From a virus (Duplodnaviria; Caudoviricetes): a DNA stretch of 64,000 nt. Shown piece after piece: positions 1 through 64,000 of the stretch. Positions within the stretch are counted from its first letter, which is position 1. Each line of letters starts with the position of its first letter. Under the pieces are notes generated by a model. That model searched no databases. It saw nothing but the letters and a program-made list of their open reading frames with translations, and was not told the DNA's origin. Location of the stretch: the IMG/VR virus record IMGVR_UViG_3300032237_000809, positions 61,504 through 125,503 of that record; one strand, 5' to 3'. The position numbers and the translations under genes were made by a program.

Positions 1-2
1 GA

Positions 3-722
3 ACACTAGAAAAACAGATGTTGAATATCTATCGTATTGCCAGATATTTTGGTGATAGGAATTATTCTCCGTATAGCATTCCGATTGGTTGGACCCTTTC
101 CGGAACACCTTTGAATGAAACTTTGGTTGCTCTTCATGAAATTCTTCCTATCTTTCAAAGGAACAATAAAGCTCAAAAAGTTCAGTGTGTAATTCTCACA
201 GATGGTGATGCACCACATTTGAAATATCACAAACAATTTAATAATCGAACGTATGGTGGGGATAGTATCCCATATCTGGGTATTGGATCTCTTGGTCAAA
301 ATTCTTATTTGCGTGATCGTAAGACTGGATATACATATTCTCTGAATTGTGGATATAAGGATTTTTCAAATCTTCTTCTTCGCAATCTTCGGGATAAATT
401 TCCATCCGTTAATTTTATTGGTATGAGAATTATAGAATCTCATGATTGTAGTAATTTTATTCGTCATTATACTGGATATAATTATGATTCTGATTATGGA
501 AAAATTATGAGTCAATGGAAAAAAGAAAAATCTTTTTCTATTAAAAATTCTGGATACCATACTTATTTTGGTATTTCTGCAAGTTCTCTTTCAAGTATTG
601 CAGAATTTCAAGTTATTGAAGATGCTACAAAATCTCAAATTAAAAATGCTTTTATGAAAAGTTTAAAGAGTAAAAAAATGAATAAAAAAGTTCTCAATGA
701 ATTTATTGATTTAATTGTTTAA
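3..722 (+). CDS. C-terminal part of CobT-like vWA-domain protein (5' end outside window)
   Basis: Frame open from window start; MIDAS-like GTPL and ILTDG motifs; lies upstream of cobS as in T4-like cyanophages. Confidence 0.7.
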   Translation, partial: TLEKQMLNIYRIARYFGDRNYSPYSIPIGWTLSGTPLNETLVALHEILPIFQRNNKAQKVQCVILTDGDAPHLKYHKQFNNRTYGGDSIPYLGIGSLGQNSYLRDRKTGYTYSLNCGYKDFSNLLLRNLRDKFPSVNFIGMRIIESHDCSNFIRHYTGYNYDSDYGKIMSQWKKEKSFSIKNSGYHTYFGISASSLSSIAEFQVIEDATKSQIKNAFMKSLKSKKMNKKVLNEFIDLIV

Positions 723-724
723 TT

Positions 725-732
725 TATAAATA
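725..732 (+). promoter_or_regulatory. T4-type late promoter
   Basis: TATAAATA ~30 nt upstream of ATG 762. Confidence 0.75.
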
Positions 733-761
733 AGAATAGTAAAAGTAAAGTAAATAAGAAA

Positions 762-1844
762 ATGAACTCTGAACAAATTAAAGATCTTCATCTACTCTAT
801 ACCGCAGTCTATGATGAAGATCTCAGAAAACAGTTTGATGAATATAACAATACCATCTATGACGAAGATATTGTAGAAGTTGCCACAGAGTACTTCTATG
901 CATATGGTCTGAATGATGATGGTATTGATATTCTGATTGAAAACATTGGTCTCGATTCTTTTGTGGAATTTGTTTATGATTTATCAGAAGATCTTTATGA
1001 TCTTACGGAAGCAAGAGCAGCAAGAAAAGCAAGGCCTGGTGGCAAAACTATTGAGCAAGTAAAAGCAGATATTGACGCCAAAGAAAAAAAAGCAGCAGCA
1101 AAGAAGGAAGCAAAGAAAAAAGTTACTACAGCAGCTACTGAGAAAACAGAAACAGAGAGAGTAAAACCAGAAACTCGTGGTCCTGAGAGTCAGGCAAAAG
1201 CACAACAACCAAAGGGAAAAAAACCTGTAAGAGATGCCATAGCAAGAACCATTCTTCAAGGTATTGAGCGTCATAATAAGGCAACAGCGACTGCAGGGCG
1301 CCTTGCTGGTGAAACTGGAGCAACTCTTGGTAGAATCGGTTCACTCGCTGCAGAGGCAGGTAGAAGGGCAGGTGAGCATATTAAAAAGCATGGATTGAAA
1401 TCTCTTGCACATGAAGAAGTTGAACTTTTGGCGAATCAACTTATTGAGGAAGGTTATGATCTGAGTGATTATACTTGGGATGATATGATTGAGATTTATG
1501 AAAAAACTGAGTCTAAGTATAAACCAAAAACCAAAGAAGAACTTGCAAGATATGTCTCTGCTCTTGATAGACTGCATCGTATGGCTACAGAAGTACGTGG
1601 ACCAGAACCATCATCAACTCCAGAGAAAAAAAGAAAACCAAAAACGGATATGAGAAATGTCCAAGTTCATGAAGATCTTTATGATGTAATTCTCTCACAT
1701 CTTATCGATGAAGGTTATGCTGATTCTGTAGAACGGGCAGAAGTTATTATGGTGAATATGAGTGAAGAGTGGAGAGATGGAATTCTTGATGAAGCAAATA
1801 GAGCAGACGATCATGTAACATCGAGTATGTATATGAGTAGTTAA
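762..1844 (+). CDS. Late modular protein, family member 1 (probable internal head protein)
   Basis: Shares EEGYDLxDYxW and HLIDEGYA...NMSEEWRD modules with ORFs 17774, 30838/30917 and 32318; Lys/Ala/Arg-rich middle. Confidence 0.7.
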   Translation: MNSEQIKDLHLLYTAVYDEDLRKQFDEYNNTIYDEDIVEVATEYFYAYGLNDDGIDILIENIGLDSFVEFVYDLSEDLYDLTEARAARKARPGGKTIEQVKADIDAKEKKAAAKKEAKKKVTTAATEKTETERVKPETRGPESQAKAQQPKGKKPVRDAIARTILQGIERHNKATATAGRLAGETGATLGRIGSLAAEAGRRAGEHIKKHGLKSLAHEEVELLANQLIEEGYDLSDYTWDDMIEIYEKTESKYKPKTKEELARYVSALDRLHRMATEVRGPEPSSTPEKKRKPKTDMRNVQVHEDLYDVILSHLIDEGYADSVERAEVIMVNMSEEWRDGILDEANRADDHVTSSMYMSS

Positions 1845-2005
1845 CCATCTACCACAAATGCAAAAAAAATATCGTAGGCAAGGTAGAGACTTTAAGGGAG
1901 TTTTGCATCGTGATGATTGGGAAACCCAAGGAGAACCAATAAGACAAAAGGCACATAAAGATAGAAGAGGTGTAAAATCATAAAACCACTTTCCAAACCG
2001 TCACA

Positions 2006-2030
2006 AGGGGCACTTACCTGCCCCTTTTTT
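2006..2030 (+). terminator. Rho-independent terminator overlapping the cobS promoter
   Basis: AGGGGCA-6nt-TGCCCCT followed by T-run; TATAAT at 2036-2041. Confidence 0.65.
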
Positions 2031-2075
2031 GTGTGTATAATAAGAGAGTTCAAATGAAACACACCTAACTACATT

Positions 2076-3215
2076 ATGTCTCGTAAAAATTCTGTGACCG
2101 ACGATCAACTGTTTACTGAACTCAAAGAACTGTTTGGTTCTGAATTTAGTGCTGGTGATATCCGTGGATATTGTGCTTTTAACAATCTTAATTATCAGAC
2201 CGTGACTCGCCGTCTGGAACCATTTAAAACTGATCGTGGTCGTTGGAATCTTGAAGTGACTCAAGAAAAAATTGACCAAATTGAGCATACCTTCCAATCC
2301 CCCGCCGCTCTTCCAAGTCTTCCAGTTGTGCAACAAAATCTTATTCCTGAAAAAGACAATACTTTTGTTAAATTTGGAAATTTTAACGATATTAAAAAAA
2401 TTATCTCTTCAAATCTTTTTTATCCGACGTTTATTACTGGTCTTTCTGGCAACGGAAAAACTTTCGGTATTGAGCAGGCATGTGCTCAACTGAAACGTGA
2501 AATGATCCGTGTCAATATTACAATTGAGACTGATGAAGACGATTTGATTGGTGGGTTCCGTCTTGTTAATGGTGAAACTGCCTGGCATAATGGTCCAGTC
2601 ATCGAAGCACTTCAACGTGGTGCAATTCTTCTTCTCGATGAGATTGATCTTGCATCGAATAAAATCATGTGTCTTCAATCCGTTCTTGAAGGTAAAGGAG
2701 TCTTTCTCAAAAAAATTGGTAAGTTTGTAAATCCTACTGAAGGATTCAACATTTTTGCCACTGCAAATACTAAAGGTAAGGGTTCTGATGATGGTCGCTT
2801 CATCGGCACCAACGTGCTCAATGAAGCGTTCCTGGAGAGGTTCCCAGTGACCTTTGAGCAGTCTTATCCTGCTCCTTCCACCGAACAGAAGATCCTTGAA
2901 GGCATTGCTCTGGACCTTGGTGTGGAAGATCGTGATTTCTGCAAGCGTCTGGTTGATTGGGGTGATGTGATTCGCAAGACCTTCTACGATGGTGGTATTG
3001 AAGAAATCATCAGCACCCGTCGTCTGGTTCATATCATTCGTGCCTACAGCATTTTTAATGACAAGGCAAAGGCAATTCAAGTTTGTATCAATCGTTTTGA
3101 TGATGAAACTAAGACTGCTTTCCTGGAACTCTATGATAAAATCGACGCTGATTTTGTAATGCCTTCTGAAGGTGAGCAAGTGACTTATAATATTGACAAT
3201 ATGCCACAAGTCTGA
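2076..3215 (+). CDS. cobS: CobS / MoxR-like AAA+ ATPase
   Basis: Walker A GLSGNGKT, Walker B LLLDEID, ATANT, NEAFLERF. Confidence 0.9.
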   Translation: MSRKNSVTDDQLFTELKELFGSEFSAGDIRGYCAFNNLNYQTVTRRLEPFKTDRGRWNLEVTQEKIDQIEHTFQSPAALPSLPVVQQNLIPEKDNTFVKFGNFNDIKKIISSNLFYPTFITGLSGNGKTFGIEQACAQLKREMIRVNITIETDEDDLIGGFRLVNGETAWHNGPVIEALQRGAILLLDEIDLASNKIMCLQSVLEGKGVFLKKIGKFVNPTEGFNIFATANTKGKGSDDGRFIGTNVLNEAFLERFPVTFEQSYPAPSTEQKILEGIALDLGVEDRDFCKRLVDWGDVIRKTFYDGGIEEIISTRRLVHIIRAYSIFNDKAKAIQVCINRFDDETKTAFLELYDKIDADFVMPSEGEQVTYNIDNMPQV

Positions 3216-3257
3216 TATGATAGGGGGAGGTAAACTATAATTTCCTTCCCCTTTACT

Positions 3258-3659
3258 ATGGAAAATGATCTTCAATTGACGTTAGATTTATTTGAATTTA
3301 CTATGAATAAAAACGAAAATACTGATGTAATTAATTTTACTAAAATTCCTATTAATACTATGAATGAACAAACTAATAAAAACGGATTTTGGAAATACAA
3401 TGAAGAGAAAATCCTGAAACAACTTGAAGAGTATATTGCAGGTACTTATAATCAACACTATGTTGATAGGACTGGTGGTGGTACTGAGCAAACATTGGAT
3501 AAGATTAAGCACAATCGTCGTGAAGGGTTTTGTGCCGGTAATGTGACCAAGTATATTGATCGGTATGATACTAAAGGAACTCCCCGTGCTGATTTGTTCA
3601 AAGTATTGCACTATACTATTCTCTTGATTAATCATCTTAATCTTGTTGAAAACAAATGA
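3258..3659 (+). CDS. Conserved hypothetical phage protein
   Basis: HY...GFCAGNVTKYIDRY...KG...DLFKVLHY pattern; true start may be downstream. Confidence 0.65.
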   Translation: MENDLQLTLDLFEFTMNKNENTDVINFTKIPINTMNEQTNKNGFWKYNEEKILKQLEEYIAGTYNQHYVDRTGGGTEQTLDKIKHNRREGFCAGNVTKYIDRYDTKGTPRADLFKVLHYTILLINHLNLVENK

Positions 3660-4342
3660 AACTGAAACCTAAAATTATGAAACTCTCAGACAATACTTTA
3701 GTTATTCTTAAAAACTTTGCTGGAATTAATAATTCCATTTTGGTAAAAGAAGGTAATCGCCTTCGCACTATTTCCGTAGCAAAAAATATTCTTGCCGAAG
3801 CGGATATTAGTGAAGAGTTTCCTCGTGAATTTGCCATTTATGATCTGAATCAATTTCTGAATGGACTTGGACTTCATCAAGATCCTGATTTGGATTTTGG
3901 TGAAACATCTCATATTACTATCCGTGAAGGTAAGCGTAGAGTAAAGTATTTCTATGCAGATCCTAATGTGATTATTTCTCCTCCTGATAAAGAAATTCAA
4001 CTTCCTTCTAGAGATGTTTGTTTTCATCTGGAAAGTGCTTCTCTTGAAAAACTTGTAAAAGCTGCAGCAGTTTATCAACTTCCGGATTTGTCTGCTGTTG
4101 GTGAAGCAGGTGTAATTCGTCTGGTTGTCCGTGACAAGAAAAACGATACTTCTAATGAATACTCTATTGTAGTTGGTGAAACTGATCAGGAATTCGTTTT
4201 CAATTTTAAAGTTGAAAATATTAAAATTATTCCTGGAGCATACGATGTGGTTGTGTCAAAAAAACTTCTGTCACAGTTCAGCAATAGCAAGTACAATTTG
4301 AAGTATTATATTGCTTTGGAACCTGATTCTACTTTTACTTGA
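3656..4342 (+). CDS. gp45: Sliding clamp
   Basis: MKLSDNT..LKNFAGINNSI, FAIYDLNQFL, C-terminal YYIALEPDS; start may be 3677. Confidence 0.95.
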   Translation: MKLKPKIMKLSDNTLVILKNFAGINNSILVKEGNRLRTISVAKNILAEADISEEFPREFAIYDLNQFLNGLGLHQDPDLDFGETSHITIREGKRRVKYFYADPNVIISPPDKEIQLPSRDVCFHLESASLEKLVKAAAVYQLPDLSAVGEAGVIRLVVRDKKNDTSNEYSIVVGETDQEFVFNFKVENIKIIPGAYDVVVSKKLLSQFSNSKYNLKYYIALEPDSTFT

Positions 4343-4767
4343 TGATATTTCCTTATTATTTGACACCTGAAGGAACAGAAATTCTACAATTAATTGTAAA
4401 AGCGCATTTTAAGATACAAGAAAATATTTCTTGGTGCTCCAATAAAGGTTATGCCGGAGCAATTATACGAGATAGTAAAACTTTCTTTATTTGTACAAAA
4501 AATATTTTTAAAGAAGATAACCCAAATAGTTTTTTAAATGAAACTGTTTATCACGAAGCAGTTCACGCAGCTCAAATATGTAAAGGTATGAAACCAATTG
4601 GGATTCCAATTGATGAAATGCCATTATCTTCAAATAAAATGGAAAATATCAATAAATCTATTGCTCTAACAAAAGATAAATCTACAAGAAGATTGGAGCA
4701 TGAAGCATATTGGTTAGAAGATAAACCAAAAGAAACTATTAAGTACCTTCGCAAATTTTGCTTTTAA
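4339..4767 (+). CDS. Putative zinc metallopeptidase-like protein
   Basis: HEAVH (HExxH) and downstream EHEA. Confidence 0.55.
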   Translation: MMIFPYYLTPEGTEILQLIVKAHFKIQENISWCSNKGYAGAIIRDSKTFFICTKNIFKEDNPNSFLNETVYHEAVHAAQICKGMKPIGIPIDEMPLSSNKMENINKSIALTKDKSTRRLEHEAYWLEDKPKETIKYLRKFCF

Positions 4768-4831
4768 TTATAAATATTTACGTTTGTAAGTATTCTTTTT
4801 ATAAATAGTTATGTAGTCAGAAGACAATCAA

Positions 4832-5413
4832 ATGTATTGTTTGGAATGCAATTTCACTCTTGGAAAAAGACAAAAAAAATTCTGTTCTCGCAAATGTATG
4901 AACGTATACAATGCAAGAGAATTTGGTATGAAAAATCGAGAGGAAAATCCAAATAGGTACAAAATTTGTAAAGAATGTAATCAATCTTTAAATCTTAATA
5001 AGTTTAGTTTAATTGAAAAATGGAATCCAAATTCTGACACTAAAAATACTTGCAAAAAATGTTCCATAAAAATAAAACAAACTGAAAAATTAAACAGAGA
5101 TTGGAAAGTTGATGCTGCCAAACTCCTTTATAAAAATATCAAATCACGATGCAAAAGAATAGGAAGAGAATTCTCTATTGAGTTAGAAGATATTATCATT
5201 CCAGAAAAATGTCCTGTGTTTGGATTTGATTTAAAAAGAGAAGATAGGCAAACTTGGATGTGCGCTCCAAGTGTCGATAGAATAGACAGTTCCAAAGGGT
5301 ATATAAAGGGAAATGTTACAGTTGTCAGCAGAAGAGCAAACATCCTTAAAAAAGATGCTACATTAGAAGAGTTAGAACAATTATTTAATTATTACAAAAC
5401 TTTGAGGAACTAA
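4832..5413 (+). CDS. Free-standing HNH-type homing endonuclease with Zn fingers
   Basis: CxxC pairs; CPVFG...PSVDRIDSSKGYIKGNV...RAN..K; TATAAATA at 4800-4807. Confidence 0.8.
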   Translation: MYCLECNFTLGKRQKKFCSRKCMNVYNAREFGMKNREENPNRYKICKECNQSLNLNKFSLIEKWNPNSDTKNTCKKCSIKIKQTEKLNRDWKVDAAKLLYKNIKSRCKRIGREFSIELEDIIIPEKCPVFGFDLKREDRQTWMCAPSVDRIDSSKGYIKGNVTVVSRRANILKKDATLEELEQLFNYYKTLRN

Positions 5414-5415
5414 CT

Positions 5416-5925
5416 TTGAATATATTCGCAACATCGCCGTGGCCTGCTGAAAGTGCAATTGTACTTCCTGACCGTCACGTAACAAAAATGTCTTTAGAGG
5501 CATGTCAAATGCTGTCCATCGTTGCCTCCAAGTGGTATCATGGGTATGGAACCCTCCCTAAGGCAGATGGATCCACCTATAGCACCGAGAAGGGTGCTTT
5601 CCGTAATCATCCATGTACCAAGTGGGCAGCAGAATCCATTCATAATGCTTACTGGTTGATCAAACATGGAATGAACCTCTGTGATGAATATACGGTTCGT
5701 TATAGTAAGGTTCATTCATGCTATAATACTCTTCTGTCTGCTTACTATCTTTTTCCTAAAGGAAAAATTACTGAAGTAACAGATTTTGTTCGTGCTATGC
5801 CAGATGAATATAAACTTGACGAAAGCATTGACACTTTTACTGCTTACAAGATGTATATTGCATCCAAACCTTGGGTTGCATCTAATTATCTTCGTATGCC
5901 AGAACGCAAACCTGAATGGATCTAA
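5416..5925 (+). CDS. Pyrimidine-dimer DNA glycosylase / endonuclease V-like protein
   Basis: MNIF...DRHVTKM.LE..QML, NHPCTKW, EYTVRYSKVH; TTG start. Confidence 0.75.
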   Translation: MNIFATSPWPAESAIVLPDRHVTKMSLEACQMLSIVASKWYHGYGTLPKADGSTYSTEKGAFRNHPCTKWAAESIHNAYWLIKHGMNLCDEYTVRYSKVHSCYNTLLSAYYLFPKGKITEVTDFVRAMPDEYKLDESIDTFTAYKMYIASKPWVASNYLRMPERKPEWI

Positions 5926-5928
5926 ATT

Positions 5929-6873
5929 ATGACAAGTGATTTTATTTGGACAGAACGATATCGTCCAAGAACTATTGAAGATTGTATCCTTCCAGAGGAT
6001 ATTAAAAGAACATTTAGTGATTTTCTAAATAAAGGTGAAATTTCAAATATGCTTCTTTGTGGTCCTCCTGGTGTTGGAAAGACTACAGTTGCAAAGGCAT
6101 TATGTAATGAATTGGGAGTAGATGTTTATGTCATTAACGGATCCGACGAGGGTAGATTCCTTGATACTGTCAGAAACAATGCGAAAAACTTCGCTTCGAC
6201 CGTCTCACTTTCGTCAGATGCTAAACATAAAGTCATCATCATTGATGAAGCAGATAACACGGGAAACGACGTTCAACTCCTCTTACGGGCGTTTATTGAG
6301 GAATTTGCTGGTAACTGCAGATTCATCTTTACCTGCAACTACAAGAACAAAATCATCGAACCACTCCACTCCAGATGTGCGGTTATCGAGTTTGGAATCA
6401 ATGGAAAAGACAAACCAAAACTCGCGTCAAGATTCTTTAAGCGAGTATGCGAAATCTTGGTTAAAGAGAACATTAGATTCGATGAAAAAGTAATTGCTGA
6501 ATTGGTCAATAAGCATTTTCCCGACTGGAGAAGAGTTCTCAATGAATGTCAAAGATATTCTGTCAGTGGAGAAATAGATAGTGGAATTCTTGCTTGTTTT
6601 TCTGATGTTGTAGTAAATAATCTTATTATTCATCTTAAAGATAAAAATTTTTCCGAAGTTAGAAAATGGGTAGTATCAAATTTGGATAATGATTCTTCTG
6701 TCATTCTCCGTAGAATTTATGAAGCATGTTACAGTTGTCTTTCACCTCAAACTATTCCTGCTGCAGTTTTGATTATTGCTAAGTATCAATATCAAATTGC
6801 ATTTGTTGCTGATCAAGAAATTAATCTGTTAGCAGCATTGACTGAAATTATGTGTGAGTGTGAGTTTTTATGA
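5929..6873 (+). CDS. gp44: Clamp loader large subunit
   Basis: WTERYRP, GPPGVGKTT, IIIDEAD, SRC motif. Confidence 0.95.
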   Translation: MTSDFIWTERYRPRTIEDCILPEDIKRTFSDFLNKGEISNMLLCGPPGVGKTTVAKALCNELGVDVYVINGSDEGRFLDTVRNNAKNFASTVSLSSDAKHKVIIIDEADNTGNDVQLLLRAFIEEFAGNCRFIFTCNYKNKIIEPLHSRCAVIEFGINGKDKPKLASRFFKRVCEILVKENIRFDEKVIAELVNKHFPDWRRVLNECQRYSVSGEIDSGILACFSDVVVNNLIIHLKDKNFSEVRKWVVSNLDNDSSVILRRIYEACYSCLSPQTIPAAVLIIAKYQYQIAFVADQEINLLAALTEIMCECEFL

Positions 6874-7079
6874 ATTTTTATGAAATACATTATAACTTTT
6901 TAAGAGAACCAAGAGTTAAATCCAATCCAGAAAATGTAAGAGAAGCAAATGAAGGACTTTTTCGTGCTAAAATGACGCTTCCTGCCGCAGCGAAACACTG
7001 TGGTATGACTCAAAAAGAAATGAAACTTATCTTTTGGGAATTTTTAAAATATAATAATCCTGATTATGAAGAGAATTGA
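6870..7079 (+). CDS. Hypothetical cyanophage protein
   Basis: Overlaps gp44 stop; possible HTH (LPAAAKHCGMT). Confidence 0.6.
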   Translation: MNFYEIHYNFLREPRVKSNPENVREANEGLFRAKMTLPAAAKHCGMTQKEMKLIFWEFLKYNNPDYEEN

Positions 7080-7653
7080 AGTAGTTACAAATGAATCACG
7101 TTTAGAAGTTTATTGTTATAGAACTTTTCTTGATTTTGAAAATTTAAAAGTTCTTGATTTGTGGGAAAAAAATAGAAATAATACGGATGTAGTTCGATCA
7201 ATTACAAGACCTTTTTATGACCTAGTTCATTCTTTATCAGTTCCTTCAGGATTTATTACCGAAAGAGCATTAGAAAAAAAGCGAATGGATAATACATGGG
7301 TAATATGTAAAGATCATTGCTATTCTCCACAATTCATTTATCAAATGCTTATGGATAAGCATGAATTGTATATAAATGATTATGATAAGTATTTTAAAAT
7401 ATTTAAAGTTGCCTGTACTACAATTGATATTTTGTCTGAACAGAATAAAAGTTTGTCGCTGTTGACTTCCAATAGAAAGGGTAAATATAAAGTTTATGTT
7501 CCAACCGATAAAAAATATCAATATTTGGACATCAAACTTGTATCAAGAAATTATGGAAGGCAATGGTATAATAAACCAATAAATCCTGTTGATAATTATA
7601 TCGTAACTCCACAGGAACTTTTGGATTATGAAAAAGGATTTTTGGTAAATTAA
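7066..7653 (+). CDS. Hypothetical protein
   Basis: 195-aa ORF in operon; weak DH...N pattern only. Confidence 0.55.
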   Translation: MKRIEVVTNESRLEVYCYRTFLDFENLKVLDLWEKNRNNTDVVRSITRPFYDLVHSLSVPSGFITERALEKKRMDNTWVICKDHCYSPQFIYQMLMDKHELYINDYDKYFKIFKVACTTIDILSEQNKSLSLLTSNRKGKYKVYVPTDKKYQYLDIKLVSRNYGRQWYNKPINPVDNYIVTPQELLDYEKGFLVN

Positions 7654-7654
7654 T

Positions 7655-8713
7655 ATGTTATCTATTGAAAATGCAGTTTGGGCAGCAGACCAATTTATAC
7701 AATATTATTCTAAGTTTAATCGTATAGATGATTATCTTAGATATGTCAAACAGAGTAGAATGGGAAATGCTTCTGGTAAATTATTTGGTCCAGAGGATGA
7801 TATTTTTTCAAACTTTGATATTCATCCTAGGGATATGTCATTTTCAATTCATATCGTAGATACTAATCCAAAAACAACATCAAAATATAATCAAGATCTT
7901 TATTCTGAAATTTTAACCGATACTGCTTCAAATCCTATTGAGGAGGCAATTCCTGGTAGAACGTTGAAATGGATTGTAACTGAAGATACCTCAAATAAAA
8001 TAATTGGAGTAGTTCGATTTGGATCTCCAACTATAAATTCAAAACCAAGAAATGATTATTTTGGAGAAGTTATTTCACTTTCCCGAATTAATAGTGAATT
8101 TGTAATGGGATTTAATATTGTCCCCGTTCAACCTTTTGGTTACAATTATCTTGGTGGAAAACTCTTAGCTCTTTTAGCATCTTCTAATGAATTCAAGCGA
8201 CAATTTGATGGAAAATATGGAGTTAATCTTCAATACTTTGAAACAACTTCATTATACGGTACAACGAAAGGGGTATCCATGTATGATGGCCTTAAACCTT
8301 ATATTCGACACATAGGAGATACTGAAAGTAATTTCCTTCCACTCTTTCATGATGACTATTTTAAAGAGATGTTCTGGTGGTTTAATAATACTGCTAATGG
8401 TGGGGAAAGACTCATTTCAGCAGATAAATCATCAAAAAAATTAAAGATTCAAACTAAGATGATTTCCATCATCAAAAATTCTTTGAAGAATCATTCAAAG
8501 TTGGATGAATTTAATTCATGTATTGAACATGCAAAAACATTGACAGAAAAAAAGAGATATTATCTTTCTAAATTTGGATATGAACCTGAAGAAGTTATTC
8601 AGTGGTGGAAAAATAAAGCATCCAAAAGATATGAAAAACTTAAATCTGATGGTCGTTTAAGAACGGAACTTGAACTGTGGAAACATGATAATGATTTGGA
8701 GATTATTCGATGA
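7655..8713 (+). CDS. DUF4338 (DruA-like) domain protein
   Basis: PGR...IIG...GSP....PR, PFGYNYLGGKLLALL, ETTSLYG motifs. Confidence 0.65.
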   Translation: MLSIENAVWAADQFIQYYSKFNRIDDYLRYVKQSRMGNASGKLFGPEDDIFSNFDIHPRDMSFSIHIVDTNPKTTSKYNQDLYSEILTDTASNPIEEAIPGRTLKWIVTEDTSNKIIGVVRFGSPTINSKPRNDYFGEVISLSRINSEFVMGFNIVPVQPFGYNYLGGKLLALLASSNEFKRQFDGKYGVNLQYFETTSLYGTTKGVSMYDGLKPYIRHIGDTESNFLPLFHDDYFKEMFWWFNNTANGGERLISADKSSKKLKIQTKMISIIKNSLKNHSKLDEFNSCIEHAKTLTEKKRYYLSKFGYEPEEVIQWWKNKASKRYEKLKSDGRLRTELELWKHDNDLEIIR

Positions 8714-9096
8714 CTTATGAATTAAAAGATTGGTTAAATTCTATAAATCAAACAAAGAAAAATATTATGGATGAAGATCCTTCATCTGAAAAGGAGTATG
8801 CTCCATACATCATTAATAGGTGCTTTTCAGGACATATTGATTCTTTGATGTTTGCAAATGAAATGAATAAGTATCATTTTCTATCTAAAAAGATGCAATA
8901 TGATTTTTATATAAATATTTTGAGAACTAAGAAGAGATTTTCTCCTTGGCTTCGTAAAGATACGATCAAAGATCTTGATTATGTCAAACGATATTATAAT
9001 TATAGTAATGAAAAGGCAAAACAGGCTTTGAAAATTCTTAGTAAAGAACAATTAGAATTTATTAAATCAAAATTTGAGACTGGAGGAAAAAAATGA
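8710..9096 (+). CDS. gp62: Clamp loader small subunit
   Basis: LNSINQTK, YIINRCFS, ANEMN, KRFSPW; precedes regA. Confidence 0.9.
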   Translation: MTYELKDWLNSINQTKKNIMDEDPSSEKEYAPYIINRCFSGHIDSLMFANEMNKYHFLSKKMQYDFYINILRTKKRFSPWLRKDTIKDLDYVKRYYNYSNEKAKQALKILSKEQLEFIKSKFETGGKK

Positions 9097-9536
9097 GCGT
9101 CGTTCAAGAACCTGTTGTGAATTGGACACCTGACCAAATGGTAGAAGTGATCCTGAATGAACCAGATGACTTTTTGAAAGTTCGTGAGACTTTGACACGT
9201 ATTGGAGTTGCTTCACGCAAGGAAAAGAAAATTTATCAATCTTGCCATATTCTTCACAAACAAGGTAGATACTATCTTGTACACTTTAAAGAATTGTTTG
9301 CTCTTGATGGTAAACATGCTAATCTTACTGTAAATGATGTTCAACGTCGTAATCGTATTGCTCAATTGATTGCAGATTGGGGTCTTGTAGAAATAGTTGA
9401 TGTTTCTAAGATTTCTGATATTGCCCCTCTGAATCAGATTAAAGTTCTTTCTTATAAGGATAAGGGTGATTGGATTTTGGAAACCAAGTACAATATTGGT
9501 GCCAAAAAAAAGCGTACTGAAGAGGAAACCGAATAA
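9093..9536 (+). CDS. regA: Translational repressor RegA
   Basis: DDFLKVRETLTRIG, QSCHILHKQGRYYLVHFKELF. Confidence 0.97.
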   Translation: MSVVQEPVVNWTPDQMVEVILNEPDDFLKVRETLTRIGVASRKEKKIYQSCHILHKQGRYYLVHFKELFALDGKHANLTVNDVQRRNRIAQLIADWGLVEIVDVSKISDIAPLNQIKVLSYKDKGDWILETKYNIGAKKKRTEEETE

Positions 9537-9641
9537 AAAAGTAGAGAGTTCAACACTCTTCATTTTTTATGTTCTTGATATATAATAATGATGTTGCCTT
9601 CGGGGACATCATTAACTTACAGACGCTTTAGGAGGTCTATT

Positions 9642-10148
9642 ATGTTCGGAACAAGTTCGCTTACACTTTCAGTGCCAGAAACTGCAAAGTATCTGACGGA
9701 GATTCAGAGAAATAGTATTGGATTAGATGAGTGGTTCAAAAGGTTTGATACTGCATTTGAGACGCATACTAACTATCCACCATATAATTTAGTTAAAGAA
9801 AGTAGTGTTGATTTTAGGTTAGAAATTGCACTTGCTGGATACAAAAGAGAAGATATTAGAGTATCTACAGAATGGAATAAACTCTATGTAGAATCGGGGA
9901 AAATTCGTAAATCCGATGATGAGTATCTACACCAAGGAGTAGCAAAGAGGGCATTTACTCGCACCTGGACTCTTTCTGATGATGTAGAAATTAAGAATGT
10001 TTGTTTTGAAGATGGATTACTCACTATTAAACTAAATAGAGTTATTCCCGAGCATCAGAAGAGAAAGGTATATGAAATCGTTTCAGAAGTTCGTGCAAGA
10101 GACCAAAACGATTCGCTATCCAATGGCTCAGGTACACACAGTGATTGA
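9642..10148 (+). CDS. hsp20: Small heat-shock protein (Hsp20/IbpA family)
   Basis: NYPPYNL, LEIALAG, F.R.W.L, DGLL; SD AGGAGG before ATG 9642. Confidence 0.9.
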   Translation: MFGTSSLTLSVPETAKYLTEIQRNSIGLDEWFKRFDTAFETHTNYPPYNLVKESSVDFRLEIALAGYKREDIRVSTEWNKLYVESGKIRKSDDEYLHQGVAKRAFTRTWTLSDDVEIKNVCFEDGLLTIKLNRVIPEHQKRKVYEIVSEVRARDQNDSLSNGSGTHSD

Positions 10149-10242
10149 TCCCGTGACAAAAAAACCCCAAAGAATTCCAAAGGGAAAGGCAGTTCCTTTT
10201 AATCCTGGCGGCGGTGGAAGGGGTGGATGTGAAGAGGAATAA
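10072..10242 (+). CDS. 56-aa protein with T4 capsid-targeting-like N-terminus, overlapping hsp20 3' end
   Basis: MKSFQKFVQETKTIRYPMAQVHTVIDPVTKKPQRIPKGKAVPFNPGGGGRGGCEEE*; below ORF-track cutoff. Confidence 0.6.
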   Translation: MKSFQKFVQETKTIRYPMAQVHTVIDPVTKKPQRIPKGKAVPFNPGGGGRGGCEEE

Positions 10243-10340
10243 ATAGTAATAACTATCGTCGCCGCAGGGGAGCAACTGGCAAAATCCAGTTGACACTCCC
10301 CCATTTTTTTGCTATAATACCTTGAGAGGAGAAATTTAAA

Positions 10341-10676
10341 ATGTCCGTAAAAATTGCTCTATTAAAATCTGGAGAATCAGTAATTGCTGATATAAAGGAA
10401 TTAATTTCTGAAGATAAAATATGTGGATATCTATTTACTGATCCGCATAAAATGCAGATCAGTAACTCTATCTTCTTGACAGAAGAATCACTCAAACCAG
10501 AAGATGGAACAGTTAGTGTTACATTTTCTTCTTGGATTCTTTTTACAAGTGATAATGAGATTCCAGTTCGACCAGATTGGGTTGTAACTATTGTTGAACC
10601 AGTTAAATCTATTAAAGAAATGTATGAGGAAAAAGTAAATGGAACGAAATGTGAAGTGTCTTCTATTGAAGGTTGA
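10341..10676 (+). CDS. Conserved cyanophage hypothetical protein
   Basis: LLKSGE.VIADI; downstream of TTGACA...TATAAT promoter. Confidence 0.75.
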   Translation: MSVKIALLKSGESVIADIKELISEDKICGYLFTDPHKMQISNSIFLTEESLKPEDGTVSVTFSSWILFTSDNEIPVRPDWVVTIVEPVKSIKEMYEEKVNGTKCEVSSIEG

Positions 10677-10893
10677 TACTGTATTAATTACAGAAATTGT
10701 TGAGGTTGGTTCTGAACTTGGAGAACCTGATTGTAAATTGATTAATCCTTATCAATTTTTTAATATGGATGATCTTAGACCTTGGCCAGAAATTACCAAT
10801 CAAACCGAATTGATGATTCATTCAGATAGTATTCTGACTATTGCAGAACCAAAACCAGAAATTACTAAAAAATATCTTGAATTAACTTCATAA
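10639..10893 (+). CDS. Conserved cyanophage hypothetical protein
   Basis: GEPDCKLINPY; stop overlaps gp43 start. Confidence 0.75.
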   Translation: MERNVKCLLLKVDTVLITEIVEVGSELGEPDCKLINPYQFFNMDDLRPWPEITNQTELMIHSDSILTIAEPKPEITKKYLELTS

Positions 10894-13400
10894 TGTCATA
10901 TCGTTTTTACACAAACATCCAAATGGTCGGAGATCACTTTTTGGTACGTGGTTATGAAAATGGAAAACATTTCATGACTCGTGAAAATTTTTATCCGACT
11001 CTTTTTATTCCTTCAAAAAAAGATACTAAATATCAAACATTAAATGGTGAATATGTTGAAGAAGTGCAACCCGGTTCGGTAAGAGATTGTAGGGAATTTG
11101 TTAAAAAATATGATGATATAGAGGGATTTAAAATATATGGAAATACTGGATATATCTATCAATATATCAGTGAAAAATATCCAGAAGAAGAAGTTAAATT
11201 TGATATTACTAAAATTAAAGTAGCAACAATTGATATTGAGGTTGCATCAGAAAATGGATTTCCTGACGTTGAAAGTGCTGCCGAAAAAGTATTGTTGATT
11301 ACTATTCAAGATTATAGTACAAAACAAATTCGTACCTGGGGTCTTGGTAAGTTTAATAATCAGCAGAGTAATATAAAGTATCTTTCTTTTTCAAATGAGC
11401 ATGATTTATTGAATGACTTTATTAACTGGTGGATGATTGAAGAGAACACTCCAGAAGTCATTACTGGTTGGAATAGTGAATTGTATGATATTCCATACTT
11501 GGTTCGTCGTATAGATCGTATTCTTGGTGAAAAACTTATGAAGCGTATGTCTCCATGGGGATTAGTAACTGAAACTGAGAAATATATTTCTGGTCGCAAG
11601 CATATTGCTTATGATATTGGGGGAGTAAGTCAACTCGATTATTTAAATCTTTATAAAAAATTCACTTATAAAGTTCGGGAATCTTATCGTTTGGATTATA
11701 TTTCAGAAGTTGAACTTGATCAAAAGAAGTTGGATCACAGTGAGTTTGATACATTCAAAGATTTCTATACAAAAGGTTGGCAAAAATTTGTAGAATATAA
11801 CATCAAAGACGTTGAACTTGTTGACCGCTTGGAAGACAAAATGAAACTGATTGAACTTGCCTTGACCATGGCATATGATGCTAAGGTAAACTATTCCGAT
11901 GTTTTTTCTCAGGTTAGGATGTGGGATACGATTATTTACAATTATCTTAAAAAGAGAAATATTGTTATTCCACCAAAAGAGACTAGTGATAAAGATTCCA
12001 AGTATGCTGGTGCATATGTAAAAGAACCAATTTCTGGTGTTTATGATTGGGTAGTCAATTTTGACTTAAACTCTCTATATCCTCACCTGATTATGCAATA
12101 CAATATAAGTCCCGAAACTTTAGTAGAAGAACGGCATCCTTATGTAACTGTAGATAAAATTCTAAATCAAGAGATTGATTTTGAACCTTATAAGAATTAT
12201 GCAGTTTGTGCGAATGGTGCAATGTACCGGAAAGATGTTCGTGGATTTCTCCCAGAATTGATGGAGAAAATCTATAAAGACCGAACCATCTATAAGAAGA
12301 AAATGATTGCTGCGAAGCAGGAATATGAGAAGAAGAAAACTAAAGAACTTGAAAAGGAAATTTCAAGATGTAATAACATCCAAATGGCAAGAAAAATTCA
12401 ACTTAATAGTGCTTATGGTGCCATTGGTAATCAGTACTTTCGTTATTTTAAATTAGCGAATGCTGAGGCAATTACTCTTTCAGGACAAGTTTCAATTCGT
12501 TGGATTGAAGAAAAACTCAATAAGTATCTAAATAAACTTCTTAAAACTAAAGATGTAGACTATGTTATTGCTTCTGATACTGACTCCATTTATCTTAATA
12601 TGGGTCCTTTGGTGGAAACTATATACAAGGGAAGAGAGAAAACTACTGAAGGCATTGTTTCGTTCCTTGATAAGGTCGCTAAGGTGGAACTTGAAAAATA
12701 TATTGAAAGTTGTTACCAAGAACTGGCCGACTATGTAAAGGCATATGATCAAAAGATGCAGATGAAGCGTGAGAATATTGCTGATCGTGGAATCTGGACG
12801 GCCAAGAAACGTTATATTTTAAATGTCTGGGATAGCGAAGGTGTTCGTTATGAAGAACCTGAACTTAAAATGATGGGGATTGAGGCAGTTAAATCTTCTA
12901 CTCCCGCTCCTTGTCGCCAAATGATTAAAAATGGATTAAAATTGATGATGAGTGGGACTGAAGAACAGGTGATTGCATTTATTAATAAATGTCGATCTGA
13001 GTTTAGAAAACTTCCTCCAGAACAGATTGCCTTTCCAAGAACTGCATCTGATGTCCGTAAATATCATTCCCACTCTGACATTTATATAAAAGGAACTCCA
13101 ATTCATATTCGTGGAGCACTTCTTTTTAATCATTACATTAAAGAAAAAAATCTTACTAATAAATATTCTCTTATTGGTAATGGTGAAAAGATTAAATTTA
13201 TCTATCTAAAAAAACCAAATATTATTCAGGAAAATATCGTTTCATTTATTCAAGATTTTCCTAAGGAACTTGGTCTTGACAAATACATAGATTATGAACT
13301 ACAATTTGAAAAAAGTTTTCTTGAACCACTTAAATCTATTCTTGATGCAATTGGATGGAAAATAGAAAAAACTGTTAATTTGGAATCATTTTTTACTTAA
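10893..13400 (+). CDS. gp43: Family B DNA polymerase
   Basis: Exo I DIE, DLNSLYP, KIQLNSAYG, SDTDS, KKRY; uninterrupted. Confidence 0.98.
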   Translation: MSYRFYTNIQMVGDHFLVRGYENGKHFMTRENFYPTLFIPSKKDTKYQTLNGEYVEEVQPGSVRDCREFVKKYDDIEGFKIYGNTGYIYQYISEKYPEEEVKFDITKIKVATIDIEVASENGFPDVESAAEKVLLITIQDYSTKQIRTWGLGKFNNQQSNIKYLSFSNEHDLLNDFINWWMIEENTPEVITGWNSELYDIPYLVRRIDRILGEKLMKRMSPWGLVTETEKYISGRKHIAYDIGGVSQLDYLNLYKKFTYKVRESYRLDYISEVELDQKKLDHSEFDTFKDFYTKGWQKFVEYNIKDVELVDRLEDKMKLIELALTMAYDAKVNYSDVFSQVRMWDTIIYNYLKKRNIVIPPKETSDKDSKYAGAYVKEPISGVYDWVVNFDLNSLYPHLIMQYNISPETLVEERHPYVTVDKILNQEIDFEPYKNYAVCANGAMYRKDVRGFLPELMEKIYKDRTIYKKKMIAAKQEYEKKKTKELEKEISRCNNIQMARKIQLNSAYGAIGNQYFRYFKLANAEAITLSGQVSIRWIEEKLNKYLNKLLKTKDVDYVIASDTDSIYLNMGPLVETIYKGREKTTEGIVSFLDKVAKVELEKYIESCYQELADYVKAYDQKMQMKRENIADRGIWTAKKRYILNVWDSEGVRYEEPELKMMGIEAVKSSTPAPCRQMIKNGLKLMMSGTEEQVIAFINKCRSEFRKLPPEQIAFPRTASDVRKYHSHSDIYIKGTPIHIRGALLFNHYIKEKNLTNKYSLIGNGEKIKFIYLKKPNIIQENIVSFIQDFPKELGLDKYIDYELQFEKSFLEPLKSILDAIGWKIEKTVNLESFFT

Positions 13401-13407
13401 AATTTAA

Positions 13408-13557
13408 ATGAACTTGCCTATCAATGAAAAAAAATTGAACATTATTATTAATGCTATGCTTCTCGGCGGTGATACTGCTTTATATCAAAAACTTTGTACT
13501 TTTAGAATTAATTACATAAACAAAAAAAAGAGGATAATAAATGATGGATTTTCTTAA
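13408..13557 (+). CDS. Small hypothetical protein
   Basis: MNLPINEKKLNIIINAMLLGGDTALYQKL...; fills gp43-uvsX gap. Confidence 0.55.
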   Translation: MNLPINEKKLNIIINAMLLGGDTALYQKLCTFRINYINKKKRIINDGFS

Positions 13558-14548
13558 AGATATTGTAAAAGAGATTGGTGGTGAATACACCCAACTTGCT
13601 TCAGAAATTAATGAAACCGAAACTTTTGTGGATACAGGTTCGTACATTTTTAACGCTCTTGTATCTGGGTCTATCTTTGGTGGGGTATCTGGGAATAAAA
13701 TTACTGCAATCGCGGGTGAAACTTCTACTGGTAAAACTTTCTTTAGTTTGGCTGTGGTTAAGAATTTTCTTGATAATAATCCTACTGGATATTGTCTATA
13801 TTTTGATACTGAAGCAGCAATCACAAGATCCCTTTTGGAAAGTAGGGGAATTGACACAACTCGTGTGGTGGTTGTCAATGTAGTAACTGTTGAAGAGTTT
13901 CGTGGAAAGGCACTCAAAGCAGTTGACATGTATATGAAGAAACCTGAAGAAGAACGCAATCCTTGCATGTTTGTGTTAGACTCATTAGGAATGCTTTCAA
14001 CTAGTAAAGAGATTAATGATGCTCTGAATGATAAAGAAGTTAGAGATATGACCAAATCCCAACTGATTAAGGGTGCATTTCGTATGCTTACTTTGAAACT
14101 TGGTCAAGCAAATATTCCAATGATTGTAACAAATCACTTATATTCTGTTGTGGGATCTTATGTTCCAACACAAGAACAATCTGGCGGAAGTGGATTGAAG
14201 TATGCAGCATCTTCTATCATCTATCTTTCTAAAAAGAAAGATAAAGATGGAACCGAAGTTATTGGAAATATTATTAAATCAAAATTAGTCAAATCTCGTT
14301 TAAGTAAAGAAAATCAAGAAGTAGAAATACGACTTTATTATGATGAAAGAGGTCTTGATAAGTATTATGGTCTGTTGGAACTTGGAGAACTTGGAGGATT
14401 GTGGAAAAATACTGCTGGTAGATATGAAATGGATGGGAAAAAAATATATGGGAAGGAGATATTAAAAAATCCAGAACAATATTTTACATCTCAAGTATTA
14501 CAAGCACTTGATGAAATTGCCAGACAAAAATTTTCTTATGGAAAATAA
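13541..14548 (+). CDS. uvsX: RecA-like recombinase UvsX
   Basis: GETSTGKT, YFDTEAA, VLDSLG, GGSGLKYAAS. Confidence 0.95.
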   Translation: MMDFLKDIVKEIGGEYTQLASEINETETFVDTGSYIFNALVSGSIFGGVSGNKITAIAGETSTGKTFFSLAVVKNFLDNNPTGYCLYFDTEAAITRSLLESRGIDTTRVVVVNVVTVEEFRGKALKAVDMYMKKPEEERNPCMFVLDSLGMLSTSKEINDALNDKEVRDMTKSQLIKGAFRMLTLKLGQANIPMIVTNHLYSVVGSYVPTQEQSGGSGLKYAASSIIYLSKKKDKDGTEVIGNIIKSKLVKSRLSKENQEVEIRLYYDERGLDKYYGLLELGELGGLWKNTAGRYEMDGKKIYGKEILKNPEQYFTSQVLQALDEIARQKFSYGK

Positions 14549-14559
14549 TATAAATAAGT

Positions 14560-15129
14560 ATGGTTAATAACCATACACAAATGTTTATAGATACGCATCA
14601 CATAATACCAAGATCTGAAGGTGGAACTGACGATCCAAAAAATCTTGTTAAACTTCCAAGAAAATTACATCAAGAAGTTCATCATCGTAGGTGGTTAGTT
14701 AGTAAATCTATTAATGATTTGTATGCTTTTCAAATATTAGGAGGACATTTATCTGATGATGAACTGGATAAAATTTATGAAGATCAAGTTTATAGGTGTA
14801 AAAGAGATCAAACTAAATTGATTGAGTCTAGATTAAATTCTGAAAAATGGAAGCAATCACATCAAAATAATGAATATAAACAGAAAAAAAGAGAACAGAG
14901 TATTTTATTAAATAAACTTGGAAAAATTAATTCTAAAAAATCAGCAATGCTTATAAGTGAAAAGAAAAAATCTGTAAAAAATTATAATTCAAAAGCAATT
15001 TCAGTTTATGGTAAAATATGGGAAGATGCTTCCAAATGTGTAAGAGATGGTGGTTCTAATGGATTAAGTTTAAGACAATTGAGATATAGAGCAAATAAAA
15101 TTAATTATCCCGATGTATTTTATGTGTAA
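14560..15129 (+). CDS. Free-standing HNH homing endonuclease
   Basis: HHIIPRSEGGTDDPKNLVKL...H...H; TATAAATA at 14549-14556. Confidence 0.85.
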   Translation: MVNNHTQMFIDTHHIIPRSEGGTDDPKNLVKLPRKLHQEVHHRRWLVSKSINDLYAFQILGGHLSDDELDKIYEDQVYRCKRDQTKLIESRLNSEKWKQSHQNNEYKQKKREQSILLNKLGKINSKKSAMLISEKKKSVKNYNSKAISVYGKIWEDASKCVRDGGSNGLSLRQLRYRANKINYPDVFYV

Positions 15130-15150
15130 AAAACAATTTAATTATGGAGC

Positions 15151-15696
15151 ATGAAAAATATCAGAATTATAGAAACCAATATTGATGTTTCTGATATATT
15201 AGAACAACTTAAGAAATATCCTGAAGATTGGGGATCTCAAAAAAACATTGAAAATACTAAACAACAGGATCCAACAAAATATACTACAACTGTAGATGTT
15301 TTACAACTAATCATGGGTGGAGTAAAAAATGAAGGTGAATATGTTGGCAACACTGAAATTTGCATCAAAACTTTAGCATATGAACATCATACTGAAATTC
15401 TTAAATTCTTATCTAATAGATTTAAAAAAATAAGAAGATGTGCATTTTTATCTCTTCCAATTGGAGATAAAGTAGGTCTTCATATTGATGAAGGAACCTA
15501 TTATCTAACAAAAGATAGATATCATCTTTCTATTCAAGGAAAATATGAATATGCCGTAGGAGATGAAGTAGTTATTATTGAACCAGGAACATTTTTTTGG
15601 TTTAATAACAAATTACCACACTCTGCGGTTAATATTGGCAATGATGTTAGAATTACTTTTGTATTTGATGTACCCCATCATAAAAAAAATCCTTAA
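15151..15696 (+). CDS. Asp/Asn beta-hydroxylase-like 2OG-Fe(II) oxygenase
   Basis: HID (HxD), RYHL, WFNNKLPHSAVN, RITFVFD. Confidence 0.75.
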   Translation: MKNIRIIETNIDVSDILEQLKKYPEDWGSQKNIENTKQQDPTKYTTTVDVLQLIMGGVKNEGEYVGNTEICIKTLAYEHHTEILKFLSNRFKKIRRCAFLSLPIGDKVGLHIDEGTYYLTKDRYHLSIQGKYEYAVGDEVVIIEPGTFFWFNNKLPHSAVNIGNDVRITFVFDVPHHKKNP

Positions 15697-15704
15697 TTGA
15701 AATA

Positions 15705-17036
15705 ATGGAAAGACTTGAACTTACAATTTTACGAAACTTGGTATATAATGAAGATTACTCTAGAAAAGTTATACCTTTTATACAACCAGACTATTTTGAA
15801 GAAAGGACTGAAAAAATTATATTTGAAGAAATTGTTAAGTTTATTGTAAAATATGGGTCAGCAATTACAATAGAGGCACTTGGAATCGAGATTCAAAATA
15901 GAACTGATTTAACAGAATCTGAAATCAAACAAATTCATGAACTTATTTCTAGTTTTCATAATGGTGTAGTAGAAAAACAATGGATTCTTGATACTACTGA
16001 AAAATGGTGTAGAGACCGAGCGATTTATCTTGCATTGATGGAATCTATTCATATTGCCGATGGTAATAATGAAAAGAAAAATCGTGATGCAATTCCTAGT
16101 ATTTTATCTGATGCTCTTGCAGTATCTTTTGATAATAATATAGGACATGATTATCTTGAAAATTATGAAGATAGGTATGAATTTTATCATCGTAAAGAAG
16201 ATAAAATTGAGTTTGATTTAGACTATTTTAATAAAATTACAAAAGGAGGTTTACCTAATAAAACTCTCAACATTGCTCTTGCTGGAACTGGTGTTGGAAA
16301 ATCTCTTTTCATGTGTCATGTTGCTAGTTCTGCTTTATTACAGGGTAGAAATGTTCTTTACATAACTCTTGAAATGGCAGAAGAAAGAATTGCTGAAAGA
16401 ATTGATGCAAATCTCTTCAATCTACCAATTCAACAACTGATTGATTTGCCAAAACATACGTTTGAAACTAAAGTAAATAGTATCTCTAAAAAGACTAGAG
16501 GTTCTTTAGTGATCAAAGAATATCCAACTGCTTCTGCACATTCTGGACATTTTAAAGCACTTCTTAATGAACTTGCTCTTAAAAAATCATTTAGACCTGA
16601 TATTATTTTTATTGACTATCTTAATATTTGTGCTTCTTCTAGGCATAAAGCAAATACCTCAGTCAATTCTTATACTTATATCAAGGCAATTGCTGAGGAA
16701 CTTCGTGGTCTTGCAGTTGAGTTTAATGTTCCCATTGTCTCTGCTACTCAGACCACTCGTTCAGGGTATTGCTTGGACTTGAAAACACAAGTTCAAACAC
16801 CGCAAGGACTGAAAGAACTTTCAAATATTCAAGTTGGAGATTTGGTGCTTTCAAATACTGGTTATAATGAAGTCCTAAATGTTTTTCCAAAATCCAAAAA
16901 GAAATCTTATAAGATTACTTTGGAAGATGGTAAAGAAATTATTTGTAGTGAAGAACACTTGTTCCCAACTCAAAATGGTGAAGTGAATATCAAAGGGGGT
17001 TTGAAAGAAGGTATGTCTCTTTATGTAAAAGAATAG
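15705..17036 (+). CDS. gp41: Replicative helicase N-terminal half fused to split-intein N fragment
   Basis: GTGVGKS, ITLEM, FIDYL, ATQTTRSGY then CLDLKT... intein and stop. Confidence 0.95.
   Translation: MERLELTILRNLVYNEDYSRKVIPFIQPDYFEERTEKIIFEEIVKFIVKYGSAITIEALGIEIQNRTDLTESEIKQIHELISSFHNGVVEKQWILDTTEKWCRDRAIYLALMESIHIADGNNEKKNRDAIPSILSDALAVSFDNNIGHDYLENYEDRYEFYHRKEDKIEFDLDYFNKITKGGLPNKTLNIALAGTGVGKSLFMCHVASSALLQGRNVLYITLEMAEERIAERIDANLFNLPIQQLIDLPKHTFETKVNSISKKTRGSLVIKEYPTASAHSGHFKALLNELALKKSFRPDIIFIDYLNICASSRHKANTSVNSYTYIKAIAEELRGLAVEFNVPIVSATQTTRSGYCLDLKTQVQTPQGLKELSNIQVGDLVLSNTGYNEVLNVFPKSKKKSYKITLEDGKEIICSEEHLFPTQNGEVNIKGGLKEGMSLYVKE
16770..17033 (+). mobile_element. Split intein IntN (88 aa), gp41-1 type
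   Basis: Cys1 CLDLKTQVQTPQG; block B CSEEHLFPT. Confidence 0.95.
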
Positions 17037-17085
17037 TATGTGTAAGTTTTACTTCTTATAAATAATAGTAGTATAACTTACTGAT

Positions 17086-17751
17086 ATGAAAGTAAAGATT
17101 TATCTAATTACCAACACAGCAGTCAATCCGCATATGTATTATGTTGGATTGACTAAAAATGAATTGGATAGAAGATTACAAGAACATATCACTCTTGGAA
17201 GGCATGAAGGAAATAAACTTCTGTCTGATGCTATTATTGAATATGGTAAAAGAAACTTTACTATTGAAGTGATAGAAGAAGTTGATGAAAGTGAAGCAAG
17301 AATAAAAGAAGATTATTATATTCGCAAATATAAATCTCATTATAGAGATGGATGTGGATATAATATGAAATATGAAACTTCTAATTATGAGAAACACTAT
17401 CACGGAGCAAATCAAGAACTAATAGAAGAGAATATTAGAAATGGTAGGGCGTGGAACTATGGAATAAGTTTTTCTACACAATCAAAAGAAAAAATGAGAA
17501 AAACTAAAAAGCATAGATATTCTCTTGGTGTTTATAAAAAGTTCAATACAAATCATTCACAAGAAACTAAAAATAAAATCGCAGAAAGTAAAAAAGGACA
17601 AAAACTTACAGAGGAACATAGAAAAAATATTTCTAAATCTTCTGTTGGTAGAACTTGGATTTATAATCCAGAGTTGAATGAAAGAAAGTTTGTAAAACAA
17701 GATGAGTTGGAAATGTTCTTGGAAAGTGGTTGGAGGAAAGGTAGATTATAA
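17086..17751 (+). CDS. GIY-YIG homing endonuclease with NUMOD3-like repeats
   Basis: KIYLITN...YVGLT...R..EH, E...I, GYN; HSQETKNKI..SKKG; TATAAATA at 17057-17064. Confidence 0.9.
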   Translation: MKVKIYLITNTAVNPHMYYVGLTKNELDRRLQEHITLGRHEGNKLLSDAIIEYGKRNFTIEVIEEVDESEARIKEDYYIRKYKSHYRDGCGYNMKYETSNYEKHYHGANQELIEENIRNGRAWNYGISFSTQSKEKMRKTKKHRYSLGVYKKFNTNHSQETKNKIAESKKGQKLTEEHRKNISKSSVGRTWIYNPELNERKFVKQDELEMFLESGWRKGRL

Positions 17752-17773
17752 ATAAACTTATAGTGTAAAAAAA

Positions 17774-18370
17774 ATGGACTCACAAGAATTACGCAATCTT
17801 CAAGAAGCATATTTGAAAGTTTGTGAACTTGATGAAGCAAATAGAGTTGAAAGACATTTAGGAATACATTCAAATACTCCAGAAAATGAATTGTCTAGAA
17901 TGAAACGCAGAGCGTCTGTTAGTGGCGTTGGAAGTGGAAAAAGTGATATAAATCCCGGAACCTTACGCATGAATAGAGGTGTCGCTAGAATGGTAACAAA
18001 AAGAAATAGAGGAAAATCACCTTCCGATCCAACATATACAAAAAGAAGAGGAATAGATCCACATGCCGATGTAAAATCTTGGAGAGATTCACCTTTAGGA
18101 TTACCAAAAGGGTATAAAGATCCACTTAATCCAAGAACTTCTAAAAATATTGGAAATAAAGTACAGGTTAAAACTAAACCCGCAAGTAAGTTATGGAGTA
18201 ATCCACATCAAGCATCCAGTAAAATAGTTAAATTTAGAAGAGAAGATTTTGACATCTACGATATCATCCTCTCACATCTTTTAGATGAAGGTTATGCCGA
18301 AACACCAGAAGCAGCAGAAGCAATTATGGTGAATATGAGTGAAGAATGGAGAGATAGTATTATTGGTTGA
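17774..18370 (+). CDS. Late modular protein, family member 2
   Basis: MDSQELRNLQEAY leader, basic middle, DIYDIILSHLLDEGYA...NMSEEWRD end; TATAAATA at 17747-17754. Confidence 0.75.
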   Translation: MDSQELRNLQEAYLKVCELDEANRVERHLGIHSNTPENELSRMKRRASVSGVGSGKSDINPGTLRMNRGVARMVTKRNRGKSPSDPTYTKRRGIDPHADVKSWRDSPLGLPKGYKDPLNPRTSKNIGNKVQVKTKPASKLWSNPHQASSKIVKFRREDFDIYDIILSHLLDEGYAETPEAAEAIMVNMSEEWRDSIIG

Positions 18371-18402
18371 TAAAATCATAAAATCTTTCTCAACCACTCA
18401 CC

Positions 18403-18431
18403 TTGCTTTTGGTGTGTGGTTTTGTTATAAT
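18403..18431 (+). promoter_or_regulatory. Sigma70-type promoter for the IntC-gp41C half
   Basis: TTGCTT-17 nt-TATAAT, 20 nt before ATG 18451; overlaps a hairpin terminator. Confidence 0.6.
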
Positions 18432-18450
18432 GTGAATAGGTAAGAACTCT

Positions 18451-18561
18451 ATGATGCTGAAAAAAATTCTAAAAATTGAAGAACTTGATGAAAGAGAACT
18501 TATAGATATTGAAGTGTCTGGAAATCATTTGTTTTATGCGAATGCTATTCTCACACATAAT
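18451..18561 (+). mobile_element. Split intein IntC (37 aa)
   Basis: Block F DIEV..NHLFYAN, terminal HN followed by Ser+1. Confidence 0.95.
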
Positions 18562-18876
18562 AGTAGCTCTGATGTTGAACTTACTGATACTTCAGAATCC
18601 TTCGGTCTTCCTGCTACTGCTGATCTTATGTTTGCTCTTATAAGTACAGAAGAGTTGGAAGAATTGGGACAAATTATGGTAAAACAACTTAAAAATAGAT
18701 ATAATGATCCGACAATTTATAAACGTTTTGTTGTTGGCATTGATCGTGCAAAAATGAGACTTTATGATGTAGAACAGTCCGCTCAAAAAGACATACTTGA
18801 CAGTGGACAAAAAGAGGAGTATAATTGCGAAGAAAAGACACCAAAAAAATTATTTGAGGGATTTAAATTTTCATGA
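18451..18876 (+). CDS. gp41: Split-intein C fragment fused to helicase C-terminal half
   Basis: MMLKKILKIEELDERELIDIEVSGNHLFYANAILTHN|SSSDV..TSESFGLPATAD..KQLKNRY. Confidence 0.95.
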   Translation: MMLKKILKIEELDERELIDIEVSGNHLFYANAILTHNSSSDVELTDTSESFGLPATADLMFALISTEELEELGQIMVKQLKNRYNDPTIYKRFVVGIDRAKMRLYDVEQSAQKDILDSGQKEEYNCEEKTPKKLFEGFKFS

Positions 18877-19283
18877 CACAAAAAATTGATTTTGATAGGT
18901 ATAAGAATTTTGTGGATGCAGTAACTTCTGATGCATCTAAAGATTTTCTTGCTCTGTCTGACCGTATGGTTCAGTTGGATGAGAAAGGTGCAAATATTGA
19001 ACGTCTTCTAACTGCTGCTGTTGGTATTAATGCTGAAGGTGGTGAGTTTATGGAAATTGTGAAAAAGATGCTATTTCAAGGTAAATCTTGGAATGATGAA
19101 ACTCGCACTCACCTGATTAAGGAACTTGGAGATACTATTTGGTATGTTGCTCAAGCATGTATTGCTCTTGAAATTTCTTTTGATGAAGTTCTTCAAACTA
19201 ATATTGATAAATTGATGAAGCGTTATCCAGATGGATTCTTTGATGTGTATTATAGTGAAAATCGTGAAACAGGTGACATTTGA
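18873..19283 (+). CDS. mazG: MazG-like nucleotide pyrophosphohydrolase
   Basis: AEGGEFMEIVKK, KELGDTIWY, NIDKLMKRYP. Confidence 0.9.
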   Translation: MTQKIDFDRYKNFVDAVTSDASKDFLALSDRMVQLDEKGANIERLLTAAVGINAEGGEFMEIVKKMLFQGKSWNDETRTHLIKELGDTIWYVAQACIALEISFDEVLQTNIDKLMKRYPDGFFDVYYSENRETGDI

Positions 19284-19436
19284 TGAATTATAATTCTAAT
19301 TGGTCTTATGAACATAGGCATTCGTCCGAACTGTGGGATATTGCCGCTCAAATTTTAAGTGAACTCTCTCATAGAGATCAAGTTAATTTTAGGATAATCG
19401 CAACACCAGAATCTGTAAATACAAAAATTAAAAATT

Positions 19437-19622
19437 ATGAATAAAGAAAATCTAGTAAATATCAAAATGGATGTTCGTTCTGCTGCTGCAGTTCGTCAAA
19501 TTCTTTTTGAATCGCAAAGGGGATATACATATGATAGCATGTGTGTTCCTGTACGTATATCTAATATACGTACAGTAATATTAGATATTGATGAAAAAAT
19601 CAGTGCTATTGTAGATAGATAA
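19437..19622 (+). CDS. Hypothetical protein
   Basis: 61-aa ORF in gene direction. Confidence 0.5.
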   Translation: MNKENLVNIKMDVRSAAAVRQILFESQRGYTYDSMCVPVRISNIRTVILDIDEKISAIVDR

Positions 19623-19638
19623 TAAATATTTTAAAAAT

Positions 19639-20046
19639 ATGTCAATTCTCGGAAAAAGAAAAGGTAGACCAACTACCAAAATACAACTTGATTCTATTCT
19701 GAAGCAATTTAAACTTTTTCTTAAACGAGAACTTCGTCTTAATTATGATATTCCAGTTATTCTGGTCGATGATGTTGATTTTTCTAAAAAAATGAAAGCA
19801 TTTGGAGAAATCTCACATGAAAATATTATTCATGTGAGTATTATTAATCGTCATCCTATTGATATTTTAAGAACTCTTGCTCATGAATATGTTCATTATA
19901 AACAATTCATGGAAAAGGGTATTCATCATAGATCTTCCCGTGCTGGTAGTCCTGCTGAAAATGAAGCAAATGCTAAGGCAGGTGAAATTATGAGAAAATA
20001 TGGACAACTTCATCCAGAATTATTTGATTTAATGCCTATTAGATAA
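19639..20046 (+). CDS. Putative zinc metallopeptidase-like protein
   Basis: RTLAHEYVHYKQ...ENEANA. Confidence 0.65.
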   Translation: MSILGKRKGRPTTKIQLDSILKQFKLFLKRELRLNYDIPVILVDDVDFSKKMKAFGEISHENIIHVSIINRHPIDILRTLAHEYVHYKQFMEKGIHHRSSRAGSPAENEANAKAGEIMRKYGQLHPELFDLMPIR

Positions 20047-20061
20047 TATAATTCTTTTTTT

Positions 20062-20134
20062 GGGGAATTAGCTCAGTTGGTAGAGCGCGGTCTTTGCAAG
20101 GCCGATGTCAGGAGTTCGAGCCTCCTATTCTCCA
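20062..20134 (+). tRNA. tRNA-Ala(UGC)
   Basis: GGGGAAT/ATTCTCC acceptor, loop TTTGCAA, GTTCGAG. Confidence 0.92.
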
Positions 20135-20172
20135 CTTTTTAAAGTGGCACATATCATCTTGTCAAACCTAGT

Positions 20173-21099
20173 ATGATGTCTTATCATACATGCATGACAA
20201 AAAAATCCCAAATGAAAAACGTCCACATTGAACATCCTGAAGATTCAATTTTGACTGGCGATTTGACAGTATTGGATTGGTTTATTAATCCGGGGCATCT
20301 TTCTGTAAAAATTGATGGTTCTCCTGCAATTGTCTGGGGAACAAATCCTGCTACTGGTAAGTTCTTTGTAGGAACTAAAAATGTTTTCAACAAAGTTAAA
20401 ATCAAAATCAATCATTCTCATGATGAAATTAATAAAAATCATGAAGGTAATGTTGCAGATATTCTTCATTCTTGTTTTGATTATTTGCCCAAAGTAGAAA
20501 CAATTTATCAAGGCGATTTTCTTGGTTTTGGCGGAATTTCTGAATATACACCCAACACAATCACTTATAAGTTTCCGGAATTAGTTTCTCAGAAGATTAT
20601 TATTGCACCTCATACTTGCTATTATGCTGAGAATGATCTTCGTGATGCTGTGTCTATGCCTGACCGTTCCATCTGGAAGGATACTGACATGGTGAAGTTT
20701 GTGAAACCTAATGCACATATTCTCTACAATCAGGATTCCTTCTCTGATGTTGATGAAATTGTAAGTTTTGCTCGTCAAATATCACAAACTTGTAATTTTG
20801 TTTCTGGTAAGAAACTGGCAGAACTTAAAAAAAATCTGAATGCCTGTATTCGTGAGAAGCGTGAGATTGAAGATGATGCTTTTGATTGTGATAATAATTT
20901 GATTCGTTTTTGGAAGTTGGTAAAGTCGATCAAAGAGGATTGTCTTTTCCTTTGTCGTAATGATGGTCCGGATGCTTATATTGGTTATGATCGAATTGAT
21001 GTTGAAGGTTACGTAATGACAAATGATTTTGGTATGTTTAAACTAGTCAATCGTGAAGTGTTTTCTCATGCCAATTTCACAATGCAAAAGAATTGGTAG
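20173..21099 (+). CDS. Conserved T4-like protein with ligase/nucleotidyltransferase-like KxDG motif
   Basis: HIEHPED, SVKIDGSPAIVWG, QGD, EGYV, KLVNR; real start probably 20194-20212. Confidence 0.65.
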   Translation: MMSYHTCMTKKSQMKNVHIEHPEDSILTGDLTVLDWFINPGHLSVKIDGSPAIVWGTNPATGKFFVGTKNVFNKVKIKINHSHDEINKNHEGNVADILHSCFDYLPKVETIYQGDFLGFGGISEYTPNTITYKFPELVSQKIIIAPHTCYYAENDLRDAVSMPDRSIWKDTDMVKFVKPNAHILYNQDSFSDVDEIVSFARQISQTCNFVSGKKLAELKKNLNACIREKREIEDDAFDCDNNLIRFWKLVKSIKEDCLFLCRNDGPDAYIGYDRIDVEGYVMTNDFGMFKLVNREVFSHANFTMQKNW

Positions 21100-21162
21100 T
21101 CATAAATATAAGTATATTTTATTGTTTATAATTATTTTTATAACAAAAACCTGTAATAGTAA

Positions 21163-22518
21163 ATGAAAAGTTTTTTAAAATTTATAACCGAAGCAAATAG
21201 TAAAGCAGTTCAACAGGCAACTCGTATGGGACTTGTTACTGATGGGCATGGTGGATGGTATAATAAAGCAACAGGAGAATTTACCGCAAAAACTTTTCAA
21301 GGTGCATTAAAATTTTATAATAAAAGACAAATAATTGGTGGAAAAGATCCTGCACAAACTGAACAGGAAAAAAATCTTTCTCAAACATCTTATGCACCTC
21401 AACAACCAATCCCACAAGATCAAGTTCCTGTAGATCAGCAGCAACCAATCCCACAAGATCAAGTTCCTGTAGATCAGCAGCAGATGCAAGAACCAGTTCC
21501 ACAGGAACCATTTTCTCCACCACCAGTCGAAAAAACTTTAGGAACTTTGACGATTGCTTTTGGTCGCTTTAATCCACCAACCATAGGTCATCTTCAGTTA
21601 ATGGATACTGCTGCTGCATCTGCAGAACAAGATCAGAGTGACTATATTATTGTTCCTTCTCGTACTCAAGATGCAAAGAAAAATCCTTTGGATGCTGATA
21701 CAAAAATCTATTATATAAGAAAAATGTTTCCTCAACATAGTGAGAGGATTTATAATGATGTAAATTTAAGAACTATTTTTGATGTTCTCAAAAAGGCTCA
21801 TAATGATGGATATTCAAGCGTAAGAATTGTTGGTGGATCTGATAGGGTAAAAGAATTTGATAAATTGGCAAATAATTATAATGGAAATCTTTATCAATTT
21901 GATAATATTGACGTAATTTCTTCTGGAGATAGAGATCCTGATTCTGAAGGAGTTGAAGGAGTTTCTGCATCAAGAATGAGACTTGCAGCTGCTGAAGGAG
22001 ATTTTAAAACTTTTCGTATGGGACTTCCTCCTGAAGTTTCTAGAAAGGATGCAATAGAACTTTTTGATGTTCTTCGTCAATCTATGGGAATTGAGCAAAT
22101 ACAAGAAGAAGGTTATTATGTTTGGGAAATTGCTCCTAAATTTGATCTAAATTCTCTTCGTGAAAATTATATTTCAGAGAAAATTTTCCAGATTGGACAA
22201 TTAGTTGAGAATATGAATACGGGTCTTGTTGGGCGCATTATTCGTAGGGGAACTAATTATTTGATTTGTGTGACTGAAGGTGGAATGATGTTTAAATCCT
22301 GGATTAAGGATATGATGGAAACAAAGAAATATACAGAAGTTATGATGGATAGTGAAATGAGAGAACCAGGAAAACCAAATACGTTAGTTGGAACTCTTGG
22401 TGCATTTAAGAATTATGCGAGCAAAACTCCAGGTGCTATTGGAACTGGCGCAGAGAATTTACAACCGGGTGGAAATGCTTATGGTATTAATTTCATAAAT
22501 AGATTTAGAAAAAAGTAA
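21163..22518 (+). CDS. Cytidyltransferase-like protein with capsid-targeting-like N-terminus
   Basis: FGRFNPPTIGH (HxGH-type), VGGSDR, SASRMR; MKSFLKFITEA. Confidence 0.8.
   Translation: MKSFLKFITEANSKAVQQATRMGLVTDGHGGWYNKATGEFTAKTFQGALKFYNKRQIIGGKDPAQTEQEKNLSQTSYAPQQPIPQDQVPVDQQQPIPQDQVPVDQQQMQEPVPQEPFSPPPVEKTLGTLTIAFGRFNPPTIGHLQLMDTAAASAEQDQSDYIIVPSRTQDAKKNPLDADTKIYYIRKMFPQHSERIYNDVNLRTIFDVLKKAHNDGYSSVRIVGGSDRVKEFDKLANNYNGNLYQFDNIDVISSGDRDPDSEGVEGVSASRMRLAAAEGDFKTFRMGLPPEVSRKDAIELFDVLRQSMGIEQIQEEGYYVWEIAPKFDLNSLRENYISEKIFQIGQLVENMNTGLVGRIIRRGTNYLICVTEGGMMFKSWIKDMMETKKYTEVMMDSEMREPGKPNTLVGTLGAFKNYASKTPGAIGTGAENLQPGGNAYGINFINRFRKK
21403..21480 (+). repeat. Perfect 39-bp tandem duplication (QPIPQDQVPVDQQ x2)
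   Basis: 21403-21441 = 21442-21480, in frame. Confidence 0.9.
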
Positions 22519-22533
22519 GCATTAAATTTTCCG

Positions 22534-23913
22534 ATGACTAATAAAATTTTTGAAGAACTTCCTTCTAGAGATAAAAATCCAAGATCTTCTGGTGGAGAAA
22601 GACCAGCAGGACCTACAAGTATGCAGGAAAAAATTGAAAAAAAGGTTCGTCAAGCAGTTTATGATATTCGTTATCGTGCAAGAAGAGAAGGTATTGACGT
22701 TAAGCAAGCATATTCGCAATATATGCAAAATAGTAGTCTGAATGGACAAGAAAGAAATTTAGTTAAAGCAAAAATTTTTGGTAGACCTATGGCAGAAGAT
22801 TATAATATTGAAGAATTTGCATCAAATTCTGTAGCAGAAGCACTTTTTAAAGTATTTGTTGAAGGTGTGGAAAACGAAGAATCTACTATTTACCTTCAAG
22901 AACTTAGAAAAGGTTATATTAAAAAAGAAATTGGAAGAGTTGATAGTCAAGCAGGTATTGGAAAATATAAAGTCCGAGTGACTGATAAAAATGGAACTTC
23001 TTATGTAAGATATGCTACTCGTGAAAAAATTAGCGATCTTCGTGCAAATCCAAATATTGAATCAGTTGAAATGACTGGATATGGCGAACCTTATGAGGGT
23101 GAAAAAAATAGGGGTGAACAGACTGCCGCAGCAAAAGCAGGTAAAGATTATGATGGTGATGGTAAAGTTGAATCTGGTGCTAAGGAACATGCTGGTGTAG
23201 TTCATAATGCAATTCAGCGTAAAAAAGGTGGAGTTCCTGATGGTAAGGATACTTCCAGTGTAAAAGAAGATGTTGATTATCTGGAAGAAAAAAGAAAATC
23301 TAAGAAAGATAAACAATTTAATGTAATGCGTGGAACAAATAATGTAAAATTATTTCCAGAAACAAGCAAACCCCAATTTGAAGAATTCGTTCCCGAATCT
23401 GCGGTGAGCACTGCTCAACAAAAATTTATGGGAATGGTTCATGCATTTAAAAAAGGTAAAATGAGAGATGCATCACCTGAAGTTAAAAAGGCTGCGAAGG
23501 GAATGAGTGATACTGAAGCAACAAAATTCGCTTCTACTAGTCATGAAGGACTTCCAAAGCATGTTCAAAAAGAAGATGCATCTTGTGGTTGTTCAGATTC
23601 GCAAAGTGATACTAGAGGTGATTATGCTAAAAAAGAAGTTCTTAAAAACAAATTAAGATCTGCATTGGGAGTTAAAAATCCTATGATAATGACTGCGGAA
23701 GGTATGGGATTAAGTGTTGGTGCTTCAAAATTTGCTGGAAAAGTTCTGTCAAATCCAAGAACTTCTGCAGAACAGGGAGCAAAAAACTTACAAAAGAATC
23801 TTACAGATCCAGTTGGTCGTGCCGTAAAGGGTGCTGTTCGTGCAATTGTTCAACCTGCAAATATGTCTCCTGAAGCACAAAAAGCAAGAAATGATAAGTA
23901 TAGACCTAAATAA
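22534..23913 (+). CDS. Probable virion/internal protein
   Basis: RQAVYDIRYRARRE; KDYDGDGKVES; AVSTAQQKFMGMV...FAST.HEGLP module. Confidence 0.6.
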   Translation: MTNKIFEELPSRDKNPRSSGGERPAGPTSMQEKIEKKVRQAVYDIRYRARREGIDVKQAYSQYMQNSSLNGQERNLVKAKIFGRPMAEDYNIEEFASNSVAEALFKVFVEGVENEESTIYLQELRKGYIKKEIGRVDSQAGIGKYKVRVTDKNGTSYVRYATREKISDLRANPNIESVEMTGYGEPYEGEKNRGEQTAAAKAGKDYDGDGKVESGAKEHAGVVHNAIQRKKGGVPDGKDTSSVKEDVDYLEEKRKSKKDKQFNVMRGTNNVKLFPETSKPQFEEFVPESAVSTAQQKFMGMVHAFKKGKMRDASPEVKKAAKGMSDTEATKFASTSHEGLPKHVQKEDASCGCSDSQSDTRGDYAKKEVLKNKLRSALGVKNPMIMTAEGMGLSVGASKFAGKVLSNPRTSAEQGAKNLQKNLTDPVGRAVKGAVRAIVQPANMSPEAQKARNDKYRPK

Positions 23914-24009
23914 ATTAAATCCAATAATCAAATAATTAAAAAGAGACCAAAATCTAAGGTCTCTTTTTTTTATAAATATCAATAGAAAAAGAATTTATAG
24001 GTAAAGCAC

Positions 24010-25038
24010 ATGGCTCTTTGGGGCATTTCAACAAACGCTGAGACTGCAGCAAACAATTATGCAATTCCAAAATTCCAGCATGAGACTGTTCGTGAGAGAA
24101 GTCCATGGAATACCTTTGCAGATGTTCGTGGTTGGATTCAGAGAAGATATAAAACTAAAGAAAATTCTGGAATTTCTACTCGTTACTTTGACGAAGTTTT
24201 AATTCCAGTTGTTGGATTGAATAGTACTGGTAATGTTGGAGGAACCACTGGTATTGGTACTGCTGGTCCAGTTGCAGTTTTCTTTGAAGATCCTAATCAG
24301 GCATCGCCAATTTCTGTTGGTGGTGGTGCAACTAGTGGAATTGCAACTAATACTAGCGGTTATGTTCATGTAGTATTTAATGAACTTGTATTTGCTGGTG
24401 CTGGATCAACAGTTCGTATTCGCACCTTTGATGCAAATAATGCTAATGAATCGACAGCAATTATTGGATATGCTGCATCAAACACTGGTACTCAATATGC
24501 TTGGGCAGGTCCTGCTGCTACTCACGGATCTCCAAATGTCTATACAAGTTTCAACGGTCAGATTACAAATAGAGTAGCATTTGCATTTACTTCACCAAGT
24601 TCAGTTCTTACTGCACAAGTAAACTTCTTAACTACTTCAACAAGCACAGGTCAAACTGTTGCGATTGGTGGAACACAAATTTGGGTCGATTCGGTAACTG
24701 GTGTATCTGCTGGAAGTTCGATATCAGTTAGCGGAAAACTTACAACTGTTCCTGTTGTTTCTGTTGGAAATACTTTTGTATACATTGGAGCAGCATCTAC
24801 AATTGCATCCACAATTCTTGCAGGTACTGCAACTACATTTAGTACATTTACAAGAGCAACAAAATTATTTATTGATATTCCTAGAGGATTTGTTGGTGTA
24901 ATTACTGATGGATCAAATGCTGTTGGAGTAATTAGTTCATTTACATCACAATTTGGAGACATTCTTATCCGCAATGTTGGTGGTGCAGGGACAACCTCTA
25001 GTGTCGGAATTGGTACAACTACATTAACAGTTAGATAA
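24010..25038 (+). CDS. Virion structural protein
   Basis: MALWG start, G/T/S-rich; terminator and TATAAATA (23971-23978) upstream. Confidence 0.65.
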   Translation: MALWGISTNAETAANNYAIPKFQHETVRERSPWNTFADVRGWIQRRYKTKENSGISTRYFDEVLIPVVGLNSTGNVGGTTGIGTAGPVAVFFEDPNQASPISVGGGATSGIATNTSGYVHVVFNELVFAGAGSTVRIRTFDANNANESTAIIGYAASNTGTQYAWAGPAATHGSPNVYTSFNGQITNRVAFAFTSPSSVLTAQVNFLTTSTSTGQTVAIGGTQIWVDSVTGVSAGSSISVSGKLTTVPVVSVGNTFVYIGAASTIASTILAGTATTFSTFTRATKLFIDIPRGFVGVITDGSNAVGVISSFTSQFGDILIRNVGGAGTTSSVGIGTTTLTVR

Positions 25039-25046
25039 AATATAAT

Positions 25047-25418
25047 ATGAGATTTGATGAATTGAATGAGAGTAATTATTTACTCTTTGCTATAAAATTC
25101 TATGATAATCCACAATCTCTCACCAGAGAAGATTTTGAAGATGATTTGAAAAGAATTAAATATATTAAAAGATTATTAAAAAGATATAAAAATACAGGTG
25201 AACTTAAGACGCATTTAATCTTAAATCATTTGACTGTTTTGTTTAATGTTTTTAATGATGCTGCAGTCCCATTACTCTTTTATAATTTAGATAAGGAACT
25301 TTGGCCTTCTATAAAAAGTTTTTTAATCTTTTTAAATAGATTGCCAGAATATCCTAAAACTGAAATTAATAATATAAAAAAAGATGATGAATGCTCAGAA
25401 CATTTGGAGTCAATTTAA
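25047..25418 (+). CDS. Conserved T4-like hypothetical protein
   Basis: FAIKFYDNP...DLKRIKYIKRLL...LILNH. Confidence 0.75.
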   Translation: MRFDELNESNYLLFAIKFYDNPQSLTREDFEDDLKRIKYIKRLLKRYKNTGELKTHLILNHLTVLFNVFNDAAVPLLFYNLDKELWPSIKSFLIFLNRLPEYPKTEINNIKKDDECSEHLESI

Positions 25419-25645
25419 TGGATAAAGTAGATAAAATTATTAATATAATTCGTAAACTTCATGAAGATGGTATAGTAAGCGGAGCACCAACTAATTCAGT
25501 TGGGAGTAGTGGATTGACAAATGCATCAACTCCTCCAGGAAGACTTGATGGATATGATAAAGTAATGGGACTTACAAGAAGAGTAAAAATAATTGGCAAA
25601 GGTAAGTTTCCAGGTGCCAGAACACGCTGGAAAAAATCATCATAA
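25418..25645 (+). CDS. Hypothetical protein
   Basis: APTNSVG...GYD; coupled to previous stop. Confidence 0.55.
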   Translation: MDKVDKIINIIRKLHEDGIVSGAPTNSVGSSGLTNASTPPGRLDGYDKVMGLTRRVKIIGKGKFPGARTRWKKSS

Positions 25646-25723
25646 ATTTAACTTAAATAAATAATAGTATGATTTATTAAATTCGTTTCGTGAGTTAGAA
25701 ACGTAAATCAATCCTAATCTAAA

Positions 25724-26179
25724 ATGTTTAACAACAATAATACTACAGCAGATACCAAAATTGCCGTGTTAGAAGAAAGACTATCATCATATGAACTTAT
25801 GATGAGAAAAATAGACGAAGCAATTCAATTGATGGGTAAAACTAGTCAAAATATCAGTAAAATGCTTGCTGTACATGATGAAAGAATAGAGCAGGGTGTT
25901 AAAACTGATAGTATGATTACATCTTTAATTAATGAATTAAAAGAAGAAAATAAACAACAGCATGATATAGTAACAGAAAGAATTGATCAAATTGAGGAAG
26001 AAGTTAAAGAAATTAGTAAAATTAAATGGATGACAATTGGGTGTGGCGTTTTATTGGCGGTTTTAACAGCAGCATTCTCAACTTTAGCATCTGGTTGGTG
26101 GACTCCATCAGAAATGCAAATGCAGCATGAGGGTCATATTCACCATCAAAGCGTCAACGACCAAAATGTTCCCAATTGA
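25724..26179 (+). CDS. Coiled-coil membrane protein
   Basis: Heptad-rich N-terminus and one hydrophobic segment (WMTIGCGVLLAVLTAAF). Confidence 0.6.
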   Translation: MFNNNNTTADTKIAVLEERLSSYELMMRKIDEAIQLMGKTSQNISKMLAVHDERIEQGVKTDSMITSLINELKEENKQQHDIVTERIDQIEEEVKEISKIKWMTIGCGVLLAVLTAAFSTLASGWWTPSEMQMQHEGHIHHQSVNDQNVPN

Positions 26180-26227
26180 CGATTTCATAATCTTGTGTTA
26201 AACTAGAAGTCCTGAAAGTTTTTGCGA

Positions 26228-27202
26228 ATGGACCTTATTGATTTAAAATATATTGGACTAGTTTCGTCAAGATTGCAAAAGTTTAAACGTATTAAGGCAG
26301 ATCTATACAACTTTCGTTGCCCTATTTGTGGAGATTCGCAAAAAAATAAAAGTAAAGCAAGAGGTTATTTATATGCGGTAAAAACAAATACCAACTTTAA
26401 ATGTCATAATTGTGGAGCAAGTTTATCCTTTAATAATTTTCTTAAAGAAGTGGATTCAACACTCCATAAGCAGTATACTATGGAGAAATTTAAAGAAGGA
26501 TTTACTGGAAAAAACTTTGTAGTTGAAACACCATCATTTGATTTTACAAAACCAATATTTAAACAAAAATTAGATCTACCTAAAGCATCGGAGATTTTAG
26601 TTGCTAAGCAATATCTTGAAAAAAGACTTTTAAATCCAAATAAATTTTATTTTGCGGAAAAATTTCAGGAATGGACTAATACGCAAAAATTTACATTCAA
26701 TAAAATTGGTAAAGATGAAAGTAGAATAGTAATACCATTACATACTAGAGAAGGTGAAATATTTGGTTTTCAAGGAAGATCGCTGGGTTCTAACAATGTT
26801 AAATATATTACAGTGATTTTGAATGAAAGTATTCCAAAAGTATATGGTTTGAATGAAGTGCAAAACAATAAAACAATCTATGTTACAGAAGGTCCATTTG
26901 ATTCAACTTTTGTTGAAAATGCAATAGCAATGTGTGGATCTGATATTGCACTCGATAGTCTTAATTTGGGTAATGATATTGTTTATGTACTTGATAATGA
27001 ACCCCGAAATAGGGAAATTTGTAATAGGATTTCTAAACTTATAGATGGAGGTAAACAAGTCGTCATCTGGCCAAGATCTATAAATTATAAAGACATCAAT
27101 GATATGAAAATTGCTGGACTTTCTATTATGGATGTGTTAAAATTAAATACATATAAAGCACTAGAAGCAAAAATCAAATTCAACGAATGGAAGAAAGTAT
27201 GA
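26228..27202 (+). CDS. gp61: DNA primase
   Basis: FRCPICGDS, CHNC, FQGR, TOPRIM EGPFDS, DNEPRN, KDIND. Confidence 0.95.
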   Translation: MDLIDLKYIGLVSSRLQKFKRIKADLYNFRCPICGDSQKNKSKARGYLYAVKTNTNFKCHNCGASLSFNNFLKEVDSTLHKQYTMEKFKEGFTGKNFVVETPSFDFTKPIFKQKLDLPKASEILVAKQYLEKRLLNPNKFYFAEKFQEWTNTQKFTFNKIGKDESRIVIPLHTREGEIFGFQGRSLGSNNVKYITVILNESIPKVYGLNEVQNNKTIYVTEGPFDSTFVENAIAMCGSDIALDSLNLGNDIVYVLDNEPRNREICNRISKLIDGGKQVVIWPRSINYKDINDMKIAGLSIMDVLKLNTYKALEAKIKFNEWKKV

Positions 27203-29499
27203 GTAACGGAACACGGGTAGTTAAGAGAAATGGATCTGTTGAAGGTTTAGATTTAAATAAACTTCATTTGATGGTAGAAGAAGCATGTAAGGATCTGGCA
27301 GGAGTATCAGCATCACAAGTTGAAATGCAATCTGGTATTCAATTTTATGATGGAATTTCTACAGTAGAAGTTCAGGAAATTTTGATTCGCTCTGCTTCTG
27401 ACCTAATTGATCTTGAACATCCTAATTATCAATTTGTTGCTGCTCGTTTGCTTTTATTCGCTCTTCGTAAACAATTGTTTGGTCGTATGTATGAATGTCC
27501 AAATGTTCTTGAGCATACTAAAAAATGTGTAGAACTTGGTGTTTATGATGAAGAGATTCTTTCTCTATATAATGAGGAAGAGTTTGAAAAACTTCAATCA
27601 TTTGTTGATCATGATCGTGATTATCTTTTTACTTATGCAGGTCTTCGTCAGGTAGTTGATAAGTATTTGGTACAAGATCGTAGTAGTGGACAACTTTATG
27701 AAACTCCACAATTCATGTATCTTTTGATTGCTGCCACTATTTTTTCTAAATATCCAAAAGAAACACGTTTAGATTATGTTAAGAGGTATTATGATGCAAT
27801 CAGCAAACACAAGATCAACATCCCAACACCAATCATGGCAGGAGTCAGAACACCTCTTCGCCAATATGCTTCTTGTGTTCTCGTTGATGTTGATGATACC
27901 CTCAGGAGTATCGGTCACTCTGATTTGGCTATTTACGAATATGTTGCACAGAGAGCTGGTATCGGTATCAACGCAGGTAGAATCCGTGGCATCAACTCTA
28001 AAATCAGAGGTGGAGAGGTACAACACACAGGCATTATTCCCTTCCTTAAGAAGTTTGAAGCAACTGTCAGATCTTGCACACAAAACGGTATTAGAGGTGG
28101 TTCTGCTACAGTCTTTTTTCCTATCTGGCATCAAGAAATAAGTGATATTCTGGTCTTAAAAAATAATAAAGGAACTGAAGATAATCGTGTTCGTAAGTTA
28201 GACTATGGAATTCAACTCAGCAAAATCTTCTATGAACGATTCATTCAAAACGGAGAAATCACACTTTTCTCACCACACGATGTTCCTGGTCTTTATGATG
28301 CTTTTGGCACTGATAGATTTGACGACCTTTACGTGGGTTATGAACGAGATGCATCTGTTCCAAGAAAAACTATCGGTGCTCAAGAACTCTTTTTGGACCT
28401 TCTGAAGGAAAGAGCAGAAACTGGTCGTATTTACATTATGAATATTGACCATTGTAATTCTCATAGTCCTTTCCTTGATAAGATTTCAATGAGCAATCTT
28501 TGTATGGAAATACTTTTGCCGACTAAACCAATTCAACACATTGATGATCCAAATGGTGAAATTGCTCTTTGCATTCTTAGTGCTATCAATATTGGAAAGA
28601 TTAAAACCAATGAAGATCTTGAAGTTCTTTGTGATCTTGCCATTAGAAGTCTTGATGAACTTATTGATTTTCAAGGATATCCCGTTAAAGCAGCAGAAAT
28701 CGCAACCAAAGCGCGACGTTCACTTGGAGTAGGTTATATTGGTCTTGCACACTATCTTGCCAAGAATAATGTCAAATATGATGATCAGAATGCTTGGCAA
28801 TTGGTTCATGATTTAACTGAGGCATTCCAATATTATCTAATCAAGGCAACCGTAAATCTTGCAAAAGAAAAAGGGGCATGTGCATATTCTCATCGTACCA
28901 AGTACGGTCAAGGAATTCTGCCAATTGATACCTATAAAAAGGATGTTGATGAATTGGTTGAAAATGTGCTAAAATATGATTGGGAAGCACTTCGGGAAGA
29001 GGTAAAAATTTATGGAGTCAGAAACTCCACTCTCTCAGCACAAATGCCCTCCGAGAGCAGTTCAGTCGTCTCCAATGCCACAAATGGAATTGAACCACCT
29101 CGCGGATATCTATCCATTAAGAAGTCCAAGAAAGGTCCTCTTAAGCAAATTGTCCCACAGTTTGGAACACTCAAAAACAATTATACGTTGCTTTGGGATA
29201 TGCCTAGCAATCGTGGTTATATTAGTATTGTTGCAGTTATGCAGAAGTTCTTCGATCAAGCGATTTCTGGAAACTGGTCCTATAATCCGGGCAATTATCC
29301 GAATAATGAAGTTCCTGTTAGCGTGATGGCACAAGATATGCTTACGTGCTTTAAGTATGGGCATAAAACTGCATATTATCAAAACACTTATGATAATAAA
29401 ACTGATGAAGTGGTAGATGAACCAAAGCAAGAACTCAATTCACTTCTTGATGATATTATGAGTTCTGATGAAACTAGTTGCGATAGTTGCTCAATTTAA
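27199..29499 (+). CDS. nrdA: Ribonucleotide reductase class Ia alpha subunit
   Basis: ATP cone VVKRNG, SCVL, SNLCMEI, MPSESSS, YY, C-terminal CDSC. Confidence 0.97.
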   Translation: MSNGTRVVKRNGSVEGLDLNKLHLMVEEACKDLAGVSASQVEMQSGIQFYDGISTVEVQEILIRSASDLIDLEHPNYQFVAARLLLFALRKQLFGRMYECPNVLEHTKKCVELGVYDEEILSLYNEEEFEKLQSFVDHDRDYLFTYAGLRQVVDKYLVQDRSSGQLYETPQFMYLLIAATIFSKYPKETRLDYVKRYYDAISKHKINIPTPIMAGVRTPLRQYASCVLVDVDDTLRSIGHSDLAIYEYVAQRAGIGINAGRIRGINSKIRGGEVQHTGIIPFLKKFEATVRSCTQNGIRGGSATVFFPIWHQEISDILVLKNNKGTEDNRVRKLDYGIQLSKIFYERFIQNGEITLFSPHDVPGLYDAFGTDRFDDLYVGYERDASVPRKTIGAQELFLDLLKERAETGRIYIMNIDHCNSHSPFLDKISMSNLCMEILLPTKPIQHIDDPNGEIALCILSAINIGKIKTNEDLEVLCDLAIRSLDELIDFQGYPVKAAEIATKARRSLGVGYIGLAHYLAKNNVKYDDQNAWQLVHDLTEAFQYYLIKATVNLAKEKGACAYSHRTKYGQGILPIDTYKKDVDELVENVLKYDWEALREEVKIYGVRNSTLSAQMPSESSSVVSNATNGIEPPRGYLSIKKSKKGPLKQIVPQFGTLKNNYTLLWDMPSNRGYISIVAVMQKFFDQAISGNWSYNPGNYPNNEVPVSVMAQDMLTCFKYGHKTAYYQNTYDNKTDEVVDEPKQELNSLLDDIMSSDETSCDSCSI

Positions 29500-29518
29500 A
29501 AATAAATAAGGAAAAAGT

Positions 29519-30661
29519 ATGATTGATAATATGACAGTTTTCAATTCCCATGAAGTTGATACCAAAAAGCAACCAATGTTTTTTGGACAACCTCTTGGCA
29601 TTCAACGATATGATACTTACAAGTATCCTATTTTTGATAAATTGACTCAACAACAATTAAGTTATTTTTGGCGTCCTGAAGAAATATCACTTCAAAAAGA
29701 CCGTGGTGATTATCAAACACTTCGACCCGAACAGAAACATATTTTTACTTCTAATCTAAAATATCAAATTATGTTAGATTCCATTCAAGGTCGTGGACCA
29801 GGAATGGCATTTGCTCCCTACTGCTCACTTCCAGAATTAGAAGCGTGTATGAAGGTTTGGGAATTTATGGAAATGATTCACTCACGATCTTATACATATA
29901 TTATCAAAAATATATATTCAGATCCTTCGGATGTGTTTGATACTATTCTTAGAGATGAAAAAATTCTTGAACGCGCATATAGTGTAACCGAAGCATATGA
30001 TGATTTTATCAATAGTGCTCAACATTATGGAACTTCTGAACTTTGGAAACACGCTCAAGAACAAGTTCCCTATGCACAGGATCAAAGATATGAACTCAAA
30101 AGAAAGCTCTTTAGAGCAGTTGCAAATGTTAATATTCTTGAAGGTATTCGTTTTTACGTCAGTTTTGCTTGCAGTTTTGCATTTGGCGAACTCAAACTTA
30201 TGGAAGGAAGTGCAAAAATCATCAGTCTGATTGCGCGTGACGAGAATCAACATCTAGTCATTACTCAAAATATTTTGAACAAATGGAAAGAAAGTGATGA
30301 TCCTGATATGAAGAAAATCATGGATGAAGAAGAACCATGGGTATATAAGACCTTTGAAAAAGCAGTCAATCAAGAGAAACTTTGGGCAGAATATCTGTTC
30401 AAAGATGGTTCTATGATTGGTCTGAATGATAAACTTCTTCAGCAATATGTTGAATGGATTGCAAATCGTCGTATGAGGGCGATTGGTTTGAAACCTCTTT
30501 ATGATATTCCAGCAAAAAATAATCCACTTCCTTGGACGGAGCATTGGATTTCTTCCAAAGGATTGCAAGTAGCTCCACAAGAAGTGGAAGCGGAACAATA
30601 TTTAATTGGAGGAATTAAACAAGATGTTACCAAAGATACTTTCTCAGGATTCCAATTATGA
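29519..30661 (+). CDS. nrdB: Ribonucleotide reductase class Ia beta subunit
   Basis: FWRPEE, EMIHSRSY, LEGIRFY, RDENQH. Confidence 0.97.
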   Translation: MIDNMTVFNSHEVDTKKQPMFFGQPLGIQRYDTYKYPIFDKLTQQQLSYFWRPEEISLQKDRGDYQTLRPEQKHIFTSNLKYQIMLDSIQGRGPGMAFAPYCSLPELEACMKVWEFMEMIHSRSYTYIIKNIYSDPSDVFDTILRDEKILERAYSVTEAYDDFINSAQHYGTSELWKHAQEQVPYAQDQRYELKRKLFRAVANVNILEGIRFYVSFACSFAFGELKLMEGSAKIISLIARDENQHLVITQNILNKWKESDDPDMKKIMDEEEPWVYKTFEKAVNQEKLWAEYLFKDGSMIGLNDKLLQQYVEWIANRRMRAIGLKPLYDIPAKNNPLPWTEHWISSKGLQVAPQEVEAEQYLIGGIKQDVTKDTFSGFQL

Positions 30662-30785
30662 TGAATGGGTAGAACAGGAAATTTTGAATGCCTTTAAAGA
30701 TGCTGCAGAAGTAGATGAATTTATTTTTGGTGATTATAATTATGAAGAAGACTGGTTAGGTAAAATGAATAATGATATCAATTGA
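30624..30785 (+). CDS. Small acidic hypothetical protein overlapping nrdB end
   Basis: GGAGG upstream; MLPKILSQDSNYDEWVEQEILNAFKDAAEVDEFIFGDY...*; followed by terminator. Confidence 0.5.
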   Translation: MLPKILSQDSNYDEWVEQEILNAFKDAAEVDEFIFGDYNYEEDWLGKMNNDIN

Positions 30786-30899
30786 GAGTCCTTTGGGACT
30801 CTTTTTTTATAAATAAAATTATAAAAAGGTATATTAAATGGAAAGAATTACATCGAATCAAGTAGTTGATTTAATGGAGGCATATCAGGCAGTATATGT

Positions 30900-31003
30900 T
30901 CCTCAAGAAAATTTAAATGAAGAATTGGTCTGGGAAGAAGTTGAAAATTGGTCCTCAAGAAAATTTAAATGAAGAATTGGTCTGGGAAGAAGTTGAAAAT
31001 TGG
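30900..31003 (+). repeat. Perfect 52-bp tandem duplication
   Basis: 30900-30951 identical to 30952-31003. Confidence 0.92.
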
Positions 31004-31514
31004 GTAAATTCTCTTTTAGAAGAAGGATATGACTTGGGAGATTATGCTTGGGAAGAAATGTATGAGGAATATTTGAGTGAAGTTCCCATGACTGGTAGCA
31101 ATCGTCCCACTAAATTAAGTGACCCGTTAGCAAATACAGGACGCGCTATAGGAAGTGCAGCACGTTCTTTTGTTACGGGTTCCTCTAGACCAGGCAATAC
31201 TGGATCTCAATCTACGAGGGCAACACAACCTTCACCAGGAACTTCGACTGGTGGGGGAGGATATGCTGCCGGCCGTACTACAAGTTCACCGGTAACACCA
31301 TATCGTGCAAATGATCCTAGAAGAACTGATACTAGTACAAGATCAAGATTTGCTCGTCCAATGAATGCAGGAACTCCAAGTACAGTTGCCGTCAGAGGAA
31401 CTGGTGGATCTTCTACACAAAGACCACCAATTGGATCTTTACCTGCAAGTGCAAGACAACCAACACAATATCCAGCAGGAGTTTCTACTGGTGTTGGTGG
31501 TGGAAATGCTGGTG

Positions 31515-31712
31515 CCTCTAGACCCGCTCCTGCTGCCCCTGCTAGACCAGTTGCTAGACCCTCTGCTGCCGCTCCTAGACCCGCTGCTAGTGCCCCTGCT
31601 GCCGCTCCTAGACCAGTTGCTAGACCGTCTGCTGCTCCTGCTCCTAGTGTCCCTAGATCCGCTACTAGTGCCCCTGCTGCCGCTCCTAGACCCGCTGCTA
31701 GTGCTCCTAGTA
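31515..31712 (+). repeat. Imperfect coding repeats (Pro/Ala/Arg/Ser-rich)
   Basis: Recurrent gctcctagacc / gctagtgcccctgctgcc units encoding PAAAPRP.. Confidence 0.75.
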
Positions 31713-32317
31713 TATCAAAATCTACATCTCAAGCACCTAGTACATCCCCTGCTGCAACAACTGGTAATCCACCATTAGCACCAAAACCATTACCCCCAAT
31801 CATGGGTAAACCAAGTCTTTCATCGCAAGCAGCAGAAATTCGTGCCATGAGACAAAGATCTCAACAACGTATTATCTCACAAGGTGGAACTCCAGCAACT
31901 GCATTGGTTCAAAGTTTTGATCCATTTGATGTTGTATTGGGACATCTAATTGATGAAGGTTATGCTGATACTGAAGAATCAGCACTCCAAATTATGGCAA
32001 ATATGAGTGAAGAGTGGAGAGATGGAATTCTTGATGAAGCAAAAACTGTTATGAGTGTGACATCACCTTCTGAAAAATCCAGAAGATTAAATATATCCAA
32101 AGCTAAACCTTCAGAAAATTTGGAAGGTTAAAGAAGACTGTCTGCTGCCAGAGATATGAAACAACAGGATGTTGATCGTAGGGCTCCTCAAATTGAAAAA
32201 AAAAAAATTAAAAGAAGACATAATATTAATTGAAGACTACTTTCCAAACTGTTCATATAGAGGTCTTCGGACCTCTTTTTTTTATAAATAAGTTTATACA
32301 GAAAATATTTTATTAAA

Positions 32318-33853
32318 ATGTCTAACCTATCAACAGAAGTTTTTGGAGATATGAATTTTCTTTATGAGCATATTGCAACTAAAGAAAATGAAAAACTTAA
32401 TGAAAACTCTGAATACTATGACGAAGAATTTGCAGAACTTGTAGAGAATATTATTTCTACTATTTCTTTATCAATGGTCTATGAAGGTTATAGTGCAGAA
32501 GGAATTTTATCATTTCTTGCAGATTTTTCAGAAGAAGATATCGTTGAAAGATATTTAAATTTTGATGAAAATATTCTTACGGAAAGTGTAGTTCCTGAAG
32601 AGTATATTGTTGAACAATTAGATATTTTTGATAACGCCATTTCTGAAGGTTTAGGAACAGTAATTGGAAGAGTTGCTAAAGGTGCAGCTTCCCTGGCAGG
32701 AAGAATTGTTTCAAAACCTGCAAGAATGAAGGTTGCACAAAAACTCATGACTAGCACAAATCCTGCTAGAACAGGAAAGGCAGTTGATAGATTGGCAAGA
32801 ATGAAGTTGAACAAGGCAGGAGCTCCTGCGGATGTGACTAAAGGTTTAGTAGATGCTGCACCAAATATTTCAACAAAAGCTAGATTAATAGCAACTGCTC
32901 CTGTAATGGGTAAGGTCGTTAAGGGTGTACAAAAAGTAAAAGATATTGCCAGAGGTGCAAAAGCAGCATTAACGGGTTCAACTGCTAAAAAAATTGGTTT
33001 GGGTGCTGCAGCATTAGGTGCTGCTACTGGAGCAGGTTATATTGGTGGTAAGATGTCGGGAGCAGGTGGTGGTCAAGGATCTTCACCAGCAATTGCAAAA
33101 TCAACAGGTAAACCCTCTGACAATTTTATGCAAGGTAGTTCTCTTGCTAAACTTGGTGGAAGAGAAGGTAGAGTTAAAGGTGGAGAATTTAGAAGTATTA
33201 ATTGGACGCAACAATCTAGAGATAGGTATAACGCAGCAAATCCATCTACAAAACCTACAGCATCTGCTGCATCTACACCTTCTGCTCCTAGTGGCAGTGG
33301 TGGTGGTTCTGCTGCATCTTCTGGTGGCGGTGGCGGTGGTGCTGGAACAAGAGCACCTTCTGCTGCAAGAGCATCTTCTCCATCAAAAGCATCCTCTGCT
33401 ACAAAGGCAAAAGAAACGGGTAAAACTCCAGCAGGAGAGACACCAATGCAGACTTGGGCAAGAACTAATCCAAAACTTGCTGCTAAAGTAAAACTTGGTC
33501 AGTCTGGATACGATGAAATTTCTGCAAAAAGAACTGTACCTGGACCTTATGAAAAACAGGATCAAACTCCAACAACTGGACCAGAACCAACAGAAGCACA
33601 AAAGACTCAAGCAGGATCAGATGTTGCTGCATATCAGGCAGCAGAAAAGGAAAGATTTAATAAAAAGCAAAAAGAAGTAGCAGCATTAACACAGAAAGAA
33701 TCTTATGATGCATATGATTTGGTAATTGAATATTTACTTCATACTGGACATGCAGATACAATCTCTGAAGCAGAATATGTAATATCAAATTTTGATTCTG
33801 ATATGCTTGATACTCTTATTGAATCTACAGCAATCTGGATTGAAAATCTTTGA
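32318..33853 (+). CDS. Late modular protein, family member 4
   Basis: Acidic N-terminus, basic Gly/Ala/Ser-rich middle, degenerate end module YDAYDLVIEYLLHTGHADT..EAEY; TATAAATA at 32283-32290. Confidence 0.7.
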   Translation: MSNLSTEVFGDMNFLYEHIATKENEKLNENSEYYDEEFAELVENIISTISLSMVYEGYSAEGILSFLADFSEEDIVERYLNFDENILTESVVPEEYIVEQLDIFDNAISEGLGTVIGRVAKGAASLAGRIVSKPARMKVAQKLMTSTNPARTGKAVDRLARMKLNKAGAPADVTKGLVDAAPNISTKARLIATAPVMGKVVKGVQKVKDIARGAKAALTGSTAKKIGLGAAALGAATGAGYIGGKMSGAGGGQGSSPAIAKSTGKPSDNFMQGSSLAKLGGREGRVKGGEFRSINWTQQSRDRYNAANPSTKPTASAASTPSAPSGSGGGSAASSGGGGGGAGTRAPSAARASSPSKASSATKAKETGKTPAGETPMQTWARTNPKLAAKVKLGQSGYDEISAKRTVPGPYEKQDQTPTTGPEPTEAQKTQAGSDVAAYQAAEKERFNKKQKEVAALTQKESYDAYDLVIEYLLHTGHADTISEAEYVISNFDSDMLDTLIESTAIWIENL

Positions 33854-33961
33854 TTACTGAGATTATAACATAATCTAAGGGGGCTTGACAAGTCCTCTTT
33901 TTTTATGTAGACTAGGTTTGTCCCGGTTGAAGATAAATAATAACTCATAAGATTACTTAAA

Positions 33962-34411
33962 ATGAGTTATGAAAATCCTTGGATATATCAAGGAGAAATA
34001 TTTGAATCAAATCATATAGGAAATTATTTTGGTTTTGTTTATCTTATATCCTGTAAGACCACCGGTAGAAAATATATTGGACGTAAGTATCTATGGTCAT
34101 TCAGAACTCCACCTGGAAAAAAAAGAAAAGTAAAATCGGAGTCTGATTGGAAAAAATATTATGGATCTTGTCCAGAATTAAAAGAAGATGTGAATAAGTA
34201 CGGTAAAGAGTTTTTCAGTAGAGAAATAATAAGTCTTCATAAAACCAAGGGTAAATGTAATTTTGAAGAAACACGGCAATTATTCCTAAATAATGTGCTG
34301 ACCGAAGCACTTGACACTGGAGAACCTGCATACTACAATTCGCAAATTTTAAGTCGTTATTTTAGGAAAGATTACTTTCATAAAGGATATGTTGCTAAAA
34401 TTATTGATTAA
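33962..34411 (+). CDS. GIY-YIG nuclease (endonuclease II/Seg-like)
   Basis: GFVY...KYIGRK, YYGS, E...L, YN. Confidence 0.8.
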   Translation: MSYENPWIYQGEIFESNHIGNYFGFVYLISCKTTGRKYIGRKYLWSFRTPPGKKRKVKSESDWKKYYGSCPELKEDVNKYGKEFFSREIISLHKTKGKCNFEETRQLFLNNVLTEALDTGEPAYYNSQILSRYFRKDYFHKGYVAKIID

Positions 34412-34447
34412 TGCTAAGATAGAAGCATCAATACTTCTCTAAATACT

Positions 34448-34633
34448 ATGGTTACACTTGAAACCACGCTTCGTAAATCACATGATTGGGCAATCGATAG
34501 AATTCACTTTCTAAGTGAACAAGAAGAATATGAAGATGCTCATGCAATTCAATCTGAATTTAATGAATGGTTGAATCCATATATTTCAGAACATGATATT
34601 TTTTCATTAACATATCTAGGAGAAAAAAAATGA
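34448..34633 (+). CDS. Hypothetical protein
   Basis: 61-aa ORF overlapping next start. Confidence 0.55.
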   Translation: MVTLETTLRKSHDWAIDRIHFLSEQEEYEDAHAIQSEFNEWLNPYISEHDIFSLTYLGEKK

Positions 34634-35334
34634 AAATTGATTTACTAAACTTTTTTGAATATTTTGATTCAAGAAATCCAAAACATGTTGCTGCAGTAGA
34701 GCAATTTGAACAGGACTTGGAGCAAAAACAACCAGATTTAATTCAAGATGAATCTAATTGGGTAAGAATATTCAGACAAAAATTACCAGTTCCACAACAA
34801 TTTGGAGTTCTGTCTGTTCCGTACTATCCTCAAACAGATAACTATCGGGATGCAAGTAGAACTTGCAATTCATCATCTTGTGCAATGTGCCTTGAGTTTT
34901 TTAAACCAGGCACATTAAAAGGAGAAAAAGGTGATGATGATTATATCCGAAAAGTATTTTCAATCGGTGATACAACGGATCATGCAGTTCAAACTAAAGT
35001 TCTTGCTTCTTATGGCGTTGAATCCGAATTTAGTTACACTTTGGGATTTTCTGATTTAGATAATAGTTTATCTGCCGGAAAACCAGTTGTAATTGGTATA
35101 CTTCACAGAGGACCATTATCTGCTCCTACTGGTGGTCATATGATAGTAGTAATTGGTAAAAAAGGTGAGGATTATGTTGTAAATGATCCTTATGGAAGTT
35201 TAAATGATGGATATACCGGTGCCGTATCTAATGGTAAAGGTGCTGTATATAAAAAATCTGAACTTACTCAAAGATGGTTAGATCACGGTAAAGATAAGAC
35301 TGGTTGGGGGAGAATCTTTCAATCAAAAAAGTAG
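34630..35334 (+). CDS. C39-like cysteine peptidase (lysin); N-terminal part of predicted frameshift fusion
   Basis: VPYYPQ...TCNSSSCAM, GGHMIVVIG, VNDPYG. Confidence 0.85.
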   Translation: MKIDLLNFFEYFDSRNPKHVAAVEQFEQDLEQKQPDLIQDESNWVRIFRQKLPVPQQFGVLSVPYYPQTDNYRDASRTCNSSSCAMCLEFFKPGTLKGEKGDDDYIRKVFSIGDTTDHAVQTKVLASYGVESEFSYTLGFSDLDNSLSAGKPVVIGILHRGPLSAPTGGHMIVVIGKKGEDYVVNDPYGSLNDGYTGAVSNGKGAVYKKSELTQRWLDHGKDKTGWGRIFQSKK

Positions 35335-35825
35335 AAAGTTCTATTCCTATTGAAAGAGTCTCTAAAGGAATAGAACTGATTAAACAATTTGAGGGATGTA
35401 GTTTATATGCCTATAATGATCCTCTTACAGGAGGATTACCAATTACTATTGGTTGGGGAAGCACTAAAAGTTTGACTGGAAAACCTCTTAAACTTGGTGA
35501 CAAATTGACTCAGAATGAAGCAGATTTATTATTGTTACAACATATAAAAACTGAATTTCTTCCTTCTTTAAAAAATATTCCTTATTGGAATGAGATGAAT
35601 GAAGAAATGCAGTCTGCACTTTTAAGTTTTAGTTATAATTTAGGAGCAGTATTTTATGGCAGTAGTGGATTTAATACCATTACAAAACTATTAGCGGAAA
35701 AGAAATGGAATGAAATTCCAGAAGCACTCAAAATGTATAGAAATCCTGGAACTTCGGTTGAACTTGGATTGCTTCGCAGAAGAACTGCTGAAGGTAAATT
35801 GTGGGAAGACGGTTTAAAAAAATAA
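35304..35825 (+). CDS. GH24 lysozyme domain in the -1 frame
   Basis: LIKQFEG..AYND...TIGWG, ALLSFSYNLG, GLLRRRTAE..LW; no ATG before the catalytic Glu. Confidence 0.85.
   Translation: MGENLSIKKVESSIPIERVSKGIELIKQFEGCSLYAYNDPLTGGLPITIGWGSTKSLTGKPLKLGDKLTQNEADLLLLQHIKTEFLPSLKNIPYWNEMNEEMQSALLSFSYNLGAVFYGSSGFNTITKLLAEKKWNEIPEALKMYRNPGTSVELGLLRRRTAEGKLWEDGLKK
35307..35377 (+). promoter_or_regulatory. Programmed -1 ribosomal frameshift signal
   Basis: GGGGAG 35307-12; A_AAA_AAG 35325-31 before TAG; stem AGTTCTATTCCT (35337-48) / AGGAATAGAACT (35366-77). Confidence 0.8.
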
Positions 35826-35859
35826 TTAAATAAATAATAGTAGATTTACCGAGGATATT

Positions 35860-36048
35860 ATGACTACTCTCACTCTCGCCACACTTGCAGTAAAAGGACT
35901 TAGCGCAGCAAATTTTCAACTTTTTCTTGCTGCTCTTTTAGCAGTATCTGAGGTTCTTGGAGCAGATCCAAGAATTAAGGCAAATGGAATTGTATCATTT
36001 GTTCTTATTCAAGTTCAAAACTTTCTCAAGTCCAAAGAAACCAAGTGA
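35860..36048 (+). CDS. Small membrane protein, holin candidate
   Basis: Hydrophobic segments, basic C-tail, directly after lysin. Confidence 0.45.
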   Translation: MTTLTLATLAVKGLSAANFQLFLAALLAVSEVLGADPRIKANGIVSFVLIQVQNFLKSKETK

Positions 36049-36093
36049 TCTTTAAATAGGTTCAATTTTAAGAGGGGAGAAATCCCCTCTTTT

Positions 36094-36210
36094 TTAATGG
36101 TCAATTTTATCCTCTATTGAATCGATACAAAGAATATAAACAATAAAACCTAAAGTTGCAAAAAGAACTATTCCCAATCCTATTGTTATATCCAAAGGAA
36201 AATCATTCAT
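36094..36210 (-). CDS. Small single-TM protein
   Basis: MNDFPLDITIGLGIVLFATLGFIVYILCIDSIEDKIDH*. Confidence 0.5.
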   Translation of the reverse strand: MNDFPLDITIGLGIVLFATLGFIVYILCIDSIEDKIDH

Positions 36211-36403
36211 TCCAAAATCCCTCTTGTTTATGTATCCAAATTTTTAGATCTTTTACGTATTGTCTTAAAATTTGTGCTTGTTGTTCATGCCAAGGATCTC
36301 CTGTTTCCAATCCGATCCTAATATGATTATCTATCGCTTGTAATATTTGATGAATTGGTTTATTCCAATGCTCACGATGTGGAGTATTCCATTCTCTTCC
36401 CAT
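36203..36403 (-). CDS. Hypothetical protein
   Basis: 66-aa ORF in short minus-strand operon. Confidence 0.6.
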   Translation of the reverse strand: MGREWNTPHREHWNKPIHQILQAIDNHIRIGLETGDPWHEQQAQILRQYVKDLKIWIHKQEGFWNE

Positions 36404-36409
36404 ATATCT

Positions 36410-36523
36410 TTACCTTTTTTTTCCACCGTTTTTTGCTTTTTTAGCAGAAGCATTTCCTTGATTCTGTTTAGATTGCTTTCCGCCAGCAGAACCTTTTTTT
36501 CCTTTATTTGCTGATTTAGCCAT
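36410..36523 (-). CDS. Very basic 37-aa peptide
   Basis: MAKSANKGKKGSAGGKQSKQNQGNASAKKAKNGGKKR*; CATAAATA upstream on - strand. Confidence 0.55.
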   Translation of the reverse strand: MAKSANKGKKGSAGGKQSKQNQGNASAKKAKNGGKKR

Positions 36524-36593
36524 GATTCGGCATACCACATATCAATATATTTATGTTATAATATAAATATTCCACATTTAATTTTGAAAAAAA

Positions 36594-36815
36594 ATGGCTG
36601 AAATGACTCAAATTACTGAACAGCAACAACATCTTGTAAATTTGATTAATCAAAGACAAACTCTGTCACAAGAAATTGAAACTCTTGGAGGACAGATTGG
36701 TAGTAAAAAAGAACTTTTTTTTAAAGTCCAGGGTGTGATTGAATATTTGACTCAAATTGGAGTGGTGCTTCCCGAACCAGAAGAGACAGATGGTGAAGTG
36801 TCTGATGAGTATTGA
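36594..36815 (+). CDS. Hypothetical coiled-coil protein
   Basis: 73-aa ORF after TATAAATA. Confidence 0.6.
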   Translation: MAEMTQITEQQQHLVNLINQRQTLSQEIETLGGQIGSKKELFFKVQGVIEYLTQIGVVLPEPEETDGEVSDEY

Positions 36816-36970
36816 CAAATTCTAAATACTAGATTATTATTTGCAAATCCCTGTTATGAGCAGGGTACTCGTTATGAGTCTTTGATTTGAAACCTAGAGC
36901 CGTGGAAGGTGCCTCCCGAGAGGATTGGTGTACCCCCCTTTTATACGGATGTCGAATTCTATTAAAACTA

Positions 36971-37627
36971 ATGCAAAAATGCTTTACAACTGTAGCCGTT
37001 TCTCTTATTGGAGCGGTTGCAACTTCAGTGGCAACGATGCCAACACCGAGTCTCGCAAGTTCTTCTAATCTACAACCGCCATTTGCGATTGTTCCAGAAG
37101 TGCCCGTAACTCAGGAGACAGCGACCAGACTGGTTGTTCCCGAAAAACCAAAAGAAACCCGGTATATTTGTAAGGGATGTAATGAAACAGAATCCCGTGC
37201 TCTTGCTTTTATGCAGGACAAGGGAATCAAAGATAAAAATGCCCTTGCCACTATCATGGGTAATATTAAACAAGAGTCTACTTTTGTTTCTAATATCTGT
37301 GAAGGTGGTGCTAGAACCTCTTACCGAGGTTGTAGAAGTGGTGGTTATGGAATCATTCAATGGACTTCTATCGATCGATATGAAGGTCTTGGTGAACATG
37401 CTGCCCGTATTAAAGGTGATCCTTCTACCATTGAAACCCAATTAGATTACATGCTTCATGAATATGATTGGAAAATGATTGAGGATGGAATGAAAACCCC
37501 AGGAAAATCAATTACTGATTATATGCGTCTTGCTCAAAAATGGATCCGATGGGGACACCATGGAGCAAGAACTAACTTTGCTTATAACTACTCTAAAAAG
37601 TTAGTTTTGAGTGAGATTAATTCTTGA
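36971..37627 (+). CDS. Secreted phage tail-lysozyme-family muramidase
   Basis: Signal-peptide-like N-terminus; IMGNIKQES, GYGIIQWT...R, QLDY. Confidence 0.75.
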   Translation: MQKCFTTVAVSLIGAVATSVATMPTPSLASSSNLQPPFAIVPEVPVTQETATRLVVPEKPKETRYICKGCNETESRALAFMQDKGIKDKNALATIMGNIKQESTFVSNICEGGARTSYRGCRSGGYGIIQWTSIDRYEGLGEHAARIKGDPSTIETQLDYMLHEYDWKMIEDGMKTPGKSITDYMRLAQKWIRWGHHGARTNFAYNYSKKLVLSEINS

Positions 37628-37743
37628 TTTTTCATTACTTTTAAATGAAATTGGAGTGCTTCGGTGCTCCTTTTTTTTATGCAATCAAATAATTTGTAAA
37701 ATATAAATTATATACATATTTCTGTAATATATTTAAATTTATC

Positions 37744-37941
37744 ATGTCAGAAACAGTAAAGCAAATTGCTGATGCATTTTTTATTTGGCAAACTGAAGAT
37801 GAAAAGTTTGTAAATGGGAATAGTGCTGCAGGAACTCGTGCTCGTAAAGCACTTCAAGAAGTTGTTAAACTTGCAAAAACAAGAAGATCTGAAATCTCAG
37901 ATGAAAAGACTTCTCGCAAAGAATCTAAGCAAGCAGGTTGA
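37744..37941 (+). CDS. Small basic Hc1-like protein
   Basis: KF..GNSAAGTRARKAL...K..R.EI. Confidence 0.55.
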   Translation: MSETVKQIADAFFIWQTEDEKFVNGNSAAGTRARKALQEVVKLAKTRRSEISDEKTSRKESKQAG

Positions 37942-37958
37942 ACTCATAAAATTTTTCT

Positions 37959-38408
37959 ATGTCTTTTAATTTTAATTTTGGAAATAAAAAACCAACTATA
38001 AAACAATATGCAATTGTAGCAATTGTATTGAGTTCTATCATTGGATTACTTTCTCAATGTACTAAAATTAAAGAAGATACAATTTGGGATACACTTGATG
38101 AAATTCAAAGAAAATATTATCCACAAACTATTATCAATGATTTTATAATTAAAGATCCTGAAAAGTTAAATAGGCGAGTTCATAGAGATGTTGATAGAGC
38201 AATAAATCAGGTTACTCCAGAGTATGATCGCATCATTAAAGAATCAGATAAGAAGTATCAACCAAGATACGTGGAAGAAAAGAATGATGAAAGTGTATGC
38301 TACACTGATGATTGTAAGGCACTTGCCCCTCCTATGAGGATCTGTGCCTCATGGGTTTCAGATTGCCCCTTGACAGACCAAGAGGATCCTGGTATTCTTA
38401 GGAAGTGA
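37959..38408 (+). CDS. Membrane-anchored hypothetical protein
   Basis: N-terminal hydrophobic segment, Cys-rich C-terminus. Confidence 0.6.
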   Translation: MSFNFNFGNKKPTIKQYAIVAIVLSSIIGLLSQCTKIKEDTIWDTLDEIQRKYYPQTIINDFIIKDPEKLNRRVHRDVDRAINQVTPEYDRIIKESDKKYQPRYVEEKNDESVCYTDDCKALAPPMRICASWVSDCPLTDQEDPGILRK

Positions 38409-38477
38409 GAGTGATGCCAAAAACACGGCACCCCGACAAGGGATACAGTAGAAGAATGCAAAGTCTTCCACTCTCAT
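38405..38477 (+). ncRNA. Candidate structured small RNA (four-helix junction)
   Basis: GTGAGAGTG/CACTCTCAT closing stem with three inner hairpins, at predicted TSS of TTGACA-17-TATTCT (38370-38398). Confidence 0.45.
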
Positions 38478-38480
38478 ACT

Positions 38481-38553
38481 GGGTCAATAACTCAGATGGT
38501 AGAGTAGCGGGCTTTTAACCTGTAAGTCGTGAGTTCGATCCTCACTTGACCCA
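38481..38553 (+). tRNA. tRNA-Lys(UUU)
   Basis: GGGTCAA/TTGACCC, loop CTTTTAA. Confidence 0.92.
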
Positions 38554-38676
38554 CTTGCCGTGGTTCAAAACTTTATATAAGATCCAGTGGGGCACTTATT
38601 TAAAGGTTTGATTTAGATTCACACTCACGCGGTAACCCATTGACAATCAGATCCAGAAATGATATGATTGTCTCAT

Positions 38677-38750
38677 GTCTTGGTAGCTCAGATGGATAGA
38701 GCCACTCACTTCTAATGAGTTGGTCGGGGGTTCAAGTCCCTCCCAAGACG
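38677..38750 (+). tRNA. tRNA-Arg(UCU)
   Basis: GTCTTGG/CCAAGAC, loop CTTCTAA. Confidence 0.92.
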
Positions 38751-38950
38751 TTGAAGTAGTCGTTATGCTCATAGCATAGAAAGACGCTTCATATATACTA
38801 TGATAGAGGTTAAGTCCCTGTTATATCCTTATGAGATATCTCACACTTAATCCATCAAAATGTAGGTGCCAAAACCTCTCCTTGGTCCAATTGTGGCTAA
38901 GTGAATGTGAAGAGTGATAACATAGGTAAAGTTATCTCCACCTACCACAT

Positions 38951-39023
38951 TCCCTCTTAGCACAGCGGTAGTTGCGTCTGACTGTTAATCAGAATGTCCC
39001 TGGTTCGATCCCAGGAGGGGGAG
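38951..39023 (+). tRNA. tRNA-Asn(GUU)
   Basis: TCCCTCT/AGGGGGA, loop CTGTTAA. Confidence 0.92.
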
Positions 39024-39101
39024 TTGAAAGGTCTGGAAATATTCGGATCTTTCACTAAATCCTAAATTTTTTAGGTTGGGGATTTGATCACCCCCATTAA
39101 T

Positions 39102-39173
39102 GCCTCTGTAGCTCAGTGGTAGAGCAGGGCTTTTGTAAAGCTCAGGTCGCAAGTTCAAATCTTGTCGGGGGCT
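39102..39173 (+). tRNA. tRNA-Thr(UGU)
   Basis: GCCTCTG/CGGGGGC, loop TTTGTAA. Confidence 0.9.
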
Positions 39174-39258
39174 TGACATAATAAGTATTATGTCTTATAC
39201 TTTAGTTGCAAATCCACAAAAAATACATAAGGGAATTTCTGCTCAATATAAAAATATT

Positions 39259-39329
39259 GCGTGATTGATGTAGTGGTAACATTCCTCCCTTCCAAGGAGA
39301 TCTCCTCGGTTCAAATCCGTGATCACGCT
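39259..39329 (+). tRNA. tRNA-Gly(UCC)
   Basis: GCGTGAT/ATCACGC, loop CTTCCAA; one mismatch each in T and anticodon stems. Confidence 0.8.
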
Positions 39330-39384
39330 TTCCCAATTTTTTGGGAGTCTAAATAACCTTCGTAGTTGTAAATCTTAACAAAAT

Positions 39385-40269
39385 ATGACTTTTAAAAATA
39401 TTATTGCTGCTAGTGTGGTTGTTGCAACTTCGGTTGCTGCTCCTGCAATGGCACAAGTTACGAGCATCACTCAACTTCGTGATGTTCAACCTACCGAATG
39501 GTCTTATCAAGCAATTTCTAATCTCATCACTACTTATGGTTGTGTTGCTGGTTATCCTGATAGAACTTTCCGTCCCGGACAACCTGCTACTCGTGCAGAA
39601 CTTGCTGCATTGACTAATGCTTGTCTCGATAGCATCACTCAATTCTATACTGAAGCAGATGCTCGTTCTGCTGCTGCTCTTCGTGCAGAATTCTCCCGTG
39701 AGATTGCTGCTACCAATACCCGTGTAACTGCTCTTGAACTTGCTGCTGCTCGTAAGGCACAAGGAGTTGGTAACTATCTGGGTGCAGGCGTCCTCCTGAA
39801 CCAGCAAGGTGTTGATGGTAATGGTTATGATGCTGAGCGTACTATTGCTGGCGGAACTATTCAGGGTCGTTATGCCGTAAAGACTTTCAGTAATCAAAAC
39901 GCTGTTTCGGTTCGTCCTTATGTGAATTTCGTCGGTACTCCTGCTGGTGAGATTGGTGCTGGTGGTGGTGCTCTTCTGTCCTATGATTGGAGTGTTGCCC
40001 GTGCTAAGAGTGGCGTGAGTAAAGTGAATATTTACACTGGAGTTGGTTATCAAGTTCCTTTCGTAAATAACACAGATGCTAACTTCCAATCTGCTGTTGG
40101 TAATAAGGGTCAAGTTGTTCTTGCACTTGGTCTTGAGGGTCGTCTGACCAATTCTTTGGTTGGTTTTGCTGATCTAAAGTTCCCAACCACCAATGCTGCT
40201 AACAGTTATGGTGTCACGGATGGAACTTATTCTCCCGTTCTTACTGCTGGACTCGGATTCAAGTTCTGA
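39385..40269 (+). CDS. SLH-domain outer-membrane (porin-like) protein
   Basis: Signal peptide, DVQPTEWSYQAI..L...YGCVAGYPDRTFRP...TRAE, coiled coil, beta strands ending GLGFKF. Confidence 0.85.
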   Translation: MTFKNIIAASVVVATSVAAPAMAQVTSITQLRDVQPTEWSYQAISNLITTYGCVAGYPDRTFRPGQPATRAELAALTNACLDSITQFYTEADARSAAALRAEFSREIAATNTRVTALELAAARKAQGVGNYLGAGVLLNQQGVDGNGYDAERTIAGGTIQGRYAVKTFSNQNAVSVRPYVNFVGTPAGEIGAGGGALLSYDWSVARAKSGVSKVNIYTGVGYQVPFVNNTDANFQSAVGNKGQVVLALGLEGRLTNSLVGFADLKFPTTNAANSYGVTDGTYSPVLTAGLGFKF

Positions 40270-40433
40270 TAGTATAATCGGATAAAAACCGTTTATCCTT
40301 CCTTCATTAGGAAGGATTTTTTTGTATTAACCAAATGAACTATTTTCTGTGAACCGCATCGGTAAGTGATAAATATTGGGGGAGTTGACAAAATATCCCT
40401 TTTAATGTAATATTATAAAGTTGTTAAAATTTA

Positions 40434-40595
40434 ATGAACATTAAACTTTGGTATTGCGAAGGTATGAAACAATGGCGTTGGATATTGACGGATGATCATC
40501 GTCCAGTAATTAAACAAGAATCTGGTCAAAAGGAAAATCTTCGTGATGCCATGAATGATATTGCAAATACTGTTGAGTATATGCTAAAATCATAA
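40434..40595 (+). CDS. Small hypothetical protein
   Basis: MNIKLWYCEGMKQWRWILTD...; sigma70-like promoter upstream. Confidence 0.55.
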   Translation: MNIKLWYCEGMKQWRWILTDDHRPVIKQESGQKENLRDAMNDIANTVEYMLKS

Positions 40596-40601
40596 GTTAT
40601 T

Positions 40602-40674
40602 GGGCGAATAGCTCAGCGGTAGTAGCGTCTTTTTTACACGGAGAATGTCGGGGGTTCAAATCCCTCTTCGCCCA
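40602..40674 (+). tRNA. tRNA-Val(UAC)
   Basis: GGGCGAA/TTCGCCC, loop TTTACAC. Confidence 0.88.
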
Positions 40675-40706
40675 TTTATTATAAATACCTAAAAAGTATT
40701 GGTGTA

Positions 40707-41297
40707 ATGGAAAAATTATACAAATTAACTAGTGATGTACAGGCAAATCTTTTTGTTCTTTTTCATAAAACATGGGTTTTTCATTGGAATGTAGTAGGAC
40801 CTGATTTTCAACAACTTCATACTCTTTTTGGTGGGCAGTATGAGACAATGTTTGAAGAAATTGATCGTATTAGTGAACACATGCGTTATATGAATGTTCG
40901 TCCAATTGGTACTCTTACAAGAATGGTAGAAGTTGCTACTATTGGTGAAGGATCCAATATTTCTCAAATTGATGAAATGGGGCAGAAACAAATTATACCC
41001 GGTAAACCAATTACCAAATCTGATGAAATGATTAAACGTTTGATGGTTGACAATCTTACTTTAATTGATTTACTTACTGCTTTATCTGAAGAAGCAGAGA
41101 TGCAAAAGCAATATGCAACTGCCAATATTGCTCAAGATATCCTGGAATCACATGGCAAATTTGTTTGGCAATTAAGATCATTTACTGAAAAAACCGCAAA
41201 ACTTTCAATTGAAGATTCTGAAATAACACCAATTCAAGTTCCAGAAGAGCAACCAATTGATCCATATCAAGTACAACCATTTGTACAACAACAATAA
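40707..41297 (+). CDS. dps: Dps family ferritin-like protein
   Basis: FHWNVVGPDFQQLHTLF..QY...IDRISEH, HGKFVWQL; TATAAATA at 40680-40687. Confidence 0.85.
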   Translation: MEKLYKLTSDVQANLFVLFHKTWVFHWNVVGPDFQQLHTLFGGQYETMFEEIDRISEHMRYMNVRPIGTLTRMVEVATIGEGSNISQIDEMGQKQIIPGKPITKSDEMIKRLMVDNLTLIDLLTALSEEAEMQKQYATANIAQDILESHGKFVWQLRSFTEKTAKLSIEDSEITPIQVPEEQPIDPYQVQPFVQQQ

Positions 41298-41324
41298 ATT
41301 TTATTAATCAAATAATGATAAAAA

Positions 41325-41582
41325 ATGGAAAATTTACGCATTCGTTGCAAGTCTTGTAACGTGGAAATTGAAGGACATCATACTAAAACAATTAGTTGCA
41401 AATGTTCAAATATGACAACTATTTGTGGAGATAAGATTACAGCACTTGACTTATCAAAGGTTGTTATGTTAAACTATAATAGTGTTAAAAAAAAATCTAA
41501 TATTCTTACAAATGAAGACATTGCCTGGCAAGAAGCAAGGCGTCAACGTAAAGTAAAAAGATTAGATTTTGAAGTTCGGTGA
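41325..41582 (+). CDS. Zn-ribbon hypothetical protein
   Basis: CKSC...CKC; C-terminal RKVKRLDFEVR. Confidence 0.6.
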   Translation: MENLRIRCKSCNVEIEGHHTKTISCKCSNMTTICGDKITALDLSKVVMLNYNSVKKKSNILTNEDIAWQEARRQRKVKRLDFEVR

Positions 41583-41667
41583 GGGTTTATACTTTTTTAG
41601 ATATTATATTCTGAATAATATTTAAAACTTTTTATATTTTTTAGTTCCTTAATACTCCGTAAATATT

Positions 41668-41754
41668 GGTAGCGTGGCAGAGTCCGGTTTATTGCGCTTG
41701 TCTTGAAAACAAGTGAGGGTAACACCTCCGTTAGTTCAAATCTAACCACTACCG
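41668..41754 (+). tRNA. tRNA-Ser(UGA)
   Basis: Loop CTTGAAA, long variable arm, GTTCAAAT. Confidence 0.88.
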
Positions 41755-41858
41755 TTACATAAGATACAGAATCTAGCAATATATTCAAATATCAACACAA
41801 ATTTGACATACTCAAAATAATAACTAATATAAATTAGTAGTACATTGATACATAAAAA

Positions 41859-42017
41859 ATGGATTCTCACACCTATAGTAACTGGGTGAAAATTAAAGAA
41901 ACATTTGAAAAGTCTGGAAATACTGATAATATGTTTTATAAAAGAGCATGTCATATTATAATTAATAAAAAAGATCCAATGTCAAAGTTTTTTGGCGAAA
42001 ACAATAATACAAAATAG
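41859..42017 (+). CDS. Small hypothetical protein
   Basis: MDSHTYSNWVKIKETFEKSGNTDNMFYKRAC... Confidence 0.55.
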   Translation: MDSHTYSNWVKIKETFEKSGNTDNMFYKRACHIIINKKDPMSKFFGENNNTK

Positions 42018-42229
42018 GAGATAATGACCTATCAAGTTATGCTAGCAACTTTTATAATGATGATTTTTATGTTTATTTTATATGTTGGATACGGAGAGAA
42101 TTGAGAATGTTTCATTTTGTAGAAATCATGTTAAATAATCAAGTGGTACTCTTTATAATTGGATGCCTCTTGACAATAGTACCCACTATGGGTATAATGT
42201 ATGTACACCGTAATAAATAGTGGTATATC

Positions 42230-42303
42230 CGGGCATTAGCGCAGTTTGGTAGCGCGTTCCGTTTGGGGCGGAAAGGTCAGAGGTTCAAATCCTCTATGCC
42301 CGA
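42230..42303 (+). tRNA. tRNA-Pro(UGG)
   Basis: CGGGCAT/ATGCCCG, loop TTTGGGG. Confidence 0.92.
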
Positions 42304-42304
42304 T

Positions 42305-42356
42305 TGCCAGTTTATAAACTGGCATACTTGACAAACAACACTTGAAGTCCTATAAT
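42305..42356 (+). promoter_or_regulatory. Early promoter with upstream 20-bp perfect palindrome
   Basis: TGCCAGTTTATAAACTGGCA then TTGACA-17-TATAAT. Confidence 0.8.
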
Positions 42357-42378
42357 AACAAGGTCAACATTCAAATCA

Positions 42379-42591
42379 ATGACTCTCACTTCCAAATTCA
42401 AAAAAGATATCAGTGCTCTTCGTGGTGCCGCAAATGGTGATTTTCTTCTTGATGTAAAGAATCCGAAACTCTACAAAAAAGTTCGTCGCTACTATCAAAA
42501 CGAAGGAGTAATTTTCTCTGATGATCCTCTTGATAACTATGATATTTTGATTGAATGTATTGCTCAAGATCTTGAAACTGTTGAAGCATGA
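42379..42591 (+). CDS. Conserved cyanophage hypothetical protein
   Basis: LDVKNPKLYKKVRRYY; follows strong promoter. Confidence 0.7.
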   Translation: MTLTSKFKKDISALRGAANGDFLLDVKNPKLYKKVRRYYQNEGVIFSDDPLDNYDILIECIAQDLETVEA

Positions 42592-42818
42592 CAAAAGTTA
42601 TTCTTGAACGAGAAGGATACCGTTTCGTTGAGAAAGGTATCATTGAACTAAATGGTAAACCTGATTACCGTATGCAAAAACAAAACGAGTACACTAAACA
42701 CTGGAATGACATTTATTTGTTTGATAATCAAATACAATGTTTGATTGCTATGGAAGACTTTAATTATGCTCTCTGGTTAGATGATCAACCATGTTACAGA
42801 GAGATGAGGAGAGGATAG
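42588..42818 (+). CDS. Conserved cyanophage hypothetical protein
   Basis: GIIELNGKPDYRMQK; ATGA overlap. Confidence 0.65.
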   Translation: MTKVILEREGYRFVEKGIIELNGKPDYRMQKQNEYTKHWNDIYLFDNQIQCLIAMEDFNYALWLDDQPCYREMRRG

Positions 42819-42859
42819 AGTAGTATTTCAGTATAAATAACCAGAGATACTCCAATAAA

Positions 42860-43375
42860 ATGCCATACAAAAATAAAGAAGATGCCGCAGATCAAAAGAG
42901 ACGATGGAAATTATCTAATCCTGAAAAAGTATCTGAATATCAACGAAGATATAGGGAGAACAACCCATACAAATATGCTGATAAAAGAACAAAAAAACAG
43001 CATAAAATAAAAAATGATCTTCAAAGAGAAAAAAGAAAGTGCATTCTTTTTGAGCATCTTGACAATAAATGCTGTAAATGTGGATTAACAACAAATTTAG
43101 AATTAGATCACATTAATCCCCTTCTCAAAACCTCAAGACAATCTATTTTATCTATGGGTCTTGAAAGGGCACTTAAAGAATGTGACAATATTCAACTTCT
43201 ATGTAAAGAATGCCACAATAAAAGAAGTCAAGCACAAAGAAAAGCAGCATATCATTTATTTTATAATATGCCTCTTGATGAGCAAGAAAAATGGATAAGT
43301 AGATTTATATCTCATACTGGATTTGTTGACAGAACACTATCTTTTGAGAACGATAAAGACACGGAGAGTATCTAA
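42860..43375 (+). CDS. Free-standing HNH homing endonuclease
   Basis: CCKCG...LELDHINP...NIQLLCKECH; TATAAATA at 42832-42839. Confidence 0.85.
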   Translation: MPYKNKEDAADQKRRWKLSNPEKVSEYQRRYRENNPYKYADKRTKKQHKIKNDLQREKRKCILFEHLDNKCCKCGLTTNLELDHINPLLKTSRQSILSMGLERALKECDNIQLLCKECHNKRSQAQRKAAYHLFYNMPLDEQEKWISRFISHTGFVDRTLSFENDKDTESI

Positions 43376-43490
43376 AAGTACTGGTCGGGAGCAACCCCTT
43401 TAGTCGCGGAGAGACTTTAAAAGTACTGGTGGAGTCAAATTTGACCCTATTGTTTTATTGCTTTTCTTAAAAGTAAGTGGTGTGGAATGA
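43358..43490 (+). ncRNA. manA-like cyanophage structured RNA (tentative)
   Basis: Two tandem units containing CGGAGAG...TAAAAGTACTGGT each followed by a small hairpin; upstream of sugar genes. Confidence 0.4.
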
Positions 43491-43610
43491 TGAAAAGAAA
43501 ACCATCCAAGATATTGGTAATCATTTTGCTGATAATTTTGGGAGATTTTATAGATTGTTATTTACTCATGGAATAGATCATAATTTTTTTAAAATACAGC
43601 AATATTTTTA

Positions 43611-44438
43611 ATGTTAGATTTTTCTGTAGGGTTATCTGGATGTAAACTTGAATTAATCGATAGTAGAGTACTTAGAAAGTATTCTTCATCAATTAGTTAT
43701 AACTCAAGACTTTCTTTGCAAGTTAACAAACAAGTTTTATTTTCTTGTAGAATTTTAAAGAATGTGGATACTCCTAAAGTTCATAATATTCAGAATGAGT
43801 ATTTTGATATGGAATACATTCCTGGAAAATCTTTTATGGAATTTTTTTCTACATCTTCTATTAAGGACATAGAATTTGTCATTGATACTTTATTTGAATA
43901 TTTCGATTCTCTTATTTCAAATTATCGATTAATTAATGTTAAATCAAATATTGATGAAAAAATTAAACTTTTAAAAAATAAAACTTGTTATAAAAATTAT
44001 TTAGAATACATTGAACTTTTAATTAAAAAGCAAAATGTCTATGTTCCCAAAACCTTTTGTCATGGTGATTTAACCTTTAATAATATTATTTTCCATAAAA
44101 ATAGATTATTTTTTATTGATTTTCTTGATTGTTATGTTGATAGTTTTATTTCTGATCTTGTCAAATTGAAACAAGATCTTTACCATCTCTGGAGTATCAA
44201 AACTCAAAACATACAGTCAAATAGACTAGAGCAAATTTATAAACATATCTGGAATCAACTTTATTGTAGATACTCTAAGTTTATTGATACTGGTGAGTTT
44301 GATATTTTGGAAGCAATGAATAGTCTTAGAATCGAGCCCTACTTGACTTTTTCTCACCAAAGAAGTATACTTGATATAATAGTAAAATCATCAAAGTTAT
44401 ATGCGAACTTTAATAATTCCTATGGCGGGACGGTCTAG
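43611..44438 (+). CDS. APH/choline-kinase-like phosphotransferase
   Basis: MEYIPG, HGDLTFNN, FIDFL. Confidence 0.75.
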   Translation: MLDFSVGLSGCKLELIDSRVLRKYSSSISYNSRLSLQVNKQVLFSCRILKNVDTPKVHNIQNEYFDMEYIPGKSFMEFFSTSSIKDIEFVIDTLFEYFDSLISNYRLINVKSNIDEKIKLLKNKTCYKNYLEYIELLIKKQNVYVPKTFCHGDLTFNNIIFHKNRLFFIDFLDCYVDSFISDLVKLKQDLYHLWSIKTQNIQSNRLEQIYKHIWNQLYCRYSKFIDTGEFDILEAMNSLRIEPYLTFSHQRSILDIIVKSSKLYANFNNSYGGTV

Positions 44439-45459
44439 TCGTTTCCCAAATATGCGACCTAAATGGATGTTGACACATCCAATGACCAATCGATTCATGG
44501 TGACAGAATCTATTTTGGGATTGAACTTAAACTTTTTTGATAACATATATTTTATTTGTTTACAAGAACATGAGAATCAATATAAATTTGTAAAAGGTTT
44601 TATTGAAGAACTTGAGCAACTTGAGTTAAAACAAAAGTCAAATATTGTTTTACTTTCAGATCAAACCAAGTCTCAATCGGAAACCGTTTATAATTTTTTG
44701 AGTAACAATCCAGTAGATGGATTTATTTTTATTAAAGACTCTGATGGATATTATGAATGTAAACTGGTAGAAGAAAAAAACCAGATTGCATATTTTGACT
44801 TAAATGATATGGATGATATTAATGCTCGAACTAAAAGTTATGTTGAACTTGATATCAATCGAATGGTAACTAATATTGTAGAAAAACATGTCATTAGTTC
44901 CACCTTTTCCAGTGGTGGTTATGGATTTGCAGATTCAAAGGAGTTTTGTACTACCTATGAGAAACTCCAGGACATGGAGGGAGAGTGTTATATTAGTCAT
45001 ATTATTTTTGAGATGATGTTATCTGGTTCAACATTTTATGGAATCAAAACATCAAATTTTAAAGATTGGGGAACTATTGATGCCTGGAACAAATATAAGT
45101 CGCAATATAAATGTTTGTTTGTTGATATTGATGGGACCTTAGTTATAAATTCTTCAATTCATTTTCCACCATATGTTGGAAATGCATCATCATTGCAAAA
45201 TAATATTGATCACTTAAATTCGTTGCATGAATCTGGTAAAGTAAAAATAATTTTGACGACGAGTAGACCCAAACATATGAAAGACATAACAATTTCTGAA
45301 CTGGAGAAAAAAAATATTTCATATGATGAGTTGATTATGGGTTTGCCACACTGTAAACGAGTTATTATTAATGATTTTGCAAAAAGTAATCCATATCCTT
45401 CTTGTGAAGCAATTAACCTACCAAGAAATAGTGATAATTTGAATGAGTTCTTAAGATGA
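44401..45459 (+). CDS. Sugar nucleotidyltransferase fused to HAD phosphatase
   Basis: IIPMAGRSSRFP..PK, DWGT; FVDIDGTL, TTSR. Confidence 0.8.
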   Translation: MRTLIIPMAGRSSRFPNMRPKWMLTHPMTNRFMVTESILGLNLNFFDNIYFICLQEHENQYKFVKGFIEELEQLELKQKSNIVLLSDQTKSQSETVYNFLSNNPVDGFIFIKDSDGYYECKLVEEKNQIAYFDLNDMDDINARTKSYVELDINRMVTNIVEKHVISSTFSSGGYGFADSKEFCTTYEKLQDMEGECYISHIIFEMMLSGSTFYGIKTSNFKDWGTIDAWNKYKSQYKCLFVDIDGTLVINSSIHFPPYVGNASSLQNNIDHLNSLHESGKVKIILTTSRPKHMKDITISELEKKNISYDELIMGLPHCKRVIINDFAKSNPYPSCEAINLPRNSDNLNEFLR

Positions 45460-46445
45460 AAATACTTTTAACTGGTGCCGCTGGAGGAATAGGATCTACT
45501 CTAGGATATTATCTTTATAAGAAGGGGCATACACTTACACTCGTTGATAATCTGAGAAATGGTTATAATGAAAATTTAACAATTAATGGTGAAAGTTTTG
45601 GTAAGTTTTATAACCTTAGTATTTGTAATCGAGATCTTATTGAATTAGTTAGAGATAATTATGATTGCATCATACATTTTGCTGCAATCACTGCTCTTCC
45701 TGATTGTGAATCCAATCCAGTTGAAACTATCAATGTAAATGTTTCTGGTACAATGAATATTCTAGAGTGTGTTAGAATGTGGAATGTTCCACATGTAATC
45801 TTTTCAAGTACTAGTGCAGTATATGAAAGTAACAAAGAAAAGATTTTTACTGAAGATTTGGATATTACTCCTCACCTTTGGTATTCTTTATCTAAAAAGA
45901 TGGCAGAAGAAATATGTGAATCATATCGTATTAACTATGATATGGTAATTACCACTCTTAGATTTTTTAATGTATTTGGTCCAAGACAAGATATCCATAG
46001 AAAAACTCCACCTTTAATTAATTACATTGTTCGTGAACTTAAAAATAATGATACTCCTATTTTACATTCTAATGGGGAACAGAGGAGAGATTATATTCAT
46101 GTTGATGATGTAGTTAAATTGATTGATATTTGTTTGGAAAAAAAACCTAACGATACTTTTAATGTATGTACAGGAACTCTCATTTCTGTAAATGAAATAG
46201 TAAATTACATTTGCCAAATTTTTAATAGTAATATTGAACCAACTTATAGGGATGCATCTAAACTTTGGGACAATTATCCACAATTATTTGATGGTCCTCG
46301 TCCTTTGAGTAAAGAAATTGTTGCTAAAGAGACTAATAAATATTCTAGAGGTTCCTATGAAAAGGCAAAACAGATCCTTAACTGGGAACCAAATACAGAT
46401 ATTAAATCTCTTATTAAAAAAGTTGTTGAGGAAATTTCGTTATGA
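45456..46445 (+). CDS. NAD-dependent epimerase/dehydratase
   Basis: TGAAGGIG, YSLSK, RFFNVFGP, RDYIHV. Confidence 0.9.
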   Translation: MKILLTGAAGGIGSTLGYYLYKKGHTLTLVDNLRNGYNENLTINGESFGKFYNLSICNRDLIELVRDNYDCIIHFAAITALPDCESNPVETINVNVSGTMNILECVRMWNVPHVIFSSTSAVYESNKEKIFTEDLDITPHLWYSLSKKMAEEICESYRINYDMVITTLRFFNVFGPRQDIHRKTPPLINYIVRELKNNDTPILHSNGEQRRDYIHVDDVVKLIDICLEKKPNDTFNVCTGTLISVNEIVNYICQIFNSNIEPTYRDASKLWDNYPQLFDGPRPLSKEIVAKETNKYSRGSYEKAKQILNWEPNTDIKSLIKKVVEEISL

Positions 46446-47185
46446 AAATAGCATTATGTTTATCTGGTCAACCACGAAATGCCATTCAAACAGCACAAAG
46501 AATAAATGAATCAATCATTAGTGGTAATGATGTTGATGTTTTTTTACACTGTTGGCATGATCCAGAAAACTTAAACTTTGGAAAAAGAGCGCCAGGTCAT
46601 TGGGGAATATCTTCTGATCATGATATTGATAAAAAACTGTTAGAAGTTTATAAACCCAAGTCATATCTTTTTGAAAAACCAAAACATTGGAAAAATTCAA
46701 ATATGAAAATTAGTGAAGAAAATATAAAAAGATGTTTTGATTATGGATTAAATGATCCAAATGGTATTGAATCATTTGGTGAATATATAGTTGACATTTG
46801 CTACAGTCAGTGGTATAGTAAAATGATGGTGAATTATTTGAGGGATAAGTATTCCACTGAAAACAATATAACTTATGATGTTATTACTGCATTAAGATAT
46901 GATGTAAGTCCATCTGTTAAAATAGATTTTTCAAATAGTAAAATTGATTTAGATACTTTTTATTATCAAGATCTAAATCATCCATCAAATATGGTTAGTG
47001 ATTGGTTTGGAATGGGATCACCTAAAGTAATGAATGTTTGGGGAGGAGTTTATAACCATATTGAACCAGTATACCATCAAGTTATTTCTGAGGAGAACAT
47101 TTTTTGTAATGAACTTTTACTTAGAAATCATTTAAAAAACAATCAAGTAAAAACACAATCAATTGATTTGGGAGTATCATTTTGA
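46442..47185 (+). CDS. Putative glycan-related protein
   Basis: KIALCLSGQPR, RYD, DWFG; paralogous to 51750. Confidence 0.55.
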   Translation: MKIALCLSGQPRNAIQTAQRINESIISGNDVDVFLHCWHDPENLNFGKRAPGHWGISSDHDIDKKLLEVYKPKSYLFEKPKHWKNSNMKISEENIKRCFDYGLNDPNGIESFGEYIVDICYSQWYSKMMVNYLRDKYSTENNITYDVITALRYDVSPSVKIDFSNSKIDLDTFYYQDLNHPSNMVSDWFGMGSPKVMNVWGGVYNHIEPVYHQVISEENIFCNELLLRNHLKNNQVKTQSIDLGVSF

Positions 47186-48180
47186 AACATCAAAGAGTTA
47201 TTATATGGGGATATAAACTTCATTCTCATACGCATTCATATATTCATGCCGGGTATTATAATGCCTTTAAGAATCTTGGGTATGAAACTTATTGGTTAGA
47301 TGGTAGAGATAATTTTGACCCACAATTGTTTAATGATGCTTTAATTTTTACTGAACAATGGGCAGTTATTGGAAACCCAAATATTCCACTGTTTAGTAAC
47401 TCTACTTATGCAGTTCATTATATTGGAAACAAAGATAATCGTGTAGAAGGTAATCCTGGAGAAAGTGCTTATCTTGGTAAGGTTGGACGATTGATTGATG
47501 TTAGATATAATGCCGACAAATGGGTTGATAAAAATTACAACTATTCTTTAGACCGCAGTAAAGCAGCAAAGATTGGTTCTGGTTGTTATTTTGAGAAAGG
47601 TTCGGAATATGATTATTTTTATACAACTTGGGCAACTGACTTATTGCCCGATGAAATAAATTTAGAAGATATGTATATTCCCAAAGAAAATTATGTCTTC
47701 TTTGCTGGAACAATTGGCGGCGGGCAGGGTGGTCCAAAAGATTGTAAAACTGCACCACCCGAGTATGATAACTTAGTTTATTTAAATCCTTTTATTCAAG
47801 CTTGTGAAGAGGGTGGTATTGAATTTAAGTATAACTGCCCTTGGATTAGTCCTCAATCTTTTGAAGAACAGAGGAAAATAATTCAAAAATCTTATCTTGC
47901 ACCCGATGTAAGGCACAAAGCATTTAAAGAGTGGGGTTATATTCCTTGTAGGAATTTTAAAAACATTAGTTATGGTCAACTAGGAATTACTAACTCAAAA
48001 CCAGTATATGAATTTTTTGATGGTAATATCATTTATAATGAGGATACATATCAATTATTCTTTGATGCTCAAAAAGAAAAAGAGAACTATGACTTAATTA
48101 AATCTCAAATGCTTTTTGTTAAAGAAAATCATACTTATATAAACAGAGTTAAAGAACTTATTGAAGTAGTTAATTATTGA
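47182..48180 (+). CDS. Putative GT-B glycosyltransferase
   Basis: YIPCRNF, C-terminal HTYINR. Confidence 0.6.
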   Translation: MKHQRVIIWGYKLHSHTHSYIHAGYYNAFKNLGYETYWLDGRDNFDPQLFNDALIFTEQWAVIGNPNIPLFSNSTYAVHYIGNKDNRVEGNPGESAYLGKVGRLIDVRYNADKWVDKNYNYSLDRSKAAKIGSGCYFEKGSEYDYFYTTWATDLLPDEINLEDMYIPKENYVFFAGTIGGGQGGPKDCKTAPPEYDNLVYLNPFIQACEEGGIEFKYNCPWISPQSFEEQRKIIQKSYLAPDVRHKAFKEWGYIPCRNFKNISYGQLGITNSKPVYEFFDGNIIYNEDTYQLFFDAQKEKENYDLIKSQMLFVKENHTYINRVKELIEVVNY

Positions 48181-48185
48181 TTATT

Positions 48186-49667
48186 ATGTATCTATTATCT
48201 TTTTGCTCCGAAGGTCCACCACACGATGAAGGATTTTCTTTACTAGAAACATCGAATCAAATTAAAGAAAAACTGTCACCATTTTTTGAAGAAATTATTT
48301 TTTATACAAAAAGAACATTAAAACTTCTTCCTGGTAGTGAAGATATTTGCAATTGTTATGATGAACCTTTAGACCAAAACACTCACGTTCATAATTTTGG
48401 TTATTTTGACTTTAAACCATTTCTGATTGACTATACATTAAAGAACATTCCAGAGGGTTCTTTACTTTTATATCACGATGGTAATTTTGTTAAGAACGAA
48501 CAGTATTGGCAAACTGATTGGGAGAACATTACATCCATTTCTGAAACTATGTTGAGTGAGAACTCAAGTGATGTTTGGTTTCAGATGGAAAGGGAAGGTT
48601 GTTATGTAAATTCATTTGTTAAAGAATATACATTAGATTATTTCTTCAGTGAATATGAAAAACGAGCAGTGAAAAATTCACATCTCATCAATGCTGCAAG
48701 AGTCTTAGTAAAAAATAATGATTTTGGAAGACAATTTATTTCTGAGTATCTTAATTTATGTAAGAATAAAGATTTAATCGCAAAGAGTCCTAATCATAAT
48801 CCAGACCCAGAGTTTCAATGGTCTTGTGGAGATCAAGATGTTTTGAACTGTTTGGTGTACCGATATATACTAGATGGAAAATTACCCAGAACTTTTCCAA
48901 GATTTTCTTTTTTATACCGAATTTTAAGATACGAAAACAATCCATTTCTTTGGAGTGGTGTAAATAATGATAACTACCACTTTACGGGTATTAGTGAATT
49001 AAAAAATACTGAATTATTAAATTATATGGAAAATATCTCACTTGAAATTACTGAAAATGAAATAATTTCATTTTTAGATTTAAATCGACTGACACAAAGA
49101 ACGGATCTTTGTAATATTCTTGAAAAGTATGGATCGGACAAATGTTCAAATTGGCATAATTATTCTGCTCTTTATGATTATTTCTTTAAGCATTTTAGAG
49201 ATGAAGAAATCAACTTTTTTGAAGTGGGAATTTATCATGGGTCTTCGGTAAAGAGTTGGAGAGAATATTTTTCGAAGGCAAAAATTTATACTGCAGATGT
49301 CGATAAAGAAACTTTTTTATCTATTTCAAATCTTGATGTTGAATATTTTTATTGTGATCAAGACAATCCACAGTCAATTCAAAGTATGTGGAAAAGTAAT
49401 TCTTTGAATGATACTGAATTTGATGTCATTATCGATGATGGAAAACATGAATTTATTTCCAATCTAAACTTTTTTAAAGAGTCAATTTATAAACTTAAAT
49501 CAGGTGGCATTTTTATTGTTGAGGATTTAACTGTTTCAACTTATAATTCATTTGAACAAATACTTTTTAACTTGCAAAATGAGTATTCTTTAGATTATAT
49601 CAAACTAATGAAACTTCCGAATCCAAATAATAACATTGATAATAATATTCTTTTGGTGATCAAATAA
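48186..49667 (+). CDS. Glycosyltransferase-like domain fused to SAM methyltransferase
   Basis: FKP..I, HDG, DQDVLN; GSDK, FEVGI..GSS, DVIIDDGKH, GGIFIVED. Confidence 0.7.
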   Translation: MYLLSFCSEGPPHDEGFSLLETSNQIKEKLSPFFEEIIFYTKRTLKLLPGSEDICNCYDEPLDQNTHVHNFGYFDFKPFLIDYTLKNIPEGSLLLYHDGNFVKNEQYWQTDWENITSISETMLSENSSDVWFQMEREGCYVNSFVKEYTLDYFFSEYEKRAVKNSHLINAARVLVKNNDFGRQFISEYLNLCKNKDLIAKSPNHNPDPEFQWSCGDQDVLNCLVYRYILDGKLPRTFPRFSFLYRILRYENNPFLWSGVNNDNYHFTGISELKNTELLNYMENISLEITENEIISFLDLNRLTQRTDLCNILEKYGSDKCSNWHNYSALYDYFFKHFRDEEINFFEVGIYHGSSVKSWREYFSKAKIYTADVDKETFLSISNLDVEYFYCDQDNPQSIQSMWKSNSLNDTEFDVIIDDGKHEFISNLNFFKESIYKLKSGGIFIVEDLTVSTYNSFEQILFNLQNEYSLDYIKLMKLPNPNNNIDNNILLVIK

Positions 49668-49668
49668 T

Positions 49669-50415
49669 ATGGACTTAGGTGTATTTTATATCTGCTACAA
49701 AGAGCAGGCGGCGATTGAGTATTCTTTAAAAAAATTCAGGCAGTTTTATTCAGAAAATCCAATCTATCTTGTTTCTGATAATGGTTTAGATTTTTCTTAT
49801 TTGAAAGAAGAATTTGGAAATATTGAGACTATAAAAGAAACTACAGAGGTTGTTGGTATCGCAAGAGACGTAGATCAATACATTAGAGAAAACTCAGGCA
49901 ATATGAATCTTTTTATGGGCATCTGTTTAGAATTTTTAAGAAGATTAAAAAATGGATGTGATTTTTGCAATACCGAATATATGGTTTTGATGGAACCTGA
50001 TGTTTTGGTGAGAGGAGAGTTACACCCATTTGAATCTGATCTTGTGGGACCAACAGTTAATATTATGCCCCAAACCATTCAGAAATATGTTATAATGAAT
50101 GGGGGTAAAAATAATGGAACTTGGGGACCCGCTGGCGGTGTGATGAAAACATCTTCATTTTATGGAATGCATGATAAGTTGATGAATGATCTTGATAAAC
50201 TTTCTGGTGGTTTGGAATTAGATCCAAGAATGATTTGTTATGATTACTTGCTTGCCTTTTTATTTTCTTTGTTTGGTTACACTTATACAGATAATCCGGA
50301 CCAGACTGAGTGCCTTAGAAATCCAAACTGGAGAAATTCTGGGCACCCATTACTACATCAACATAGAGAACTTTATTCAATTAATTACGGAGGAAAATGG
50401 CAAAATACAAAATAG
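49669..50415 (+). CDS. Putative GT-A glycosyltransferase
   Basis: LVSDNG, MEPDVLV. Confidence 0.55.
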   Translation: MDLGVFYICYKEQAAIEYSLKKFRQFYSENPIYLVSDNGLDFSYLKEEFGNIETIKETTEVVGIARDVDQYIRENSGNMNLFMGICLEFLRRLKNGCDFCNTEYMVLMEPDVLVRGELHPFESDLVGPTVNIMPQTIQKYVIMNGGKNNGTWGPAGGVMKTSSFYGMHDKLMNDLDKLSGGLELDPRMICYDYLLAFLFSLFGYTYTDNPDQTECLRNPNWRNSGHPLLHQHRELYSINYGGKWQNTK

Positions 50416-51086
50416 CCAACTTTAGCAAAGATCCTGCAGGTTGGGAACATGGTAATCCCTTTCATGGAGACACTTACATTATTGATACTGTTTATGAGTG
50501 TATGAAAGATTCGGATATTTTTATTGAAACTGGAACTGCTTATGCTGAAAGTTCCTATTTTATTGCTGATAATTTTTCAGACAAAAAGGTATATACCTGT
50601 GAGATTGATGACTACAGATATTCGGTGTCTTATAATATCTTAAAGGATTTTAAGAATGTTGATATGCAAAAAATGCCATCACCAGAAATTCTTCATTATG
50701 TCTTTGCTGAAGAACCAGATCTAAAAGATAAGAAAACCGTTTTTTGGTTCGATGCACATGGGGAGTGGATGGAAAATGAACAGCATATGTATTCCTGGCC
50801 CTTGTTTGATGAAGTTAATTTTGTAACTACTAATCTTAAAAATTATACAATTTTTATTGATGATTTTCAGAATCCATATGTTCCTCAGGCTAAATTTGAT
50901 ATTTGCAATAATTGGACAAAAATTTGTGGACCGTCCGAAGTTATGGGAGCATTGAATGGGGCTAAATTATATGTTCCAACATATACTGATGTTACCTCAG
51001 AGTATCACGAAGATATTGTTGGAGTTGGATTGATTACTGATATGGAGGTTATTGAAAATTCAGCACAGTGGAAAGAGGTTGTTTGA
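50397..51086 (+). CDS. Putative SAM methyltransferase
   Basis: FIETGT, FWFDAH, IFIDD. Confidence 0.6.
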   Translation: MAKYKIANFSKDPAGWEHGNPFHGDTYIIDTVYECMKDSDIFIETGTAYAESSYFIADNFSDKKVYTCEIDDYRYSVSYNILKDFKNVDMQKMPSPEILHYVFAEEPDLKDKKTVFWFDAHGEWMENEQHMYSWPLFDEVNFVTTNLKNYTIFIDDFQNPYVPQAKFDICNNWTKICGPSEVMGALNGAKLYVPTYTDVTSEYHEDIVGVGLITDMEVIENSAQWKEVV

Positions 51087-51087
51087 A

Positions 51088-51753
51088 ATGAATTTTGATA
51101 GTAAATTACTGAATAGAACTGACTTGGAGTTCTGTAGTAATAAAGTTAAAGAATATGGGTATCTTGATAAATTTCCTCACATAAATTGGTCTAGTGATGA
51201 TGCAATTATGAAGTGGGGATTGATTGCTAATTATTTTAAAGAACTTAGTGAAACTGAAAAGAATGTTGTAGATCTCGGATGTTCTAATTCTCCCTTACCC
51301 CATATAATCTCTTCTTTGGGGTATGATGTTACAGCTATTGATATTAGTGATGTCAGTCATTCATTTTCTGGAAGTTTAGTTCGCATGGTTTTGAATGATG
51401 CTCTTGCTGAAGTTAAGGATATGGGAGATAATTCAGTAGATTATTTTTTAGATTCTTGTGCCGTAACACATTTTAATGGATCTCACACTAATAAAATTAA
51501 TAATCAGGGATGGAAAGATATTGCAGAACAAGTTTGTAGAGTTCTGAAACCTGGTGGTAAATTTATTATTGTTTCTGATGTTGACATTAATAATGAATTT
51601 GGTGAGTTTATTAAACCAGAATTGGTTATTAAACTGATTGAATCATCTGGATTAAATCTGATTGGAACTTGTGATTATTCTGAACCAGATCCTTTTACAA
51701 TTCATTGTGGGGAATATACTCTCCAAGTTTCAAATTTTATTTTCGAAAAATGA
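51088..51753 (+). CDS. Class I SAM methyltransferase
   Basis: VVDLGC, VTAIDI, RVLKPGG. Confidence 0.8.
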   Translation: MNFDSKLLNRTDLEFCSNKVKEYGYLDKFPHINWSSDDAIMKWGLIANYFKELSETEKNVVDLGCSNSPLPHIISSLGYDVTAIDISDVSHSFSGSLVRMVLNDALAEVKDMGDNSVDYFLDSCAVTHFNGSHTNKINNQGWKDIAEQVCRVLKPGGKFIIVSDVDINNEFGEFIKPELVIKLIESSGLNLIGTCDYSEPDPFTIHCGEYTLQVSNFIFEK

Positions 51754-52628
51754 ATTTTGCATACTTATTTTCTGGTCAACCAATTTTTTATCAAACAACC
51801 CTTGATTGTTTTTCCAACTATCAGATAGATAAAAATGATAAGGTTTGCTCTCATCTTTGGTGGGACAAATCTTATCATGAAAAAGTTTATAAGTTGTGGT
51901 TTACAGACACCTTTAATAATGAAAATTTAGATGAAGAGTTTATAGAAAGATATATGGTAACTGATTGTATCGTTGAAAAGCACAAAGATTTTGATATTAC
52001 TTTTTTTAAAAAATTTAATTTTGATGTTTGGAAAGGTGAAAGTATAGAGCATTATAAAGTTATTACTCCAATAATTTTATATGGAATATTGAGTCAAACT
52101 TATTCCAACTATCAAACATTTTTGCAAACTAAAAAATATCAAGATATTGATGTTGTTATCAAATCTAGACCAGATGTTATTTTAACTAAACCAATTAAAG
52201 ATATATTATCCCAGGTTACTCTAGAGTCAGATACAATATATTTTCAAAGTTCAATGAATGGTGGTCATTTGTATGCTGGAGAGTTTCCTAATAATCCTTG
52301 CGATTGGTTTTTCTTGGGAAAATCAGAATCTATGGAAAAGTTTTTATCTGGATGGTATGAATTTATTCCAAGTGTTTATGAAAATGGCGTAATTCATGTA
52401 AGAGACTATTGCATAGAAGTTTGCTCTAGGAAAAATTTAAAAATCGGATTGGGCGACTTTGGAGCGATCATATATAAACAAGCAACAGATTGGTATGAGA
52501 AATATAAAATTGATTCCAAATTTTATATTCATAATTTTGACTACGAATCTTGCAAACCTTTACAAGTTAATATGTGGCCAAATTGGGTTGAGCATGTTAA
52601 CTTTGAACATTTTAAAAATATGAAATAA
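51750..52628 (+). CDS. Putative glycan-related protein
   Basis: FSGQP, SRPD, DWFF; paralogous to 46442. Confidence 0.55.
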   Translation: MNFAYLFSGQPIFYQTTLDCFSNYQIDKNDKVCSHLWWDKSYHEKVYKLWFTDTFNNENLDEEFIERYMVTDCIVEKHKDFDITFFKKFNFDVWKGESIEHYKVITPIILYGILSQTYSNYQTFLQTKKYQDIDVVIKSRPDVILTKPIKDILSQVTLESDTIYFQSSMNGGHLYAGEFPNNPCDWFFLGKSESMEKFLSGWYEFIPSVYENGVIHVRDYCIEVCSRKNLKIGLGDFGAIIYKQATDWYEKYKIDSKFYIHNFDYESCKPLQVNMWPNWVEHVNFEHFKNMK

Positions 52629-52629
52629 A

Positions 52630-53202
52630 ATGGCAAAATCATTCAAACAAAAAGCAAAAGAAATCATCCAACATTACAGTTCTACCCCTTGGACTGGTTG
52701 TAGTGATAAAGGATCAGATCATTCTTACGAACTTTTTTATCCGGAAGTATTTGAAAAAATCAAAGATAATAAAGATCTTTGTATCTTGGAAGTGGGAGTA
52801 TCTTCTGGATATAGTCTGAGAATGTGGAGAGATATTTTTTCAGATAAAACTAAAATCTATGGATTTGATAAAGAATATTCGAATCTCCAACTTACAGAAG
52901 AAGAAAGAGGAAGATTTATTTTATTACCAGAAGGATCACAAGATGATTCAAGTTTATTTGAAAACTGCCCACAATTTGATTTAATCATTGATGATGCTTC
53001 TCATGATCCAGGTCTTACACTAAAAACTTGGAACATTCTTAAATCAAAACTTAAACCAGGTGGTTATTATATTATTGAAGATGTTGATGCCAATCCAGGT
53101 TGGCAGAATCAAGAATTTCTTAATACTTTTGAAGTCATTGATTTAAGAGCAAATAAAAATAAATATGACGACATTATCTACCTCTATAAAAATGAAAACT
53201 GA
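52630..53202 (+). CDS. SAM methyltransferase
   Basis: SDK..H.Y, LEVGV..G.SL, DLIIDDASH, GGYYIIED. Confidence 0.8.
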   Translation: MAKSFKQKAKEIIQHYSSTPWTGCSDKGSDHSYELFYPEVFEKIKDNKDLCILEVGVSSGYSLRMWRDIFSDKTKIYGFDKEYSNLQLTEEERGRFILLPEGSQDDSSLFENCPQFDLIIDDASHDPGLTLKTWNILKSKLKPGGYYIIEDVDANPGWQNQEFLNTFEVIDLRANKNKYDDIIYLYKNEN

Positions 53203-53998
53203 TTTTGCAATTGTTACTTCTCTGTATAATGTCCAAGAACTGCAAAGAGATGATAATAGAAGTTGGAAAGATTATCTTGAATGGTTTTCAAAGACACTAC
53301 AAATAAAATGTCCTTTTATTATTTTTACAGAAGAGTCTTTGATTGAAACTATTAAAGAAATTAGACAAGATCTGCCAACTGAAATTATTGTTGAACCTTT
53401 AGAACAAATCCCATATTTTCATTTAAAAGATTCAATTCAAGAAATTATTGATTCTGAATTTTATAAAGAAAATATGGCAGACACGAATAGGGTTGAGTGC
53501 AACTATTCAATGTACCCTATCATTCAATATTCTAAATTTAAGTGGTTGAAAAAAGCATCAGAGATTAATTCCTTCGAATCAAAGTTTTTCTTTTGGTTGG
53601 ATGCTGGTGCAAGTAGATTCTTGTATGATTGTAATCTCGAAAATGATTATCCCAGTGAGGATGCGCTTTTGGAATTGGATCAACTTGACAATACCTTCTT
53701 AATCCAGTATAATACTGAATGTTATCCTGATCTTGTAAATTCTGAAACATTATCTGAAAGTTATTTTTGGGATAATCGTTCTTTTATCTGCGGAAGCATG
53801 TTTGGTGGAAATAAAATTGCCATTGAAAATGTCAGCAATGAAATAGATCATATTTTGGGTTATATGATTGAAAATGAAAATGTAAATAATGAACAGATAG
53901 CAATTGGATATCTCTGCAAAACAAAAGAGAATCTTTTTACTAGGTTTCATCGAGTTAATGGTAAAAATCATCTTTGTTTATTTCAAGAAATGGTATGA
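53192..53998 (+). CDS. HtrL/YibB-like glycosyltransferase
   Basis: YL.WF, Y...QYSK, FWLDAG, GSMFGG, NNEQ. Confidence 0.7.
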   Translation: MKTDFAIVTSLYNVQELQRDDNRSWKDYLEWFSKTLQIKCPFIIFTEESLIETIKEIRQDLPTEIIVEPLEQIPYFHLKDSIQEIIDSEFYKENMADTNRVECNYSMYPIIQYSKFKWLKKASEINSFESKFFFWLDAGASRFLYDCNLENDYPSEDALLELDQLDNTFLIQYNTECYPDLVNSETLSESYFWDNRSFICGSMFGGNKIAIENVSNEIDHILGYMIENENVNNEQIAIGYLCKTKENLFTRFHRVNGKNHLCLFQEMV

Positions 53999-54942
53999 AA
54001 ATATCTTTAATCGGTCCCGGAATTATGCCCATTCCACCTCTTGGTTGGGGTGCAGTAGAAATTCTTATATGGGATACCAAAATTGCTTTGGAATCATTGG
54101 GGCATCAAGTTCAAATTGTGAATACAAAAGATTATAATCAGATTATAGAAGATGTTAATTCCTTTGGATCTGATTTTGTCCATATTCACTATGATGAATT
54201 TATTCCTCTGTATCCTTATATTCAACAACCAAAGGCAATCACGAGTCACTATGGTTACTTAGAAAGACCTGAACTTTTTGGTGGATATGTAAATATTGCT
54301 AATGAGTTCGCTTGTCTTAGACCAAATACTTTTTGTCTATCTGAGGGAATTCGAAATATGTATAAGGTACTATTCAACATTCCTGAAGATAAATTATTTT
54401 TAACCCCAAATGGAGTCAATAGGCAACAATTTAAATTTGTAGATATACCAGAGCATCCAGATCGTTCAATTTATCTTGCAAAGATAGATTACAGGAAGCG
54501 CCAGTTTATGTTTCAGTCAATTTCTAGTCTTTGGTATGCTGGAAATATTGCTGATCCTAGATTTGATACTTCTAAAAATTATTTGGGTGAGTGGGGAAAA
54601 GATACATTATATAATGACTTAACTCAATACGGAAACCTTGTTTTACTCTCAGACGGTGAAGCACATCCACTTGTTTGTATGGAGGCACTCTCTGCTGGAC
54701 TTGGTGTGGTTGTTTGTGAATGGGGAAGAGCAAACTTAGATGTTAATAAAGAATTCATTACAATCATTCCTGAAAACAAAATCTCCGATTTAGAGTATGT
54801 TGAGAATGAAATTATTAAGAATAGAGAATACGCCGTAAATAATAGAAAAGAAATTGTAGAATATTCAAAGAAGTTTGATTGGAAAGAGATACTTCAAAAG
54901 TATTATATTCCTTCGGTTGAAAAAATCATTGCCAATAGTTAA
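53995..54942 (+). CDS. GT4-like glycosyltransferase
   Basis: PIPPLGWGAVE, PNGV, EAHPLVCMEALSAG. Confidence 0.8.
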   Translation: MKISLIGPGIMPIPPLGWGAVEILIWDTKIALESLGHQVQIVNTKDYNQIIEDVNSFGSDFVHIHYDEFIPLYPYIQQPKAITSHYGYLERPELFGGYVNIANEFACLRPNTFCLSEGIRNMYKVLFNIPEDKLFLTPNGVNRQQFKFVDIPEHPDRSIYLAKIDYRKRQFMFQSISSLWYAGNIADPRFDTSKNYLGEWGKDTLYNDLTQYGNLVLLSDGEAHPLVCMEALSAGLGVVVCEWGRANLDVNKEFITIIPENKISDLEYVENEIIKNREYAVNNRKEIVEYSKKFDWKEILQKYYIPSVEKIIANS

Positions 54943-54943
54943 T

Positions 54944-55732
54944 ATGAATAGAAAGATAGCAATCAATTTTATTGGAACTGGAAATTATCTCAAGTTTTTT
55001 CCAAGATATTATGAGACATTGATGGAATATTTTGTTCCAGAATGTCAGAAAGATTTTTTTGTTTTTACTGATGGTGAGTTGGGTGATGATATTCTAGATA
55101 ATATCAAAGTCATATCAGCATCTGAAAATATTGAAATTACTACATCAGATTATTCTTCTGACAATTGGTATAATTTGATGTATAATAGTATTGGCGGATT
55201 GCGAAGATTTGGAGAGATTAAAAAAATTGAAGATCAATTGAAGGATTATGATTGGTACATCTATTTTGATGCTGATATGCATTGCTGTGATCAACTCATT
55301 ACCTATGAGGAATTTTTTAATGATGACAAATCATTCTTTGGAGTTCAGCACCCAACTTACAGTACTCACTGGAGTAAATTTGGTGGACATTTACCTTTTG
55401 AAAGAGATGAAAAATCTTTATCATGTGTGAAAGAAAAGGATGAGATAGATGGTATATATCTTCAGGGATGTATTTGGGGAGGTAAAATTCCAGAGATTTT
55501 TGAATTAATTCATGAACTTGATGAAAGAATTAAAAAAGATTTGGAGAACAATGTTCTCGCAAAAGCCCACGATGAAAGTCATTTAAATAGATATAGAATT
55601 GATAATTTTGAAGATTTTCATATATTACATTCTTGTTTTGCAAAACCTGGGGATTATCCTGATAATGAGTTTGATTTTTCTGCAAGAATGATACACTCTC
55701 CCGCTGATAAAAAAATTATTCTTTATTCTTAG
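54944..55732 (+). CDS. GT6 family glycosyltransferase
   Basis: IGTGNY, FVFTD, FDADM, QHP, QGCIWGG, HDESHLN. Confidence 0.85.
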   Translation: MNRKIAINFIGTGNYLKFFPRYYETLMEYFVPECQKDFFVFTDGELGDDILDNIKVISASENIEITTSDYSSDNWYNLMYNSIGGLRRFGEIKKIEDQLKDYDWYIYFDADMHCCDQLITYEEFFNDDKSFFGVQHPTYSTHWSKFGGHLPFERDEKSLSCVKEKDEIDGIYLQGCIWGGKIPEIFELIHELDERIKKDLENNVLAKAHDESHLNRYRIDNFEDFHILHSCFAKPGDYPDNEFDFSARMIHSPADKKIILYS

Positions 55733-55737
55733 TAAAA

Positions 55738-56520
55738 ATGATTGGATTTAATTATCTTGGACAAAATGGACGTTTAGCGAATCAGATGTTTCAGTATGCT
55801 TCGCTAAGGGGCATTGCTGCGACAAAGGGATATGATTTTTGTATTCCCAAAACGGACTATGGCGATAATTGGAAAGATAATAAACTGTTTGATGTCTTTG
55901 AGATGGGGAGTGTAAAAAATGTTGAATTTATACCGGCAGAATTTTATTCAGAAAAACAATTTCATTATGACCAAGAGTATGTTGATGATTGTCCAGATAA
56001 TGTGAATTTGCATGGATATTTTCAAAGTGAGAAATACTTTAAGCATATTGAAGACAGTATTAGAAAAGATTTTAAATTTAAAGATTATATTCTAGAACCA
56101 TGTGTAAATAATTTTGATTTTGATGATATTATTGCTTTGCATGTAAGAAGAACTGATTATGTTTCTAATTCTGTAAATCATCCCCCATGTGATCTTTCTT
56201 ATTATGAAAAAGCATTAGAGCAATTTGATTCCAATATTCCTGTAATGATTTTTTCTGATGATGTTGGATGGTGTCAATCTCAATCTTTATTTGATTCTGA
56301 TAGATTTATGATTTCTGAATCTCATAATGGATTCATCGATCTATGTCTTATGAGTATGTGTCATTATCATATTATTGCAAATTCTTCATTTTCTTGGTGG
56401 GGTGCGTGGTTGGCAAGGAGTAAAAAAGTTATTGCTCCTTCAAAATGGTTTGGTGTAGAGGGTAACACTGCTAAAAATCAAACACAAGATTTGTATTTGG
56501 ATGGATGGATTAAAATATGA
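55738..56520 (+). CDS. GT11 alpha-1,2-fucosyltransferase-like
   Basis: GRLANQMFQYA, GYFQSEKYF, HVRRTDY, FSDD, NSSFSWWGA. Confidence 0.9.
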   Translation: MIGFNYLGQNGRLANQMFQYASLRGIAATKGYDFCIPKTDYGDNWKDNKLFDVFEMGSVKNVEFIPAEFYSEKQFHYDQEYVDDCPDNVNLHGYFQSEKYFKHIEDSIRKDFKFKDYILEPCVNNFDFDDIIALHVRRTDYVSNSVNHPPCDLSYYEKALEQFDSNIPVMIFSDDVGWCQSQSLFDSDRFMISESHNGFIDLCLMSMCHYHIIANSSFSWWGAWLARSKKVIAPSKWFGVEGNTAKNQTQDLYLDGWIKI

Positions 56521-57362
56521 AAAAAATAGATTTATTAAATTGTACTTTTATAATTCCTATTAGGATTGATTCTAAGGATAGAACAAGAAATATTACTACA
56601 GTTCTTTGTTATCTTCTTAAAACTTTTAATACTAGAGTAATACTAAAAGAAGTTGATGTTAAACCACTTATCGAAGAATGTGTCCTAGGACAAATTAGAG
56701 AATTTCTAGATGAAGATGAAATTAATAACATAACATATGTGTTTGAGCAATCTGACAATCTTGAATTTCATCGAATGAAAATTCTAAATGAAATGTTAAA
56801 TCAGGTAGTTACTGATGTTGTTGTCAATTATGATTGTGATGTTTTATTGAAACCAGAAACATGTGTTGAAGCAATAAATCTTATTTTAAATCAAAATTAT
56901 GATTTAGTTTATCCGTATGGATTTGGGGATTGGCAATATCAAATTTTTACAACTGATGAGATTGTAAGTGATTTTATTAATCATGATTTTGATTTTTCAA
57001 TTTTGGAGAAAAGTTCTGATATTTATAGGTCTGAGTTTGGTCATGTTCAATTCTTTAAAACAAAATCCTATATTAATGGTGGAATGGAAAATGAGAACTT
57101 TATTTCTTGGTCTCCAGAAGATAAGGAAAGATATTTTCGTTTCAAAACTCTTGGATATAATGTTGGGAGGATTGATCAGTCGTATGTATATCATCTAGAA
57201 CATTTTAGAGGATATAATTCTGGTTTTGGTAATCCATATATTGAAAAAAATAATGAATTGTGGAATTATCTTCAAACATTAAATCAAAAACAATTAGAAA
57301 GATATTATCAGTCACAGAAATATCTAAAGAAATATGAATTTTATAATTTAAATAACATGTAA
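56517..57362 (+). CDS. GT2/GT7-like glycosyltransferase
   Basis: IIP, YDCD, GG.NENF..W..ED, HLEH. Confidence 0.75.
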   Translation: MKKIDLLNCTFIIPIRIDSKDRTRNITTVLCYLLKTFNTRVILKEVDVKPLIEECVLGQIREFLDEDEINNITYVFEQSDNLEFHRMKILNEMLNQVVTDVVVNYDCDVLLKPETCVEAINLILNQNYDLVYPYGFGDWQYQIFTTDEIVSDFINHDFDFSILEKSSDIYRSEFGHVQFFKTKSYINGGMENENFISWSPEDKERYFRFKTLGYNVGRIDQSYVYHLEHFRGYNSGFGNPYIEKNNELWNYLQTLNQKQLERYYQSQKYLKKYEFYNLNNM

Positions 57363-57368
57363 TTTGTT

Positions 57369-58163
57369 ATGGACAAAAACAAAGCAATATATAAACTTAA
57401 AGGACTTCCTCCCATCTATTATCTCAATCTGGATGAACAACCAGAAAGAGCACAATATATGGAAGAGCAATTTAAGTATTGGGAGATTGAAGATTATACT
57501 CGTATCTCTGCTTATGATGGTAGGGATGATAGAGACCTTGGAGACATTCTCAAAGGACGTTATCCTGATATGATGTCTTCTGGTGAGGTGGGATGTGTAA
57601 CAACGCACCTGAAGGCACTCAAGCACTTCTTAGAGACTTCTGATTCTCCTTGTGCTTTAATTATGGAAGATGATTGTGATATTTCTACAGTATCGCACTG
57701 GCCTTTTAAATGGAAGGATTTCTTTTGTAAGGTCCCTTATGATTATGATGTAGTTCAACTTGCTATTATCAATCCTGCCCAGGTTCATGTGAAAATGCAT
57801 CGCCGTTTTGTGAATGACTTTTCAACCGCATGTTATTTGATTACAAGACATCACGCAAAGAAACTTATCAATCTTCATGTTCGTGGTGATAAGTATAAGT
57901 TGGATAATGGAGTCAAACCTCGTGCTGTTGCAGATGACCTGATTTATAACTCCGGTAATACTTTTTCAATTCCTTTATTTCTTTATAAGATTGAATTGGG
58001 ATCTTCTATTCACAATGACCATGTAGATGTATTTCATAAGTCTAGTTATGATGGTTTGTGGAATTTCTGGAAAGTCGATGCAACGAATGTAAGTGACTGG
58101 AATTCTATATTTGACTATGATCCATACTTTGGAACTTTACCTCCAGGGTTTGAGGGAAAATAA
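57369..58163 (+). CDS. GT25 family glycosyltransferase
   Basis: YLNLD...R, RISAYDG, GEVGC..H, IMEDD. Confidence 0.8.
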   Translation: MDKNKAIYKLKGLPPIYYLNLDEQPERAQYMEEQFKYWEIEDYTRISAYDGRDDRDLGDILKGRYPDMMSSGEVGCVTTHLKALKHFLETSDSPCALIMEDDCDISTVSHWPFKWKDFFCKVPYDYDVVQLAIINPAQVHVKMHRRFVNDFSTACYLITRHHAKKLINLHVRGDKYKLDNGVKPRAVADDLIYNSGNTFSIPLFLYKIELGSSIHNDHVDVFHKSSYDGLWNFWKVDATNVSDWNSIFDYDPYFGTLPPGFEGK

Positions 58164-58241
58164 AACAGAAAATCCTGACAAGACCCCTTGACAAGGCGGG
58201 TTCTCTCATATATACTGCTATAGTTCTTAATAAAAATTGCA

Positions 58242-58451
58242 ATGACGATTACGACCAATGAGCACGGGCAACAAAACCTGTTTGCTAAGGAACCTGAAAT
58301 GTATGTGTCTCAAACTGATGCTGAACGTTATGCACTTGAGACTCATGCTGAGAGAGCAGAAAAATTGAACGGAAGATTGAGTATGGTCTCTATTATTCTT
58401 GCTTTTATTTCATACTCTACTACAGGAACTCTTGCTTTTGGTATTTTTTAA
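58242..58451 (+). CDS. hli: High-light-inducible protein
   Basis: AEKLNGRLSM; TTNEHGQQNLFAKEP leader. Confidence 0.85.
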   Translation: MTITTNEHGQQNLFAKEPEMYVSQTDAERYALETHAERAEKLNGRLSMVSIILAFISYSTTGTLAFGIF

Positions 58452-58537
58452 ATTATTCCTAACATCTTATATGAATAAATAAAGATGTTATGAATGTTAT
58501 GAAATCTACTTAAAAAATTTTTACAGGAAAAACTATT

Positions 58538-58660
58538 ATGAAAAACTTTGGATTTACTGAATTTAGTGAAAAATTAAATGGAAGATTTGCCATGATTGGA
58601 TTTGTTGCTGCTGTTGGTGCTTATGCACTTACCGGACAAATTATTCCTGGAATTTGGTGA
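58538..58660 (+). CDS. hli: High-light-inducible protein (40 aa)
   Basis: MKNFGFTEFSEKLNGRFAMIGFVAAVGAYALTGQIIPGIW*; missed by ORF track. Confidence 0.9.
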   Translation: MKNFGFTEFSEKLNGRFAMIGFVAAVGAYALTGQIIPGIW

Positions 58661-58673
58661 ATTTTTTAATATA

Positions 58674-58835
58674 ATGCCCAGAGGAAGACTTACTAAAGAT
58701 GAAATGATAGTTCATGTTTTAAAGTTAAAAAACAAACTTAATAATGAACATATTGGATATACTTCAGATCCAAAATCATTAACAAATCAATATTTAAATA
58801 TGATACTGGACAAGATTGGTGAATATTCAAATTGA
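58674..58835 (+). CDS. Hypothetical protein
   Basis: MPRGRLTKDEM... Confidence 0.55.
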   Translation: MPRGRLTKDEMIVHVLKLKNKLNNEHIGYTSDPKSLTNQYLNMILDKIGEYSN

Positions 58836-58941
58836 TTATTTTATGATTCTCTTGTCACTTATAGACAATTTATAAACTGCCCATTAACCCTTGACAAATT
58901 TGTTCAAGGGTTTTATAGTATTTGTGTACGAATAATCCTGT

Positions 58942-59172
58942 ATGAAACTTTTTGATTTTGAGAAAAGAGACGACTGGGGAACTGATCTTTATTTCAGTTT
59001 CCTAAAGACACAAAAATATACTTTTCTACAAGTATGTTTGAGTTTATGTGAGTATCCTGCTTGGCCTTATTTGCAGATTACGATGGGGGAGAATAAACTC
59101 TTTGGAATTTTCTTTTATGTTTGGCGCATAGGTTTTGATGTGGATTTAGTTTCAAAAACTTGGAGGAATTGA
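58942..59172 (+). CDS. Hypothetical protein
   Basis: Follows TTGACA-17-TATAGT promoter. Confidence 0.55.
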   Translation: MKLFDFEKRDDWGTDLYFSFLKTQKYTFLQVCLSLCEYPAWPYLQITMGENKLFGIFFYVWRIGFDVDLVSKTWRN

Positions 59173-59173
59173 G

Positions 59174-59368
59174 ATGAAAATTGAAATAACAGAAGATTTT
59201 ATAACAGGAATGTATACTTGGGTCTTATGTGACGGCCCTGATGGGATTGATGAGTTTCGTGGTTCTGAAAATACTCTTGGAGAAGTCTTTGAACAAATTA
59301 TTCTTCACCGAACACGAAATGCTTTGAGTTATATGGAAGACACTTCCGAGACCGTCACAGACTCTTGA
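59174..59368 (+). CDS. Hypothetical protein
   Basis: 64-aa ORF. Confidence 0.5.
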   Translation: MKIEITEDFITGMYTWVLCDGPDGIDEFRGSENTLGEVFEQIILHRTRNALSYMEDTSETVTDS

Positions 59369-59393
59369 CAGTCTTGGTATCCTGTGCTACTAT
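59365..59393 (+). promoter_or_regulatory. psbA sigma70-type promoter
   Basis: TTGACA-17-TACTAT. Confidence 0.7.
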
Positions 59394-59427
59394 ATACATA
59401 TGGAAGTCAGGAAATCCGGACATTCAG

Positions 59428-59500
59428 GTGCTTACCGAGACTTTGCACTATAAATACGTCTCTCATATCTTCTCTAGGGGTGAGAAGAAATACTAAACAC
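59428..59500 (+). ncRNA. PhotoRC-II-like psbA leader RNA (tentative)
   Basis: GTGC/GCAC hairpin whose loop GAGAC can pair with downstream GTCTC; second hairpin; position in psbA 5' UTR. Confidence 0.55.
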
Positions 59501-59539
59501 GTTCGTCCCTACGAACTTTTTCTACCCTTTTTTTCAAAT

Positions 59540-60095
59540 ATGACTGCTACAATTGCTACACGTTCACAAAGTAATGTCTGGAATGACTTTTGTTCCTGGG
59601 TTACTTCTACGAACAATCGTTTATATGTGGGATGGTTTGGAGTATTACTTATTCCAACAGTTTTAACCGCCACTATTTGTTTTATTCTTGCTTTTATTGC
59701 TGCACCACCAACAGACCTAGACGGAATTAGGGAGGCGGTATCTGGTTCCTTAATGTATGGAAATAACATAATTTCCGGTTCAGTGATTCCGAGTTCAAAT
59801 GCTATAGGTTTGCATCTGTACCCGATTTGGGAAGCACAAACTCTAGAAGAATGGTTATACAATGGAGGTGAATATCAACTCATTGTTTTCCATTTTATGA
59901 TTGCCATCTATGCATATATGGGTCGTGAATGGGAACTTTCATATAGGTTATCAATGCGTCCTTGGATTTGTGTTGCCTACAGTGCTCCTGTTGCTGCTGC
60001 TACTGCTATTTTCCTCGCTTATCCAATTTCACAAGGTTCATTTTCTGATGGATTTCCTTTGGGAATTTCGGGTCAATTTAATTTTATGTTAGTGT
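59540..60095 (+). CDS. psbA: Photosystem II D1, exon 1 (aa 1-185 + 1 nt)
   Basis: [23 protein letters not shown]; exons 556+436+16+72 = 1080 nt = 359 aa + stop. Confidence 0.95.
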
Positions 60096-60976
60096 CAGTT
60101 TGAGGCACTCCTGGAAAGTAATTTCCTTGGCTAAACAGGGTGAACTGCTGGAACCCTAAGTTATATTGCATTCCTTCAATATTGTGCTAGTATAAATAAA
60201 AATAAGTTAGCATAATGTTAAATGAGTAAACCACTTTCTTTTGAACATATTCAAAATATTGCCGAATCTAGAAATCATAAATTAATTTCTATGGACGGAT
60301 ATACTTGCGTTAAAAGTAAAATAAAGTTTTTTTGTTTTACTTGCAATAATGAATTTGAAACATCTTTAGCGTCTTATAAAAACTCACCTAAAACAGGTTG
60401 CCCACATTGCAAAAAGAAAAGAATTTCTGAATTGCATACTAATAAACTGGTTTCTTCGCAAACTAGACAAAAATTAAGTAAAAAGGCAACTGGACGAAAA
60501 GGTTCTTTAAAGGGTGTATATGGAAAAAACCATCCATCCTTCAAAGGAACACCAAGTAGAGATTTTCATAATCCCTCAACGGATTATTATATTTGGATAA
60601 ACGCCGTTAGGGAAAGAGTTGGGCGTTATTGTTGCGTCACCGGGTCTAAAAAAGATTTAGTAGTCCACCATTTATATGGTTGGAACGCATATCCAGATTT
60701 AAGATATAATATTACTAATGGAATTGTTTTAACAAAGCAAATTCATAAAGAATTTCACGATAAATATGGGTACGGTAATAATACAAAAGAACAATTTATT
60801 CAATTTTTGAAAGATCAGTATAATATGGAAATCAGCATCCAAGTTGGAGGTACACCTCCAAAAGGTTCAGAGACTACTGGAGAGGTTTAGTCCTCTTAAT
60901 AACCAGAATAAGCGCCCTGCCCCCATTATGGGGTGATGATATAGTCCACTCCCTTACGAAAGTCTGGGGTAAAGTG
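60096..60976 (+). mobile_element. Group I intron 1 (881 nt) with HNH ORF
   Basis: P1 AGUGU/GCACU with U.G at splice site; P GAACTGCTGGAA, Q AATCAGCATCC, R GTTCAGAGACTA, S ATGATATAGTCC; terminal G; splicing restores V-F186-Q. Confidence 0.92.
60222..60890 (+). CDS. Intron-encoded HNH homing endonuclease
   Basis: CxxC pairs; VHHL...NGIVL...H..FH..YG; TATAAATA at 60191-60198. Confidence 0.88.
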   Translation: MSKPLSFEHIQNIAESRNHKLISMDGYTCVKSKIKFFCFTCNNEFETSLASYKNSPKTGCPHCKKKRISELHTNKLVSSQTRQKLSKKATGRKGSLKGVYGKNHPSFKGTPSRDFHNPSTDYYIWINAVRERVGRYCCVTGSKKDLVVHHLYGWNAYPDLRYNITNGIVLTKQIHKEFHDKYGYGNNTKEQFIQFLKDQYNMEISIQVGGTPPKGSETTGEV

Positions 60977-61412
60977 TTCAGGCTGAACATAATATTCTAA
61001 TGAATCCGTTTCATATGTTGGGAGTTGCTGGCGTATTTGGTGGTGCATTAATCAGTGCAACTCATGGCTCACTTGTAACATCTTCAATTGTTCGTGAAAC
61101 AACGGAAAATGAATCTCAAAATTATGGATATAAATTTGGACAAGAAGAAGAGACCTATTCGTTGGTAGCCGCACACGGGTATCTGGGCCGTCTTCTGTTC
61201 CAATACGCATCCTTTAACAATAGCCGTTCATTACACTTTGTAATGGCTGCACTACCTGTTATTGGTATTTGGTTTGCCGCTTGTGGTATCTTTATGTCTG
61301 GTTTTAATTTGAATGGATTTAATTTCGTTCAGAGTGTTCAAGACTCACAGGGGCATCCTATTCCCACTTGGGCGGACGTATTGAACCGTGCTGGACTGGG
61401 AATGGAAGTGAT
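60977..61412 (+). CDS. psbA: D1 exon 2 (aa 186-331)
   Basis: [31 protein letters not shown]. Confidence 0.95.
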
Positions 61413-61666
61413 TTCCTAAATGTAGTCACCCTGGAATAGGAATATTCCTTGACGAAACTGGGTTAAACGGGGAAACTCTCAAGTAGACAATCCCGTACCA
61501 ATCCGAAGAGGACATAGGTTCTTCGGCAGGTCTAACGACTAGGTAGTGAGTTCCAACAATAATCTACCCACGAATGCCCAGCATCCAGAACGGATGAAGA
61601 GATAGTCTGGACTTACTAGCGATAGTAAGAAGTAAGAAATAAAGAGTTCTTACGATAACAACAACG
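61413..61666 (+). mobile_element. Group I intron 2 (254 nt, no ORF)
   Basis: P1 GUGAU/GUCAC; R-like AACGACTA, S GAAGAGATAGTC; terminal G; restores AT|G (M331). Confidence 0.92.
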
Positions 61667-61682
61667 GCATGAACGCAACGCT
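61667..61682 (+). CDS. psbA: D1 exon 3, 16-nt micro-exon ((M)HERNA)
   Basis: G CAT GAA CGC AAC GCT. Confidence 0.92.
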
Positions 61683-61940
61683 AGATTTGTTGGTGTTGGT
61701 ATTCAGTAATGAATATAAGTAAAATCGGGTTAAACGGGGAAACTCTCAAGTAGACAATCCCGTACCAAGTCAGAAAGGGTTAAAGTTTTCTGAAAGGTCT
61801 AACGACTAGGTAGTGAGTCCCAACAATAATCTACCCACGAATGCCCGACTCCTTAATAAACTTTAAGGATGAAGAGATAGTCTGAACTTATTGGCGACAG
61901 TAAGAAGTAAGAAATAAAGAGTTCTTACGATAACATATTG
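61683..61940 (+). mobile_element. Group I intron 3 (258 nt, no ORF)
   Basis: P1 CAACGCU/GGUGUUG; core near-identical to intron 2; terminal G. Confidence 0.92.
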
Positions 61941-62012
61941 CACAATTTCCCTCTTGACCTTGCTAGCGTAGAAGCAACTCCTGTTGCTCTAACAGCACCG
62001 TCAATCGGTTGA
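61941..62012 (+). CDS. psbA: D1 exon 4
   Basis: HNFPLDLA SVEATPVALTAPSIG*. Confidence 0.95.
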   Translation, partial: HNFPLDLASVEATPVALTAPSIG

Positions 62013-62040
62013 TATAACAACTAAATAATGATATAATGTT

Positions 62041-62069
62041 AAGGAAACTCTCACGAGTTTCCTTTTTTT
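62041..62069 (+). terminator. psbA terminator
   Basis: AAGGAAACTC-TCAC-GAGTTTCCTT followed by T-run. Confidence 0.8.
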
Positions 62070-62079
62070 ATAAATAGTA

Positions 62080-62772
62080 ATGGAAACTTATGAGAGTTTT
62101 ATGAAGGGAACTTATACCGCTAATGACCTAAAAGAACTCTGTGAAAATAGAGGTTTGGAATATATTGGAGAAATAAGAACACATACTAAAAGAGAAAAAA
62201 TAAAGGTATATTGTGAATGTTCTGGAGAACGAGAAGTATTAGTTTCTGGATTGAAGCATAGTAATTATTGTTGTCGTAGGAGAGCGAAACTTGGAGAAAA
62301 TAATCCTGCCCATCAAAAAGCACCCTGGAATAAAGGTAAAAAGTGTCCTGGAATTGGTGGGAGACCTGAAGGAGTGAAAAACTCCAAACCATATAGTCAA
62401 GAAACATTAGAAAAGTATTCCCAAGCAAGAAAAAGAATAACTAAAAACGGACAATCTTGGTCTGGATTTCAAAGACCTCAAGATGAAAATAGACCTGATA
62501 AACTTTATTTTATAAAACTCTATAATGGTAAGTATAAGGTCGGTAGGTCTTATAAAGGTTGGTTATATCGCAAGAAAGAAACTGCCGAACTTCTTGGTGA
62601 GTGGTCTGGAAAATCTATAGATATTTGGAACTTGGAAAGGAAAGTTCTAAATGAGTTTTCTTCTTATAAAGCACAACTAACCGAAATGAGTATGGGTCGT
62701 GGAATGACCGAACATTTTATAGATACTTTACCAATTCAAGAAGTAATTTCCTTTATAGAAAAATGCTCATAA
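62080..62772 (+). CDS. Free-standing GIY-YIG-superfamily (T5orf172-like) endonuclease
   Basis: Cys cluster, GENNP..PWNKG; KLYFI...YKVGRS...R...LE...GMTEHF; TATAAATA at 62069-62076; start may be 62101. Confidence 0.65.
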   Translation: METYESFMKGTYTANDLKELCENRGLEYIGEIRTHTKREKIKVYCECSGEREVLVSGLKHSNYCCRRRAKLGENNPAHQKAPWNKGKKCPGIGGRPEGVKNSKPYSQETLEKYSQARKRITKNGQSWSGFQRPQDENRPDKLYFIKLYNGKYKVGRSYKGWLYRKKETAELLGEWSGKSIDIWNLERKVLNEFSSYKAQLTEMSMGRGMTEHFIDTLPIQEVISFIEKCS

Positions 62773-62856
62773 TCCTCTCACAATCTCCCAATCCTCATAA
62801 TGTCTTCATTCCCTCAAACGTTATTTTCCTACATATAGAGGTGTTGCTTTTTACCG

Positions 62857-63018
62857 ATGAAAACCCTAACACTTACAGAACAAGAAATTAAACTCCTTGC
62901 AGATGCTATATGGTTGCGTCAGCGTCGTTTTATTGCAGGAGACAGAAGGTTTAAAGAATATGGTGTAATATTAAATACTCTTCTTGATGGCATGAACTAT
63001 ACTCCTTCTAGTTTTTGA
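62857..63018 (+). CDS. Small hypothetical protein
   Basis: MKTLTLTEQEIKLLADAIWLRQRRFIAGD... Confidence 0.55.
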   Translation: MKTLTLTEQEIKLLADAIWLRQRRFIAGDRRFKEYGVILNTLLDGMNYTPSSF

Positions 63019-63020
63019 TT

Positions 63021-63725
63021 ATGACTTATGACTCAATTTTTATTTCGGATCTTCACATTGGAACTCCGAGATGTAATACAAAGAAGTTATTAGAATTCTT
63101 AAAAAACATTAAGACCAAAAAACTGGTTTTAGTTGGTGATATTATTGATATTTACTGTATGGAAAAATATAATACTCGTTGGACTAAAGAACATACAGAA
63201 TGCGTTCATCAACTTTTAAATCTCGCAAAGAAAGGAACAGAAGTTATTTACATTCTTGGAAATCACGAAGGACAAATTCGTAGATACTGTGATTTCTCTC
63301 ATGAAAACTTTAGAATGGTGGATGAGTATGTGCATAAGGACTCAAAGGGAAATAAGTTTCTTTGTGTTCACGGAGATAAGTATTCTGAATATTCTTCTGG
63401 TTCTTGGAAACAGTTGATTTTTAATAAAGGATATGAGTTCATCACACCATTAAGTTTATTCTTTGAGAGATTTATTAACTTCTCTTTGGTTTATGCTCTG
63501 AAGAATACAATTCGTGGAAAGAAATACATCAGTCAATATGAGACCGATATTGCATCATATTGTGTTCAGAGAGATAAAAAATATGACGGAATTATAGTGG
63601 GTCACATACATCACGGAAACATTAGAACTTTTGGTAAAATTACTTATATGTGTTGCGGCGATTTCGTGGACTCGTGTTCTGCGATTGTGGAGAAGAATGG
63701 AATCTATTGTTTAGAAACTTATTGA
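63021..63725 (+). CDS. Metallophosphoesterase (LpxH-like)
   Basis: SDLHIG, GDIID, GNHE, HGD, GHIH. Confidence 0.85.
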   Translation: MTYDSIFISDLHIGTPRCNTKKLLEFLKNIKTKKLVLVGDIIDIYCMEKYNTRWTKEHTECVHQLLNLAKKGTEVIYILGNHEGQIRRYCDFSHENFRMVDEYVHKDSKGNKFLCVHGDKYSEYSSGSWKQLIFNKGYEFITPLSLFFERFINFSLVYALKNTIRGKKYISQYETDIASYCVQRDKKYDGIIVGHIHHGNIRTFGKITYMCCGDFVDSCSAIVEKNGIYCLETY

Positions 63726-64000
63726 ACTCTTATGATTCAAATTCTTATATTCTTTGAACTCTTCGCAGTGTTCCTCTTCATAATGTCTCTGCTCCCTTGA
63801 CGCCATTCAATAAGACTGCTATAATACTCACAAAATCTCAAAACATTATGAATCTAAAAGAATCATTTGCAAAATACGAACATCCTTTTGATTTTGTAAT
63901 AGAAACCGTAAAAAAAATAAGACAGTTAAAATCTGAATATAATCTTTCATCTAAACCAATTGATAATACATCCATCTATATAAAAAATAATGAAGCAAAG

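What the first reader, a model, noticed from the sequence alone, without database searches (positions are those of the whole stretch)
762..33853. Dispersed family of late genes: shared acidic modules around unrelated basic payloads, with signs of module shuffling
Seen: four genes (762, 17774, 30838, 32318), each behind its own TATAAATA. They share a leader (DLHLLYTAVY / NLQEAYLKV / DLMEAYQAVY), a module NxLxEEGYDLxDYxW (762 and 30838) and an end module D(L/I/P)(Y/F)DxxLxHLxDEGYA...IMxNMSEEWRD (degenerate in 32318). The basic K/R/A/G-rich segments between the modules are unrelated and begin right after (L/I)xE sites (LTE|A, LDE|A, LSE|V, ISE|G). At DNA level 1755-1798 and 32000-32043 are identical over 44 nt including silent sites, and 1785-1803 equals 17828-17846 at an LDEANR payload junction. 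Established: T4 prohead protease cuts after (I/L)xE and internal proteins are injected with the DNA. Inference: the acidic modules target and release variable peptides in the head and also serve as recombination boxes, forming a diversifying cargo system.
Basis: partly seen in the sequence, partly recalled or inferred. Interest (0 to 1): 0.8.

Follow-up and report, generated by a model that had tools for sequence, protein, structure and literature searches.

The report
Modular late proteins: likely cyanophage head cargo
This uncultured T4-like cyanophage carries five copies of a huge, unnamed, virus-only gene family whose proteins alternate short acidic helical modules with long basic disordered segments that always begin right after a glutamate; they are probably packed into the phage head and cut there, but no experiment shows this yet.

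Summary
All four genes sit behind TATAAATA and share the stated leader and modules. The 44-nt and 19-nt DNA identities are exact.

Three corrections:
- "Gene 30838" is split by a private 52-nt tandem duplication.
- The tail of gene 762 is a frameshifted payload remnant.
- A fifth member lies 1.5 kb upstream of the window.

The end module defines a very large family: 4013 clusters at 50% identity. It has no Pfam name, and a scan for close relatives found nothing in 185,579 prokaryote genomes.

- Position +6 after the module's Trp is Glu, or Asp then Glu, in 310 of 314 modules followed by more protein. It is never Glu in the 32 modules that end the protein.
- The same payloads recur right after that Glu behind different upstream elements, which shows segment swapping.

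The phage encodes a gp21-type protease, and its capsid protein has an FLSE site.

Against the idea:
- No virion data exist.
- The payloads of 762 and 32318 are conserved orthologues, not diversifying.
- The leader differs from the T4-type targeting sequence found on another gene of this genome.

Other windows of this scan have reported the same family on other DNA.

Verdict: a real family, a probable protease-processed head cargo, and a new variant of the T4 internal-protein theme.

The parts
725..732 (+). T4-type late promoter TATAAATA of gene 762
762..1844 (+). Family member 1 (360 aa), lying between the HExxH/vWA-like gene and cobS
   Evidence: more than 1400 homologues; PHROG 3708
762..1010 (+). 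Leader (LHLLYTAVY) plus conserved acidic N-domain ending in an invariant L-T-E; net charge -20
1011..1412 (+). Basic payload 1 (net +18, pI 10.6); orthologous and conserved among relatives
1413..1493 (+). Mid module EEVExxxNxLIEEGYDLSDYTWDDMIE
   Evidence: D5
1494..1667 (+). Hypervariable linker between the mid and end modules
   Evidence: column conservation 0.16
1668..1802 (+). End module, predicted as three helices, ending ILDE|ANR
1837..1983 (+). Frameshifted remnant of a third payload (QKKYRRQGRDF...RGVKS), homologous to the payload that follows LDEANK in P0127 and P0235
2005..2026 (+). Terminator-like hairpin closing the 762 unit
17747..17754 (+). Late promoter TATAAATA of gene 17774
17774..18370 (+). 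Family member 2 (198 aa), the canonical form: leader, one payload, terminal module. It lies inside the fractured gp41 locus.
17774..17836 (+). Canonical leader MDSQELRNLQEAYLKVCELDE|
   Evidence: 110 of 149 representatives carry it
17837..18238 (+). Basic payload (net +21, pI 11.5)
18239..18367 (+). Terminal end module ending ...WRDSIIG-stop, with no Glu at the junction position
30784..30803 (+). Terminator hairpin whose T-run runs into the late promoter
30808..30815 (+). Late promoter TATAAATA of gene 30838
30838..30972 (+). 44-aa ORF holding the leader (DLMEAYQAVY), cut off from the body by a frameshift
30897..31000 (+). 52-nt tandem duplication (two copies, 98% identical) that shifts the frame; relatives have a single copy
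   Evidence: D7
30917..32131 (+). Body ORF of family member 3 (404 aa)
30986..31081 (+). Mid module ending EEYLSE|VPMTG
   Evidence: D5
31082..31912 (+). Basic payload rich in Pro, Ala, Ser and Arg (net +27, pI 12), with internal repeats at 31485-31712
   Evidence: D1
31913..32047 (+). End module ending ILDE|AKT, followed by a short recurrent tail payload (TVMSVTSPS...)
32259..32276 (+). Terminator hairpin between members 3 and 4
32283..32290 (+). Late promoter TATAAATA of gene 32318
32318..33853 (+). Family member 4 (511 aa), divergent; positional counterpart of P-SSM2 PSSM2_211/212 after nrdB
32318..32647 (+). Acidic N-region with ILTE| and AISE| sites (net -25)
32648..33697 (+). Basic payload rich in Gly, Ala and Ser (net +35), partly conserved; includes a Gly/Ala-rich hydrophobic stretch
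33698..33835 (+). Divergent end module (YDLVIEYLLHTGHAD...ISNFDSDMLDTLIE)
   Evidence: E = 1e-11 with an independent profile
33877..33899 (+). Terminator hairpin closing the 32318 unit

Best explanation
The genes belong to a very large, unnamed, virus-only family of late genes of T4-like cyanophages.

Anatomy. Each protein is a chain. It starts with an N-terminal acidic leader (M..LxEAYxxVY..LDE). After that, long basic disordered payloads alternate with short acidic helical modules. The commonest module is a 42-residue three-helix unit, xDxYDxxLSHLLDEGYAxxxxxAExIMxNMSEEWRxSI(V/L)E.

Proposed mechanism. The acidic elements carry the precursor into the prohead core and mask the basic charge. 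The phage's gp21-type prohead protease then cuts after the (I/L/V)-x-Glu that ends the leader and each module. The basic peptides stay with the packaged DNA and are probably injected with it.

Evolution. Because every payload is delimited by such a Glu junction, payloads can be moved between paralogues and between phages without breaking the system. This has happened often.

Shown here: the family, its late promoters, the junction rule and the payload swapping. Inferred: packaging, cleavage and fate of the peptides.
For: 1. Family size. The end-module profile finds 4013 representatives at 50% identity, 2398 of them at E <= 1e-10. There is no Pfam or NCBIfam name. A scan for close relatives found no match in 185,579 prokaryote genomes. 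The nearest Atlas clusters are all viral.

2. Late expression. TATAAATA lies before all four window genes and before 88 of 105 unique relatives, against 67 of 349 other ORFs.

3. Junction rule. In 310 of 314 modules followed by more protein, an [LIVM]-x-E occurs within 10 residues after the Trp, 295 of them ending 6-7 residues after it. In the 32 modules that end the protein, that position is Gly, Gln, Asn, Asp or Ser and never Glu. Among the 50% representatives alone the counts are 146 of 151 against 0 of 24. Close orthologues of 762 differ in just this way: P0005 and P0009 end ...SIIGG-stop, while P0006 reads ...GILE|AKIDKE.

4. Payload starts are fixed at the Glu. E|ATAMAKRG, E|GYKRFPY and E|GAAGDVAARAQKLANQ occur after a leader, after a full module and after a truncated module. 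55 such pairs were found.

5. The enzyme is present. A Peptidase_S77 (gp21) gene lies at G000:C1:46664-47116. The phage's gp23 carries EFLSE|NVPT in the N-terminal stretch where T4 gp23 has SFLTE|AEIGG. That the T4 site is the cleavage site comes from my own knowledge. T4 gp21 cuts after L/I-x-E (PMC9026906).

6. Head targeting exists in this phage. An RlpA-like gene starts MKTFKQFMTE|AT, against T4 ipIII/ipII MKTYQEFIAE|A.

7. Charge pattern. Acidic parts have pI about 4 and payloads pI 10.6-12.
Against: - No proteomic or N-terminal data exist for any member. The one proteome that could cover members (S-CRM01, PMC4185292) is not held.
- S-PM2 and Syn9, whose virion proteomes are published, gave no match to the end-module profile. 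The family is therefore not a universal head component.
- [LI]-x-E is not depleted inside payload cores: 126 observed against 112 expected.
- On the N-side of modules a Glu is common (110 of 163), but the P3 residue is not Leu or Ile.
- The leader does not resemble the T4-type targeting sequence that the same genome uses elsewhere.
- The main payloads of 762 and 32318 are conserved, which suggests defined functions rather than a free cargo library.
- The sets used for the junction rule are not phylogenetically independent.
Confidence: 0.5

Rival explanations
1. The proteins are not packaged. They are late cytoplasmic proteins in which LisH-like acidic modules dimerise, tethering basic disordered arms that bind nucleic acid, for example to organise or condense DNA before packaging or to act on the host. 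The junction Glu is structural (helix continuation) and is not a cleavage site.
For: - Pfam LisH matches the first helix and the EGY turn of the module in 6 of 149 representatives. Two of them are above the curated cut-off: P0162 at 24.3 bits and P0176 at 25.4 bits, against 21.6.
- The module folds as a small three-helix unit at pLDDT 80.
- The payloads are strongly basic and predicted disordered.
- Many proteins carry two modules.
- There are no virion data.
Against: - A structural Glu should also be kept in terminal modules, but it is 0 of 32 there.
- Payload N-termini are conserved exactly from the residue after Glu, as expected for released peptides.
- The window's own proteins give no LisH hit at E <= 1.
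- Foldseek finds nothing.
Confidence: 0.2
2. The proteins are substrates or partners of the neighbouring HExxH-containing, S-SRM01-'peptidase'-like protein and the CobS/MoxR AAA+ ATPase, not of gp21.
For: Two members flank that large gene directly upstream of cobS, and the same order is kept in S-SRM01. The gene carries an HECGH motif. CobS is an AAA_5/CbbQ-type ATPase.
Against: Three of the five members lie elsewhere: inside the gp41 locus and after nrdB. Relatives sit in many contexts. Pfam finds no peptidase or vWA domain in the neighbour. The Glu-P1 rule matches the gp21 family.
Confidence: 0.07
3. The shared modules are mainly selfish or neutral recombination handles kept alike by gene conversion. 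The genes are fast-decaying ORFans without a common function.
For: - There is excess synonymous identity between paralogous modules.
- Two of the five copies are damaged: the 52-nt duplication and the frameshifted tail.
- Family ORFs lie next to GIY-YIG endonuclease genes more often than other ORFs do, 27% against 15%.
Against: - Module residues are conserved at the protein level across more than 4000 clusters.
- 762 and 32318 have hundreds of full-length orthologues at 40-84% identity.
- Late promoters are retained.
- The junction rule is a protein-level regularity.
Confidence: 0.08

Closest known systems
Phage T4 internal proteins IPI, IPII and IPIII with their capsid targeting sequence (CTS)
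   Same: - Late genes with a short conserved N-terminal propeptide ending in (I/L)-x-Glu.
- Unrelated, mostly basic mature parts.
- Cargoes vary between related phages while the targeting sequence is kept (PMC3012670, PMC9026906).
- A gp21-type protease is encoded.
   Different: - The leader is about 21 residues and unlike MKTYQEFIAE. The T4-like CTS of this genome sits on another gene.
- The proteins carry extra internal or C-terminal acidic modules and several payloads per chain, like a polyprotein.
- The genes are dispersed in replication-gene regions rather than at an IP locus.
- Packaging is unproven.
Processed inner-body and ejection proteins of giant phages phiKZ, 201phi2-1 and SPN3US
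   Same: Many head proteins are cut after Glu by a gp21 homologue at several sites, with few other determinants, and the propeptides are removed after assembly (PMC9026906, PMC5694885).
   Different: There is no sequence relation. The motif there is S/A-x-E. Those proteins are large and folded, and were shown by mass spectrometry to be in the head.
T4 Alt, processed at both termini
   Same: It is a precedent for a C-terminal as well as an N-terminal propeptide removed by gp21 (PMC9026906), as proposed here for terminal modules.
   Different: Alt is an enzyme with a folded domain. The family payloads are disordered and basic.
PeSL cassettes of T4-type phages (promoter plus stem-loop flanking ORFans; PMC2839356)
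   Same: The family genes are self-contained units: hairpin terminator, promoter, gene, terminator. They sit in varied genome places, including inside a fractured gene.
   Different: The promoter here is the late TATAAATA, not an early sigma-70 type. The shuffling documented here happens inside the coding sequence, at Glu junctions.
LisH dimerisation motif (PF08513)
   Same: The first helix and turn of the module (L..YLL.EGYA.T...A) fit the LisH profile in a few members.
   Different: Most members, including all in the window, do not reach the threshold. There is a third helix (NMSEEWRxSI). No structural match was found.

Membership tests
T4 CTS / internal-protein system | N-terminal capsid targeting sequence of about 10 residues resembling MKTYQEFIAE | tested here: not met
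   The family leader is M..LxEAYxxVY..LDE. T4 ipIII/ipII read MKTYQEFIAE. The CTS-like MKTFKQFMTE of this genome is on an RlpA-like gene.
T4 CTS / internal-protein system | Propeptide ends in (L/I)-x-Glu and is removed by the prohead protease | tested here: inconclusive
   The sites are present and positioned as expected: LTE|, LDE|, LSE|, ISE|. The junction rule gives 310 of 314 against 0 of 32. Cleavage itself cannot be tested with these tools.
T4 CTS / internal-protein system | gp21-type prohead protease encoded by the same phage | tested here: met
   PF03420 match of 127.7 bits at G000:C1:46664-47116.
T4 CTS / internal-protein system | Late transcription | tested here: met
   TATAAATA lies 27-37 nt upstream of all four genes and upstream of 88 of 105 relatives. 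This is a sequence motif only; there are no expression data.
T4 CTS / internal-protein system | Protein present inside the mature head and injected | not testable with these tools
   No proteome covering a member could be read.
PHROG 3708 (unknown function) | Significant match to the PHROG profile | tested here: met
   762 at 1.3e-11, 17774 at 1.7e-6, 30917 at 1.9e-10; no match for 32318.
LisH motif (PF08513) | Score above Pfam's curated cut-off of 21.6 bits | tested here: not met
   No hit for the window proteins at E <= 1. Only 2 of the 10 relatives scanned exceed the cut-off.
PeSL regulatory cassettes | Early sigma-70-type promoter combined with a stem-loop, flanking the gene | tested here: not met
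   The stem-loops are present, but the promoter is the late TATAAATA.

The most novel reading that the evidence does not exclude
T4-like cyanophages run a combinatorial head-cargo system. Acidic, possibly dimerising, modules act as packaging handles and charge masks. The prohead protease releases a set of basic peptides from polyprotein-like precursors. The Glu junctions double as safe joints at which peptide units are exchanged between genes and phages, giving each phage its own injected peptide repertoire, for example to condense DNA or to counter host defences.
Probability: 0.3. Interest if true: 0.85.

Novelty: new variant of a known kind. Interest (0 to 1): 0.65.

Why it matters
If the proteins are processed head cargo, one of the largest unannotated gene families of aquatic T4-like phages (more than 4000 clusters at 50% identity) gets a function. 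The T4 internal-protein principle would extend to cyanophages in a richer, polyprotein form.

The work also yields a simple sequence rule, Glu at the junction only when a payload follows. That rule predicts the exact N-termini that mass spectrometry should find. The conserved leader and module could serve as tags for loading foreign proteins into cyanophage capsids.

Even if packaging is wrong, the documented swapping of payload units at defined protein junctions is an unusually clean case of intragenic modular evolution in phages.

Tried and rejected
- Pfam, NCBIfam and PDB sequence searches gave no meaningful hit.
- The AlphaFold model of the whole 762 protein is poor, at pLDDT 52.
- The module alone folds at pLDDT 80, but Foldseek against the PDB gives only chance-level rows with E > 2.
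- Depletion of [LI]-x-E inside payloads was tested as a signature of protease exposure and was not found. The test is confounded by undetected acidic elements inside the 'payload' segments.
- P0202, with 21 'module' stretches, is a spurious low-complexity repeat.
- The mid module and the N-domains are not detectably homologous to the end module.
- Programmed frameshifting was considered for both broken genes and judged unlikely. At 762 two separate changes are needed.
- Misassembly as the source of the 44-nt identity is rejected, because the whole 125-nt module is homologous and widely conserved.
- Literature searches for virion proteomes covering a member failed. S-CREM1, S-CREM2, S-PM2 and Syn9 gave no match to the end-module profile, and the S-CRM01 paper is not held.
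Full report
**Setting.** The window is the right half of a 125.5-kb IMG/VR virus contig (GC 32.5%, estimated 58% complete). It comes from a T4-like cyanophage. The nearest named relative is the freshwater Synechococcus phage S-SRM01 (Kyanoviridae), at about 79% nucleotide identity over part of the region.

**Observation.** ORFs lie at 762-1844 (360 aa), 17774-18370 (198 aa) and 32318-33853 (511 aa).
- The third gene is not one ORF. A 52-nt tandem duplication (30897-30948 / 30949-31000, 98% identical) shifts the frame. The leader therefore ends up in a 44-aa ORF (30838-30972) and the body in 30917-32131.
- Relatives in 80 viral loci read straight through with one copy of PQE..EEQVWEEVENW. The duplication is private to this assembly, either as a real variant or as an artefact.
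- TATAAATA precedes every gene by 27-37 nt. The window holds 18 copies against 8.9 expected.
- The 44-nt and 19-nt identities are exact. Between the end modules of 762 and 30838, 27 of 31 identical residues use the same codon, against 18.6 expected. The 14-codon run has P about 3e-4.
- A profile scan of the whole contig finds a fifth member 1.5 kb upstream of the window (L002:4491-4964), between gp46 and a large HExxH-containing gene.
- The divergent module of 32318 is confirmed with a profile built only from 175 modules of other proteins (E = 1e-11).

**Anatomy.**
- Acidic parts have net charge -10 to -20 and pI about 4. They alternate with basic parts of net charge +18 to +35 and pI 10.6-12. 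The borders lie at DLTE|ARAARK, ELDE|ANR, EYLSE|VPM and AISE|GLG.
- Hairpin terminators abut the late promoters or close the units at 2005-2026, 30784-30803, 32259-32276 and 33877-33899. Three of the four genes are thus self-contained late cassettes set among replication genes (cobS, nrdB). No hairpin was found around 17774, in the gp41 locus.
- AlphaFold gives a poor model for the whole 762 protein (pLDDT 52). The end module alone forms three short helices at pLDDT 80.

**How big is the family?**
- The end-module profile hits 4013 representatives at 50% identity, 2398 of them at E <= 1e-10. Many proteins carry two modules.
- There is no Pfam or NCBIfam family. PHROG 3708 ('unknown function') covers three of the four window genes.
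- A scan of 185,579 prokaryote genomes for close relatives finds nothing. The nearest Atlas clusters are all viral.
- Cultured carriers include S-SRM01 (4 members, same positions as here), S-CRM01 (g93, g94, g291, g292) and P-SSM2 (PSSM2_140, and PSSM2_212 after nrdB).
- S-PM2, Syn9, P-SSM4, P-SSM7, S-CREM1 and S-CREM2 gave no end-module match.
- 110 of 149 representatives begin with the leader M(N/D)SQ(E/D)LRNLQEAYL(D/E)VY..LDE. Gene 17774 shows this almost letter for letter.

**Are the payloads variable?** Only in part.
- 762 and 32318 each have hundreds of full-length orthologues at 40-84% identity.
- In 762, the N-domain ending in an invariant L-T-E and the first basic payload are conserved.
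- Only the linker between the mid and end modules, and the tail after the end module, are hypervariable.
- Across the family, 306 payload segments from 149 representatives fall into 141 clusters, of which 94 are singletons.

**Junction rule (new).**
- After the module's ...EEW, an [LIVM]-x-E occurs within 10 residues in 310 of 314 modules followed by more protein. In 295 of these it ends 6-7 residues after the Trp.
- In the 32 modules that end the protein, the +6 position is Gly 27, Gln 2, and Asn, Asp and Ser one each. It is never Glu.
- Among the 50% representatives alone the counts are 146 of 151 against 0 of 24.
- Near-identical orthologues of 762 differ in exactly this way: P0005 and P0009 read ...SIIGG-stop, while P0006 reads ...GILE|AKIDKE.
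- A Glu needed for folding would be kept at the C-terminus too. A Glu needed only when something follows fits a P1 cleavage residue.

**Payload swapping (new).**
- The same payloads start at the residue after Glu but behind different upstream elements. Examples are VDE|ATAMAKRG (leader), SIVE|ATAMAKRG and IIE|ATAMAKRG (module), LGE|GYKRFPY against SICE|GYKRFPY, and ELDE|GAAENVANRAQKLA against HLLDE|GAAGDVAKRAQKLA, the last inside a truncated module. 55 such pairs were found.
- In the window itself, the 19-nt LDEANR identity marks the start of one payload type present after the leader of 17774 and after the end module of 762.
- In 762 that payload has decayed. Its remainder (QKKYRRQGRDFKGVLH...RGVKS) lies in the +1 frame at 1837-1983, still inside the transcription unit, and matches the payload of P0127 and P0235.

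**Link to the head.**
- The contig encodes a gp21-type protease (PF03420, 127.7 bits).
- Its gp23 carries EFLSE|NVPT in the N-terminal stretch where T4 gp23 has SFLTE|AEIGG. That the T4 site is the cleavage site comes from my own knowledge.
- T4 gp21 cuts after L/I-x-E, and the ten-residue CTS of the internal proteins targets varied cargo into the core (PMC9026906, PMC3012670).
- Following a lead from an earlier scan note, I confirmed that an RlpA-like gene next to gp23 starts MKTFKQFMTE|AT. T4 ipIII and ipII start MKTYQEFIAE|A.
- CTS-type targeting therefore exists in this phage, but the family leader is a different sequence.

**Points against, and gaps.**
- No virion proteome covering a member could be read.
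- [LI]-x-E is not depleted inside payloads: 126 observed against 112 expected.
- The Glu common on the N-side of modules (110 of 163) lacks Leu or Ile at P3.
- Pfam LisH matches the first helix and turn of the module in 6 of 149 representatives, two of them above the cut-off. This supports a rival in which the modules are dimerisation units of unprocessed late proteins. The window proteins do not match LisH, and Foldseek finds nothing.

**Verdict.** The family, its late promoters, the junction rule and the intragenic swapping are shown. Packaging and cleavage are inferred, at about 0.5. The system works like the T4 CTS/internal-protein system, but it fails the membership test on the CTS itself, and it adds internal modules and several payloads per chain. 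I class it as a new variant of a known kind. Other windows of this scan have reported the same family on other genomes, with a similar reading.

Noticed in passing
window 30897-31000: A 52-nt tandem duplication (one mismatch) frameshifts the 30838 gene and detaches its leader. Relatives have one copy. It is either a recent mutation or an assembly artefact.
   Followed up: partly
window 1837-1983: A frameshifted remnant of a basic payload lies downstream of the stop of 762 and upstream of the terminator. It is homologous to payloads of P0127 and P0235.
   Followed up: yes
window 15705-18876: The gp41 helicase is fractured by a split intein: N-half 15705-17036, GIY-YIG/NUMOD3 endonuclease 17086-17751, C-half 18451-18876. 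Family gene 17774 sits in the gap as a passenger. Of five other fractured gp41 loci, all have the endonuclease, but only the closest relative (L099) has a family passenger.
   Followed up: partly
window 33962-34411: A SegE-type GIY-YIG endonuclease gene (PF19835, E = 4e-54) lies directly downstream of 32318. In 80 related loci, 27% of family ORFs lie within 300 nt of a GIY-YIG-like ORF, against 15% of other ORFs.
   Followed up: partly
L094:5074-5460 (G000:C1:51073-51459, outside the window): An RlpA-like protein starts MKTFKQFMTE|AT, close to the T4 ipIII/ipII capsid targeting sequence MKTYQEFIAE|A. It is a candidate head-packaged wall-degrading enzyme.
   Followed up: partly
L002:5043-6599 continuing to window 722: A large protein with an HECGH motif, annotated 'peptidase' in S-SRM01, has no Pfam hit. 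It lies upstream of CobS/MoxR-type ATPase gene 2076-3215 and is flanked by two family members. The order is conserved in S-SRM01.
   Followed up: no
window 31485-31712: Imperfect 9-33-nt periodic repeats encode APRPAASAPAAAPRPVARPSAA-like units inside the payload of 30838.
   Followed up: no
window 32990-33052: A conserved Gly/Ala-rich hydrophobic stretch (KKIGLGAAALGAATGAGYIGG) sits inside the 32318 payload and might insert into membranes.
   Followed up: no
window 21400-21477: A 39-nt tandem repeat (two copies, 97% identical) encodes QQPIPQDQVPVDQ.
   Followed up: no

Follow-up and report, generated by a model that had tools for sequence, protein, structure and literature searches.

How does a phage translate a lysozyme whose reading frame has no ATG before the catalytic residue? 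This question is raised by a locus in a 64,000-nucleotide stretch of viral DNA (the window), where the gene of a C39-like cysteine peptidase is followed, in the -1 frame, by a GH24 lysozyme. The earlier note on this DNA had located the peptidase, a slippery heptamer, a GGGGAG motif, a stem and the lysozyme frame, and had named TTG 35304 as the sole upstream start of the lysozyme, with no ATG before its catalytic Glu. All these coordinates and both statements were confirmed in the sequence; the first ATG of the lysozyme frame comes 68 codons past the catalytic Glu at 35391. The arrangement had been explained by a programmed -1 frameshift with two products, and this explanation has now received strong comparative support from an invariant heptamer, a covarying stem, absent starts, natural fusions and mirror layouts.

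The peptidase-lysozyme locus and its surroundings

The source record of the window is a 125-kb virus contig (58% complete), and a profile search of this record gave a single GH24 match. As judged from nrdA/nrdB upstream and from the best matches to S-SRM01 and S-PM2, the window is from a T4-like cyanomyovirus, which presumably infects a cyanobacterium. The locus is placed behind nrdA/nrdB and a segE-like gene, and its features are listed in Table 1.

The peptidase gene ends with TCA AAA AAG TAG and encodes a product of 26.2 kDa, in which an N-terminal module of about 50 amino acids is followed by a Peptidase_C39_2 domain (PF13529, E 2e-12). The presumed triad Cys79/His170/Asp186 was invariant among 44 homologues, and a sequence search against solved structures gave no match. 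The domain partners of this peptidase are GH24 in phages and, with a weak match, GH19 in filamentous cyanobacteria. In genomes of the latter (L363-L369), the C39-like domain is C-terminal in longer proteins, some of them with a GH19-like segment. PF13529 has been listed among endolysin domains (PMC5017753), and the gene fusions with GH24 and GH19-like domains, together with the annotations, point to the C39-like domain as a putative lysin catalytic domain.

The -1 frame encodes a 13-aa linker, the catalytic Glu (codon 35391-35393) and a lysozyme that matches PF00959 (E 5e-20) with its Glu-Asp-Thr catalytic region and ends at a TAA stop (35823-35825). It could be aligned to solved GH24 muramidases, e.g. 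9kbq, 7m5i and 2anv. The predicted fusion of peptidase and lysozyme has 44.5 kDa. A role in lysis is likely, to which the GH24 family, the late-promoter motif and the fusions of the peptidase point indirectly, and a virion or other envelope role may be an alternative.

Table 1 Features of the peptidase-lysozyme locus, with positions in the window
Feature	Position	Strand	Remarks
T4-type late-promoter motif ATAAATA	33933-33939	+	5' of segE-like endonuclease, 61-aa ORF and peptidase; consensus match only
C39-like cysteine peptidase gene	34630-35334	+	234 aa; strong RBS before ATG
Predicted 11-bp G-U-rich hairpin	35301-35325	+	would mask both TTG 35304 and the SD-like motif; specific to this genome
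TTG in the -1 frame	35304-35306	+	start chosen by gene callers; weak RBS (-3.0 kcal/mol); absent from most relatives
SD-like G-rich motif	35306-35312	+	GGGGAG at 35307-35312, 12 nt before heptamer; Trp-Gly-Arg codons
Slippery heptamer A_AAA_AAG	35325-35331	+	0-frame stop TAG (35332-35334) directly after
-1 frame, linker and GH24 lysozyme	35331-35825	+	C-terminal part of predicted 398-aa trans-frame protein
3' stem-loop, putatively stimulatory	35337-35377	+	12 bp, 35337-35348 with 35366-35377; begins 5 nt after heptamer
Phage tRNA-Lys(UUU)	38481-38554	+	tRNA species that would slip on A_AAA_AAG; context only

Several further elements surround the locus. The late-promoter consensus of S-PM2 is NATAAATA (PMC2984593). 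Across the window, 31 of the 35 ATAAATA motifs are on the + strand, many of them right before genes, and T4-type late promoters would show such a strand bias, although in total the motif is no more frequent than by chance. A moderately hydrophobic ORF of 62 aa (35860-36048), which has its own ATAAATA at 35830, stands directly 3' of the lysozyme; it is kept in the close relatives L250-L255 and is a candidate for a holin- or spanin-like role. A terminator-like hairpin was found downstream of the lysozyme at 36070-36091. At 1 kb downstream of the lysozyme, there is a second muralytic gene (36887-37627) with a match to Phage_lysozyme2 (PF18013, E 1.5e-14) and a signal-peptide-like N-terminus.

Probable slip site, stem and upstream elements of the junction

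Homologous loci were gathered from viral contigs, metagenome contigs and isolate genomes, and their distinct junctions were sorted into classes. The slip class was defined by an in-phase A_AAA_AAG at the peptidase stop or one codon earlier and by a lysozyme in the -1 frame; it comprised 92 distinct junctions, next to 30 in which the lysozyme has its own ATG and no heptamer and about 20 without an adjacent lysozyme. All 92 slip junctions read NNA AAA AAG, and Lys-Lys endings with other codons were not found among them. The codon preceding the two lysines was GCA, GTA, ACA, ATA or TCA, and other synonyms were never seen in these junctions. As a background in the same genes, AAA AAG accounted for 14 of 83 Lys-Lys pairs, and A for 31% of comparable third positions. 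Identity among the peptidases of the slip loci ranges from 69 to 99%, and clustering at 90% gave 48 groups. The distance from the heptamer to the catalytic Glu takes 12 values between 44 and 83 nt, every one of which preserves the -1 frame. We did not accept the heptamer alone as evidence: the ORF at 21163-22518, which served as a negative control, also ends with A_AAA_AAG and a stop, yet it has no stem, and its -1 frame closes after a few codons.

The stem of the window folds with -16.2 kcal/mol (z -4.0), and one of 200 shuffled sequences was equally good. When the 70 nt after the site were folded, z was below -2 in 42 of 67 slip loci, in none of 14 loci with their own ATG and in 3-4 of 67 flanking controls. 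The best stem, in a register fitted for each sequence, had at least 8 bp in 85 of the 92 slip loci and at most 7 bp in the 30 ATG loci; in the three loci with both heptamer and ATG (S-SRM01, L063 and L069), stems had only 5-6 bp. Since these registers were fitted per sequence, we placed the weight on the ATG-class control, the register comparison and the covariation within the window's own stem family. In this family (21 sequences, S-PM2 included), 96.5% of cells pair, compared to 27-52% in slid registers. Three pairs were changed on both sides (21 cells), which none of 500 shuffles reached, a count that is not a probability because the sequences are related. In a relative with 92% protein identity (L250-L252), the junction is the same and both stem arms are kept, with a different loop. 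Other loci have unrelated stem sequences, found in three registers. These comparisons indicate that the stem is selected as a structure. Heptamer conservation and stem covariation in homologues had been proposed as checks of the frameshift; the heptamer proved to be present in every distinct slip junction, and the stem covaries and is absent from the ATG-coupled controls.

The earlier note had also counted an SD-like element to the signal. Indeed, GGGGAG is present at a suitable spacing and pairs with -8.4 kcal/mol; it is, however, not enriched in slip loci, where the mean pairing energy was -5.9 kcal/mol vs -6.1 kcal/mol in non-slip loci (p=0.06). In the latter, the same G run stands at RBS distance from the ATG. 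As the run is forced by conserved Trp-Gly codons and pairs equally elsewhere, its selection as a stimulator of the frameshift is not supported. A stimulatory SD is situated 9-14 nt upstream and is optional, being present in about 56% of insertion sequences (PMC5009743); with its fitting distance, the motif may act as a stimulator in this genome. The predicted hairpin over the motif was rejected as a conserved switch, because a comparable fold was found in only 1 of 88 slip loci.

Taken together, heptamer, stem and frame make programmed -1 frameshifting by the ribosome, as in dnaX and IS3, very probable in the window, in S-PM2 and at some 90 related loci. Having translated the peptidase, ribosomes would be held up by the stem while two tRNA-Lys(UUU) occupy AAA AAG. 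Those holding the 0 frame would terminate at TAG and release the 234-aa peptidase; those slipping back by one base would read a flexible linker and then the GH24 lysozyme, resulting in a 398-aa peptidase-muramidase. In this way, one late locus of a T4-like cyanophage would give two proteins, which, as supposed in the earlier note, may be made at a fixed ratio. A_AAA_AAG is most slippery where one tRNA-Lys decodes both codons (PMC5009743). The tRNA-Lys(UUU) motif found in the window is also present in S-PM2, 2.4 kb behind its junction. On the host side, a pattern search of a CsoS2-positive picocyanobacterial family found this motif in 37 of 46 genomes and a tRNA-like CUU motif in none, a figure for the family as a whole.

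The same anatomy is seen in cultured phages. In S-PM2, the peptidase ends with GCA AAA AAG TAA, an 11-bp stem follows, and there is no start for the lysozyme; in RefSeq, its lysozyme (p157) is annotated as starting at a Met that lies 68 codons past the Glu. In S-CAM7 and in two uncultured relatives (L336 and L337), GTT TTT TTT is found instead, i.e. a U_UUU_UUU site, with a stem 6 nt later that differs from those of the A_AAA_AAG loci; the upstream -1 frame is closed and offers no start. The S-CAM7 junction is at L165:1450-1500, and its lysin gp246 is annotated from 58 codons after the catalytic Glu onwards. By these features, U_UUU_UUU is a putative second slip site for the same peptidase-lysozyme join. 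Two PHROG families of about 95-aa 'endolysins' (10457 and 7910) match only the C-terminal half of the lysozyme and are probably truncated annotations of start-less lysozyme frames. In S-CRM01 (g113/g112, L166:1309-2618), the lysozyme itself is split over two overlapping ORFs near its C-terminal YRNPG, and g112 runs into another domain; this split may mark a further site of recoding or simply an error in the sequence.

Fused junctions, the mirror layout and other routes to the lysozyme

Peptidase and lysozyme also occur as natural in-frame fusions, which form 53 protein clusters; in PHROG 3617, the peptidase match covers residues 1-235 and the lysozyme match residues 248-405. An in-phase A_AAA_AAG was present in 8 of the 25 distinct fused junctions with DNA. 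In all eight, a stem of 8-13 bp follows at 3-6 nt and the -1 frame is closed after a single codon; their stems are of three different sequences. ACG-2014f gp211 (L164:3214-3245) and two relatives possess a new GGAGGG stem common to 45 isolate records, the L254 fusion (2199-2245) a new 12-bp stem (z -4.9), and L378, L379, L407 and L382 the stem family of the window (L378:905-975; L382:893-955). Except for two groups with one extra A, described below, the other fusions lack a heptamer. Since Ser-Glu/Asp codons create a -1-frame stop in some heptamer-free fusions as well, the stop alone carries little weight, and the signal in these fusions is the heptamer plus the stem. In this mirror layout, the 0 frame would yield the fusion and the slip would yield the peptidase with one additional residue, that is, the same pair of products as in the window. 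The retention of the slip signal in the opposite layout suggests that both proteins are needed.

The mirror loci bear directly on a reading in which the frameshift is real and merely rescues an old indel or holds lysozyme production low, the free peptidase having no selected role. Plain in-frame fusions without any signal (L253, L338-L346, L469-L474) agree with this reading, as do the variants L380/L389 and L383/L385, in which one extra A (A7) encodes the trans-frame junction directly. We nevertheless regard it as unlikely: the eight heptamer-bearing fusions need no slip to make the lysozyme, yet they retain the heptamer, the stem and the early -1 stop, two groups of them with new stems, and the thirty relatives with an ATG make both enzymes separately. 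Another purpose of the slip, to lend the N-terminal module of the peptidase to the lysozyme, was only partly supported. The lysozyme of DSL-LC03 has its own copy of this module (E 1e-20) and that of S-CBS3 a weak one; no significant match was found in the long ATG-class lysozymes, and the module is missing from the short ones.

A slip would be dispensable if the lysozyme were translated separately, either from TTG 35304 or, through translational coupling, from a near-cognate codon at which ribosomes re-initiate once past the peptidase stop. The TTG is in frame, and in 30 relatives the lysozyme does start with an ATG at the junction, in most cases within an ATGA overlap; moreover, some ATT, ATC, ATA, TTG or GTG exists within the linker of 75 of the 88 slip loci. 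The TTG, however, is a by-product of the GGT TGG codons; a counterpart was present in 9 of the 88 slip loci, and a stop usually intervenes between this position and the lysozyme. In 78 of the 92 junctions, a stop one codon upstream of the heptamer closes the -1 frame. No ATG precedes the catalytic Glu in 84 of the 88 slip loci; in 44 heptamer loci, ATG, GTG and TTG are all missing from the stretch between this Glu and the last stop of the -1 frame, and 13 loci have no table-11 start at all before the first conserved helix. The near-cognate candidates of the linkers are scattered in position and lie inside the stem. Since independent initiation also leaves the invariant heptamer, the restriction of the stem to loci without ATG and the mirror layout unexplained, we consider it very improbable, and the lysozyme is probably made by way of the slip alone.

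Slippage of RNA polymerase on the A6 run is equally improbable in our judgement. By adding one A it would produce an mRNA for the identical 398-aa fusion, and the T8 run of S-CAM7 and the genomic A7 variants (L380, L383) speak for it. The run, though, has just six A and is terminated by G in 92 of 92 junctions, even though a final AAA, the favoured codon for Lys, would make it longer; the stem is 3-8 nt downstream, which is the geometry of a ribosome, and the mirror loci retain the same phase. A sequencing or assembly error or a pseudogene, i.e. one ORF broken by the loss of an A from a homopolymer run, as the in-frame fusions might suggest, is practically negligible, as the independent assembly L255 (Logan contig, run ERR2848506) shows no differences over 34630-35825, the break recurs at 92 distinct junctions and also in genomes of isolates, and the lysozyme part differs from that of L250 by 19 synonymous and 8 non-synonymous codons.

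The programmed ribosomal frameshift thus explains the junction best. The linkers that it would add are rich in Ser, Thr, Pro and Asn across the slip loci, as is typical of inter-domain linkers.

History of the cassette, related systems and significance

The two-product design is not universal: many relatives use an ATG of their own, a plain fusion or no adjacent lysozyme. In a quick, unrooted peptidase tree, slip and non-slip loci are interleaved, with 18 changes of state, at least seven of them forced, and the window's peptidase falls in a clade of mostly non-slip genes. In a lysozyme tree of the same kind, the slip state needs seven changes, two of which are forced by strong branches. These trees suggest that cassette and lysozyme module move together, via exchange near the end of the peptidase gene. 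Given that the loci are related and that only two of the seven changes in the lysozyme tree are forced, the A6G cassette possibly had one origin and has long been maintained. The SegE-like GIY-YIG endonuclease (33962-34411) adjoins the peptidase region upstream, and both orientations are seen among close relatives; it could favour module exchange.

The mechanism itself is classical; for a specialist, novelty would lie in the class of gene, in how widespread the design is, in the use of a second slip site and in the mirrored arrangement. In IS3 and IS911, a short upstream protein (OrfA) is accompanied by a trans-frame fusion (OrfAB) that adds the catalytic domain, with an A6G site and a stem. 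The window resembles these elements in its short protein, in the predicted fusion that would add a catalytic domain and in its A6G plus stem; in contrast to them, the locus does not belong to a mobile element, each of its two parts is a hydrolase domain, and an independent OrfB-like start is mostly missing. In dnaX, a stop follows after one -1 codon. This dnaX layout is found in the eight mirror loci, ACG-2014f gp211 among them, whereas in the window the slip would make the long product and the 0 frame ends at once. With the E. coli dnaX tau/gamma system (PMC5009743), the window has in common A_AAA_AAG, a 3' stem-loop and an SD-like motif spaced 9-14 nt from the site; its predicted long and short products would share their N-terminus as tau and gamma do, and its host may likewise have a single tRNA-Lys. 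It differs in that dnaX encodes a clamp loader and the window putative phage cell-wall enzymes, with an SD motif showing no detectable selection.

Among phage genes, the frameshifts of the tail chaperones G/GT and of capsid genes (lambda, T7, PSA; PMC5009743, PMC10885494) likewise give a short and a C-terminally extended protein through slippage at the gene's 3' end. The locus described here belongs to a different gene class, in a T4-like myovirus, outside a tail operon and with a covarying stem; a tail assembly chaperone could be rejected, as the locus is not between tail tube and tape measure genes. Two-product endolysins, namely Ms6 LysA, phiVML3 and CMP1 (PMC3111421), also provide a long and a short protein from one lysis locus. 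In Ms6 and CMP1, unlike here, in-frame internal starts are used, and the short form is C-terminal (PMC3111421). The phiVML3 lysin, the nearest case in the literature, is described as two overlapping genes, one coding for a lysozyme-like lysin and the other for a small holin-like product, and PRFect cites it as a lysin frameshift. The in-frame cyanophage fusions (PHROG 3617; ACG-2014f gp211; S-CREM1 gp9, where the order is reversed) contain the same two domains as the window and are annotated as ordinary single ORFs with no recoding recorded. A literature search, largely without subscription papers, found no frameshift described in a lysis gene, in a cyanophage peptidase-lysozyme or joining two lysin domains, and nothing on the peptidase-lysozyme locus in the literature on S-PM2 and S-CREM1.

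For the reference genomes, the immediate consequence is a corrected annotation: S-PM2 p157 and S-CAM7 gp246 are at present annotated as fragments without the catalytic Glu. Host lysis by T4-like cyanophages is poorly known, and the locus supplies a defined lysin, for which a one-base test is possible in cultured pairs, i.e. S-PM2 with WH7803, and ACG-2014f for the mirror form. We tentatively put forward, as a possibility and not as our expectation, that many marine and freshwater T4-like cyanophages set the ratio of free peptidase to peptidase-muramidase by slippage, with both products under selection and the dose or timing of lysis under its control. If this is true, selection would have preserved the design in both of the mirrored layouts and with either slip site, and the slip efficiency would respond to tRNA-Lys supply and translation rate in phages without a described lysis timer. 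The slip at the junction would by itself extend programmed frameshifting in phages beyond tail chaperones and capsids to the enzymes of lysis.

Follow-up and report, generated by a model that had tools for sequence, protein, structure and literature searches.

How is a phage lysozyme translated when its reading frame opens inside another gene, one base out of phase with it? This question is raised by a locus in the window analysed here (the whole stretch of DNA, 64,000 nt), which comes from a 125.5-kb virus contig of 32.5% G+C that is 58% complete. At this locus a C39-like cysteine peptidase gene runs into a GH24 lysozyme frame at a slippery heptamer, and the first-pass annotation had proposed that ribosomes slip there. 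The comparative evidence (the heptamer, a hairpin behind it, closed starts and fused homologues) strongly backs that proposal: a programmed −1 ribosomal frameshift very probably makes both a peptidase and a peptidase–lysozyme fusion. The features of the locus are as follows, in window coordinates.

34630–34791 (+), N-terminal helical domain, residues 1–54, present in both products; modelled as a homodimer
34630–35334 (+), C39-like (papain-fold) cysteine peptidase, zero-frame product, 234 aa; PF13529, PHROG 3617 positions 1–235
35304–35306 (+), TTG in the −1 frame, a by-product of Gly-Trp codons; sole common start before the catalytic Glu
35307–35312 (+), SD-like GGGGAG, possible stimulator, 12 nt before the heptamer
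35325–35331 (+), slippery heptamer A_AAA_AAG (Lys-Lys), in phase with the peptidase end
35331–35825 (+), GH24 lysozyme, −1 frame, 164 aa after the shift; PF00959, PHROG 3617 positions 247–405
35332–35334 (+), zero-frame stop TAG, read as part of Val-Glu in the −1 frame
35337–35377 (+), predicted 3′ stimulatory hairpin, 12 bp, 17-nt loop, 5-nt spacer
36070–36097 (+), intrinsic terminator-like hairpin closing the unit, 3′ of a 62-aa ORF; a consensus match only
38481–38554 (+), phage tRNA-Lys(UUU), the would-be slipping decoder

Gene layout and the lysozyme reading frame

The two ORFs upstream of the peptidase–lysozyme locus are taken to be nrdA and nrdB, which encode ribonucleotide reductase, and in S-PM2 nrdB lies directly upstream of that phage's version of the peptidase gene. 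The nearest named relatives of the peptidase are those of the T4-like cyanophages S-SRM01, S-PM2 and S-CREM1 (68–71% identity). Its 3′ end reads TCA AAA AAG TAG, and the sequence confirms that the heptamer stands in the correct phase. The predicted products are proteins of 234 and 398 aa, the longer with the junction FQSKK-VESSIP. Because the peptidase and lysozyme halves both match PHROG 3617, the joined protein occurs elsewhere as a single ORF.

Several neighbouring features were also observed. Between nrdB and a GIY-YIG gene lie two large ORFs (30917–32131 and 32318–33853, both +), in which acidic end modules flank basic Ala/Pro/Gly-rich low-complexity segments. A candidate late promoter, CTAAATA at 34439–34445, deviates from TATAAATA and was not established. 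Between the lysozyme and the terminator-like hairpin is a mildly hydrophobic 62-aa ORF with a good SD (35860–36048, +); it gives a weak match to PHROG 3509, its peak hydropathy is 1.6, relatives of it were not found among the fetched loci, and a holin role for it is doubtful. Further downstream, a second wall-enzyme-like gene (36887–37627, +) carries Phage_lysozyme2 (PF18013) behind a hydrophobic N-terminal stretch.

The lysozyme matches PF00959 with an E-value of 5e-20 (72 bits against a cut-off of 22), is the sole PF00959 match in the 58%-complete contig, and finds GH24 lysozymes in the PDB (for example 9kbq, E 2e-11). The codons of its catalytic residues lie at 35391 (Glu), 35418 (Asp) and 35445 (Thr). 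These three residues are kept in 90 of 90 relatives and the median pairwise dN/dS is 0.20; by these measures the lysozyme is complete, and purifying selection acts on it.

In the window the −1 frame runs without a stop from 35298 to 35825. A scan for ATG, GTG and TTG bore out the annotation that the TTG at 35304 is the only start before the catalytic Glu; the first ATG comes at 35595. The TTG is without an SD (−3.1 kcal/mol upstream, compared with −7.0 for the peptidase ATG) and is probably not used. Of the 106 distinct junctions with a heptamer, 94 carry a stop in the −1 frame no more than 15 nt ahead of it, which rules out upstream initiation in those junctions. Before the Glu codon there is no ATG in 100 of the 106 and no ATG, GTG or TTG in 53. 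The window itself is among the 12 junctions with the −1 frame open upstream, and its TTG is formally usable.

It could be argued that the two proteins are products of separate genes with no fusion, the lysozyme starting at TTG 35304 or by near-cognate reinitiation at ATC 35322. The open frame from 35298 would permit this, the ATC lies 9 nt past GGGGAG, and relatives with an ATGA overlap show that separate, coupled lysozymes work. We consider it very unlikely for the window, however, since the TTG is without an SD, the same route is closed by a stop in 94 of 106 relatives, 53 of the 106 offer no common start whatever, and the heptamer and hairpin would be left unexplained. The frameshift is likely the only source of this lysozyme, judging from the sequences compared here. 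Two further protein families, PHROG 10457 and 7910 (both 'endolysin', 95–96 positions), match only the C-terminal half of the lysozyme, and may have arisen artificially where lysozymes that have no start were annotated in truncated form.

The junction in related loci and cultured phages

Related loci were collected from viral relatives and metagenomes and with S-PM2 and ACG-2014f as queries, and 327 were classified (class counts sum to 328 including the window). In the closest 80 viral relatives the peptidase ends at about the same codon in all. The largest class comprises 171 loci with a heptamer, a −1 lysozyme and no overlapping start, which fall into 56 clusters at 90% identity and whose peptidases range down to 67% identical. 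The heptamer is accompanied by an overlapping ATG, GTG or TTG at 20 loci; 12 have a short junction with a start and without a heptamer; and 42 have an ATGA-coupled lysozyme with an extra N-terminal domain. The remainder are 27 in-frame fusions, 48 loci with the lysozyme separate or absent, 7 truncated loci and 1 of reversed order (S-CREM1, lysozyme first). Many of these loci are resequenced relatives, and all such counts overstate independence.

Heptamer and start codon are distributed in a complementary manner. The heptamer (A_AAA_AAG or A_AAA_AAA) is present in 171 of 171 loci without an overlapping start as against 20 of 32 with one, and is lost only where an ATGA or GTGA overlap supplies the start (12/32); a −1 lysozyme lacking both was found at 0 of the 327 loci. 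The association gives a Fisher p of 3e-11, or 2e-4 on clusters, both values ignoring relatedness. In the relatives the stop follows directly after the heptamer or one codon further on, and the first A of the heptamer comes from the wobble position of a codon for Ala, Val, Thr, Ile or Ser. Five loci (L063, L069, L081 from S-SRM01, L222 and L281) keep the heptamer and have an ATGA overlap as well, and are possible intermediates between frameshifting and coupled initiation.

Fused homologues join the two domains at the corresponding point. They mostly read WGRxFxxKVE, matching the commonest predicted frameshift product, IFDVKK-VE, and in ACG-2014f (PHROG 3617, 405 aa) peptidase and lysozyme are fused in frame. 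Seven loci with one extra A (A7) also encode the fusion in frame, and could be real or assembly slips. On a quickly built peptidase tree the frameshift label requires 27 changes, 10 of them forced by starred branches, with the classes scattered, and peptidases that are 98% identical can precede different lysozyme modules. The scattered classes and swapped modules indicate that the link has often been remodelled and is not needed in every lineage.

Cultured phages carry the same arrangement. In S-PM2 the junction reads A_AAA_AAG-UAA and is followed, after a spacer of 5 nt, by an 11-bp stem, and the lysozyme frame offers no start ahead of the Glu. The annotation of the 'putative lysin' p157 of this phage begins at an internal ATG and gives a 72-aa protein that misses the catalytic residues; the stretch between p156 and p157 is unannotated, and the predicted junction peptide would end DAKK-VT. 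In S-CAM7 and in the related contigs L331 and L332 the heptamer at the same peptidase–lysozyme junction is U_UUU_UUU, and a 13-bp stem (z −4.5) begins 5 nt after it. The S-CAM7 slippery region (L328:1151–1200) contains a run of 8 T, the upstream −1 frame is closed, and the GenBank lysin is a fragment of 72 or 90 aa without the catalytic Glu. In an unrooted two-domain tree S-CAM7 falls on the fused side of a branch with support of 100 and inside the fused group at support 90, and holding the fused genes as a single clade was not rejected (p-AU 0.42). This placement suggests that the S-CAM7 shift may be a second, independent origin. In S-CRM01 (L330:1309–2618) the lysozyme match lies in two pieces across g113 and g112, which suggests that the frame is broken close to where the annotated endolysin ends.

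Signals around the slippery site

The perfect 12-bp stem of the first-pass annotation (35337–35348 with 35366–35377, 5 nt past the heptamer) was found as described. The window hairpin has a z of −2.5, with equally good folding in 4 of 200 shuffles, and among 118 AAAAAAG sites on both contig strands the window site ties for the longest downstream helix (12 bp, 2/118). A perfect helix of at least 9 bp, beginning 3–9 nt past the heptamer, occurs at 85 of the 106 distinct junctions compared with 4.5% of shuffles, and at none of 13 fused and none of 32 ATGA-coupled control junctions. The hairpins are varied in sequence, with 52 different 5′-arm 9-mers and loops of 5–35 nt. One fixed stem register for all relatives failed, and three pairing registers relative to the Glu codon were required, each with changes on both arms. 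A-U, G-C, C-G and U-A swaps occur within each register; the register common to the window and S-PM2, for instance, contains UA/CG at +8 and CG/UA at +13. The registers were picked by best pairing, which biases toward pairing, while the fused and coupled controls are independent of register choice. The two homologue checks that had been proposed thus gave compensating stem changes in three registers and a heptamer in 171 of 171 start-less loci, and on this comparative evidence the hairpin is maintained via compensating changes.

Additional pairings of the loop were seen in part of the family. In 22 of 80 relatives the loop can pair over 7–13 bp with downstream lysozyme codons for Phe-Glu-Gly, compared with 3% in shuffles, and this pairing (in L123, L203, L213, L273 and others) is likely an H-type pseudoknot confined to some lineages. 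A pseudoknot was not found in the window, where the best loop-to-downstream match is 5 bp. Its loop at 35349–35357 is instead a perfect complement of the 9 nt at 35315–35323, just before the heptamer (shuffle p about 0.002, post hoc), and four further relatives have similar matches of 8–9 nt; this could be an alternative fold.

Slippage of RNA polymerase, adding an A within the A-run, would yield the same two proteins by a different machine. Such slippage is known in Thermus dnaX, and the 8-T run of the S-CAM7 lineage and the seven loci with A7 in the DNA would accord with it. The window run, by contrast, has just 6 A and is closed by a conserved, codon-phased G, polymerase slippage usually requires runs of 8–9 or more, and a hairpin 5–8 nt downstream is a ribosomal signature. 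We therefore hold transcriptional slippage to be highly improbable here, and more plausible for S-CAM7 than for the window.

Still less credible is a one-base deletion in a fused gene, by sequencing error or decay, that would leave the lysozyme a pseudogene or expressed by accidental slips. Homopolymer sequencing errors are common and fused in-frame homologues do exist. Yet the same break recurs in 171 loci and in isolates (S-PM2, and two S-CAM7 records with another heptamer), purifying selection acts on a full-length lysozyme, and the hairpin is kept through compensating changes. The recurrence of the split in numerous independent assemblies and in isolates is an indirect answer to the objection that the window may in truth have seven As. 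This explanation is extremely unlikely.

The third element is GGGGAG, whose position at 35307–35312, 12 nt upstream of the heptamer, is as first described. It is encoded by conserved W-G-R codons, and its pairing to the anti-SD is alike (−6.6 to −6.8 kcal/mol) whether the relatives are frameshifted, fused, coupled or without a lysozyme. Being equally strong in all junction classes, it gives no sign of selection as a stimulator. In ATGA-coupled relatives these bases are found some 9 nt upstream of the lysozyme ATG, where its ribosome-binding site would sit, and the sequence may act as stimulator or as ribosome-binding site according to class. Its 12-nt spacing fits the 9–14-nt range for stimulatory SD elements given in the review PMC5009743. 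The annotated dnaX/IS3-type signal was accordingly upheld for the heptamer, the 3′ stem and the start-less, selected −1 frame, but not for the SD-like element, which shows no enrichment across classes.

A_AAA_AAG is the dnaX site and is slipperiest when a single tRNA-Lys reads both codons, according to the same review (PMC5009743). The phage encodes a tRNA-Lys(UUU), and no tRNA-Lys(CUU) was found in the 58%-complete contig; among the picocyanobacteria studied in PMC3152331, a tRNA-Lys with the CTT anticodon is likewise missing. The phage tRNA may be linked to the frameshift.

Under the preferred reading, a programmed ribosomal frameshift, ribosomes would start at ATG 34630, translate the peptidase and pause at A_AAA_AAG with the hairpin 5 nt ahead. 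Two tRNA-Lys(UUU) would then re-pair one base back on AAA-AAA. Ribosomes that do not slip would stop at UAG and release the 234-aa peptidase, and those that slip would read on into the lysozyme to give a 398-aa peptidase–muramidase. The sequences show the layout of the site, how widely it is kept, the lack of starts, the purifying selection on the lysozyme and the fused in-frame homologues; that ribosomes slip, how often they do so, that the products dimerise in the cell and act in lysis, and what the peptidase cleaves, we infer.

The two predicted products and comparable systems

The peptidase matches PF13529 (E 2e-12, 48 bits against a cut-off of 24). Residues Q68, C79, H170 and D186 are invariant, the last three being the Cys-His-Asp triad. 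An AF2 model (pLDDT 86) has a papain-like C39 domain; a PDB sequence search with the peptidase gave no match. The best structural matches of the model are tied (3erv, 6mpz and 8z4h; Z 13.6–13.8, rmsd 2.9–3.3, 134–151 aligned residues, with 3erv at Z 13.8, rmsd 3.3 and 151 aligned), and comprise a Bacillus C39-like peptidase, leader-peptide proteases and the pseudomurein peptidase PeiR (8z4h). The fold is common to C39 and papain-like proteases with many substrates, and it is the genetic context that suggests peptidoglycan cleavage.

The frameshift could be real without both products being lysins: the peptidase may cleave a protein of the S-layer, the envelope or the phage, or the fusion may serve as a virion or entry enzyme, a reading compatible with the frameshift explanation. 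Leader-peptide proteases (6mpz, 5xe8) are among the top folds, tied with the wall peptidase PeiR, and no holin was identified. Against this, the peptidase and a GH24 lysozyme are found fused or adjacent in either order (with the lysozyme leading in S-CREM1), and many cyanophages annotate such genes as endolysin or lysozyme, which is annotation and not a test. We judge this reading the less likely one, though it deserves serious weight.

The N-terminal domain offers a possible route by which the two products could associate. When two copies of residues 1–54 were folded together the score was 0.81, compared with 0.01 for the best of three controls; of the proteins used as a yardstick, 20 of 30 with structures solved as pairs and 1 of 23 solved as single chains attained the score mark. 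Contacts agreed between runs by at least 95%, with pLDDT of at least 88, and the invariant residues F8, F9 and W44 lie in the modelled interface. The model contains two copies of the cut domain only, and a small domain taken out of its protein may dimerise in order to shield its core. Based on this model the domain probably dimerises, so that short and long forms may pair. An AF2 model of a natural in-frame fusion (L186) was of low confidence (pLDDT 65, pTM 0.44), with a disordered linker. Separately started lysozymes at ATGA-coupled loci (L021, L030, L038 and others) carry a 55-aa N-terminal domain of their own. Its similarity to the peptidase N-domain is faint (hhalign probability 3%, E 0.014; none by BLAST), and if the two were homologous, coupled lysozymes could pair with the peptidase without fusion.

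The −1 slip as such is a textbook mechanism. The closest counterparts are E. coli dnaX (tau/gamma) and IS3 (OrfA/OrfAB), which, in the review PMC5009743, share with this locus A_AAA_AAG, a 3′ stem-loop, an SD-like element 9–14 nt upstream, dependence on a single tRNA-Lys, and short and long products with a common N-terminus. The shift here yields the long product, as in IS3 and the reverse of dnaX, and the locus differs from both in belonging to a phage wall-enzyme gene pair in a cyanobacterial host and in having an SD-like element with no sign of selection. Frameshifts in phages are known chiefly from tail-chaperone and capsid genes. Phage −1 shifts that give a short and a C-terminally extended protein are described in the same review for the lambda G/GT tail chaperone and the T7, T3 and A2 capsid and tail extensions, with in-frame versions in relatives, as here (PMC5009743). 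Those products are assembly or structural proteins, whereas the extension here is a complete catalytic domain in a T4-like phage. The phage cases given in the passages of that review considered here are in tail and capsid genes only, and the review excludes T4 from the G-T shift (PMC5009743).

Two lysis-related polypeptides per locus are also made by mycobacteriophage Ms6 lysA, the lysin of Lactococcus phage phiVML3 and PlyC, whose two polypeptides assemble into one enzyme, but there the two products come from an in-frame internal start, from genes that overlap or from a pair of genes, and no frameshift fusion is involved (PMC3111421). The PRFect paper cites the phiVML3 study for lysins 'known to contain a frameshift' (PMC10885494); PMC3111421 describes the phiVML3 lysin as two proteins from overlapping genes. 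The ACG-2014f fusion in PHROG 3617 has the same two domains in the same order with a homologous junction peptide, and differs in having one frame, no heptamer or hairpin and the long form only. Our literature search, in which few subscription journals were covered, found no frameshifted lysin and no cyanophage frameshift, in agreement with the first-pass statement that no described case is known of a frameshift joining two lysin catalytic domains. The locus would thus place a known mechanism in an apparently undescribed setting, a lysis enzyme.

Host lysis by T4-like cyanophages is, to our knowledge, poorly described. Since the shared N-domain probably dimerises, the efficiency of slipping would determine how many pairs are short-short, short-long or long-long, and thus the muramidase dose; if dimerisation holds, both forms can pair, which would give the product ratio a purpose. 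A bolder proposal, that the frameshift was gained twice at the same junction with different slippery sequences (in the A_AAA_AAG and S-CAM7 lineages) and rations muramidase in mixed dimers, with the peptidase subunit in excess, so that lysis is tuned at decoding, is in our estimate doubtful. The slip would depend on how tRNA-Lys(UUU), which the phage itself encodes, is charged and modified, and the physiological state of the host could for that reason influence how much muramidase is made and when lysis occurs; an example would be the delayed lysis of S-PM2 in phosphate-starved cells, from a study where frameshifting is unmentioned (PMC10976474). For S-PM2 and S-CAM7, the frameshift reading would give a complete enzyme in place of annotated lysin fragments. 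The putative system spans the window virus, these two laboratory phages and about a hundred distinct relatives, and the fused, frameshifted, start-coupled and separate states within one family would form a natural series for the gain and loss of recoding signals.

Follow-up and report, generated by a model that had tools for sequence, protein, structure and literature searches.

Few known proteins are as conserved as the D1 protein of photosystem II (PSII), in which positions such as G164, M172, T179, M214, and F255 are usually studied through laboratory mutants only. M172 and T179 normally make ChlD1 the lowest-energy and most easily oxidised pigment. For Synechocystis, Schlodder et al. reportedly found in 2008 that D1-T179H and T179V mutants remain active while ChlD1 absorption shifts. 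Met172 sits at a distance of 3.7 Å from ChlD1, whose excited-state energy it decreases by 10 meV, and Thr179 hydrogen-bonds the ChlD1-ligating water (PMC7368266); these are the two residues reported to reduce the excitation energy of ChlD1 in particular and to make ChlD1+ more stable. Natural isoforms exist in which M172 is replaced, by Leu in the microaerobic PsbA2/D1' (PMC7368266) and by Leu in far-red D1, where Tyr and Thr also replace F119 and A154 near ChlD1 (PMC12121499), and position 172 is therefore naturally tuned. On the acceptor side, the QB head group has its main contacts in F255 and F265 and the tail is contacted by F211, while atrazine touches M214 and F255 (PMC4030317). Among the hydrophobic residues that are conserved along the walls of the QB niche are F211, F255, F274, and L275 (PMC8398153). 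The D1INT isoform (Sheridan et al. 2020, cited in PMC9740203 and PMC12096807) is marked by W126 and W260 (PMC9740203).

Canonical cyanophage D1, as in the T4-like cyanomyoviruses S-PM2 and S-RIM8, is one of the closest described systems to the locus studied here, which lies in a 64,000-nt stretch (the window) of IMG/VR virus record IMGVR_UViG_3300032237_000809. Both have a phage psbA with a PhotoRC-II leader and hli nearby, group I introns and free-standing endonucleases around the gene, E130, the full ligand set, and equal purifying selection. Unlike canonical cyanophage D1, the window lineage has 24 replacements of its own, concentrated around ChlD1 and QB. At many canonical loci psbD is no further than about 1 kb away, but none lies beside the window psbA.

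The nearest isolate by DNA polymerase (85.8% amino-acid identity) was the Serangoonvirus S-SRM01, isolated from fresh water in Singapore (PMC8557907). Like the window virus, S-SRM01 has a large genome, hli upstream of psbA, and a psbA split by several introns, one holding an endonuclease ORF; its complete genome, too, showed no psbD. However, its introns follow H92, A250, and R334, other positions than in the window gene, and its D1 is canonical at P66, P111, G164, M172, T179, H195, F211, M214, F255, F274, L275, W278, and N303. That S-SRM01 is a reservoir phage suggests a freshwater setting for the window virus; a full-text search with six sample numbers of related IMG/VR records gave no match. 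We found no psbD in the virus records G000 (125 kb), G001 (92 kb), G002 (48 kb), G003, or G004, which are fragments estimated to be 22–58% complete.

Gene structure

Rfam searches and translation of the joined exons confirmed that three group I introns split psbA and that the predicted spliced product is a complete D1. The exons join to 1080 nt, encoding a stop and 359 amino acids, the length given in the sequence-only reading. Introns were called with Rfam RF00028, with introns 2 and 3 above the gathering score and the ORF-bearing intron 1 below it. The features are, in order:

59415–59501, + strand: 5' leader of psbA, with a PhotoRC-II RNA motif (Rfam RF01717, 51.7 bits with the gathering score at 39; E 3.7e-7)
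59540–60095, + strand: psbA exon 1, codons 1–185 and base 1 of codon 186 (PF00124, 159.7 bits; translation)
Within exon 1, + strand: variant sites A66, E111, S138, S164 (60029–60031), F172 (60053–60055), and Q179 (60074–60076) (translation)
60096–60976, + strand: group I intron 1, 881 nt (RF00028, 35.4 bits, E 1e-6)
60222–60890, + strand: HNH-type endonuclease ORF inside intron 1 (weak HNH_2 and zinc-ribbon matches)
60977–61412, + strand: psbA exon 2, remainder of codon 186 to bases 1–2 of codon 331 (PF00124, 116.6 bits; translation)
Within exon 2, first part, + strand: variant sites N195 (61003–61005), I211 (61051–61053), T214 (61060–61062), and S247 (61159–61161) (translation, site tables)
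Within exon 2, second part, + strand: variant sites L255 (61183–61185), V274 and M275 (61240–61245), L278 (61252–61254), and V303 (61327–61329) (translation, site tables)
61413–61666, + strand: group I intron 2, 254 nt, without ORF, within codon 331 (RF00028, 53.2 bits, E 5e-12)
61667–61682, + strand: micro-exon of 16 nt, last base of M331, then H332, E333, R334, N335, and A336 (joined translation)
61683–61940, + strand: group I intron 3, 258 nt, without ORF, after codon 336 (RF00028, 63.5 bits, E 4e-15)
61941–62012, + strand: psbA exon 4, H337–G359 and stop, with D342, A344, and a 15-residue C-terminal extension (translation)

A U precedes each of the 5' splice sites and a G closes each intron. 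The P1 helix of intron 2 places a U·G pair at 61412, and intron 3 has its U·G pair at 61682. Intron 3 is a paralogue of intron 2, judging from the repeated core visible in the raw sequence. The exon 1 protein was 95% identical to that of an intron-less relative, P0009. Downstream of psbA, an endonuclease-like ORF spans 62080–62772.

Retained residues and D1 type

The spliced protein kept 17/17 of the residues that had been listed as retained. The Mn4CaO5 ligands D170, E189, H332, E333, D342, and the A344 C-terminus, with second-shell D61 and H337, were present in both the window protein and its inner clade (see below). YZ (Y161) and H190, the PD1 ligand H198, the iron ligands H215 and H272, and E65 were all kept, as were the QB partners H215, S264, F265, and H252 and the pheophytin partners Y126 and E130, the latter of the high-light type. 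A344 is the putative cleavage point before the C-terminal extension. Both large exons scored far above the PF00124 (Photo_RC) cut-off of 27. In fold, ligands, and C-terminal extension the predicted product matches a water-oxidising standard (G4-type) D1, and its virus record, T4-like genes, and PhotoRC-II leader mark it as cyanophage-encoded.

Other D1 types were rejected. The rogue, sentinel, and super-rogue types (G1, G2; ChlF) require loss of Mn-cluster ligands, all of which are kept here, in agreement with the sequence-only reading, which had set the protein apart from ligand-less rogue D1. Where D1INT is marked by W126 and W260, the protein has Y126 and F260. It retains F119 and A154 and so lacks the markers of far-red D1 (D1FR). 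Of the markers of microaerobic D1' (G3), G80A, F158L, and T286A, the protein has A286 alone, a residue also found in standard D1, and keeps G80 and F158.

Substitutions

All 15 of the substitutions proposed from the sequence were present: P66A, P111E, G138S, G164S, M172F, T179Q, H195N, F211I, M214T, N247S, F255L, F274V, L275M, W278L, and N303V. They had been described as changes at near-invariant positions, and this held for P66, P111, G138, G164, M172, T179, H195, M214, N247, L275, and N303, where 94–100% of 266 other unique D1 sequences had the canonical residue. It held less well for F211, F255, F274, and W278 (79–87%) because these co-vary in a Nostocales paralogue group. The comparison sequences were chosen for their resemblance to the query, which biases the set and makes all of these percentages approximate.

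Among inner-clade sequences, S138 (5/13), S247 (2/13), and V303 (7/13) were not clade-wide. Conversely, A100Q, D103E, V157I, V160A, I248L, I259L, L288C, S291F, M293S, and A294G were clade-wide changes beyond the 15. The signature has 24 positions at which the inner-clade residue occurs in <10% of the 266 other D1 sequences (0/266 for S164, F172, and T214). It is concentrated around ChlD1 and QB; the sequence-only reading was right that the surroundings of both are remodelled. N195, S247, M275, and V303 do match the homologous D2 residues in five viral D2 proteins, as the sequence-only reading had proposed. D2-like convergence or gene conversion was nevertheless rejected as a special signal, since 5/19 departures matched D2 vs a background of 21% in other D1 (p = 0.38).

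Viral lineage and modularity

Phylogeny resolved a variant clade of 20 rows (SH-aLRT 99) containing an inner group of 15 rows (SH-aLRT 99). The inner group had G164S, M172F, T179Q, and H195N/S together with F211I/V, M214T, F255L, F274V, L275M, and W278L/F, while the outer group had the QB-side set only. At 90% identity the variant clade comprised clusters of 85, 27, 25, 41, and 3 members (>180 in total), on contigs reaching 282 kb; those behind P0220, P0233, P0237, P0239, and P0240 measure 200–280 kb. The window gene is therefore not a one-off, and the changes are marks of a whole viral D1 lineage and not peculiar to this gene. Of the two refuting conditions named with the sequence-only reading, that such changes be common among freshwater phage D1 is borne out in one sense, while a dN/dS near 1 indicating decay is not (see Selection).

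Natural chimeras have one half only: in P0011 the N-half is variant and the C-half canonical, and P0074 and P0029 are of the reverse type. The ChlD1-side and QB-side changes are thus independent modules. Every variant-clade locus taken from IMG/VR was a viral contig, gene neighbourhoods around psbA were phage-like in L003, L005, and L007, and the lineage was seen on phage-like contigs only. A literature search found no published description of these residues as a signature of viral D1; psbA clades of freshwater viruses have been surveyed by PCR, and the lineage may be among them.

About 25 Nostocales loci carry I/V211, L255, W260, V274, and L278. These D1INT-like paralogues share with the phage lineage the same four aromatic-to-aliphatic changes (F211I/V, F255L, F274V, and W278L) and the full ligand set, but they are cyanobacterial, have Q130, W260, M214, and L275, and have a canonical donor side (G164, M172, T179, and H195). 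The overlap may reflect convergence or old recombination. In the latter case the QB-side half would have been inherited from a Nostocales D1INT-like paralogue, with M214T and L275M added in the phage lineage. Half-gene recombination is evident in psbA from the chimeras P0011 and P0074, and a joint clade was not rejected for residues 196–344 (log-likelihood difference 1.9, p-AU 0.46). For the full-length protein, however, the joint clade was rejected (log-likelihood difference 104, p-AU 0.0007), and the free C-half tree placed the Nostocales group within cyanobacterial D1, apart from the phage clade (97 support). Moreover, the phage proteins lack W260, T214 and M275 are absent from the Nostocales group, and the joint-clade test was post hoc, the group having been named only after the first tree. 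We consider a Nostocales origin of the QB-side half unlikely.

Genome context and host search

The source is an uncultured T4-like cyanophage, and the record includes genes for a T4-like DNA polymerase, a helicase, and a ribonucleotide reductase. D1 identity to the 512 psbA-bearing GenBank phage records was 78–83%, the best being 80–83% and none >83%, and when the entire locus was compared by megablast with GenBank phages, the sole match was 248 nt long at 75% identity.

Since phage psbA is ultimately host-derived, the variant might be nothing more than the usual D1 of a cyanobacterial host that has not been sampled, copied recently, and freshwater picocyanobacteria are under-sampled enough that a host lineage with such a D1 might be missing. 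The best cyanobacterial match among 185,579 species genomes was nonetheless only 78% identical, and all genomes of freshwater Cyanobium, Synechococcus, and Vulcanococcus that the search returned had the canonical D1 residues. All contexts examined were phage-like, and saturation at synonymous sites shows how deep the clade is. Host mimicry is accordingly improbable in our judgement.

Introns and endonucleases

The sequence-only reading had also raised escape from homing endonucleases, by which the substitutions would destroy recognition sites. Homing elements are abundant at the locus (the three introns, the intronic HNH ORF, and the endonuclease-like ORF downstream), some intron-less loci have a GIY-YIG ORF downstream, and intron-less relatives differ at the 3' insertion sites (I331, S336, and Q338). 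However, the window allele is already intron-occupied and has the canonical MHERNAHNF at these sites, the 15 changes are common to intron-less and intron-bearing alleles, and 0/15 fall at insertion sites. Synonymous changes would also have sufficed, without replacing conserved cofactor-pocket residues, and we give escape very little credence. Among the relatives, L014 is uninterrupted across the 185/186 junction (the intron 1 site), intron-less L011 and L003 read MHERNAHNF straight through 331–337, and L014 and L076 appear to carry an intron at the same site as intron 2.

Selection

Median dN/dS was 0.071 in the variant clade (range 0.05–0.16) vs 0.068 in canonical viral D1, and this equality at about 0.07 indicates that the gene is not decaying. 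Synonymous sites were near saturation between subclades, which in so deep a clade implies long evolution within viruses. S164 was encoded by TCA, TCT, TCG, or AGC across the clade, and L255, V274, and L278 were likewise encoded by differing synonymous codons. These codon comparisons indicate that the variant residues changed and were then conserved under intact purifying selection. The weakest explanation, a D1 drifting under relaxed constraint because water oxidation is no longer needed, would fit the many normally fixed positions that have changed, but we dismiss it given these dN/dS values, the clade-wide retention of all ligands, and the conservation of the variant residues themselves through synonymous codon turnover.

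Pocket remodelling and proposed function

The gene most likely encodes a working, selectively maintained D1 of a lineage restricted to phage-like contigs, with its ChlD1 and QB pockets retuned. In infection, this D1 would presumably be translated from spliced mRNA and inserted in the host PSII beside host D2, and the host CtpA protease would cut after A344, as for other phage D1 proteins. All first-shell residues are retained, those of the Mn4CaO5 cluster, YZ/H190, PD1, pheophytin, and non-haem iron as well as those that hydrogen-bond QB, while two second-shell pockets are rebuilt. In the ChlD1/donor-side pocket, M172F and T179Q are accompanied by G164S, H195N/S, V157I, and V160A, a combination that would shift ChlD1 site energy and redox potential. 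In the QB niche, F211I, M214T, F255L, F274V, L275M, and W278L are accompanied by I248L and I259L, so that four aromatic walls become aliphatic, among them F255, the largest contributor to QB head-group binding; these changes would probably alter how tightly QB binds, how it exchanges, its redox potential, and the binding of inhibitors. The likely benefit would be to sustain electron flow or limit photodamage after host D1 repair is shut off. Altered photochemistry, as the sequence-only reading had ventured, is a reasonable inference from the residues, though F255L and M214T could be merely tolerated.

More tentatively, it is possible, at somewhat less than even chances, that an alternative PSII reaction-centre architecture has evolved in phages and is passed between them as two separable modules, with a ChlD1 site without M172 and T179 and a QB niche without aromatic walls. 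If so, PSII in infected cells would differ measurably in primary charge separation and in QB redox and exchange, and would resist QB-site inhibitors. The same QB solution would have arisen independently in Nostocales D1 paralogues, and the phage D1 proteins and their natural chimeras would be a ready-made mutant series for ChlD1 and QB problems.

Nature has fixed these coordinated D1 changes in abundant uncultured phages, with genomes to about 280 kb and with selection as on ordinary D1. Because the natural chimeras part the donor-side from the acceptor-side module, they offer a construct set for relating ChlD1 tuning to charge separation, and aromatic QB walls to quinone affinity, redox potential, and herbicide binding. 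For viral ecology, the lineage is a candidate phage-specific mode of running host photosynthesis, and its QB overlap with the Nostocales D1INT-like paralogues may help explain that orphan isoform.

Position 172 is replaced in the window D1 as it is in PsbA2/D1' and far-red D1, but here by Phe, paired with T179Q. The same residue over ChlD1 is altered as in the Synechocystis T179 mutants, but whereas those are single laboratory mutants, Gln is here naturally fixed together with M172F, G164S, and H195N/S.

Structure of the window psbA

The psbA gene at 59540-62012 had three interruptions, and Rfam placed a group I intron in every gap. All 5' splice sites were preceded by a U, which forms a P1 pair with G, and all introns ended in G. 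Relatives without the respective introns read straight through these junctions: codon 185/186 was uninterrupted in L014, as were residues 331-337 in L011 and L003.

Features of psbA and its flanks in the window
59415-59501: PhotoRC-II motif in the psbA leader
59540-60095, 60977-61412, 61667-61682, 61941-62012: psbA exons; joined, 1080 nt coding for 359 residues and a stop
60222-60890: ORF inside the first intron, with a weak HNH/zinc-ribbon match
3' part of the first intron: group I intron match (Rfam, 35.4 bits, E 1e-6)
61401-61629: group I intron match (Rfam, 53.2 bits, above the gathering score)
61673-61904: group I intron match (Rfam, 63.5 bits, above the gathering score)
62080-62772: endonuclease-like ORF just downstream of psbA (PHROG 681, E 3e-7; no match in Pfam)

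Retained and substituted residues

Standard D1 numbering fits the window protein with zero offset. The sequence-only reading had described a D1 with intact ligands and remodelled ChlD1 and QB sites, and its observations were confirmed while its interpretation was partly supported. Every residue listed as retained was present in the spliced protein (D61, E65, E130, Y161, D170, E189, H190, H198, H215, H252, S264, H272, H332, E333, H337, D342, and A344), as were all 15 substitutions (P66A, P111E, G138S, G164S, M172F, T179Q, H195N, F211I, M214T, N247S, F255L, F274V, L275M, W278L, and N303V). We compared these sites with 266 other unique D1 sequences, which were gathered by similarity to the query and so give approximate percentages. 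The canonical residue occurred in 94-100% of them at positions 66, 111, 138, 164, 172, 179, 195, 214, 247, 275, and 303, and in 79-87% at positions 211, 255, 274, and 278. S164, F172, and T214 occurred in 0/266 of this similarity-gathered set.

A virus-only D1 lineage

Protein searches with exons 1 and 2 recovered full-length relatives of 359-360 aa with 85-92% identity and the same residues, and a scan of IMG/VR added further variant relatives (L008 to L014 and L078/L079). We built a maximum-likelihood tree from 78 D1 sequences. The variants formed a clade of 20 rows (SH-aLRT 99), and the longest internal branch of the tree separated this clade from the ordinary D1 of viruses and cyanobacteria. 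Within the clade, an inner group of 15 rows (support 99) carried a donor-side set (G164S, M172F, T179Q, H195N/S, V157I, and V160A), an acceptor-side set (F211I/V, M214T, I248L, F255L, I259L, F274V, L275M, and W278L/F), and other changes including T58, A66, Q100, E103, E111, C288, F291, S293, and G294. At 24 positions the inner-clade residue was found in <10% of other D1 sequences. The outer group (13 unique sequences) had the acceptor-side set with canonical G164, M172, and T179. Two natural chimeras joined opposite halves: P0011 had an inner-clade N-half (97% identity to L013) and a canonical C-half, and P0074 a canonical N-half (96% identity to L047) and a variant C-half. Each remodelled pocket can therefore occur in nature without the other.

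The residue set of the window marks a lineage, not a one-off. Clusters at 90% identity around five representatives had 85, 27, 25, 41, and 3 members; their contigs reached 282 kb in length, and many members were fragments of 188-323 aa, as intron-split genes would give. The lineage is viral and not host. In a scan of 185,579 prokaryote species, each represented by a single genome, no D1 was >78% identical to the intron-less relative P0009, and the genomes of freshwater Cyanobium, Synechococcus, and Vulcanococcus that it recovered were canonical at all diagnostic sites. Gene neighborhoods around psbA in L003, L005, and L007 were phage-like. In GenBank, the psbA genes of 512 phage records gave at best 80% identity to exon 1 and 82.6% to exon 2. 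The contig of one cyanobacterial-type psbA (L132) belonged to a metagenome-assembled genome assigned to the actinobacterium Pimelobacter simplex, most likely a binning error.

Selection

Decay, which the sequence-only reading had tied to a dN/dS near 1, was excluded. Pairwise dN/dS within the variant clade was 0.05-0.16, with synonymous sites saturated between subclades, and for pairs of comparable synonymous divergence the median was 0.071 vs 0.068 in canonical viral D1. The variant residues were held while their codons changed: S164 was encoded by TCA, TCT, TCG, and AGC, L255 by CTG, TTG, and CTA, and V274 by GTA, GTT, and GTG.

Comparison with known D1 isoforms and D2

The window protein is a cyanophage D1 and no new class of system. 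With its ligands intact it is not a rogue D1, in agreement with the sequence-only reading; Y126 and F260 in place of W126 and W260 ruled out D1INT, retention of F119 and A154 ruled out far-red D1, and that of G80 and F158 ruled out G3 D1. A likeness to D2 had also been suggested. N195, S247, M275, and V303 did match D2, as did L37, but a match at 5 of 19 departures does not exceed the 21% background where other D1 sequences leave the consensus (p = 0.38).

About 25 Nostocales loci (including L092, L093, L096, L103, L114, and L122) code for a D1 paralogue with Q130, I/V211, L255, W260, V274, and L278, which, like the phage clade, exchanges the same four QB-niche aromatics for aliphatic residues. 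A tree forcing the two together was rejected at full length (p-AU 0.0007) and was not rejected for residues 196-344 alone (p-AU 0.46). We prefer convergence, but an old recombination event may account for this likeness. The Nostocales paralogues keep Y126 and are distinct from the W126/W260 form of Fischerella, Chroococcidiopsidaceae, and others (L106, L138, L150, L164, and L166).

Roles of the changed residues

ChlD1 site. Met172 lies 3.7 Å from ChlD1 and stabilizes its excited state by 10 meV, and Thr179 hydrogen-bonds with the network of the water ligating ChlD1 (PMC7368266). Positions 172 and 179 are tabulated as D1/D2 residue pairs that, with the Cl-1 site, lower the ChlD1 excitation energy, and both pairs also stabilize ChlD1+ (PMC7368266). 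Position 172 is Leu in PsbA2 (PMC7368266) and also in far-red D1 (PMC12121499), and is therefore a natural tuning site.

QB site. For the QB head group the largest binding contributions come from F255 and F265, whereas F211 aids tail binding, and atrazine packs on F255 and M214 (PMC4030317). The conserved hydrophobic walls of the niche are F211, L218, F255, F265, L271, F274, and L275 (PMC8398153), of which four of the seven were changed in the window D1. The hydrogen-bonding residues H215, S264, F265, and H252 were kept. From these published roles in ordinary D1 we infer that the window protein would have an altered ChlD1 (site energy, redox potential) and an altered QB site (affinity, rate of exchange, redox potential, binding of inhibitors).

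Genome context and the nearest isolate

The window covers the final 64 kb of an IMG/VR virus record of 125.5 kb, whose estimated completeness is 58%. It has T4-like genes for DNA polymerase, helicase, and ribonucleotide reductase. A 40-aa hli-type (high-light-inducible) ORF with a weak Chloroa_b-bind match lay at 58538-58660, ~0.9 kb upstream of psbA. The isolate with the most similar DNA polymerase was the freshwater phage S-SRM01 (85.8% identity). Its psbA (MW015081.1 207459-209800), published as two partial genes, consisted of four exons and was likewise split by three introns, but at other positions, and it encoded a canonical D1. D1 type thus does not simply track the phage backbone.

Many canonical viral loci had psbD ~1 kb downstream of psbA, unlike the variant records. 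We found no second Photo_RC gene in the window's own record (125 kb), two related records (G001, 92 kb; G002, 48 kb), all three fragmentary, or the complete 241-kb S-SRM01 genome, where psbD was also not found. The variant D1 probably pairs with host D2, a provisional reading given the fragmentary records.

Homing endonucleases and the 3' end of psbA

Endonuclease escape, offered earlier as a reason for the substitutions, did not hold at the listed sites: the window allele was already invaded by introns, and the changes were common to intron-less and intron-bearing relatives. The 3' end differed among alleles. Intron-less inner-clade alleles had I331/S336/Q338 in place of M/A/N, and several of these alleles were followed by a GIY-YIG ORF. 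The motif was seen at 8 loci, all of them inner-clade, and may represent target-site immunity. A GIY-YIG/NUMOD3 endonuclease followed psbA in several variant-clade loci (L005 at 7151-7750, L010, L078, L079, and L008), and L005 was syntenic with the window (psbA, endonuclease, 53-aa ORF, metallophosphoesterase).

The last two window exons (61667-62012) read canonical MHERNAHNF, and the C-terminal tail resembled intron-bearing alleles (L014 and L086), not the closest intron-less relatives. This pattern suggests homing in which the neighboring exon was co-converted on intron gain. The 16-nt micro-exon, coding for the last base of M331 and H332-A336, was flanked by two paralogous ORF-less group I introns (61413-61940). 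Six other viral loci (L014, L017, L029, L070, L075, and L076) also had the window-type ORF 3' of psbA, and four of the six were apparently intron-bearing, L014 and L076 solely at codon 331 of the two 3' sites and L070 and L075 solely after codon 336. The window therefore unites two insertion sites found singly elsewhere. The arrangement of free-standing endonuclease and intron at these loci resembles that of S-PM2. Across the window, L078/L079, L086/L087, L058, and S-SRM01 (L169-L171), psbA had at least six intron insertion sites: after H92, codon 186, after A250, codon 331, after R334, and after A336.
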